This document shows, piece by piece, positions 1 through 27,497 of a stretch of 27,497 nucleotides of DNA; positions within the stretch are counted from its first letter, which is position 1, and each line of letters begins with the position of its first letter. The notes below the pieces were generated by a model, which saw only the letters and a program-made list of their open reading frames with translations, ran no database searches and had not been told where the DNA came from. Both the position numbers and the translations under genes were made by a program. The stretch covers positions 1 through 27,497 of the forward strand of contig JADYYC010000210.1 of the NCBI GenBank assembly GCA_020853835.1. Reading direction: 5' to 3'. The DNA comes from Anaerolineales bacterium (lineage in GTDB: Bacteria > Chloroflexota > Anaerolineae > Anaerolineales > UBA4823).

Positions 1-2
1 CA

Positions 3-236
3 ACCCAATCGGATATTCTTACAGTGGATGAAGCTGCGGAATTGCTCAAGATACCACGTTCTTCGGTTTACACCCTGGCACAACAGGGGAGAATTCCTGC
101 CAAAAAAGTGGGCAGGCATTGGAGGTTCCATCGAGGAGTTCTACTGCGCTATGTGGCAGGTCTCGCTGACCAAGATTTACCGAATGCCAGCCAAGAATCC
201 ATCCCGCCGATTGTGGTTAAACCACCCATTGATTAG
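3..236 (+). CDS. Excisionase-family (HTH_17/MerR-like) DNA-binding protein, 5' end outside the window
   Basis: The frame is open from base 3 and reads TQSDILTVDEAAELLKIPRSSVYTLAQQGRIPAKKVGRHWRF, matching the excisionase pattern LTxxEAAxLLxIxxxxVYxLxxxGxIPAxKVGxxWRF. The GTG at 24 lies inside the motif, so the true start is upstream. Confidence 0.88.
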   Translation, partial: TQSDILTVDEAAELLKIPRSSVYTLAQQGRIPAKKVGRHWRFHRGVLLRYVAGLADQDLPNASQESIPPIVVKPPID

Positions 237-251
237 GTCTTTCACGAAGCC

Positions 252-576
252 ATGGCGAGGATATACCCAGAACATCTACCTGAGAGCGTAACAAGCGATC
301 CTGGCCGCCAAGCCGAGTGCAAAGTCTATTCTCGCCTAAAAACGCTACCCGAAAGGTATGTCATTTTTTATAGCGTTCATTGGCAGGCTCATTCAGCAAC
401 CTGGGGAGTGAGTGTACAGTCACAGTGAAGGAGGGAATGTATATCCAACAAAAGACCCCATCGAGCAAGGCCGGCAGAATCATTAAGACCTGCCTATCGA
501 GATGTTTGTCGATTGTCAAGATATTGAAATGATTGACCACCAATACAGGGGACGTTCATCTCTATCTCAGAGGTGA
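252..576 (+). pseudogene. NERD-domain nuclease(-helicase) remnant with internal deletions and stops
   Basis: ATG at 252 gives MARIYPEHLPESVTSDPGRQAECKVYSRLKTLPERYVIFYSVHWQAHSATWGVSVQSQ* (58 aa, stop 426-428), which resembles a NERD N-terminus. Another frame from about 415 gives YSHSEGGNVYPTKDPIEQGRQNH*DLPIEMFVDCQDIEMI, containing the NERD 'KDPxEQ' motif. The catalytic ExDF...EVKGG segment is absent. Confidence 0.7.
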
Positions 577-588
577 TCAAAAGTCAAA

Positions 589-623
589 AAAGTGCAAATA
601 ACTGATTGCATTATTTGCACTTT
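589..623. repeat. Perfect 13-bp inverted repeat (candidate operator)
   Basis: AAAGTGCAAATAA (589-601), 9-nt spacer, TTATTTGCACTTT (611-623). Confidence 0.9.
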
Positions 624-634
624 AGACATAAAAT
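606..634 (+). promoter_or_regulatory. sigma70-type promoter for the fic gene
   Basis: TTGCAT (606-611), 17 nt, TAAAAT (629-634), ending 38 nt upstream of the ATG at 673. Confidence 0.55.
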
Positions 635-672
635 GACAACAGAAGACACCCATATTTGTAAACTTACCCCTC

Positions 673-1821
673 ATGGATCCTGATAATTTCTCTAGCGCCG
701 CCCCTGGGCGCGTGCTCCGTACATCGAAAGGATATTGGGCATTCGTACCTGACCCACTGCCTCCTACTATCGAATGGTCGACCTCGCTGATCTCCGCCTT
801 AGGTGAGGCGGAACGCAACCTGGGCCGGCTGGCCAGCCTGGCAGATACACTACCTTCGCCGTATATCCTGGTGCGCCCGTTTATCCGACGCGAGGCAGTG
901 CTTTCTTCCCGTATCGAAGGGACGCACGCTTCGTTGGTGGACCTGTACCAATATGAATCGGCGCAATTATCCTTTTTCGAAGACGCCTCAGATGTGCGTG
1001 AGGTGCACAACTACGTGCGCGCTCTGGACTACGGCCTGGAGCGTTCAAAGACCTTGCCGGTGAGCCTGCGCCTGATCAGGGAGATGCATGGAATACTGAT
1101 GGACGGCGTGCGCGGTGAGCACCTCACGCCGGGTGAGTTTCGCCGCAGCCAGAATTGGATTGGCCCACCTGGCAGTACCATCGAGAGCGCCACTATTGTC
1201 CCGCCGCCAGTCGGCGAGATGCACCAGGCTCTGGATAGCCTCGAAAAATTTATCCACACTCCTTCGGATATCCCACAGCTGGCACGCGCCGGTTTGATCC
1301 ATTACCAGTTCGAGGCTATCCATCCTTTCCTGGATGGGAACGGGCGGGTAGGGCGCTTGTTAGTGACCTTGTTGCTGGTCGAGTGGGGATTGATCTCCCA
1401 GCCATTGCTCTACCTGAGCGCTTTTTTTGAGGCTCGTAGGCTGGATTATTACGACCGCTTGCTGATGGTCAGCCAGCGCGGCGAATGGGAGAAGTGGTTG
1501 TTCTTTTTCTTCAAAGGGGTCAGCAGCCAATCTCTGGATGCTATTACCCGCATCGAGCGCCTTGGGCAATTGCGCTCAGCCTACCAGGAGCGCCTTCGGA
1601 TGGAGCGGGCAGAGGCGCGGTTACTGCAAACCCTGGACGTGCTCTTCGAGCGCCCGATACTGAATATTCGGCAGCTTGAGTCGGCGTTGAATGTACCCTA
1701 CCGGACGGCACAGCGATATATCGAGAGGTTGGAGGGGATCGGTATCCTGCGAGAGGTGACCGGGCAGGCGCGCAATCGCTTGTATCGGGCGGATGAGATT
1801 GTTCGAGCCTTAGAAGGTTGA
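673..1821 (+). CDS. fic: Fic family protein (class II, N-terminal inhibitory motif, C-terminal winged-HTH-like region)
   Basis: Canonical HPFLDGNGRVGR active-site motif and N-terminal SSRIEG autoinhibition motif. The C-terminus (RPILNIRQLESALNVPYRTAQRYIERLEGIGILREVTG) looks like a wHTH. Confidence 0.95.
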   Translation: MDPDNFSSAAPGRVLRTSKGYWAFVPDPLPPTIEWSTSLISALGEAERNLGRLASLADTLPSPYILVRPFIRREAVLSSRIEGTHASLVDLYQYESAQLSFFEDASDVREVHNYVRALDYGLERSKTLPVSLRLIREMHGILMDGVRGEHLTPGEFRRSQNWIGPPGSTIESATIVPPPVGEMHQALDSLEKFIHTPSDIPQLARAGLIHYQFEAIHPFLDGNGRVGRLLVTLLLVEWGLISQPLLYLSAFFEARRLDYYDRLLMVSQRGEWEKWLFFFFKGVSSQSLDAITRIERLGQLRSAYQERLRMERAEARLLQTLDVLFERPILNIRQLESALNVPYRTAQRYIERLEGIGILREVTGQARNRLYRADEIVRALEG

Positions 1822-1938
1822 CTGGTCTGACGGTTGATGTTGATACAGAGCATGTTTTTTATTGTATAGTATAAGAGTAACGGGGACAGTTGTTCTTGGA
1901 TTGATTGGGAGATGGGTTGAGGAGTAAGGTGAACGGAA

Positions 1939-2679
1939 ATGACCCGCAGTGACGATCTCGAAGATATCAGGCAAGCCCTATTCGATTGCAGTCAGAATTT
2001 CGAATCAGAAGCGCTACTACCTACGGTTATTCCAGAAGCAGCGCCCCTGGTTGCTTCCGATCCGTACGCCTTCAGCCTTGCAACCTGTCTGGATCGGGGG
2101 ACGAAAGCGGATATCATCTGGACGATCCCTTATGATATTCAGCAGTATTTGGGGCATCTGGATCCTCACCGCATTTACCAGATGTCATTAGATGAACTGG
2201 CGGACTTGTTTGCTCACCTGCCGCGGCGCCCGCGTTACATCAACGATGCGCCTCGCACGTTGAAAGAGCTTACCAGGATTGTGGTTGAGGAATGTGGAGG
2301 CGATGCTTCGAATATCTGGAAAGGTAAGCGCGCTTCGGAAGTCAAGCGCACTTTTATGAGCATTCACGGCGTTGGCTCAGGGATCGCCAGCATGGCGGTG
2401 TTACTTATTGAAGCAGCTTTTACAATCCGCTTCGATGACCTTGACCGAAAAAATATGGATATCAAGCCCGATGTTCACACCATCCGAGTTCTCTACCGGC
2501 TTGGCGTCAGCCAGGCGAAAACCGAGCGGGCAGCCGTCGAAGCGGCGCGGCGCTTGAATCCGGAATATCCTGGGGCAGTGGACGGCCCTTTGTGGAATAT
2601 CGGGCGAACGTGGTGCCACGCCCTTGCCCCAAAATGCTCGCTTTGTTGTATGGAACGGGTTTGCGCTAAAAGGTTTTAG
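1939..2679 (+). CDS. HhH-GPD superfamily (endonuclease III-like) DNA glycosylase with C-terminal [4Fe-4S] motif
   Basis: HhH motif FMSIHGVGSGIA, catalytic-Asp motif IKPDVHTIRV and C-x6-C-x2-C-x5-C (CHALAPKCSLCCMERVC). Purine-rich RBS region upstream (GGAG/AAGGTG). Confidence 0.88.
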   Translation: MTRSDDLEDIRQALFDCSQNFESEALLPTVIPEAAPLVASDPYAFSLATCLDRGTKADIIWTIPYDIQQYLGHLDPHRIYQMSLDELADLFAHLPRRPRYINDAPRTLKELTRIVVEECGGDASNIWKGKRASEVKRTFMSIHGVGSGIASMAVLLIEAAFTIRFDDLDRKNMDIKPDVHTIRVLYRLGVSQAKTERAAVEAARRLNPEYPGAVDGPLWNIGRTWCHALAPKCSLCCMERVCAKRF

Positions 2680-2921
2680 GCTTGCTCTTTGCGAACTGCC
2701 CGAATTTCTTCACAAATGTCCACCGGCAGTTTCTTCGACATATGCTTGGGCGCTCGAGAACGATCCACAAGCGCTTGCCAGTCACTGGCTTCGAAACAAC
2801 GCTTTTGCCATTTGTACACCCAGGCCAAGGATCGCTTCACTTCCTGGGCCACTTCTGTCGGTGTCCTTCCGCTGCGTAGAAGATAGATTGCTGTGCGTCA
2901 GATTGCCAATTCATCGCTCAT
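2676..2921 (-). pseudogene. N-terminal HTH fragment of an IS481-like transposase
   Basis: Minus strand reads MSDELAI*RTAIYLLRSGRTPTEVAQEVKRSLAWVYKWQKRCFEASDWQALVDRSRAPKHMSKKLPVDICEEIRAVRKEQA*, with an in-frame TGA at 2898-2900 and an AGGTG RBS upstream. 'WxYKWxKR...L.DRSRAP' is typical of IS481-type transposases. No DDE core is present. Confidence 0.8.
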
Positions 2922-3038
2922 GGTTTCACCTGCTTTCACTAAGATCACGAGTAGGTGAATTCTAGCTAGAGCAGTGGATTCCACGATGTCTTGAAGGTGA
3001 GTAGGTTAGACCTTTCTACAATGTTCTGAAGGTTCACA
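2676..3038 (-). mobile_element. Truncated IS481-family element (left end only)
   Basis: Minus strand reads ACTAGT (3044-3039) followed by TGTGAACCTTCAGAACATTGTA. A TGT terminus and NCTAGN target are IS481 hallmarks, and from memory the end resembles the B. pertussis IS481 end TGTGAAGATTCAATAGGTTGTA. Confidence 0.65.
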
Positions 3039-3039
3039 A

Positions 3040-3762
3040 CTAGTAGCTCCAAGTTTCGTGCTTCAAAGGGGCACGGTTCAACTGGTCACGATATAGCCGC
3101 CACTGGGGCATAAATTGGTTCATGTAATCCACAAACGCCTCGTTGTGTCTGCGCTCCAACAAATGCACCATTTCATGGACAAGGATAAATTCAAGGCAAG
3201 GAGCAGGCTTCTTCGCCAATTCCAGATTGAGCCAGATGCGGCGCGCCTCGATGTTGCACGTGCCCCACTTGGTTTTCATTTGCTTGATACCCCAATCCGC
3301 CACTTGAACACCGATTTTACTTTCCCATCTGACAATCAGTGGCGGGACAGTCTGCCGTAGGTGCACCCGGTACCAGGCAAGCATCACGCGCTCGCGCTGG
3401 AGCATGGTGCTTTGAGGGCGCACAAACAGGTCGATGATCTTCTTATTACGCACGACTACCTGGCAGTTCCCGTCGCGCTCTGTGACATTTAGCAGGTATC
3501 GTCTGCCTTGAAAATAATGACTTTCCCCACTGACATATTCACGAGGGGTTTCACGATCCTGTTCTTCAAACTTGCCCTGCTGGCGCTTGATCCAGGCCAG
3601 CTTGGATATGACCGCAAGGCGCACAGCCTCATCGCTTACTAAAAGCGGTGCGGCGACACGAACCCTGCCCGTCGGCGGGTAAACTGCCAGATGCAGGTTT
3701 TTGATATCTTTGCGGACAACGTCCACGACCAGGCCATTGACCTCAATCTGGTGCATTTTCAA
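3040..3762 (-). CDS. M48/YgjP-like (DUF45) zinc metallopeptidase-family protein
   Basis: HExxH motif in LVHEMVHLLERRHN, plus MKTKWGTC and N-terminal VRVAAP. The start overlaps the hsdR stop by 4 nt. Confidence 0.92.
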   Translation of the reverse strand: MKMHQIEVNGLVVDVVRKDIKNLHLAVYPPTGRVRVAAPLLVSDEAVRLAVISKLAWIKRQQGKFEEQDRETPREYVSGESHYFQGRRYLLNVTERDGNCQVVVRNKKIIDLFVRPQSTMLQRERVMLAWYRVHLRQTVPPLIVRWESKIGVQVADWGIKQMKTKWGTCNIEARRIWLNLELAKKPAPCLEFILVHEMVHLLERRHNEAFVDYMNQFMPQWRLYRDQLNRAPLKHETWSY

Positions 3763-6700
3763 TACCCGCGCTGGTTCTTCACTAGCTCAAAGATGCGCTC
3801 TGCTTCAGCTTCGTCGGGCACATGCTGAGAAATGACGTAACGGATTTGTCGTTCTTTGATAACGTGCCCGCGCCAATCATCTTTGCGAGTGGCGAGGATT
3901 TCTTGGTCCAGGGCGATGGCCAGCTCTTCGTTTTTGCCAAGGTTATCGTAAAGGGCGCGGCGGGCAGCCGTATTGAGCTTCTTAGGATAAGTGGCAACGT
4001 TAGGGTTTACCACCTGTTTGGTCAACTCGACCAACTTCTTCAGGTACTCTTCGTATTGGCGCGCCTGCTCTTTTCGCTCTTTGATCAGGTTGTCCAGCAG
4101 CTCAGACATTCGTTCGTAATACCTGGGGTTGATCGGCCGCTCGTCGATGATGACCCGGCGCAGGTTGTTTTCGATAGTCTCCGCCGCGGCGTCCTGGCTA
4201 CTGGCGATACCCGGTGGGAGCTGGTCCACGGCCTGTGGGCCGCGCTCGACAATGAGCTGGATCAGGGTCATATCATCAAAGGCCGATATCTTGCGGCTCT
4301 CGTCGGCGTGGATGTAGGTGTCAATCAGATGGCGCATGGCAGGCTCGTACATTTTCAGGTCAATGTAGTCGCCGCTGGCCAGCTTGATTTCGCTGCGCAC
4401 ATTTTCAAAGTATTCTACTTCGTGCTTGATGGTTTCAATCTCTGGCGCCGAATAACCAGCATCCGGCAGCTCGTTAGCGATGTTGGCATAGGCACGGATG
4501 AGCGAGACAGTCAGTTTGTAGAGGGCGATGCGCTTGGGCTCGTTATCCTTGAGGGCGTCTTTGTCGGCGGTGTCTTTTGCACAGAAATAACGGATGTAGG
4601 CAGCGCTATCTTTCGGCGGGTCAACCGGCTCGCATAAAGCCTTGATGGCTTCGCGGGCTTCCTCCAGCCTCTCTTTGGCTTTGTCCAGTCGATTGGTCAA
4701 CAAGCCCAGCACATCCTCTTTATCGTAGGCGTCGAAAGCGCCGGAGGTGTAATCGGTTACGGCGCCTTCCAGGCTCTGGAACAGGTCTTTGTAGTCGATG
4801 ATGTAGCCATACTCCTTGTCGTCGGTGTCGAGGCGGTTGACGCGACAGATAGCCTGGAACAGGCCGTGATCACGCATTTGCTTGTCGATATAGAGATAGG
4901 TCGCGGGCGGGGCGTCGAAGCCGGTGAGCAATTTATCCACGACGATCAGCAGCTTCATCTGCCCTGGTTCGTGGATAAATTTATCCTTGACTTCTTTCTC
5001 AAATACCTCCACGTCTTTCCCGTTGAGCATACGGTCATAGATATCGTATTGGCGCAGCCGTTCGGTGAGGCCTTCGCCGGTTTCCTCGCCTTTGATATCC
5101 GACGAGTTTGGCCGATAGGAGGTAATGATGGCGCATTTATGGAAGCCCTGGGAGGTGAACAGCTCGTAAAACTTGCACGCCTGGTAGATGCTGCCAGAGA
5201 CCAGCAGGGCATTGCCGGTCCCGTTTTGCAAGCGATCTCGGGTTTCAAAGTCAAGCAAAATATCAGCCACAATTTTCTCCAGCCGCGACTGGGCGCTGAG
5301 CACGGTTTGCATGGTGCCCCAGCGCTGCTTGAGCTGGGCACGCGCGACGTCGCTCAGGCCGCGGGTCTTCAGGTCGAACCACTGGTCGATCTTTGCCTGT
5401 GAGGTGATGGCCTGTTCGATATCACGGGCTTCGTAGCGCAAGTCAAGCACCACCTTGTCCCTGACTGCCTCGTCGTATTTATAGGTGTGGATATAGCTGC
5501 CGAAGACTTCGATGCTCTTTTGCTTGTCGGCTTTCAACAATGGCGTGCCCGTAAAGCCGATAAACACGGCGTTGGGCAGGATGCTTTTCATAGCCTTATG
5601 CAGCTCGCCGGATTGCGTGCGGTGACATTCATCGACAAAGACGTAGATATCGCCTTTGGCTTTGAAGTCTTTGGGCAGGCTCCTTTTTAGCTCCTCGATA
5701 TAGCCCTCAACATCGCTCTCTTCGCGACCGGCAAATTTATGGATCAGCGAACACATCAGCCAGGGCAGGGCTGCATTGAGGCAATCGACCAGATCGCGGC
5801 CGCTCTTTGTGCGGTAGATTTGTTCACCCGCGCCGGAGAACTTGCCTTCGATCTGTTCATCGAGTTCGATGCGATCGGTGATGATCAGGACCCTGGCATT
5901 CTTTATGTTTTCGCGGATCCAGCGGGCAAGCCAGACCATGGTCAGGCTCTTGCCGCTGCCCTGGGTGTGCCAGATGATGCCGCCTTCGCGCGTGCGGAGG
6001 CGCTGCTGGGCGGCTTTGACGCCAAAGTACTGGTTGTGACGGCAAACCTTCTTGGTCCCCGCATCGAAGACGATGAAGCCGTGGATAATCTCGAGCAAGC
6101 GTTCTTTCTGGCAGAGCTGGGTCAGGGCGCGGTCGAGCGGGTTCTCGATCGAGCTGTCTTCTTTCCATGCCAGGTAATATTTCTCCGGGGTCTCGATGGT
6201 GCCGTATCGCAGGCCTTCGGTATCATTGCCCGCCATGACGAGCTGGATCGTGGAAAAGAAGCCCTGGATAAATATCTTCTTCTGGTTATCCAGGTTCTGG
6301 CGGATGCCCTCGGATACGGAGACGGTGGAACGCTTGAGCTCCAAGACGCCCAGAGCGATGCCGTTGACATAAAGCACGATGTCGGGGCGCTTGGTATGCT
6401 GCCCCGTGACGGTGACTTCTTCGGCGATCGCAAAGTGGTTGTTGAGCGGGTTATCCCAGTCGATCAGCCAGACCGTCTGGTTGTTCATGCCCGCCTCGGG
6501 CTGAACCTGCACGCCATATCGCAGCAGGTTGTAAACATCTTTGTTGATGTAATACAGGTCCCGGCTCTGGTCGCCGGCGGCTTTGTTGAGCTCATAGAGG
6601 GCTTTGTGAATGAGCTCATCGCTGACTTTCTGCTGTATCAGAAAATCTTGCAGCAAACCTTCTTCGATGTTGCGGTTGTCGGGACGTTCTTCCCAGTTGC

Positions 6701-6785
6701 CGAGGTATTGATATTGGAGCCTCTCGCGGAACAACCCCACGATGCGATCTTGAGTTCTGCGCTCTTTCTGTCCTACGATGCCCAT
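3759..6785 (-). CDS. hsdR: Type I restriction enzyme R subunit
   Basis: Nuclease motif RPDIVLYVNGIALGVLELK. Helicase motifs WHTQGSGKS, VDECHR, GFTGTP, IVVDKLLTGFDAP and QAICRVNR. 1008 aa. Confidence 0.97.
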   Translation of the reverse strand: MGIVGQKERRTQDRIVGLFRERLQYQYLGNWEERPDNRNIEEGLLQDFLIQQKVSDELIHKALYELNKAAGDQSRDLYYINKDVYNLLRYGVQVQPEAGMNNQTVWLIDWDNPLNNHFAIAEEVTVTGQHTKRPDIVLYVNGIALGVLELKRSTVSVSEGIRQNLDNQKKIFIQGFFSTIQLVMAGNDTEGLRYGTIETPEKYYLAWKEDSSIENPLDRALTQLCQKERLLEIIHGFIVFDAGTKKVCRHNQYFGVKAAQQRLRTREGGIIWHTQGSGKSLTMVWLARWIRENIKNARVLIITDRIELDEQIEGKFSGAGEQIYRTKSGRDLVDCLNAALPWLMCSLIHKFAGREESDVEGYIEELKRSLPKDFKAKGDIYVFVDECHRTQSGELHKAMKSILPNAVFIGFTGTPLLKADKQKSIEVFGSYIHTYKYDEAVRDKVVLDLRYEARDIEQAITSQAKIDQWFDLKTRGLSDVARAQLKQRWGTMQTVLSAQSRLEKIVADILLDFETRDRLQNGTGNALLVSGSIYQACKFYELFTSQGFHKCAIITSYRPNSSDIKGEETGEGLTERLRQYDIYDRMLNGKDVEVFEKEVKDKFIHEPGQMKLLIVVDKLLTGFDAPPATYLYIDKQMRDHGLFQAICRVNRLDTDDKEYGYIIDYKDLFQSLEGAVTDYTSGAFDAYDKEDVLGLLTNRLDKAKERLEEAREAIKALCEPVDPPKDSAAYIRYFCAKDTADKDALKDNEPKRIALYKLTVSLIRAYANIANELPDAGYSAPEIETIKHEVEYFENVRSEIKLASGDYIDLKMYEPAMRHLIDTYIHADESRKISAFDDMTLIQLIVERGPQAVDQLPPGIASSQDAAAETIENNLRRVIIDERPINPRYYERMSELLDNLIKERKEQARQYEEYLKKLVELTKQVVNPNVATYPKKLNTAARRALYDNLGKNEELAIALDQEILATRKDDWRGHVIKERQIRYVISQHVPDEAEAERIFELVKNQRGY

Positions 6786-6786
6786 G

Positions 6787-7713
6787 TCACGCCTTCACCA
6801 GTTTGAAGCTGATCTTGTAACGGTAGAACTCTATGCTCGAGGAGACCGCCAGCGCTCTGCGAATTCTCTGATCATCTTCCTGGGCAATGATGATACCCTT
6901 GACGCTTTGCCCTTCTTCCGCCAGCTCTTCCTGCACATAGCCCATATAGCGAAGCGTCTGGCCAACGACCACATCGCTGGCGCGGCCTTTCTTCAGCTCT
7001 ACCACCAGGAGCGTCTTCTTGTCTTTGCTGATAGCAAAAATGTCAATGGGGCCGGTGTCAGTGGGGTATTGTTGGCCAACGCGCTCGCCGTCTTCCTCGT
7101 ATATGTCGAATTCCTTGCCCAGATTGGTTTGCGACCAATTCCGAACTAGAAAATCTTCCAGGTGCTGCTCCATCGCAAAGGCCAAAGCGTCTTCGACCGT
7201 CTCGTCTGTAACGACGAGCTTTGGAGCAGACACGCCAGCGATCAGTTTTTCAATTTCGTCCTGATATGGTGAAATATTGATGACGGCAGCGGCCGCGCCA
7301 GCCGCCCTTTTTAGCGCCTCGCTCATATCGGCGCGCTCGATGGTCTGGCTGAGCCACTGGACAGGGCGGCGGTGCGGCAGCACATCCCCGGGTTGATAAT
7401 AGTAATCCCCATCGACTTCGCCCACATGATAGTGGCCCTTCCCATCGTGGCAAAGTATGATGTCGTCTCCGACAATCCCCTTTGAGACCATCCAGATTGC
7501 CCCGCAGCCCAGGCCAGCCGCGGAGCGCGACTTACCGGGGTTATTCTCAAGAAAGACCGGAATAAATTTTCGGTTGAAGGCGCGCCAGTTTTCCGCCAGC
7601 TCATCCTTTAAGTCCTGATGGATGCCGTAGTCGGCGCCGATGAATTTGCCGGCAATGCACTCCGGTGCATGGACGCTTTTTTTGCCTAGCATAATTCGGT
7701 AGTAGTTTTTCAT
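6787..7713 (-). CDS. NucS/DUF91-like PD-(D/E)xK endonuclease fused to an uncharacterised N-terminal domain
   Basis: The C-terminal EQHLEDFL...GQQYPTDTGPIDIFAISKDKKTLLVVELKKGRASDVVVGQTLRYMG has the ID-x-ELK and GQxxRY motifs. The N-terminal 160 aa (GDDIILC...YHVGEVDGDYYY...PHRRPVQW) resembles the N-terminus of Mrr-like restriction proteins. Confidence 0.85.
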   Translation of the reverse strand: MKNYYRIMLGKKSVHAPECIAGKFIGADYGIHQDLKDELAENWRAFNRKFIPVFLENNPGKSRSAAGLGCGAIWMVSKGIVGDDIILCHDGKGHYHVGEVDGDYYYQPGDVLPHRRPVQWLSQTIERADMSEALKRAAGAAAAVINISPYQDEIEKLIAGVSAPKLVVTDETVEDALAFAMEQHLEDFLVRNWSQTNLGKEFDIYEEDGERVGQQYPTDTGPIDIFAISKDKKTLLVVELKKGRASDVVVGQTLRYMGYVQEELAEEGQSVKGIIIAQEDDQRIRRALAVSSSIEFYRYKISFKLVKA

Positions 7714-7715
7714 TT

Positions 7716-8911
7716 TTAGCCTCGGATCAAGCGTGTTTTCCCCGTAAGCAATTCCTGCATCATGCCTTGTTTGAGCAAACGGGTCTTCTCGCGACGCTGT
7801 TCCAATGCAGCGATTTCTGCATCCATGTTTTTTAGGAATTCAGCAATTGCTATTTGTTCTGTGTCATCTTCAGGGATTTCAATTTCAAAAGCCTTCACAT
7901 CCTTTGAATTGACAGCATCAAATGTAGAACCTTTAGAAAGATTTTTCCATGAAGACTCTCTTGCGATCAAAGCATAATAAAGAAAGTCGTTTGGATAACG
8001 GATCCCACATACCCCACGCCCGAGACAGACATCAAATAAAGCTCGTGAAACTTCCCCTACAGGTGCACGAACGGTCATGAGTATGTCGCCAGTATATCCG
8101 CGTCTAGTAATATGCTTTGTAAAAACTCGCACGGTAGTTCCACGATTAGATATATCTGCATTTCCCTGAATTAGTGGTAACCCATCGCCGCTAATATTGT
8201 AGTATATTGAGCTTGGAGATTGTCCCATTACAATTTTGGCAAGATCTCCGAGTTTCTTTACCGTCCACCCAATGCTAAATCCTTCCAATCGTATTTTTCC
8301 AGTCAGCAATTCCTGCATGGCGCCCTGCTTGATGAGGCGCTTTTTGGCGATGAGGGCGTCGAGGGCAGTGAGCAGGGCGTCCACGTCGCTCAGGGCGGCG
8401 GCGATGGCGCGTTGCTCGGTTAGGGTGGGAGGAACGGGTATCTTCCATTGATCGAAAGAGTTGGTGGTAATAGTGCCAAATGTCGTACCATATGTCAATG
8501 CTCTTATTGAGCCTACAGAGAACAGCATGGCATAATAAAGAAAGTCTCGGTCATATTCGTTGACCGGAAGCAAACAATAACACGTCTGATTGAAAGCCAT
8601 TGCATTTCCAAGCTGAGCTATTCTGCCAACCGTAGCACCACGAGCAATAATAATGGTTGTTCCAGTTGGCATTATCCTGGCTGGACAGGATGCAAGACCA
8701 AGATCAGTGATATAGTCTAATGTATCGTGAATATATCGTCCGTTTGCTCGGGATACATCACCAGCCGCGACCCAGGGAATTAGACCATGCCAATAGTCTG
8801 TCACAGCGGTACTGGGCGTACCTCCTCCGTAAACTTCCGCAATAGACCTGATTGTTTTTACATCCCAGTCATCTGGGATTTCACCCACCTCGGTCGGTTT
8901 GTATCCGGCTT

Positions 8912-8915
<4 letters not shown>
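7716..8915 (-). CDS. hsdS: Type I restriction-modification specificity subunit
   Basis: Two TRDs are flanked by conserved repeats EQRAIAAALSDVD...KQGAMQELLTGK and EQIAIAEFLKNMD...KQGMMQELLTGK, with N-terminal GYKPTEVGEIPDDW. The start overlaps the hsdM stop. Confidence 0.96.
7747..8318. repeat. 14-bp direct repeat in the two hsdS conserved regions
   Basis: AGCAATTCCTGCAT at 7747-7760 and 8305-8318 (both encode MQELL). Confidence 0.85.
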
Positions 8916-11278
<2,363 letters not shown>

Positions 11279-11714
11279 GTTATGAGTAATCCGCTTGGGT
11301 TATGATGCTTCCCGGATTTTCCGGAGATAAAAGTGCTCTGATGAACCTTTGATCAATGTATCGCAAAGTGGGATTGCAAAACCAGTTGCCTGTATCTTTG
11401 CCAGGCCGGTAGTTACGCTGGATCCCATTTTGCCAAACCAACTAACACCTTTGCGGGTGACCACCTGAGTGTGCTCACTGATTGTATCCCCCGCATGTTC
11501 AGGCCAAGACCTCGACGGCAGCCATGACGCGAGGTTTTCAATTCCATAGAATAATACTTTATAAGTGCAGGTACTGCAAGCAAACAGGGGTGGCTAAATA
11601 TTGGTACTAAATGAATTGATAGAAACGAGCCGGATAATTAGGAAAGGCTTGCTTATGCCACTGACGCCGATTCAAGCTAAGGTATGATTTCAAACGAAAC
11701 CGCCAATACAAATG

Positions 11715-11723
11715 TGTTATAAT
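11715..11723 (+). promoter_or_regulatory. Extended -10 promoter for the catabolic operon
   Basis: TGtTATAAT with a perfect TATAAT at 11718-11723, about 130 nt upstream of the amidohydrolase ATG. No good -35 seen. Confidence 0.65.
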
Positions 11724-11764
11724 TGCATACAGGTTGTCTACATGGTGTAGACAGTCTGTATATC
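11724..11764. promoter_or_regulatory. Array of four GntR/FadR-type operator boxes
   Basis: TGCATACA (11724), TGTCTACA (11735), TGTAGACA (11746) and TGTATATC (11757) are spaced exactly 11 bp apart. The array is itself dyad-symmetric (ATACAG-GT-TGTCTACA tgg TGTAGACA-GT-CTGTAT). Confidence 0.7.
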
Positions 11765-11853
11765 CTTGCTGACCGTCTTGGATTGATTGAGTGTCACATG
11801 TAACTTGTCGCTATATGTGGACATAACCAGCTATCTTTATTAAGGTGCCATCG

Positions 11854-13419
11854 ATGGATACGTATATTCGTGGAGGACTGATTGTTGACGGAACTGGGAA
11901 GACCGCGTATCCGGCAGATATCGGTATTCAAGGTGATCGGATTGTCTGGATAAACCGGCATCCGGAAAACGGCGGGCTGGTAGACTGTCCAACTATCGAT
12001 GCAACCGGTCTTATCATCTCGCCAGGGTTTATCGATGCCCATACGCATTCGGATTTCGTCTTCTTCCAGGAACCCCGCCCAGATATGAAGCTTCGTCAGG
12101 GCGTGACCACTGAAATCAGCGGTAATTGTGGCTCATCTGCAGCGCCGATCAGCCCGCAAAATCTTGCCTACTTAGGCCCATACGTCCAAGAGACAATCGA
12201 GGCGGTAGGTAGTTTTCATACCTTTGGTGAATACCGAGACCGCATCCAAGAACATGGTCTTATCAACAACCAGGGATTATTAATCGGACATGCTGCTTTA
12301 CGGACATCGGTGATGGGCATGAAGAATCAACGCGCCAGCCCCGATCAAATCTCCAGCATGAAGAGACTGTTGGAGCAGGCGCTGGATGAAGGCGCGATAG
12401 GTTTTTCGAGCGGTCTTTTTTACCCACCGATGGTTTATTCTGACACTCAAGAATTGATCGAACTGTGCCGGGTAGTAGCGCAGCGCGGAAAGATTTTCGC
12501 CTGCCATATGCGCAACTACAGCACGAACGTACTGCAAGCAGTTGAAGAAATGATCACTGTTGCCAGGGGAAGTGGTGTGAGGCTGCAAATTTCCCACCTG
12601 ATGACAGCCGGCAGAAAAAATTGGGGGAAATCCGAGCAAGTACTACAGATGATCGATCACGAGTGCTTACTGAGCCTCGACATAACTTTTGATCAATATC
12701 CCTATCACGCCGCGTTACCAGGTTTGCTGGCTCTGCTCCCTCCATGGATGCATGAAGGCGGCGTCGACAGAACGGTAGAACGGCTCCAGGACCTCATGTC
12801 TTGCGACCAGGCCAAAAAAGATATCGAACAGGGTCTTCCGGGCTGGGAAAATGTTACGGAACAGGCCGGTTGGGAAAATCTGGTGGTGATCTCACCCAAA
12901 ATCGGCGAATATAGCAATCAGACCATCGCTTCCATTGCAGATGCCACAAGAGCTGATCCGGCGGACGTCGTTTTTTCATTGCTCCTCACCGATCCATACT
13001 GTAACCTGGTAGCCCATTGGCTCAACGAGGAAGATGTCATCGAATTTATGAGACATCCCGCTCAGATGTGGGGCTCCGATAGCGCAGAGTCTGGACCGCT
13101 CGCGCACCCGCGGACCTATGGAACCTACCCAAAAATCTTGCGTGAATATGTTTTCGAAAAGGGAGTTCTAAGCTTAGAGACCGCGATTCAGAAGATGTCT
13201 TCTATGGAAGCTAATCGCTTTGGCATTAATCAGCGCGGAGTCATTAAAGAAGGTTTCTTTGCCGACCTTGTTTTGTTCAACCCGGAGACGATAAAACCCA
13301 CCTCGACTTACGACGCCCCCGATGTTTACCCAGAAGGCGTAATTCACGTTTTCGTCAATGGGAAAATCGCGGTTGAAAATATGCAGACAGCTTCGGGGAA
13401 ATTTGGGAATGTCCTATAG
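11854..13419 (+). CDS. N-acyl-D-amino-acid deacylase (D-aminoacylase)-like amidohydrolase
   Basis: PGFIDAHTHSD, GVTTEISGNCG (Cys ligand), CHMRN, ISHL, DQYPY, WGSD and HPRTYGTYP. ATG 11854 is preferred over GTG 11845 because TAAGGTG lies 6 nt upstream. Confidence 0.9.
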   Translation: MDTYIRGGLIVDGTGKTAYPADIGIQGDRIVWINRHPENGGLVDCPTIDATGLIISPGFIDAHTHSDFVFFQEPRPDMKLRQGVTTEISGNCGSSAAPISPQNLAYLGPYVQETIEAVGSFHTFGEYRDRIQEHGLINNQGLLIGHAALRTSVMGMKNQRASPDQISSMKRLLEQALDEGAIGFSSGLFYPPMVYSDTQELIELCRVVAQRGKIFACHMRNYSTNVLQAVEEMITVARGSGVRLQISHLMTAGRKNWGKSEQVLQMIDHECLLSLDITFDQYPYHAALPGLLALLPPWMHEGGVDRTVERLQDLMSCDQAKKDIEQGLPGWENVTEQAGWENLVVISPKIGEYSNQTIASIADATRADPADVVFSLLLTDPYCNLVAHWLNEEDVIEFMRHPAQMWGSDSAESGPLAHPRTYGTYPKILREYVFEKGVLSLETAIQKMSSMEANRFGINQRGVIKEGFFADLVLFNPETIKPTSTYDAPDVYPEGVIHVFVNGKIAVENMQTASGKFGNVL

Positions 13420-13443
13420 GAGGATCTATTGAAACGAAAATTA

Positions 13444-13490
13444 TTCATACAAACCAACGCCAACATACAATAATTATGCATACAAGGAGG
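13444..13490 (+). promoter_or_regulatory. Possible internal promoter/operator upstream of the binding-protein gene
   Basis: Three CATACAA copies (13446, 13464, 13479), including TGCATACA at 13477-13484 which is identical to the box at 11724. TTCATA-16-TACAAT is present, then RBS AAGGAGG. Confidence 0.45.
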
Positions 13491-13498
13491 TAGTAACT

Positions 13499-15202
13499 AT
13501 GAAAAAAATGAAAACATCCCGAACGTGGATGTGGATCGCTCTGATGATGATCCTGGTCTTGGTAGCTGGCTGTGCCAGCCCTCAGACTCCTACTGCAGCC
13601 CCCCAGGAACCGACGGCTCCCGCTGTAGAAGCACCCAAGACTCCGGAAGAGTCTGAAGTTCCTGAAGCCACAGAAGAGGTTGTGTCCGAACCGCCGGCTG
13701 AAGTTAAACCACCCGAAGGGGTCGAGCAGGTGCTGAGAATCAACTTTCGTATCCCTGCTGGCGGAGTTGACCCTGTGGTTGAACAGGCGGATGCCGGTTT
13801 TCAGATGATGTCTGCCGTATATGACCGGCTGGTGGTAGTAAATAGCAAGATGGAACTCGTTCCTCAACTCGCTGATTCTTGGGATGTGTCTCCGGACGCG
13901 AAGACCTGGACCTTCCATCTGCACCCTGGCGTCAAATTCCACGACGGCACTACCTTGGATGCCGAGGCGGTCAAGCATTCGATCAGTCGGGTGTTAGACC
14001 CAGCGAATGCCTCCCTCTATGCATCTACTCTTACGATGGTTGATTCTATCGAGGTCATCGATCCTTTGACCGTCCGGTTCAATCTGTCCTACCCGTTTGC
14101 GGCTTTTGTCCGCTCCCTGGCTCTGCCGGGTGCAATGATCACCTGTCCGCAAGAAGTAGAGAAATGGGGCAAGGACTTTGTACAACACGGCTGCGGATCG
14201 GGGCCCTTCTATATCGACAAATTTGTTCCAGGAGAAGGCATGGAGGTGGTGCGCTTCGACGATTACTGGCGCGGACCGGCCAAGTTAGATAGAATCGTTT
14301 ACACGTTCATCTCGGATGAACAGGCGCGCGTCTCAGCGTTGATTGCTGGCGATACCGATTTCGAGACGAACATTCCCGGCCCTATGCTACCGCTGGTCGA
14401 GAGCAATCCCGACCTGACCATCGAACGTGGTCCTGCAATGATGGTCGAGTACATCGGTTTCAACACCACCGATCCAATCTTTTCCGACAAACTCGTCCGC
14501 CAGGCCGTAGCATACTCGATTGACATGGAGACGCTAATCAAGAATGTGATGGGCGGCGTGGGTGTGCATGCTAGCCAGCCCATTTCGCCTCTGGCCTTCG
14601 GTTATGACCCTTCTCTTAAGCCGATTCCTTATGATCCGGCGAAGGCCACTGAACTGCTTAAGCAGGCTGGCTGGAGTGATACAAACGGCGATAAGGTGAT
14701 GGACAAGAATGGAGAATCCCTCACCACCAAGTTCTGCATCATGAGCATCCCCCAAATGGTCCAGTTTGCCCAGGGCGTACAAGCCTACATGAGAGATGTA
14801 GGAATTGACGCCCAAATCGAAAGCCTGGATTGGGGCACTTATCTGGATGCCGCTCAAAGCGGGAATTGTCCAATATTTGAAATCGGCGAAGGCGCTAACA
14901 CCGGCGACGCAGATTACATCTTATGGAGTCAGTTCCATTCCAGCATGATTCCAGCCAGTAACTGGACCCGGTATAACAGCCGCACCTACGACGAGCTGAT
15001 GGTCCAACAGCGCCAAGAGGTCGATCCGGATAAACGCCTTGAACTTCTCAACCAGTCGGTCCGGCTGCTAATGGAAGACATGCCATGGGTGCCAACCTGG
15101 GTGCGCGAAAATCTGCAAGCGCATAAAAGCTATGTGAAGGGTTATGTCCAGGGACCGAGCACAACCTATATGGACCTATACCCTGTATATATCGGAAAAT
15201 AG
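13499..15202 (+). CDS. ABC transporter family-5 (Dpp/Opp-like) substrate-binding lipoprotein
   Basis: Signal peptide with lipobox VAGC (Cys25) followed by a P/E/A/T-rich linker. Family-5 signature PQLADSWDVSPDAKTWTFHLHPGVKFHDGT, plus GSGPF and VRQAVAYSID. Confidence 0.95.
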   Translation: MKKMKTSRTWMWIALMMILVLVAGCASPQTPTAAPQEPTAPAVEAPKTPEESEVPEATEEVVSEPPAEVKPPEGVEQVLRINFRIPAGGVDPVVEQADAGFQMMSAVYDRLVVVNSKMELVPQLADSWDVSPDAKTWTFHLHPGVKFHDGTTLDAEAVKHSISRVLDPANASLYASTLTMVDSIEVIDPLTVRFNLSYPFAAFVRSLALPGAMITCPQEVEKWGKDFVQHGCGSGPFYIDKFVPGEGMEVVRFDDYWRGPAKLDRIVYTFISDEQARVSALIAGDTDFETNIPGPMLPLVESNPDLTIERGPAMMVEYIGFNTTDPIFSDKLVRQAVAYSIDMETLIKNVMGGVGVHASQPISPLAFGYDPSLKPIPYDPAKATELLKQAGWSDTNGDKVMDKNGESLTTKFCIMSIPQMVQFAQGVQAYMRDVGIDAQIESLDWGTYLDAAQSGNCPIFEIGEGANTGDADYILWSQFHSSMIPASNWTRYNSRTYDELMVQQRQEVDPDKRLELLNQSVRLLMEDMPWVPTWVRENLQAHKSYVKGYVQGPSTTYMDLYPVYIGK

Positions 15203-15278
15203 ACATCCGCAAACCGCTGCATGAAAGATCGATGTCAGTCGGCTAGGAAATAGCAACATCGTCGAAAGCGATTGTCAA

Positions 15279-15327
15279 CGGGTGCATTGCATTGCATAAT
15301 CGTATTCAACGTAATGCAATGCACCCG
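15279..15327 (+). repeat. Long intergenic hairpin between binding-protein and permease genes
   Basis: CGGGTGCATTGCATTGC (15279-15295), 15-nt loop, GTAATGCAATGCACCCG (15311-15327): 16/17 Watson-Crick pairs plus one G-U. No U-tract follows. Confidence 0.85.
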
Positions 15328-15393
15328 AAACCGCTTGCCAGACAGAAGCACGTTTCGTCAATTTTGGCAGATGCGCTGAGGAGATAACTTTTT

Positions 15394-16311
15394 ATGTACT
15401 ATGCCATTCGGAAACTCCTGATGCTCATTCCGTTGATGCTGGGAGTATCTTTTCTGGTTTTTCTGATGATGCGAGTGTTGCCAGGCGACCCAGCAAAAAC
15501 CCGCGCCGGTCTACATGCCACTCCAGAGATGATCGAAAAGATCCGCCAGGAGTTACAACTGGATAAACCTCTACTTGTGCAATATTATCTCTTCTTGCGT
15601 GACGCAGTACACCTGGATTTTGGACGCTCCATTCGCTCCAATCAACCGGTGTTAACCGAGTTTCTAATCAGATACCCAAACACGATCATGCTGACCCTGA
15701 CGGCAACAATGCTGTTTCTACTCATCGGGATTCCGCTAGGGGTGATCGCCGCCGTGCATCACGGCTCAATTTGGGACGGTTTGACCATTCTCGTCGGCCT
15801 TATTGGTATCTCGATGCCCAGTTTTTGGCTTGGGTTGTTGCTTATCTGGGAATTCGCCGTGAAACTTAAGCTGCTTCCATCCTTTGGACTTTCCAGTCCC
15901 GCGCATATGATCCTGCCTGCGATCACCCTGGCAGCCTATGGGATCGCCTATACGGCACGTTACACTCGCTCGAGCATGCTGGAAGAGCTAGGCCAGGACT
16001 ATATCACCGCTACGCGCGCCAAAGGCTTGTCAGAGAGAACGGTTTTATACCGTCATGCGCTGCGAAATTCGCTGCTTCCAATTCTCTCACAAGCCGCGCT
16101 CGGTTTTGGTTATATGCTTGGTGGATCAGTTGTGATTGAGGTAGTATTTACAATCAATGGTATCGGTAAGTTAATCGTCGATGCCATTCTGTATCGGGAT
16201 TTTCCCATTGTGCAAGCTGGCGTTTTGCTGATCTCGATAAATTTCGTTTTGGTAAACTTATTTGCCGATCTGGCGTATGGCTTGATCGACCCTCGCATCC
16301 GCTTAACCTGA
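15394..16311 (+). CDS. ABC peptide-type permease (DppB/OppB-like)
   Basis: LPGDPA, LDKPLLVQY, DFGRSI, SMPSFWLG, EAA loop YITATRAKGLSERTVLYRHALRNSL and RDFPIVQ. Confidence 0.95.
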   Translation: MYYAIRKLLMLIPLMLGVSFLVFLMMRVLPGDPAKTRAGLHATPEMIEKIRQELQLDKPLLVQYYLFLRDAVHLDFGRSIRSNQPVLTEFLIRYPNTIMLTLTATMLFLLIGIPLGVIAAVHHGSIWDGLTILVGLIGISMPSFWLGLLLIWEFAVKLKLLPSFGLSSPAHMILPAITLAAYGIAYTARYTRSSMLEELGQDYITATRAKGLSERTVLYRHALRNSLLPILSQAALGFGYMLGGSVVIEVVFTINGIGKLIVDAILYRDFPIVQAGVLLISINFVLVNLFADLAYGLIDPRIRLT

Positions 16312-16329
16312 TCAGGTGCGGGTTAAATC

Positions 16330-17235
16330 ATGGAGGAAAATATCCTGCTTACCGAACCAAGACTAGTGCCCCCTGCCTCTGTCCCAAAGAGGCGAGCCTC
16401 GCTTTACCAACACGCATTTCGCCGGTTTATTAAAAATAAAATAGCGTTGTTGGGCCTGGGACTTGTCGCGGTTCAGATCTTGATTGCCATTTTTGCAAGT
16501 GTTATCGCGCCGTATGACCCTCTGGCTGTTGACATGAAGACCGTGCTGGCGCCGCCGCTCACCCCGGGGCACCTGCTGGGCACCGACGACCTGGGTAGAG
16601 ATATGGTCAGTCGCTTGGCCTATGGAGCGCGAATTTCTTTCGGGGTGGGGTTGGTAGTGGTGCTTATTGCCATATCTATCGGCGTCCCACTCGGCGCATT
16701 GGCTGGTTACTTTCAACGCCTCGATCCCTGGATCAGCTTCGTCATCGAAGTGTTGTTAGCATTTCCCGGCATCATTCTGGCGCTTGCAATTGTCGCTGCG
16801 CTTGGCCCGGGGTTATTAAGCGTTATGATCGCCGTTGGGATTACCTCGGTGCCGATGTATGTGCGTGTGGTACGCGGGCAGGTCCTTTCGCTCAAGCAAA
16901 GAGACTACGTTGTATCGGCGCGAGCACTCGGGATGAGCGAGGGCGGCATCCTGTTCCGGCAGATATTGCCCAACTGCCTGGGCCCGATCATTGTTCAGGC
17001 GACGATCAATATCGGCACATCGATCCTTCAAGCCGCATCCTTAAGCTTCATTGGTGTGGGCGTACAACCGCCCCAACCAGAGTGGGGCGCCATGCTCAGC
17101 CAGGCACGCAGCTATATCATTCTAGCGCCCCACATCGTAGCGCTGCCGGGAATAGCGATCATGTCGGTTGTCCTTGGCTTCAACTTGCTTGGAGATGGGC
17201 TGCGAGACGCACTGGACCCACGTTTTATACGCTGA
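16330..17235 (+). CDS. ABC peptide-type permease (DppC/OppC-like)
   Basis: HLLGTDDLGRDMVSRLAYGARISF, EAA loop YVVSARALGMS, PPQPEWGAML and GDGLRDALDP. Confidence 0.95.
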   Translation: MEENILLTEPRLVPPASVPKRRASLYQHAFRRFIKNKIALLGLGLVAVQILIAIFASVIAPYDPLAVDMKTVLAPPLTPGHLLGTDDLGRDMVSRLAYGARISFGVGLVVVLIAISIGVPLGALAGYFQRLDPWISFVIEVLLAFPGIILALAIVAALGPGLLSVMIAVGITSVPMYVRVVRGQVLSLKQRDYVVSARALGMSEGGILFRQILPNCLGPIIVQATINIGTSILQAASLSFIGVGVQPPQPEWGAMLSQARSYIILAPHIVALPGIAIMSVVLGFNLLGDGLRDALDPRFIR

Positions 17236-17278
17236 GCCTGAAGGCTGAACACAAAAAACAGAGAAGGAGGACCAAAAA

Positions 17279-18496
17279 ATGTCAGACGAATATGGAAAGA
17301 CTAAAGTGGCTTATGATTGGGAACACCGCAGGCAATATCTTGTGCTCCCATTTCCAATGAAAGAATATCAAAGGCGCGTGGATGCATTAAGGCGTTCGAT
17401 GAACGACGCCGGCCTCGAATATCTGATCATTTACGGTAACCCGGCTTGCACTGGCCCGATCTACTATATCGCTAACTTTGATAGCTTTTTTGGGAACACC
17501 ATCGTCTTCTTGCCCGCTTCGGGCGATCCGGTGTTGATTACCGATGGCATAATGCACAGCGAGCCAATGCACAGCGGGATCTGGACGACATGGATTCGCG
17601 ATATTCGACCAGCCAACCATCCAGCAACAGTGCGCCATACGCGCAACCTATCTGATTTCATCGTCGATGAACTGAAGAGGCTGGGCTTATCAGATGCTCC
17701 AGGGGGTCTAATCAGCGCGGGTTTCTTCCCATACACCTTCATGCAGCGGTTGAATGACTTGCTGCCCGACATCCAACTATCCCCTGCAGAGGCTGTTTTC
17801 GAACGAGTTCGCTCGATTAAAAGCGACCTGGAGGTTGCCCTCCTGCGCAGGACGGCAAAGATCGCCTCACTAGGATTAGATCATGTATTTTCAATCCCGC
17901 AAGCCGGGATGACCGAAAAACAACTGGCAGCCGAAGCCGTGCGCGTCTTTTTGGAAGAGGGTGCCGAATTTCCGTTGATGGTAGCAGTGACTGCGGGCGT
18001 GCGTGCTGGGCTGAAACACGCCAGCCCCACAGATCAGAAGATTAAAAACGGTGATATGATTTTCGTGGATGTCGGGACGCCGGTGAGCGGTTATTTTAGC
18101 GACGTTGCCCGCAGCGGCGTGGCAGGCAAAGCCAACCAACAACAAATCGCGATGTTTAAAACCGCTCTGGAAATGCACGATCGTGTGATCGCTGCGATTA
18201 AGCCAGGAGCGCGCATCTGCGACTTACAACGCATTGCAGAGGAGGTGGCGAGGACAAACGGTTTTGCCAATTATTACTATCCCACTGGCTTTGGACACGG
18301 AATCGGCACCTCCGTAGCCGAGACACCGATCCTATTTCCTGATAACGAGGCCGCGCTAGAGAAGAATATGGTGTTTGCTTTAGAACCGATGATTGTGATC
18401 GAGGGAGTGGGCACCGCCGTGTTCGAAGAGATGATTCTGGTTACATCTGAAAGCTGTGAAGTCTTATCCGATGCAACACTTTCCACCTGGAAGTAG
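17279..18496 (+). CDS. M24B (Xaa-Pro peptidase/creatinase-fold) hydrolase
   Basis: Creatinase-like N-domain (PFPMKEYQRRVDALRRSM) and RSIKSDLE. Metal ligands are in FVDVG, FSDVAR, GHGIG, ALEP and FEE. Confidence 0.9.
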   Translation: MSDEYGKTKVAYDWEHRRQYLVLPFPMKEYQRRVDALRRSMNDAGLEYLIIYGNPACTGPIYYIANFDSFFGNTIVFLPASGDPVLITDGIMHSEPMHSGIWTTWIRDIRPANHPATVRHTRNLSDFIVDELKRLGLSDAPGGLISAGFFPYTFMQRLNDLLPDIQLSPAEAVFERVRSIKSDLEVALLRRTAKIASLGLDHVFSIPQAGMTEKQLAAEAVRVFLEEGAEFPLMVAVTAGVRAGLKHASPTDQKIKNGDMIFVDVGTPVSGYFSDVARSGVAGKANQQQIAMFKTALEMHDRVIAAIKPGARICDLQRIAEEVARTNGFANYYYPTGFGHGIGTSVAETPILFPDNEAALEKNMVFALEPMIVIEGVGTAVFEEMILVTSESCEVLSDATLSTWK

Positions 18497-18512
18497 ATGA
18501 TAAGGAGACGTT

Positions 18513-19481
18513 ATGGGTGAAAACGAAGGTATCTATCCCGGGCTTGGATTAGTGCATTACGTTTCATTCCCAAAGAATATCCCGGGCGATGGTCCGATTA
18601 TCGAGAACTTGGAAAGCATCCTGGCGGATGACGATTTCCAGACAATTGAAATTTCATGGATTAAAAACGAAGATGTAAAAAAGAAAGCCAGCGCTTTACT
18701 GAAGACTTCAGGCAAACGGATAGTATTCTCAGGTGGCCCTCCCTTCGCCTATCAACAGATTAATCTGTCTTCGCTGGATGATGGCGAACGAAAATATTCA
18801 ATGGAGTACGCTAGGCAATTGTTCGATGATGCCCGTCTCTTCAACGCCTGCATTTTTCTTATTACGGGTGGGCGCGATACGTTGCCTTCAGAAAGAGAGC
18901 GCGCCAAGGACAAGCTGGTTCAGTCTATCGTTGAACTCTCAAAATATGCCCGAGAACATTCCGATCAGTCGCCGATCTACCTCTCACTCGAGCCAGTAGA
19001 TAGGGCGGTTCACCGTAAAGGGTTGATCGGCCCGATTGCAGAAGCTGTCGAGATAGCGCAAAGAGTGGAGCAGGCAGGTGAAACGCTTTATCTAACCCTC
19101 GATCAGTCACACCTTGCTCAGCTCGGCATAGCGCCTGGTGAAGCGCTTCGCCTGGCTTATAATTATCTTTTCCATGTCCACCTAGCAAACTGTATTATCT
19201 GCGACCCACAACATCCTTTGTATGGCGATGAGCATCCTTACTTTGGAATAAAAGACGGGGAGCATGGATTACAGGAACTGGTAGTTTTTCTGAAAATATT
19301 GGAGAAGCTGGGTTATTTCAGTCGCCAGCCGCCTTATGGAGGCTGGCCAATCGTCAGCGTCGAAGTCAAGCCTTTGGATAATGAAGATCCAGTTGAGGCG
19401 CTGAAAACTACCAAAGCTGTTCTGGCAAAATCATTCGCCGAAACTTGTCTTTCCTCACTATCTGAAAGGATCAGCCGATGA
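18513..19481 (+). CDS. Sugar-phosphate isomerase/epimerase-like TIM barrel (AP_endonuc_2 family)
   Basis: The E/D/H/E metal-site pattern is present in LSLEPVDR, LTLDQSH, FHVHLAN and VSVEVK. The stop overlaps the next ATG (ATGA). Confidence 0.8.
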   Translation: MGENEGIYPGLGLVHYVSFPKNIPGDGPIIENLESILADDDFQTIEISWIKNEDVKKKASALLKTSGKRIVFSGGPPFAYQQINLSSLDDGERKYSMEYARQLFDDARLFNACIFLITGGRDTLPSERERAKDKLVQSIVELSKYAREHSDQSPIYLSLEPVDRAVHRKGLIGPIAEAVEIAQRVEQAGETLYLTLDQSHLAQLGIAPGEALRLAYNYLFHVHLANCIICDPQHPLYGDEHPYFGIKDGEHGLQELVVFLKILEKLGYFSRQPPYGGWPIVSVEVKPLDNEDPVEALKTTKAVLAKSFAETCLSSLSERISR

Positions 19482-20659
19482 ACCCCGAGCTACAAATGTT
19501 CGTTCAAAACGAACTCAATACTTTGCGCGAGCAAAACACCTATAAAGAACGACGCTACCTGGAAAGCGAACAGGGACCCCGCGCAATTTTAAACGGCAAG
19601 CGAGTGGTGATGCTTTGCACCAATAATTACTTAGGCCTGGCAAATCACCCACGCGTAAAAGAAAAAGCTATCCAGGCGGTGAAGGATTATGGTTGTGGAA
19701 CAGCATCGGTGCCGGAAGTGTGCGGATTAACCGACTTACACGCCGAGTTGTGCCGCCGCGTCGCTGCGTTTTCAAACACAGAAGATGCGCTTTTGTACTC
19801 GTCTTGCTCAACCGCCAATATGGGCGTGGTCGGTGCATTGGCTGGCGAAGGCGATGTTATCATCAGCGACCAGTATAACCATGCCAGCATCATTGATGGT
19901 TGCCGCTTGAGCAAGGCGCGCACAGTAGTCTTTCCACACAATGACATGAATCGCCTGGAGCAAGTTCTACGTGACGAGAGCAGCGCTCGGCTTCGAATGA
20001 TCGTGGTCGATGGCGTGTTCAGCATGGAGGGAGATGCTGCGCCCTTGGATCAGATCGTCTCCCTGGCAGAGAAATATCATGCGTTTACAGTGGTCGACGA
20101 ATCGCACGCAGCGGGGGTTTTAGGCGCTCGCGGAGCTGGCACAGTCGAACATTACCGCCTACAAGGAAAAGTTGACGTGTTAACCGGAACGTTCGGGAAA
20201 GCCCTTGGGGGCGCGGGGGGTGGTTACGCTTGCGCCTCGCGCGAGGTAATCGATTACCTGTATCACCGTTCGCGCACGTTCATCTTCTCGAACACGATGC
20301 CGCCTTCGGTGATCGCGACCGCTTTGGCTGCCCTGGATGTACTCGCAGAAGAGCCGCAGCTTTTGAAAAAACTCTGGGAAAATGAACGGTACTTCCGGTC
20401 GCGCCTGGAAGCCACTGGTTTGAAAGTCGGCGGTGGAGAAGCGGCAATTCTCCCGATTCTGATCGGAGATCATCAAAAAGCTTATGCCTTGAGCCGCGCA
20501 TTGTTGGAAGAAGGAGTATTCATCACTGCTGTTGGCTTTCCAGTCGTTGCCAAGGGCCAGGCCAGGTTGCGCGCACAGGTATCTGCAGCGCACACGAAAG
20601 AAGACCTGGATGCGGTAACTATCATTCAAGACACCGCGGCAAAACTGGGTATTATCTAA
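19478..20659 (+). CDS. PLP-dependent alpha-oxoamine synthase family, Kbl (glycine C-acetyltransferase)-like
   Basis: LCTNNYLGLANHP, SDQYNHASIIDG, VDGVFSMEG, DESHA, PLP-lysine motif GTFGKALGG and ARLRAQVSAAH. The symbol kbl is withheld because the SVRFI loop is altered. Confidence 0.9.
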   Translation: MNPELQMFVQNELNTLREQNTYKERRYLESEQGPRAILNGKRVVMLCTNNYLGLANHPRVKEKAIQAVKDYGCGTASVPEVCGLTDLHAELCRRVAAFSNTEDALLYSSCSTANMGVVGALAGEGDVIISDQYNHASIIDGCRLSKARTVVFPHNDMNRLEQVLRDESSARLRMIVVDGVFSMEGDAAPLDQIVSLAEKYHAFTVVDESHAAGVLGARGAGTVEHYRLQGKVDVLTGTFGKALGGAGGGYACASREVIDYLYHRSRTFIFSNTMPPSVIATALAALDVLAEEPQLLKKLWENERYFRSRLEATGLKVGGGEAAILPILIGDHQKAYALSRALLEEGVFITAVGFPVVAKGQARLRAQVSAAHTKEDLDAVTIIQDTAAKLGII

Positions 20660-20668
20660 GAGGGATGG

Positions 20669-21319
20669 ATGGATAATAAAATCTCGAGTGAAAGTGGTGT
20701 TCCCTCGATTGCAGAACAAGTGCGATTAAGGCTAAGAGCCGATATTTACAGCATGGTTCTCAAACCAGGTCAGCCCATAATAGAAGCTGAGATTGCCCGG
20801 CGGTTCAAAATCAGCCGTACGCCTGTGCGGGAAGCGATCAAAGGGCTGGAAGCAGAGGGGCTGATAGTGTCTTATCCAGGGCGAGGTTCTCAAGTCAGCG
20901 AAATATCGATGAGAGACCAACTGGAAGCGCTGGAGGTGCGCGAGCTGCTTGAGCCCTATATGGCGCGCAAAGCAGCGGCAAATTTCACAGACAGCATCGG
21001 AGTACAGATCCAGGAACTCCTGCATGAATTAGAGGCTGGGCCCGATCAACCAAGCGAAATGGCCGATCGGATCGATTTCGATTTTAAAATCCACGACCTC
21101 ATTTGGCGCGCTTGCGGGAATGATGTTATGCACTCGATCATGCTGTCGATGTATTACCGGGTGAAACGTACCTATCCGCTATTGAAACGCTACAAGATCA
21201 CTAAAGATGAACATCGCCTGATCTTGGAGTCAATTCAAAATCAAGATGAAGAACAGGCCGAGGCGCTTATGCGTGAACACGTCCGCGGCCTCCGGCTAGA
21301 GTTTGTCAGGATTTTTTAA
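20669..21319 (+). CDS. GntR family regulator, FadR subfamily (FCD domain)
   Basis: wHTH LKPGQPIIEAEIARRFKISRTPVREAIKGLEAEGL. FCD features are EVRELLE, DFKIH...CGN and EH..I......D...AE..MREH. Confidence 0.95.
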   Translation: MDNKISSESGVPSIAEQVRLRLRADIYSMVLKPGQPIIEAEIARRFKISRTPVREAIKGLEAEGLIVSYPGRGSQVSEISMRDQLEALEVRELLEPYMARKAAANFTDSIGVQIQELLHELEAGPDQPSEMADRIDFDFKIHDLIWRACGNDVMHSIMLSMYYRVKRTYPLLKRYKITKDEHRLILESIQNQDEEQAEALMREHVRGLRLEFVRIF

Positions 21320-21332
21320 CCGTTGTAACGCG

Positions 21333-21361
21333 CCAGTTAACATCCGGTTACTGGTTTGTTT
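21333..21361 (+). terminator. Weak intrinsic terminator-like hairpin after gntR
   Basis: CCAG(T)TAAC-atccg-GTTACTGG followed by TTTGTTT. Confidence 0.4.
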
Positions 21362-21420
21362 CTGCTCGTGATCAAGATGAAACACCCAATTCTTACACTA
21401 CGTAACATCGGAGGATAATT

Positions 21421-22194
21421 ATGAAAACTTTACTTATGGAGGAAATGACCTCCCGCGAAATCAAGCAGGCTATTGCCGATGGTTACACAACCGTAATCGT
21501 TGCCGCTGGATCGATCGAGCAGCACGGGCCGCACCTGCCCATCGGCACCGATTATATGCTCGGCACCACAGGCGCGTTGGAGATCGCAGAAGGTCTGGGG
21601 CATACCCTGGTAGCTCCAACTATTCGCCCGGGCTGTTCAGACCACCACATGCCGTTCTCTGGAACCATCACGATTTCAACAGAACTCTTAAAAGAGCTGT
21701 GTCGAGCATACTGCCGTAGCCTGGCAAAACATGGATTTACACGCATCGTCTTATTAGCGACGCACGGCGGAAATATCGAACCAATGGCTGAAGTCGCTCC
21801 GGAAATCGCGGCAGAGCTGGGTTGTACCGTCGTCTCGCCGCTTATCCTGGGAACCCCGGAAACAATGGGCTGTATGAGACCCTTGATTGAGGCGCATGGT
21901 TTGACTGAAGATGAAAGCGGCATCCACGCCGGGTTCATCGAGACTTGCGAGATGTTGGCCAGCCCATTTGCCCACCTGGTAGAGATGGAACACGCCGAGC
22001 GTGGCTTCACCGGCAACCCCTTTGAGGCGATCGAAAAAGTCAAGGTGGATGGACACTGGAAAATGACGGACATCTCTCCGAACGGGATTCTGGGTGATCC
22101 ACGCAAAGCCAGCGTTGAGGCTGGTAGGGAGCTTAGCCGGATTGCAACCCCGGTGTATGTAAAGATTGTTGCCCAGGCGTTAGGCGATGCCTAG
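21421..22194 (+). CDS. Creatininase (creatinine amidohydrolase) family protein
   Basis: GSIEQHGPHLPIGTD, SDHH, THGGN and HAGFIET retain the E/H/D/H/E metal ligands. RBS GGAGG. Confidence 0.92.
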   Translation: MKTLLMEEMTSREIKQAIADGYTTVIVAAGSIEQHGPHLPIGTDYMLGTTGALEIAEGLGHTLVAPTIRPGCSDHHMPFSGTITISTELLKELCRAYCRSLAKHGFTRIVLLATHGGNIEPMAEVAPEIAAELGCTVVSPLILGTPETMGCMRPLIEAHGLTEDESGIHAGFIETCEMLASPFAHLVEMEHAERGFTGNPFEAIEKVKVDGHWKMTDISPNGILGDPRKASVEAGRELSRIATPVYVKIVAQALGDA

Positions 22195-24301
22195 AAGGGG
22201 CACTTTCGGTCTGGAATCGTTGTTTTATGCCCGCTCTATCGCTTTAATCGGAGCATCAAACAACCCACGGAAAGCTTCAAACCAGGTCATATCCACATTG
22301 CTTGAAAAAGGGTACTCAGGTAAAGTTTATCCGGTGAACCCTAACGAGGAAAAGGTACTGGGCCTGAGATGTTATCCGGCTGTTGAGGAAATCGCAGACC
22401 CAATCGACTTAGTCGTGATCAGTTTACCGGCAGAGGCGGTAATACCTGCAATCGAAGGGATTGCGCGGCGAGGTGATGTATATGGCGTTGTAGTCTTATC
22501 AGCAGGGTTTGCTGAGACAGCCATCCCTGAGCGGGTTGCACTGGAAACGAAAATTATAGAAATATCGCGTTTGGCTGGCATGCGCGTGGTGGGCCCAAAC
22601 TGTGTCGGATTACTATGCACTGACAACCGTTTAACAACTGGATTCATCCCTGGCCTAAAGATGGAAAAGGGAAGCCTGGGCTTTATCACTCAAAGTGGTG
22701 CGTTTGGCGGTGCGTTTTTGATGCTGGCTAGCGACCAGCCCAAACCTTTGGGCTTTAATAAGTTCGGACATGTGGGCAATATGGCTGATGTCTCGAACTT
22801 AGATCTGCTGAAATATTTCGGTTCCGATCCGGAAATAAATGCGATCTCGATGTACATGGAAAGCGCACCGGATGGACGAAAGTTGATGACGATGTTGGAA
22901 GACATTTCCAGGCGCAAACCGGTTTTTGTCTTGAAGGTTGGTCGCACACCGATCGGATCGCGCGCGACGTTATCACACACGGGTGCGCTGGCCGGTTCGG
23001 ACCAGGTTTACTCAGCCGCGTTCAAACAAGCGGGCGCGGTGCGCGTCGAAACCCTCGAAGAGCTCCTTGACGCCAGCAAAGCTACAACTATGATGCCCAG
23101 GCCGGGCGGTCGACACATCGCAGTGCTTACCGAAGCGGGAGGCCCCGGAATAATTGCGATGGATGAAATCGGTCGAGACAAGAGCTTACAGATGGCCCAC
23201 CTCGCTCCAGAGACGCGCAGAAAGCTCGAACACTGTCTACCACCGATGGCGATGATATGCAAACCTGAAGGCTATGTGGATATGACTGCTTCAGCAATGG
23301 AAAAAGAGCATGCCGAAGCTTTGGATGCGATACTGGCGGATCCTGGGGTGGATTCTGCCGTTTTAATCAGCCTGCCCCCGACGTTTCTACCCGCTATTGA
23401 TGTCGCTAAAGCAATAACTGAAGTCATCCATCATCATCAAAAACCGGTGGCCGTTTGTTTTATGCGCGGTGAGGCTATGATGGACGCGCGGTGCTATCTC
23501 GAAGGAAATGGTATTGCCACATTCGAATCTCCACAACGGGCTGCGCGTGCGCTTATTAACCTAACAGCCGCAGCAGGTTTCATAAACCGATCGGCCCAAT
23601 CGCTCGATGTCTATAGACAAAAGGGTCCGGTGCAAAAACGGCTGAATTCAGCTGCTCCGATAACTGAGCCCGAAGCAGTTCAGTTGCTTGCTGAATATGA
23701 AATACCTTACCCCGCGCACCGGTTTACAACTAATCTTCGAGAAGCCGAAGAAGCAGCCAGTGAGATCGGTTACCCTGTGGTGATCAAAGCTGTCTCGCAA
23801 GATATTGTACACAAAAGTGATCTAGGTGGGGTGGTGACGGCTATCAAGAGTGGTCAGATGCTGCGCAAAGCCTACCGCCAGATGAAGGCAGCCATTAAGG
23901 AAAAAGCTCCTGATGCTAGTTTACAGGGCATCTTGGTTTGCAAACAAGCAGAAGATGGCCTGGAAGTGATCGTCGGCGTCAAACGCGATCCCGCATTTGG
24001 ACCCGTTGTCCTTTTCGGTCTAGGTGGAATTTTTACCGAGGTTCTGCAAGATACCGCGTTACGAATTGTCCCCTTCAGCAAAGATGAGGCGCTGAAGATG
24101 ATTAACGAAACTCGCGCCTCATTGCTGCTAAAAGGATCTCGAGGTTTTCCTGCGGTCGATGTTGAGTTGCTAGCCAGATTATTGGAATCAGTTTCTCAGT
24201 TGGCGATCGAACACACCGAGATAGCCGAACTAGACCTGAACCCGGTTCGCCTCTATCAAGATGATCTCATTGTTCTAGATGTGCGCGCAATCCTGGCATA
24301 A
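22187..24301 (+). CDS. ADP-forming acetate/acyl-CoA ligase, fused alpha-beta form
   Basis: CoA-binding domain (SIALIGAS, YPVNP, GFAE, GPNCVG, QSGA) and phospho-His loop SHTGALAG. ATP-grasp features are IGYPVVIKAVS, HKSDLGGV, DPAFGPVVLFGLGG and ELDLNP. Overlaps the creatininase stop by 8 nt. Confidence 0.93.
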   Translation: MPRRGTFGLESLFYARSIALIGASNNPRKASNQVISTLLEKGYSGKVYPVNPNEEKVLGLRCYPAVEEIADPIDLVVISLPAEAVIPAIEGIARRGDVYGVVVLSAGFAETAIPERVALETKIIEISRLAGMRVVGPNCVGLLCTDNRLTTGFIPGLKMEKGSLGFITQSGAFGGAFLMLASDQPKPLGFNKFGHVGNMADVSNLDLLKYFGSDPEINAISMYMESAPDGRKLMTMLEDISRRKPVFVLKVGRTPIGSRATLSHTGALAGSDQVYSAAFKQAGAVRVETLEELLDASKATTMMPRPGGRHIAVLTEAGGPGIIAMDEIGRDKSLQMAHLAPETRRKLEHCLPPMAMICKPEGYVDMTASAMEKEHAEALDAILADPGVDSAVLISLPPTFLPAIDVAKAITEVIHHHQKPVAVCFMRGEAMMDARCYLEGNGIATFESPQRAARALINLTAAAGFINRSAQSLDVYRQKGPVQKRLNSAAPITEPEAVQLLAEYEIPYPAHRFTTNLREAEEAASEIGYPVVIKAVSQDIVHKSDLGGVVTAIKSGQMLRKAYRQMKAAIKEKAPDASLQGILVCKQAEDGLEVIVGVKRDPAFGPVVLFGLGGIFTEVLQDTALRIVPFSKDEALKMINETRASLLLKGSRGFPAVDVELLARLLESVSQLAIEHTEIAELDLNPVRLYQDDLIVLDVRAILA

Positions 24302-24349
24302 CAGACGGGTACAAAAGACGAGACTGTTTTATAGCTTACAGGGAACTAG

Positions 24350-26434
24350 ATGAACCTATCACAAAATCTAAATGAGCACACGCCACTGCTCGCTGTGGAC
24401 GATCTTAGAACTTATTTTACGAGCGATGATGGCTGTGTTAAAGCGGTGGACGGTGTGGATATTGAAGTCTATCCCGGCGAGGTGTTGGGATTAGTTGGTG
24501 AGTCGGGATGCGGAAAGACGGTCACATCTTATTCAATTCTGCGGTTGGTCCGCCGTCCAGGACGCATCGTTGGAGGTGCAGTTGAATTCGAGGCTAAGAG
24601 CCTGCTGAACCTGTCAGAGCGCGAGATGACCCAGTTACGGGGTGAACAAATCTCGATGATTTTTCAGCAGCCGCAAACCAGCCTGGATCCAGTTTATCCA
24701 GTTGGAGATCAAATCAGTGAAGTCTTCCAAAAACACCGAAAGTTGAGCAAAAGAGAATCCTGGAAGAAGGCTGTTGAACTTCTCCGCATGGTCGGTATTC
24801 CTGACCCAGAGAGTAAGGTTCATGCTTATCCATTTGAAATGTCAGGAGGTCAAGCGCAGCGGGTGATGATCGCCATGGCGCTAGCGCTGAACCCTAAGTT
24901 GTTAGTTGCTGATGAACCAACAACCGCGCTGGATGTGACTATCCAAGCGCAAATACTCGATCTTCTGCGCGATCTTAAAAGCCGCTTTGGCACCTCGGTG
25001 ATTTTGATCACCCATGATCTGGGAGTGATCGCCGAAATGGCCGATCGAGTTGCTGTAATGTATGCCGGGTTGATAGTTGAGCAAGCCAATGTCGGTCAGA
25101 TCTTCGATACACCATTACACCCATATACCCAGGGTTTAATCGCGTCTACCCCTAAGTTAGGAGAAAAGAAAGAACGGCTGGAGGTAATCCCTGGAAATGT
25201 CCCTAATCTAATTAACCTACCTGTGGGTTGCAGCTTTGCACCGCGTTGTCGGGCTCGCGTGATCAATAATTTGTCGATCTGCGAAGAGCAGATGCCGGAC
25301 TTAGTCGAGGTTGAGCCCGGTCAACAGGTTCGCTGCTGGCTCTATTCGAACAGAAAAAACAGATCGCCTATTCTCAAGGGAAGTGATGAGAAGGCTATAG
25401 CCTTAAGTGTAATCGAGCAGGCCGAGAACCAAATAGAGAACCCAAGACAGGGGCTAGGCGATAAAGATAGCAACCAATTGCTACAGGTCAAACAACTGAC
25501 TAAATATTTCCCGGTGCGCAGCGGCTTGTTCAAACGTGCAACGGCCTGGGTACAAGCCGTAGACGGTATTGATTTCAGTATTCGAGCAGGCGAAACCATG
25601 GGGTTGGTTGGCGAATCGGGCTGTGGGAAGACGACAGTTGGTCGAACGATTTTACGACTTGAAGACCCGACGGCAGGGACAGTGTATTACCAAGGCGCAA
25701 ACATCTTCCGCTATCGAGGTGACGAGCTAAAGCGAATACGACGCGAGATGCAAATCATTTTCCAAGACCCGTATTCTTCCCTCAATCCGCGCCAGACAGT
25801 TGGCGAATCAATTGGCCTGGGATTGGATATCCATAATATTGGGAAAAAGTCGGAACGCTTTGGTCGTGTTCTCGAGATCATGAAGACAGTTGGGCTGGAA
25901 GAATATCATGCACGACGCTACCCTCATGAATTTTCAGGCGGTCAGCGCCAGCGGATTGGCATTGCCCGAGCGCTCATCTTGCAGCCACGCCTAATAATTT
26001 GTGACGAGCCTGTATCGGCATTGGATATGTCATTCCAGTCACAAGTGCTCAATCTGCTCAAAGATCTGCAAATTGAGTTTGGATTAACGTATTTATTCAT
26101 TACCCATAATCTATCGGTCGTGGAGCACGTTTCTGACCGAGTAGCCGTCATGTATTTAGGAAAGATTGTCGAACTCTCGCCATCAGACGAATTGTTTAGC
26201 AATCCAATTCATCCTTACACCCAGGCTTTGCTATCCGCCATCCCGATCCCGAAAGCGCGCCCAGAGCGCACAAGGATGATTCTAAGAGGCGATGTCCCAA
26301 GTCCACTAAACCCACCAAAAGGCTGTCGCTTCCACCCGCGTTGTCCGGTGGCAATGGAGATATGTGCACACCAGGAGCCGACCTTCAAAGAAAGAACGCC
26401 AGGACATTATGCGGCTTGTTGGCTTGGGGATTGA
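24350..26434 (+). CDS. Fused DppD-DppF (double) ABC ATPase
   Basis: Two GESGCGKT Walker A motifs, signatures MSGGQ and FSGGQ, and Walker B ADEP and CDEP. Each half ends in the HPYT...GCxFxPRC...C...C extension. Confidence 0.95.
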
Positions 26435-26464
26435 AGGGTATCAACAATTAATACTGGAAGTCAC

Positions 26465-26480
26465 CTAGCTCTGTTGACAC
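26465..26480. mobile_element. Right end of the IS5-like element
   Basis: CTAG followed by CTCTGTTGAC, which from memory resembles IS903-type ends (GGCTTTGTTG). The transposase TAG lies in the CTAG. The matching left end is not visible in the window. Confidence 0.5.
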
Positions 26481-27402
26481 CCAATAGTGGTAACTGCCAG
26501 TTGATTGGTTAGAAACACCCACGGCCTTAGGCGATAAATGTTGTAAGCCAACCTAAGCAGAAGCGCTTGCAGGCTCTGGGTTTCCAAGGAACAGCCGGGA
26601 GCTCTCGAAGAGAGCTTGCGTTTGACGATCGAGAAAACCGTCTCTCCCAAAGCTCGCTTGCGATAGAGCTCTGTCGGGAAGTGTTGCTGCATTTCGGCTC
26701 GCACACTTATGTTTTTTCCAACCGGCTTTGCCACATTTGGCCGGGATAATGCTGTGACAGTCATGGACTTGGCGAGTGTGGCAATGATTGCGTTCATTAT
26801 CAAATTCGGCATCTACCAGGGCTGTTCGGATAGAGAGTGCTTGACAAGCCGTGTCCACCAATGGACGCAACTGAGCACGATCATTGTAAGGTCCACGCTT
26901 GGCAAGTTGTGCTACGACCATCTGCTGGTCAATATCGACCACCACCCACTTGAGCCAATAGCGCCACAGCAGCCCGTCGCCGCGATCTTTGAGCTGCTTG
27001 ACAGAAAATATGCTGATGGCTCCGGGAGCTAACCTGGTTGCATCCACCGCCACCTTTGCCTGGAGACCTTCCGCAGACCCAGGAATTGTTTCAGGGTCTG
27101 GTTAAGGGCTTGCGCAGCATCTTCTTGTCCAGTCTGCGCGGAAAGCGATAGAAAGTCGTGTAGTCTGGCACGAGTTCCAACTCCAGGGCCTTGTGCAGCT
27201 CCTGATGTTCGGTCAAGTGTACTTCAGCTCCCCGAAAGGTTCAATCTTCGTAGCACATCAAGCACAGGATGGCCAGAAGCTGTGGCTGAGTGAAGATGTG
27301 CTTAGAGAAACGACTGCGATAGACCGGCATAGACGCCTTAGACACTTGGTGCGCATAGGTTGCGAAAACCACTAGTGGGTCGTTTGGCATGATGAGTGCC
27401 AT
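26465..27402 (-). pseudogene. Decayed IS5-like (DDE_Tnp_1) transposase
   Basis: Fragments read SRFSKHIFTQPQLLAILCLMCYED*TF...VPDYTTFYRF, VAVDAT, LVDAEFD and YRKRALGETVFSIVKRK. There is one nonsense codon (27241-27243) and apparent frameshifts near 27125, 27062 and 26705. The start position is approximate. Confidence 0.88.
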
Positions 27403-27497
27403 TTCTGCATTAGGGTTGGTCGACGGCGAACTGGACGGCGAGTGCACGCCCCGGAACCACCTAAGGCATGCCGACGCTGCCGGCTTCGTTGGCGGCG

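Follow-up and report, generated by a model that had tools for sequence, protein, structure and literature searches.

Brig1 is reportedly a defence glycosylase with a UDG fold. Brig1 and the Brig3-BapA operon, in which a glycosylase is paired with a base-modifying enzyme (10.64898/2026.02.25.707755), are described as conferring immunity through the excision of modified phage bases, which leaves abasic sites; as described, the Brig enzymes have a UDG-like fold and known substrates and BapA is a glucosyl hydrolase, all of which separates them from the family considered here. Defence glycosylases of the HhH superfamily are already published as well: Dag1 and Dag2 are reported to defend against 7-deazaguanine phages (Getz et al., 10.1101/2025.10.29.685425). 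The Dag enzymes are presented as mobile and accessory, located near defence or mobile elements and distinct from housekeeping enzymes, and this is also the role proposed in what follows. They are set apart by their description as Vibrio integron cassettes that reportedly cannot be linked by sequence to known glycosylases and that cluster near Tag and AGOG/Ogg; Dag1 is described as bifunctional, with a Lys-Asp pair, and the Dag text mentions neither an iron-sulfur cluster nor an operon partner. EndoIII-type domains directed against hypermodified phage DNA are also reported in the END nucleases, modular fusions in which a PLD, NucS or McrB effector is joined to an inactivated EndoIII/Ogg sensor of hypermodified DNA (PMC12191111).

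The window analysed here is a stretch of 27,497 nucleotides of DNA from an Anaerolineales bacterium, and the gene of interest in it is the following.

1939..2679, + strand: glycosylase gene, EndoIII-like HhH-GPD/[4Fe-4S] type, 246 aa, ATG start, intact frame

Alignments and a structural model confirm the predicted product as a divergent endonuclease-III-like HhH-GPD protein. It is matched by phmmer to D. radiodurans EndoIII-1 (E 0.006), and a 34-sequence profile aligns its residues 30-242 with residues 21-209 of Geobacillus EndoIII (PDB 1p59/1orn; E 4e-12). Both alignments place Gly148 at the position of the lyase lysine (G144-V-G-S-G-I-A150, where the hairpin of endonuclease III has G-V-G-R-K-T-A) and identify the catalytic Asp as D178, within I-K-P-D-V-H. 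Cysteines C226, C233, C236 and C242 reproduce the cluster spacing C-x6-C-x2-C-x5-C. The N-terminal D-P-Y-A-F...L-D-R-G segment is the homologue of the N-P-F-E-L-L...S-A-Q helix of EndoIII, with a different sequence. Thus the initial annotation had correctly read a glycine in place of the lyase lysine together with a retained Asp and four retained cluster cysteines, and the N-terminal sequence that it had singled out as unlike Nth and MutY is indeed changed, in a helix that is homologous to that of EndoIII. The AlphaFold2 model (pLDDT 94.8) finds its best structural matches in EndoIII, MutY and MIG (TM 0.61-0.67). (Among homologues whose function is known, those nearest to it are repair enzymes, an observation that counts against a defensive reading.)

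HhH, loop, catalytic Asp and the two-domain, all-helical fold of the HhH-GPD superfamily are all present, as is the [4Fe-4S] loop of the EndoIII/MutY/MIG clade, so that cluster binding is predicted from the sequence. The score against Pfam PF00730 is 17.4 bits (E 0.0057) vs a gathering cut-off of 26.2 bits, because the sequence is too divergent for that model; fold and motifs are retained nonetheless. Pfam describes a single-domain protein, with neither a nuclease nor any other effector domain in its 246 aa.

The family has roughly 1000 members. Among 271 homologous domains the Asp is conserved in 263/265, the four Cys in 257-261 of 258-261, G144 in 261/268 and G146 in 251/268, and because of this conservation the match of hairpin, Asp and cysteines to EndoIII is beyond chance. 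The lyase position is another matter: it is occupied by Gly in 76 and by Lys in 67 of 151 family representatives, and loss of the lysine is therefore the mark of a subfamily and not of the whole family.

With endonuclease III (Nth; TIGR01083; PDB 1p59, 1orn, 2abk, 4unf) the window protein has in common the fold, the hairpin, the catalytic Asp and the C-x6-C-x2-C-x5-C loop. It differs in sequence (16-20% identity over structural alignments), in having ~11-12 extra residues between hairpin and Asp, and in belonging to a rare and mobile family, whereas endonuclease III is universal. MutY and MIG (PDB 1kg2, 1rrq, 1kea) are likewise iron-sulfur HhH-GPD enzymes that lack the lyase lysine; their fold scores are similar, and the profile of the window family matches their Asp-to-cluster segment. 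In contrast with MutY, the window protein ends 4 residues past its last Cys and has no C-terminal 8-oxoG-recognition (NUDIX-like) domain; the profile match to MIG is confined to the cluster loop (E 0.028).

The protein passes the cut-off of no curated family. Assignment as housekeeping Nth or MutY is rejected: the scores are 19 bits vs 211.7 for the TIGR01083 (Nth) equivalog and 15.9 bits vs 286.5 for that of MutY, Gly148 stands where Nth has G-V-G-x-K, and the same genome has a separate Nth-like gene (contig C436). These scores and that second gene, along with the rarity and horizontal spread of the family, uphold the earlier view of an accessory enzyme distinct from housekeeping Nth/MutY. 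The top-scoring curated family is TIGR03252 (HhH-GPD-type base excision DNA repair protein, a hypothetical equivalog), with 48.7 bits vs a cut-off of 136.5; the match extends from the N-terminal helices to the hairpin, over residues 30-157, and no further. All 34 of the 34 aligned members match TIGR03252 weakly (best E 5.5e-28). TIGR03252-like relatives in the phylum are something else again; they match over residues ~21-170 only, without the Asp-to-cluster part, and in some families they are lineage-wide (16/16, 16/17 and 11/12 genomes).

The window family, on the other hand, is carried by 2 of 200 other genomes of the same order, and 400 genomes of the phylum yield ~5 intact full-length copies and one that is split. 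In the tree, one Aminicenantes row and one Porphyromonadaceae row lie inside Chloroflexota rows, with starred support. By these counts and this placement the glycosylase family is rare and horizontally spread. Mobility is read from the tree only, because no relative is found in viral contigs, nor by tblastn in phage or plasmid records. The window shows no island border in the form of a tRNA gene or a clear step in G+C, and synteny is not conserved: apart from the glycosylase, no gene cluster is common to more than 9 of 60 related loci (those of the partner gene, described below, top the list). The start of the contig does cut a gene that may be the mark of a mobile island.

3..236, + strand: HTH_17 (excisionase/AlpA-like) gene, truncated by the contig start (Pfam HTH_17, 2e-16)

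In another locus (L005), a stretch 61% identical to this gene is found at a distance of 1.5 kb from the glycosylase gene.

The related loci were collected with A2, a closer alignment of 17 sequences including that of the window. In 42 of the 60, the glycosylase gene is either fused to a DUF6884 or YaaA-like gene or separated from one by no more than 180 bp, and DUF6884 is present in 21 of 51 long homologues. As far as gene order and fusions tell, the usual arrangement is thus a cassette, fused or of two genes, that joins the glycosylase to a DUF6884/YaaA-like protein. The DUF6884 domains of the fusions match the PADLOC candidate PDC-M57A (E down to 8e-35) and, more weakly, DpdC; in one relative the fusion is to a DpdC-like domain (4e-35), in another (P0069) to a methyl-directed REase domain (6e-38). 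DUF6884/YaaA (PF21818, PF03883), DpdC and PDC-M57A are accordingly descriptions of the usual partner, the glycosylase itself being matched by 0 families of PADLOC-DB 2.0 at E up to 1. The CxxxK and SA-x-YG motifs of the partner are conserved, as in the description given in the Pfam paper, and the partner, which is DpdC-related and carries CxxxK, is predicted to bind DNA and flip bases. DpdC is reported to act on preQ0 within DNA (PMC10164549), and YfjM, a DUF6884 member, is one of the proteins reported to bind abasic and RNA-base lesions (PMC11701544). A literature search returned no paper on PDC-M57, none joining DpdC with YaaA and, among papers on DUF6884, none on defence. The predicted complex of one glycosylase with its YaaA-like neighbour (L003) scored 0.00 in a run made without controls, a value that counts neither for nor against an interaction. 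Pfam searches at E up to 0.5 gave no match for a 162-aa gene found ahead of some cassettes, nor for the N- and C-terminal extensions of P0122-P0126, P0134, P0137, P0142 and P0143.

The surroundings of the gene in the window are these.

673..1821, + strand: Fic protein of the SoFic type, 382 aa, immediately upstream of the glycosylase (Pfam Fic_N, Fic, SoFic-like_C; PADLOC SoFic, E 1.7e-119)
1822..1938, + strand: intergenic leader with a GAGGAG ribosome-binding-like site, conserved at the DNA level with L003 and L004
2679..2897, - strand: remnant of a transposase N-terminal winged HTH, 73 codons, preceded by an in-frame stop (HTH_29, 2.3e-07; HTH_23, 5.1e-06)
3040..3762, - strand: YgjP-like (DUF45) metallopeptidase, overlapping the end of hsdR (Pfam YgjP-like, 7e-57)
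3759..6785, - strand: HsdR, type I restriction subunit, 1008 aa (Pfam HSDR_N, SWI2_SNF2, T1R_D3-like, ResIII)
6787..7713, - strand: NucS_C / PD-(D/E)XK-like gene between hsdR and hsdS (NucS_C, 5.4e-08; YhcG_C, 4.7e-05)
7716..8915, - strand: HsdS, type I specificity subunit (Pfam Methylase_S, 3.9e-45)
8912..11278, - strand: HsdM, type I N6-adenine methyltransferase, 788 aa (N6_Mtase, 5e-101; HsdM_N)

The glycosylase gene therefore adjoins RM and Fic genes, just as had been noted at the outset: a SoFic on one side and, on the other, a type I RM system into which a YgjP-like and a NucS-like gene are inserted. A promoter scan of the leader finds no sigma-70-like promoter on the + strand, and promoter and terminator signals are not above those of shuffles. 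The closest relatives of the window are L003 and L004, which are partnered and with which the window clusters at a support of 100/99; just the last ~45 codons of the SoFic-type gene remain at the same place in these two loci. DNA homology with L003 begins already within the 3' end of SoFic, and homology with both relatives ends at ~2679, the stop codon of the glycosylase. Precisely there, where the relatives have the partner gene, the transposase remnant (which also has a weak HTH_Tnp_IS630 match) abuts the stop codon. A DUF6884/YaaA-like gene, whether adjacent or fused, is absent from the window, and none was found in the assembly, which is 84% complete. On this comparison of DNA sequences the partner has been lost in the window, and a rearrangement beside the transposase remnant would have removed it and generated a solo glycosylase. 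(That the cassette is incomplete in the window counts, in its own right, against a defensive reading.)

Among the neighbours of the family are type I, IIG, ISP and III restriction genes, HNH and methyl-directed nucleases, and BREX genes; in three loci (L003, L004, L037) the cassette is directly upstream of hsdR-M-S on the same strand, and in one (L018) it is upstream of BrxF-BrxC. An enrichment of the family near defence genes had been anticipated, and it appears for the RM class and not for defence hits at large. The loose PADLOC count is not raised (25/150 near, 21/150 far and 20/150 in random regions of this genome, p 0.5-0.6; the near sample is 150 of 192 genes, and the random control included a type III-D CRISPR locus that contributed 8 hits). 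RM-class hits, a class picked post hoc, number 11/150 within 1.8 kb, 4/150 at a distance of at least 6 kb and 1/150 in random regions (Fisher near vs random 0.005, near vs far p 0.11, related loci not being independent of one another). An iterated profile search seeded with HsdR, HsdM and HsdS of the window detects relatives within 8 kb in 8/60 family loci and in 0/34 controls (random regions in 14 cases, loci of the lineage-conserved TIGR03252-like relatives in the other 20; one-sided p 0.023); plain tblastn with the same three proteins, which is less sensitive, detects them in 4/60 loci.

The reading that we favor, with a probability of about 0.5, is that the window gene encodes a base-excision, type-IV-like defence glycosylase that has been left alone and complements the neighbouring RM system. 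The enzyme would be a catalytically competent, monofunctional [4Fe-4S] DNA glycosylase. Its HhH hairpin and cluster loop would hold the DNA, a non-canonical (phage-modified) base would be flipped into the pocket, and a water molecule activated by Asp178 would cut the glycosidic bond. Since Gly148 stands in for the lyase lysine, the product would be abasic sites, which would block replication or be cleaved by the AP endonucleases of the host. Where the cassette is complete, the partner probably recognises modified bases or chemically remodels them into substrates, as BapA is described to do for Brig3, and that two-gene operon is, from what is reported of it, the closest analogue of the glycosylase-DUF6884 cassette. 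A possible, if tentative, extension is that the cassette constitutes an undescribed two-enzyme immune system in which the partner recognises or converts hypermodified phage bases and the glycosylase excises them, solo copies being autonomous and of narrower range. The kinship with DpdC and the precedent of the Dag enzymes make 7-deazaguanine derivatives the obvious candidate substrates.

It is rather unlikely that the family is instead an accessory repair cassette, in which the glycosylase excises damaged (alkylated, oxidised, deaminated) bases from the DNA of its own cell, the YaaA-like partner deals with the lesion or with the abasic product, and the two travel as a fitness cassette into recombination hot spots that RM genes share. 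The iron-sulfur glycosylase Mig.Mth, which is encoded beside an RM system, repairs deaminated 5-methylcytosine, and it lends this idea a precedent. The adjacent methyltransferases observed in this analysis are, however, of the N6-adenine type (N6_Mtase), so the logic of Mig and Vsr, repair of 5-methylcytosine deamination, is not applicable here. The closest structures and profiles are all those of repair enzymes, TIGR03252 is named for base-excision repair, the loose PADLOC count is not enriched, and several partner-less relatives are found in ordinary contexts, with a glycosyl hydrolase, an Mg-chelatase-like ATPase, or TPR or LRR proteins and no visible defence genes nearby. The reported binding of abasic and RNA-base lesions by YfjM also fits repair (PMC11701544). 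Against repair stand the rarity of the family (2/200 genomes of the order, vs the near-complete coverage of some families by the TIGR03252-like genes cited above), its nesting across phyla, the fusions of relatives to methyl-directed restriction nuclease and DpdC-like domains, and the Nth-like gene that the genome already has.

That the window gene is a decaying leftover, both proteins being needed and the solo gene having been functionless since deletion of its partner without yet accumulating damage, is unlikely. The absence of a partner, both at the locus and across an assembly that is 84% complete, the transposase remnant at the breakpoint, the presence of partners in 42/60 relatives and the broken or partial copies at other loci (L037, L055, L057, L059-L061) all speak for it. 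Yet the frame is intact, and dN/dS is 0.084-0.098 between the window and L003 and L004, much as between these two partnered relatives (0.106), although such a pairwise value cannot isolate the window branch. The window protein departs from the A2 consensus at a single residue, L27, which is Phe in 14/16 others. Nine other intact partner-less relatives are scattered over the tree, requiring at least 8 changes, and the same junction is spanned, without differences, by DNA contigs from two other studies. (RNA-library contigs over 2269-2503 (X15) and 2626-2776 (X18) also show no differences, at a depth of 2-3; they are not counted as expression because such libraries can contain DNA.) By these sequence comparisons purifying selection acts on the solo gene, which is intact, and the solo glycosylase is therefore probably still active, perhaps with a narrower range.

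It is improbable that the glycosylase-like protein and its DpdC-like partner install or edit a base of the host DNA, in the manner of DpdA/B/C, as a mark that the restriction genes read. Such self-marking would suit the relation of the partner to DpdC, the reported editor of preQ0 in DNA (PMC10164549). It would also suit the same-strand placement of the cassette upstream of hsdR-M-S and BrxF-BrxC, and the queuine-salvage DUF2419 structures that appear among the weaker fold matches of the glycosylase (E 1.5e-4 to 2.8e-4). But HhH-GPD enzymes are hydrolases or lyases, and we know of no member that exchanges bases; moreover, methyltransferases are already encoded within the neighbouring RM systems, and the cassette occurs on its own as well as beside many systems that are unrelated. 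A catalytically silent sensor of modified bases that recruits or activates an effector such as the neighbouring restriction enzyme or SoFic, for which the inactivated EndoIII/Ogg domains reported to sense hypermodified DNA in END nucleases (PMC12191111) and the one nuclease-fused relative (P0069) could be cited, is very improbable, since the END domains are described as lacking catalytic residues whereas this family keeps its Asp (263/265) and cluster cysteines, and the single-domain window protein has Asp178 and no effector domain.

Base excision has been recognised as an antiviral strategy only recently, through the Brig1, Brig3-BapA and Dag families. If the family described here is defensive, it would add an iron-sulfur, EndoIII-derived lineage to these, would provide a function for DUF6884/YaaA-like proteins, for which none has been established so far, and would be a second case of a glycosylase aided by a base-handling partner. 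The coexistence of Gly and Lys subfamilies amounts to a natural test of mono- vs bifunctional chemistry within one family. If the cassette serves repair instead, it would mean that repair enzymes travel through RM hot spots, and would be a caution against taking neighbourhood for function. The window itself can be thought of as a natural experiment: a partner-less copy still under selection is informative as to whether the glycosylase can act on its own.

The gene at 1939-2679 encodes a protein that curated family models barely detect (Pfam HhH-GPD, 17.4 bits, below the 26.2 cut-off; NCBIfam TIGR03252, 48.7 bits against a cut-off of 136.5; nth, 19 against 211.7; mutY, 15.9 against 286.5), yet a homologue profile and a predicted structure place it clearly with endonuclease III (EndoIII), MutY and MIG. 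EndoIII structures are matched full-length by a profile of 34 homologues (E 4e-12), and the top structural matches of the AlphaFold2 model (pLDDT 94.8) are EndoIII, MutY and MIG (TM 0.61-0.67). No PADLOC model matches the window's glycosylase at E <= 1. In the alignment, Gly148 falls on the lyase lysine, Asp178 on the catalytic aspartate, and C226, C233, C236 and C242 on the C-x6-C-x2-C-x5-C cluster loop; relative to EndoIII, ~12 extra residues separate hairpin and aspartate. Across 271 homologous domains the cysteines are nearly invariant, and the aspartate is conserved in 263 of 265. Profile, model, alignments and residue conservation thus agree in confirming what the initial annotation had observed, that glycine replaces the lyase lysine (GVGSGIA) while the catalytic aspartate and the four cluster cysteines are kept. 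Since this position splits among 151 representatives into Gly (76) and Lys (67), the missing lysine marks out a subfamily.

The window is an entire contig of a 3.2-Mb metagenome-assembled genome (84% complete), and a related-locus search finds the nearest relatives of the locus in Anaerolineales. Its features are:

3-236, + strand: HTH_17 (excisionase-like) gene, truncated by the contig start
673-1821, + strand: intact SoFic-type Fic gene, upstream of the glycosylase gene and on the same strand (PADLOC SoFic, E 1.7e-119)
1939-2679, + strand: glycosylase gene, ATG start after a GAGGAG site, 246 residues
2679-2897, - strand: transposase-type winged-HTH remnant of 73 codons, downstream of the glycosylase gene
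3040-3762, - strand: YgjP-like (DUF45) metallopeptidase gene, overlapping the hsdR end by 4 bases
3759-6785, - strand: hsdR of a type I restriction-modification (RM) operon
6787-7713, - strand: NucS_C/PD-(D/E)XK-like gene (308 aa), between hsdR and hsdS
7716-8915, - strand: hsdS of the same operon
8912-11278, - strand: hsdM of the same operon

The gene does lie beside RM and Fic genes, as had been noted at the outset: SoFic (673-1821) is upstream and the RM operon (3759-11278) downstream. The YgjP-like gene is placed as if it were a member of that operon; in the 308-aa protein only the C-terminal half is NucS_C/PD-(D/E)XK-like, the N-terminal half having no family match. Metabolic genes occupy the contig from 11.8 kb on, with a long one-strand operon at 11854-26434 (amidohydrolase, peptide ABC transporter, M24 peptidase, aminotransferase, creatininase-like protein, acyl-CoA synthetase (ADP-forming)-like protein). 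The HTH_17 gene has a 61% identical counterpart in a related locus, L005 (5851-6012), 1.5 kb downstream of the glycosylase gene there, and this shared sequence hints that the two loci are one kind of mobile island. Elsewhere in the same genome, a type III-D CRISPR-Cas locus on contig C394 (L068 3-11375; Csx1, Cas10d, Cas5, two Cas7, a CARF protein, Csx15, Cas6) turned up by chance among random control regions.

Among 60 related loci there is no synteny past the immediate neighbours, and in 42 of them the glycosylase has a partner, either a DUF6884 gene (134-146 aa) or a 205-aa YaaA-like gene, which is fused or lies within 180 bp, upstream or downstream when unfused. The 18 loci lacking it comprise 4 cut at a contig end, 5 with partial glycosylase genes only and 9 intact orphans. 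Among 51 long homologues, DUF6884 is present in 21, DUF7662 in 9 and DUF7669 in 2. The fused DUF6884 domains match the PADLOC candidate PDC-M57A, with E values as low as 8e-35, and have a weak match to DpdC; P0149 (658 aa) has a strong DpdC-like domain (4e-35) fused behind the glycosylase, and a DUF6998/methyl-directed type II restriction nuclease domain (6e-38) is fused to the glycosylase in P0069 (406 aa, 68% identical). Both partner types conserve CxxxK and SA-x-YG motifs, features highlighted for DUF6884 in a Pfam paper that links this family with YaaA, a DNA-binding protein (PMC11701544). The partner types are mixed across the glycosylase tree, and have therefore been repeatedly swapped and lost. 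In one clade (L031, L032, L033, L035, L045) the cassette of glycosylase and partner follows two same-strand genes, one REase_II-like (366 aa, PADLOC E about 1e-16; 3930-5030 in L032) and one of 162 aa without family match (5052-5540 in L032), and the whole may be a four-gene unit.

The cassette borders on restriction-type genes of at least eight unrelated kinds, many of them co-oriented with it and tens of bases away.

Restriction-type genes next to the cassette or glycosylase gene, by locus
Type I: L003, L004, L037, window
Type IIG: L007
Type ISP: L038, L052
Type III: L054
REase_II-like: L032, L035, L045
HNH nuclease: L022
Methyl-directed nuclease: L010
BrxF-BrxC: L018

In L018 (10001-15615) the glycosylase and YaaA-like genes head a BREX-type operon, with BrxF and BrxC following immediately in the same orientation. 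Counting any PADLOC hit at E <= 1e-8 gives no enrichment: 25 of 150 genes near the cassette (within 1.8 kb; sampled from 192), 21 of 150 far from it (at least 6 kb) and 20 of 150 from 14 random regions of the window's genome, where one CRISPR locus supplied 8 of the 20 and the remainder were mostly generic ATPases, kinases and helicases. RM-class hits are raised near the cassette (11 of 150, against 4 far and 1 random; p 0.11 and 0.005, respectively, for a class picked post hoc and loci that are not independent). A non-circular check, with iterated profiles seeded solely with the window's HsdR, HsdM and HsdS, placed relatives within 8 kb of 8/60 family loci and 0/34 control loci (one-sided p 0.023), the controls being the 14 random regions and 20 loci of a shorter, TIGR03252-like relative; none of those 20 has type-I-RM-like neighbours. 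For the neighbourhood test that the initial annotation named, the outcome is mixed, with RM-class hits raised and the loose count not; its interpretation as a defence glycosylase is partly supported. An accessory repair glycosylase, which the unraised loose count would suit, is an unlikely alternative.

The nearest relatives, L003 and L004 (88-90% protein identity; clade support with the window 100/99), both have a YaaA-like gene 26 bp past the glycosylase gene; hsdR-hsdM-hsdS come next on the same strand in L003, and in L004 the contig ends inside hsdR. DNA homology with the window covers the SoFic end, the leader and the glycosylase gene in full, and ends at the glycosylase stop codon, where the transposase remnant starts. 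In the window SoFic is complete and the partner absent; L003 (8120-8260) and L004 (1512-1643) have the partner and only the last ~45 SoFic codons (81-82% identical). This island, common to all three, has thus been worn away at one side in the window and at the other in L003 and L004. The original arrangement probably ran SoFic, glycosylase, YaaA-like gene and then type I RM, and lineages have lost different parts of it. Searches of the rest of the assembly (84% complete) found no relative of DUF6884, YaaA or the L003 partner. An assembly artefact at the junction is ruled out by DNA contigs of two other studies that bridge it without difference (X3 2134-2786, X8 2605-3248). That partner loss left a functionless remnant is more doubtful still than a repair role: dN/dS of the solo gene is 0.098 against L003 and 0.084 against L004 (L003 against L004, 0.106), its protein departs from the consensus of 17 sequences (itself included) at one position only, and the gene looks maintained.

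A word-indexed search returned 719 homologues, the best 120 being 61-96% identical and mostly ~247 aa; an exhaustive search returned 1051 representatives, 126 at E <= 1e-30. At E <= 1e-20, matches occur in 2 of 200 other genomes of the window's order and in 0 of 17 of its own family. A 400-genome phylum sample (tallies including three genomes marked unpublished) holds ~5 intact full-length copies and 1 split copy, and ~80 further genomes carry a relative matching residues ~21-170 only. This shorter TIGR03252-like relative (e.g. L077-L096), without the Asp-to-cluster part, is close to universal in several Chloroflexota families (e.g. 16/16, 16/17, 11/12 genomes) and behaves as a gene passed on vertically would, unlike the full-length iron-sulfur family. 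Starred support places one Aminicenantes and one Porphyromonadaceae row inside Chloroflexota rows in a maximum-likelihood tree of 49 copies. The viral contigs, phage records and plasmid records searched contain no relative of the glycosylase.

Base excision is reportedly established as immunity for Brig1. HhH-GPD glycosylases as a defence against modified-base phages are no longer a new idea, because Dag1, Dag2 and 17 more HhH-superfamily glycosylases, mobile and distinct from housekeeping enzymes, protect against 7-deazaguanine phages (10.1101/2025.10.29.685425, a 2025 preprint) and other systems have been published. Brig3 acts with BapA, which removes glucose from the modified base and so enables the glycosylase (10.64898/2026.02.25.707755). 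An iron-sulfur cluster and an operon partner both go unmentioned in the text of the Dag preprint (10.1101/2025.10.29.685425), whereas the window's family has the cluster cysteines and usually a partner. DpdC converts preQ0 to ADG within DNA (PMC10164549); a place for the window's gene in a modification system is improbable. In END nucleases an inactivated EndoIII/Ogg domain senses hypermodified DNA (PMC12191111), and a silent sensor of that sort, in a family that retains its aspartate, is very improbable here. Four traits of the family are undescribed in the literature consulted, which includes the main text of the Dag preprint: the iron-sulfur lineage itself, the partnership with a DUF6884/YaaA-like protein, the division into Gly and Lys types, and the existence of solo copies; the full Dag set may overlap with this family. 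At a probability of about 0.5, the favored reading is that the gene codes for a monofunctional glycosylase of defence type whose cassette partner has been lost.

Follow-up and report, generated by a model that had tools for sequence, protein, structure and literature searches.

A conserved operon-like cluster of uncultured bacteria linking a sugar-epimerase-like TIM barrel to a Kbl homologue, possibly for the catabolism of an amide-protected polar amino acid

An eleven-gene cluster in an Anaerolineales bacterium from activated sludge combines a peptide-type importer, a GntR/FCD regulator and three metal hydrolases with a metal-dependent TIM barrel, a Kbl-like pyridoxal phosphate (PLP) enzyme and an ADP-forming acyl-CoA synthetase (ACD). 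It was analysed within a window of 27,497 nucleotides, the whole stretch of DNA under study. Its genes are co-conserved, the TIM barrels that are linked to Kbl form a single clade, and every catalytic site examined is intact while specificity positions are unlike those of characterised enzymes (a Glu gained in Kbl, a Lys lost from the amidohydrolase and a His lost from the M24 enzyme). It is proposed, with a probability of about one half, that a polar amino acid bearing a keto or hydroxy group is unmasked by the hydrolases, that the TIM barrel converts it, by epimerisation or isomerisation, to a 2-amino-3-oxo acid which the Kbl homologue cleaves into glycine and a polar acyl-CoA, and that ACD then recovers ATP. 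On this reading the genes form a catabolic operon induced by its substrate, a polar amino-acid derivative that is taken up in amide-protected form, N-acylated and/or cyclised. How the flux runs, in which order the steps occur, what the TIM barrel does, what kind of acyl group is carried and to which class the substrate belongs are all inferred.

The eleven genes are tightly packed on the plus strand within 11845/11854-26434, as seen from the ORF listing and Pfam/NCBIfam scans, with intergenic gaps in gene order of 79, 191, 18, 43, 16, -4, 9, 101, -8 and 48 nt. The initial annotation had counted twelve genes, but the DppD/DppF-like ATPase is a single fused 694 aa ORF; its fold assignments agree with the domain scans, and the co-orientation and short or overlapping junctions that it described are seen in gaps of -8 to 191 nt. 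The ATG at 11854 is, as it had assumed, preferred as the first start over an upstream GTG at 11845 on account of a better match to orthologue N-termini. Contigs from RNA libraries match the locus at 99-100% identity over most of the genes and several of their junctions; their depth is low and DNA carry-over is possible. An extended -10-like element, TGnTATAAT, read from the sequence 5' of the first gene (11715..11723, plus strand), may serve as its promoter element; for want of a good -35 hexamer it is absent from the output of a consensus promoter scan. A near-perfect palindrome follows at 11727..11761, with 16-nt arms that are 88% complementary, a 3-nt spacer and the core GTCTAC-N5-GTAGAC, which occurs once in the window (0 expected in shuffled sequence) and was not found in orthologous loci. 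The palindrome is a candidate operator for the regulator encoded at 20669..21319 (plus strand; GntR and FCD domains in Pfam), the gene of which holds an identical position in orthologous clusters. The GntR/FCD protein would repress the operon by binding to this promoter-overlapping site.

The gene order M24-TIM-Kbl(-GntR-creatininase) is kept on eight further contigs from uncultured bacteria. Type A synteny is found at locus L001, where the ATPase orthologue lies at the opposite end of the cluster, and on the P0004 contig. Type B clusters (L002, L009, L095/L096, L097 and the P0008 contig) lack ACD and have an additional protein of the Amidohydro_2 family, among whose members are sugar lactonases. 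Neither type carries a dehydrogenase, whereas type C clusters (L003, L015) encode a 3HCDH-family dehydrogenase and a threonine dehydratase-like enzyme. Partial clusters (L003, L005/L006, L053) always retain the TIM-Kbl pair together with Amidohydro_3, and L053 also contains a 2-hydroxyacid dehydrogenase and a D-Ala-D-Ala-ligase-like ATP-grasp gene. The TIM-Kbl pair is common to all three architectures. As the identical gene set and order recur on independent contigs, the arrangement is not due to chance, and the cluster, for which a lack of co-conservation had been named as a refuting observation, is one conserved unit.

The Kbl homologue (19478..20659, plus strand; Aminotran_1_2) is an alpha-oxoamine synthase with an altered acyl-pocket loop. 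It scores 352-361 bits against Thermus AONS/KBL and E. coli Kbl (352 bits for the latter) and passes the NF005394 cut-off for glycine C-acetyltransferase (489 vs 460) but misses TIGR01822 (438 vs 493). The catalytic residues H135, D207, H210, K241 and R365 are intact, and as in the Tdh-Kbl route of threonine the enzyme would be expected to cleave the C2-C3 bond with CoA to yield glycine and an acyl-CoA. Unlike that route, the cluster encodes no Tdh, none was found above cut-off in a profile search of the assembly, and the partner enzyme is the sugar-epimerase-like TIM barrel. The acyl-pocket loop, ASVP79E80VCG, has Pro-Glu where Kbl has Arg-Phe, with Glu80 in the place of the Phe of E. coli Kbl. 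This residue, which we take from structural work on ALAS and ThAOS to lie in the acyl pocket, is present in six of seven TIM-linked Kbl orthologues, and its conservation suggests an acyl group with a hydroxyl or amino substituent in place of a plain acetyl. Because one curated glycine C-acetyltransferase cut-off is passed, the enzyme could also simply use acetyl-CoA/2-amino-3-oxobutanoate. Two more alpha-oxoamine synthase paralogues in the genome both have canonical loops, which, together with the conserved Glu80 and the lack of a Tdh above cut-off, points to a specialised role for the copy in the cluster.

The TIM barrel (18513..19481, plus strand; AP_endonuc_2) is encoded by a gene that shares its last 4 nt with the start of the Kbl gene. 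Its predicted structure (pLDDT 93) shares the fold of DTE, UlaE/SgbU, IolO, FrlC, OtnI, YcjR and Art22 (TM 0.7-0.8 by match) as well as their Glu-Asp-His-Glu tetrad, E160-D197-H223-E284, which aligns with D-tagatose 3-epimerase and MJ1311. The nearest folds are the isomerase Art22, ketose 3-epimerases, UlaE/SgbU, 5-keto-L-gluconate epimerase and apiose isomerase, and all fold neighbours, the 3-keto-glucoside 4-epimerase YcjR included, are keto-sugar epimerases or isomerases. It is set apart from ketose 3-epimerases and keto-acid isomerases by an identity of only 15-18%, by its own family-specific motifs (DRxxHR, DQSHL and GDEHP) and by its linkage to Kbl, and it reaches no NCBIfam family, the best being IolO at 27 vs a cut-off of 300. 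All 11 Kbl-linked TIM barrels fall into one clade of the tree (support 100/94); the remaining 73 relatives have no Kbl link, and the commonest neighbour of relatives of this kind is a D-2-hydroxyacid dehydrogenase (36 of 82 loci). More distant members with 37-39% identity (L004, L007) adjoin DUF1537 kinases, PdxA, a Zn-ADH, racemases and PLP enzymes, a setting that recalls the tetronate (four-carbon acid-sugar) pathways with DUF1537 kinases and PdxA2. The window in contrast holds no DUF1537 kinase, PdxA, Zn-ADH or racemase partner genes, and the tetronate link gives no more than a hint of how large a molecule, and of what type, the TIM family handles. Like ketose 3-epimerases and isomerases, the enzyme would abstract a proton beside a carbonyl. 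It would pass a labile 2-amino-3-oxo acid, in the isomeric form required, directly to the Kbl homologue with which it is translationally coupled, achieving this either by a 3-hydroxy-4-oxo to 3-oxo-4-hydroxy shift or by epimerisation of the amino-keto acid at C2 or C4. That it replaces a dehydrogenase is only one option among others, because type C and L053 clusters carry dehydrogenases; the source of the 3-oxo group may vary from one kind of cluster to another, or the TIM barrel may have another function.

The first gene (11854..13419, plus strand) encodes an amidohydrolase of the D-aminoacylase fold (Amidohydro_3, Pfam 98.9 bits). Among solved structures it is closest to D-aminoacylase (272 bits), N-acyl-D-Glu deacylase and the GlcNAc1A deacetylase OngB (217 bits), a carbohydrate de-N-acetylase whose substrate is 2-acetamido-2-deoxygluconate (PMC12017989). 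It shares with them the fold, the metal ligands (H66, H68, C95, H221, H251 and D412), the catalytic Asp and the substrate-site residues Y193, Y285 and R423. However, the alpha-carboxylate Lys, which is strictly conserved across the D-aminoacylase, N-acyl-D-glutamate deacylase and GlcNAc1A deacetylase groups (PMC12017989), is lost, the equivalent of AfDam Lys252 being a Met here and a Met or Thr in five of six cluster orthologues. The insertion domain is moreover ~44 residues longer than in characterised enzymes, and the score is below the curated D-aminoacylase cut-off (NF006560, 181 vs 340). The earlier label of D-aminoacylase-like suits the fold and metal ligands but not the substrate site, which lacks the Lys of characterised D-aminoacylases. 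Kinship with OngB speaks for the catabolism of a sugar-amino-acid conjugate or amino-sugar acid (Amadori/Heyns, opine-like or a GlcNAc1A-type N-acetyl amino-aldonic acid), in which this enzyme would de-N-acetylate the substrate, the TIM barrel would move or epimerise a keto group along the polyol like FrlC and YcjR, and the Kbl homologue would split a 2-amino-3-keto-aldonic acid into glycine and a polyhydroxyacyl-CoA. The keto-sugar fold neighbours of the TIM barrel, the agropinic-acid binder among the nearest structures of the binding protein, the lactonase-related Amidohydro_2 protein of type B and the suitability of Glu80 for hydroxyl groups all agree with such a scheme, which is nonetheless distinctly doubtful: kinase, deglycase, SIS and aldolase genes are all absent from the window, the carboxylate-binding Lys of OngB is not retained, the M24 and creatininase-family enzymes would have no obvious role, and amino-aldonic acids need prior oxidation to provide the TIM carbonyl while no oxidoreductase is encoded in types A and B.

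The M24 metallohydrolase (17279..18496, plus strand; Peptidase_M24 and Creatinase_N, Pfam 166 bits) has a creatinase/prolidase N-domain and intact metal ligands D264, D275, H340, E369 and E383. Prolidases are its best solved relatives, yet in its version of the prolidase 'HE' motif the His is replaced by Ala347, and the second, peptide-binding His is thus missing. Its full-length NCBIfam and PDB matches are ectoine hydrolases only, and it is far under every named-family cut-off, including the ectoine hydrolase DoeA models (DoeA_2 113 vs 575, the other 85 vs 613) and PepQ (112 vs 630). The creatininase-family metal hydrolase (21421..22194, plus strand; Pfam 195 bits), in which E33, H35, D44, H115 and H169 are invariant among orthologues, is likewise under the cut-offs of MftE (117 vs 172), creatininase (TIGR04448, 89 vs 235) and IolN. 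A creatininase-family protein and an M24 enzyme of creatinase architecture sharing one operon is reminiscent of creatinine degradation, but the low TIGR04448 score, the lack of a sarcosine-handling gene and the peptide-type importer are not. Creatinase is metal-free, whereas the M24 protein retains five metal ligands. Two to three of the binuclear or mononuclear metal hydrolases (the D-aminoacylase-fold, M24 and creatininase-family enzymes) would remove an acyl group or open a ring to give an alpha-amino acid with an oxo or hydroxy function adjoining C2.

The DoeA match and the presence of a deacylase also resemble ectoine/hydroxyectoine degradation (DoeA/EutD, DoeB/EutE, EutABC), and relatives of the cluster add EutB-like and EutA-like genes, namely the type C PALP enzyme, whose score of 174 bits is under the cut-off for the hydroxyectoine dehydratase EutB, and the EutA-like Asp/Glu racemases of L004 and L007. 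A hydroxyectoine-like catabolism of cyclic amidine/guanidine osmolyte-type compounds could be envisaged, whereby ring opening falls to the M24 enzyme in the manner of DoeA and deacetylation to the amidohydrolase in that of DoeB, a 3-hydroxy-diamino acid is oxidised or transaminated and the Kbl homologue, its acyl-pocket Glu pairing with ammonium or hydroxyl, releases glycine and the CoA ester of an amino or hydroxy acid (glycyl- or glycolyl-CoA). This is improbable given that all scores are far below cut-off, that DoeC/DoeD-type dehydrogenase and transaminase genes are absent from the window and that the downstream chemistry is TIM-Kbl-ACD; it would leave the creatininase, ATC hydrolase and Amidohydro_2 proteins without a role and the function of the TIM barrel unexplained. 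To our knowledge, the known ectoine importers are not SBP_5 systems.

Uptake of the amide-protected derivative would be carried out by a lipoprotein SBP_5 and Opp/Dpp-type ABC system. It comprises a family-5 solute-binding protein (13499..15202; SBP_bac_5, 336 bits), two permeases (15394-16311 and 16330-17235; BPD_transp_1 with BPD_transp_1_N and OppC_N respectively) and the fused double ATPase (24350..26434; two ABC_tran and two oligo_HPY domains), all on the plus strand. The binding protein starts with an LVAGC lipobox, which fits an uptake role, and a Pro/Glu-rich linker; its nearest solved proteins are an uncharacterised binding protein, GsiB/YliB, the agropinic-acid binder AgaA and HbpA. 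The Dpp/Opp/Gsi-type scores of this system raise the prospect of an ordinary peptide-salvage operon, for instance for D-amino-acid- or Pro-containing cell-wall peptides, with three peptidases or deacylases, a standard Kbl acting on 2-amino-3-oxobutanoate derived from threonine by an unlinked dehydrogenase, an ACD yielding acetate and ATP, and the TIM barrel as an unrelated passenger. The prolidase kinship of the M24 enzyme, the peptidase MftE as top score of the creatininase-family member, the NF005394 match, the acetate-CoA ligase score of ACD and the known occurrence of the host group in sludge are consistent with peptide salvage, but this reading is unlikely in view of several opposing observations. 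The TIM and Kbl genes overlap and stay paired in all three architectures and one clade, no Tdh in the assembly scores above cut-off, the genome encodes a canonical Kbl/AONS paralogue at another locus, and the Phe of the Kbl pocket loop, the peptide-binding His and the alpha-carboxylate Lys are all replaced. In addition a TAXI-TRAP transporter in L053 and an Nramp-like transporter in L003 take the place of the peptide ABC system.

ACD (22187..24301, plus strand; CoA_binding, Succ_CoA_lig and ATP-grasp_5) is a fused alpha-beta protein whose nearest solved relatives are ADP-forming 4-hydroxybutyrate- and 3-hydroxypropionate-CoA ligases (~373 bits); it misses all equivalog cut-offs, its best NCBIfam score being to acetate-CoA ligase. 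In the favoured catabolic scheme it would convert the acyl-CoA to free acid and ATP and recycle CoA. The ATP-yielding step had been considered part of the pathway, but since type B clusters lack ACD, the protein is, judging by gene content, accessory and ATP recovery lies outside the core of the pathway. The CoA-ester disposal genes beside Kbl (ACD in type A and L053, an acetyl-CoA hydrolase/transferase-family gene in L003) support the thiolytic direction. In the opposite, anabolic or salvage direction, ACD would activate an imported acid, Kbl would condense it with glycine to an alpha-amino-beta-keto acid, and the TIM barrel and hydrolase-fold enzymes would tailor this into a small metabolite. 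Most alpha-oxoamine synthases are biosynthetic, formation of the CoA ester is a possible direction for ADP-forming ligases and the one taken by the nearest solved relatives of ACD, and the ATP-grasp gene of L053 would fit too; the idea is nevertheless highly improbable, as a binding-protein-dependent importer with a GntR/FCD repressor is typical of catabolic operons, three to five hydrolases are present with no exporter, and type B retains TIM-Kbl without ACD. Glycine released by catabolic cleavage could be consumed by the host, the assembly of which encodes the glycine cleavage T protein (GcvT). Fermentation of the substrate, as first suggested, is not borne out for a host from activated sludge with this protein.

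A literature search found no published description of this gene combination, nor was a dedicated TIM-Kbl linkage described in the literature searched. The curated cut-offs for creatininase, ectoine hydrolase and D-aminoacylase are missed by every enzyme of the cluster, and by cut-offs and gene content the cluster matches none of the creatinine, ectoine, threonine (Tdh-Kbl) and opine routes, in agreement with the initial annotation, nor that of fructoselysine. If the proposed reading is true, the cluster would encode a route that matches no described pathway and is conserved in uncultured bacteria.

The region between positions 11854 and 26434 contains eleven plus-strand genes according to the ORF listing and domain scans; the initial annotation had counted twelve, and the correction arises because the fused double ABC ATPase is a single ORF. 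The genes encode an Amidohydro_3 enzyme (11854 to 13419), an SBP_bac_5 solute-binding protein, two Opp/Dpp permeases, an M24 hydrolase with a Creatinase_N domain (17279 to 18496), an AP_endonuc_2 TIM barrel (18513 to 19481), a Kbl-like aminotransferase-fold enzyme (19478 to 20659), a GntR/FCD regulator, a creatininase-family protein (21421 to 22194), a fused alpha-beta ADP-forming acyl-CoA synthetase (ACD, 22187 to 24301) and the fused ATPase. Intergenic gaps range from -8 to 191 nt, with overlaps of 4 nt between the TIM and Kbl genes and of 8 nt between the creatininase and ACD genes. The cluster is a real, conserved and intact operon and is rated here as an operon of amino-acid catabolism that ends with a Kbl-type cleavage. 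Literature searches returned no description of this gene combination. Just 5' of the first gene lies a TGnTATAAT element (11715-11723), directly followed by a palindrome with 16-nt arms (11727-11761) whose core occurs only once within the window, and together these form a plausible candidate promoter and GntR operator. None of the orthologous loci repeats the operator core GTCTAC-N-GTAGAC, and for this reason no regulon motif can be defined.

Relatives of the cluster were sought with the TIM barrel as a probe, as it is the least annotated gene of the set. Three architectures were recovered, so that the possibility raised by the initial annotation, namely that these genes are not conserved together, can be set aside. 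Type A keeps the gene order of the window including the ACD and is found at locus L001 and on contig P0004. Type B (L002, the Chloroflexota MAG locus L009, L095/L096, L097 and contig P0008) runs Amidohydro_3, ATC_hydrolase, Amidohydro_2, one or more binding proteins, permeases, M24, TIM, Kbl, GntR and creatininase, and is devoid of the ACD. In type C (L003 and L015) the TIM-Kbl pair is divergent from a 3HCDH-family dehydrogenase, a threonine-dehydratase-like PALP enzyme and Amidohydro_3, sometimes accompanied by M24. Loci L005/L006 retain an Aminotran_4 gene, TIM-Kbl and Amidohydro_3, and a locus from the Eubacteriales (L053) combines Amidohydro_3, an M20 amidohydrolase, a Ddl-like ligase, Kbl, TIM and ACD with a 2-hydroxyacid dehydrogenase, M24 and a TAXI-TRAP transporter. 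The ACD is thus not a core gene. The hydrolase-fold genes that follow Amidohydro_3 in type B (L002, L009, L095 and L097), a weak ATC_hydrolase (PF14196) match and an Amidohydro_2 protein, are both missing from the window, and neither protein matches any NCBIfam family. In the closest orthologous cluster (L001, 3176-6646) Amidohydro_3 is called at only 391 aa and the binding protein is split into two ORFs, owing to frameshifts introduced by sequencing or to decay. A close TIM homologue is lacking from five genomes that belong to the genus of the host, and one of the type A contigs terminates with an antitoxin gene and a fragment of an integrase; the distribution of the cluster is therefore patchy and the cluster is probably mobile.

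The predicted structure of the TIM barrel (pLDDT 93) has fold matches at a probability of 1.00, and the structures nearest to it are isomerase Art22, D-tagatose and D-psicose 3-epimerases, UlaE/SgbU, 5-keto-L-gluconate epimerase, apiose isomerase, xylose isomerase and the 3-keto-glucoside 4-epimerase YcjR. These structural neighbours all abstract a proton adjacent to a carbonyl. Both hallmarks of a ketose epimerase or isomerase are present, that is, the (beta/alpha)8 barrel and the Glu-Asp-His-Glu metal and catalytic tetrad, with E160, D197, H223 and E284 aligned to D-tagatose 3-epimerase (DTE) and MJ1311 and invariant across 28 sequences. The protein reaches no curated NCBIfam family, which led to the rejection of hydroxypyruvate or 2-oxo-tetronate isomerase orthology, and a protein-atlas search retrieved generic 'sugar phosphate isomerase' clusters only. 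A maximum-likelihood tree built from 85 TIM sequences places every one of the 11 Kbl-linked members in a single clade of 12 (support 100/94), the twelfth being L015, whose contig stops just past the TIM gene. The defining feature of this clade is that a sugar-epimerase-like TIM barrel is paired with a diverged Kbl homologue. The remaining relatives share 33-41% identity and amount to 564 matches among species-representative genomes.

Across this wider TIM family the gene most often found next door encodes a D-2-hydroxyacid dehydrogenase and lies directly downstream (36 of the 82 loci compared, L055 10001-11930 among them), an uncharacterised pair that spans Chloroflexota, Armatimonadota, Acidobacteriota, Bathyarchaeia and others. 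Two more distant members with 37-39% identity (L004 8946-9929 and L007 6342-7292) lie in sigma-54/PrpR-regulated clusters containing a DUF1537 four-carbon-acid kinase, Zn-ADH, Asp/Glu racemase, a threonine-aldolase-like enzyme and further PLP enzymes, with PdxA and a SerC-like gene in addition at L004, and creatininase, M20 peptidases and an Opp system at L007. These resemble another uncharacterised pathway, distinct from that of the window, with a C4 hydroxy-amino acid (4-hydroxythreonine, for example) as its substrate; literature searches on 4-hydroxythreonine/DUF1537/glycolyl-CoA and on isomerase Art22 yielded no matching pathway.

Scoring 350-360 bits against Thermus AONS/KBL and E. coli Kbl, the Kbl homologue has the PLP lysine and the catalytic His, Asp, His and Arg of an alpha-oxoamine synthase (K241, H135, D207, H210 and R365, aligned to the Thermus enzyme and invariant among orthologues). 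Measured against curated families it lies above the cut-off of NF005394 (489 vs 460) and below those of TIGR01822 (438 vs 493) and TIGR01825 (461 vs 535). Its acyl-pocket loop reads A-S-V-P-E-V-C-G and is not of the canonical form, which, following the initial annotation, is taken to be A-S-V-R-F-I-C-G in E. coli Kbl. The glutamate is kept in six of seven TIM-linked Kbl orthologues, preceded by a variable residue (Pro, Ser or Arg), and the two other alpha-oxoamine-synthase paralogues of the genome both have canonical loops, with A-A-V-R-T-I-A-G in the copy on contig C384. The choice of acyl-CoA is presumably set by this loop, as in the work on ALAS and Thermus AOS, and its glutamate would suit a hydroxylated or aminated acyl group. 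The cluster resembles the Tdh-Kbl route of threonine degradation in its final cleavage step and differs from it in the Tdh partner, in two of the three curated Kbl cut-offs and in the pocket loop. Domain scans found no threonine 3-dehydrogenase in the window, and no Tdh exceeds the cut-off in the 84% complete assembly, the best TIGR00692 match being 194 bits vs 458. Ordinary peptide salvage with a standard Kbl, an explanation that could draw on the Opp/Dpp-type importer and the NF005394 score and that has to accommodate the altered loop, is considered unlikely.

The best solved relatives of the Amidohydro_3 enzyme are D-aminoacylase, N-acyl-D-glutamate deacylase and the carbohydrate de-N-acetylase OngB. 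Its metal ligands and catalytic aspartate are in place (H66, H68, C95, H221, H251 and D412, aligned to AfDam and invariant in orthologues) and its specificity-determining insertion domain is longer by about 44 residues. The lysine that binds the alpha-carboxylate (AfDam Lys252, PpOngB Lys254) is reported to be strictly conserved in all three characterised groups (PMC12017989). The cluster enzymes depart from this D-aminoacylase hallmark, as five of six orthologues carry methionine (window, L002 and L009) or threonine (L003 and L005) at this position and only L053 has lysine. The M24 protein keeps all five metal ligands, with alanine replacing the second histidine of the prolidase motif; it scores only 61 bits against creatinase 1CHM, and its sole full-length matches are ectoine hydrolases, at scores far under the cut-off. 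The creatininase-family protein has retained its metal and catalytic residues and lies under the cut-offs for creatininase, MftE and IolN. The ACD unites the CoA-binding, CoA-ligase flavodoxin and ATP-grasp domains PF13380, PF13607 and PF13549 in one 704-aa protein, and its closest solved relatives are ADP-forming 4-hydroxybutyrate- and 3-hydroxypropionate-CoA ligases (373 bits); a simple GHAG/HAG motif search for the phospho-His segment gave no match. The binding protein is a lipoprotein nearest to GsiB, the agropinic-acid binder AgaA and HbpA.

Comparison with known pathways agrees with the initial annotation, which could not match the cluster to the creatinine, ectoine or threonine routes, in both curated scores and missing partner genes. 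For creatinine, the creatininase-family protein reaches 89 against the TIGR04448 cut-off of 235, and domain scans of the window detect no sarcosine oxidase, reductase or dehydrogenase. For ectoine degradation (Doe/Eut), the M24 protein scores 85 vs 613 for TIGR02993 and 113 vs 575 for NF038259, and the same scans find no class-III transaminase or aldehyde dehydrogenase, the DoeC/DoeD components. A hydroxyectoine-like cyclic amidine as substrate, to which the full-length ectoine hydrolase matches of M24 would lend some colour, is improbable alongside these figures. In fructoselysine (frl) and Amadori systems the FrlD kinase and the FrlB (SIS) deglycase adjoin an FrlC-type epimerase, whereas the window cluster has neither, and none of the 11 genes contains a PfkB or SIS domain. 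A sugar-amino-acid or amino-sugar acid would sit well with the epimerase-like barrel and the kinship to OngB; set beside the absent partners, it is judged slightly less likely than peptide salvage. True creatinine, ectoine or fructoselysine pathways were dropped on account of the missed cut-offs and absent partner genes, and by the scores and partner genes tested the cluster is not a creatinine, ectoine, fructoselysine or D-aminoacylase system.

The window constitutes one entire contig (C210) of a 515-contig MAG. GyrB of the same assembly is 86-93% identical to proteins of Anaerolineales/Chloroflexota MAGs, and a near-identity DNA search of E. coli genomes gave no match to the window. Metagenomes of activated sludge and wastewater, sampled in several studies, contain near-identical DNA. 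Three sludge metatranscriptome assemblies contain short contigs of 99-100% identity that cover most cluster genes at low depth, some spanning the permease-M24, GntR-creatininase and creatininase-ACD junctions; given this depth and possible DNA carry-over, they weakly suggest that the cluster is expressed in sludge. In the RNA-library assemblies X17 and X18 a contig joins 16784 to 10866 with 17 foreign letters between, most likely conserved ABC or methylase segments of another organism or an assembly chimera. Upstream of the cluster, the minus strand carries a type I restriction-modification operon (within 3040-11278) comprising hsdM (8912-11278), hsdS (7716-8915), a NucS_C/PD-(D/E)xK-like nuclease gene (6787-7713), hsdR (3759-6785) and a YgjP-like metallopeptidase gene (3040-3762). 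Further upstream are a plus-strand Fic/DOC-family gene (673-1821) and, after it, a 246-aa ORF (1939-2679) with no Pfam match, which the initial annotation had labelled a putative HhH-GPD glycosylase.

Taken as a catabolic route for a polar alpha-amino-acid derivative, the importer, hydrolases, TIM barrel, Kbl homologue and ACD would act in succession, a reading to which a probability of about 0.5 is assigned. The amide or ring of the imported compound would be hydrolysed to a polar alpha-amino acid that is oxo- or hydroxy-substituted near C2. The TIM barrel would then yield the right 2-amino-3-oxo isomer, whether through a shift from 3-hydroxy-4-oxo to 3-oxo-4-hydroxy or through epimerisation beside the ketone, and hand it to the translationally coupled Kbl homologue, which with CoA would cleave the 2-amino-3-oxo acid to glycine and an acyl-CoA. 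The ACD would convert the acyl-CoA to the free acid and ATP, a last step in which a CoA-transferase/hydrolase-family gene may substitute at L003, and glycine could enter the glycine cleavage system, GcvT being present in the genome. The catabolic direction is favoured because genes consuming CoA esters adjoin Kbl and because the cluster includes an importer and a repressor; that it runs in the anabolic direction is very improbable. The proposed route is weakened by the non-core status of the ACD and, with regard to the origin of the 3-oxo group, by the presence of an oxidoreductase in type C and L053 and its absence from types A and B. Candidate substrates are guesses and include hydroxyectoine, doubly oxidised chitin sugars, glycation-derived hydroimidazolones, beta-hydroxy-Arg or beta-hydroxy-Orn and N-acyl-D-threonine.

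More tentatively, the cluster may represent an unrecognised catabolic module in which an epimerase-like, metal-dependent TIM barrel is dedicated to an alpha-oxoamine-synthase homologue. In its full form this reading, which is held to be possible and rather less likely than the route itself, has the TIM barrel make or epimerise a labile 2-amino-3-oxo acid with no redox step involved, after which the PLP enzyme would cleave it to glycine and a hydroxy- or amino-acyl-CoA. Hydrolases with new specificities, drawn from three to five families (D-aminoacylase-fold, M24, creatininase, ATC-hydrolase and Amidohydro_2), would feed the pair by acting on keto/hydroxy amino acids, cyclic or N-acylated, of a class that has no known catabolic route. 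As the TIM-Kbl pair is small and soluble and offers a clear assay, the release or consumption of CoA, it is directly testable in vitro. If true, Kbl-type retro-Claisen cleavage would be fed by a new means, without threonine dehydrogenase, and the xylose-isomerase-like TIM family would gain a new activity on an amino-keto acid, as would the D-aminoacylase-fold, M24 and creatininase-family hydrolases gain new specificities. It would also identify a nutrient of filamentous Anaerolineales and other uncultured bacteria of wastewater sludge, whose substrates are poorly known.
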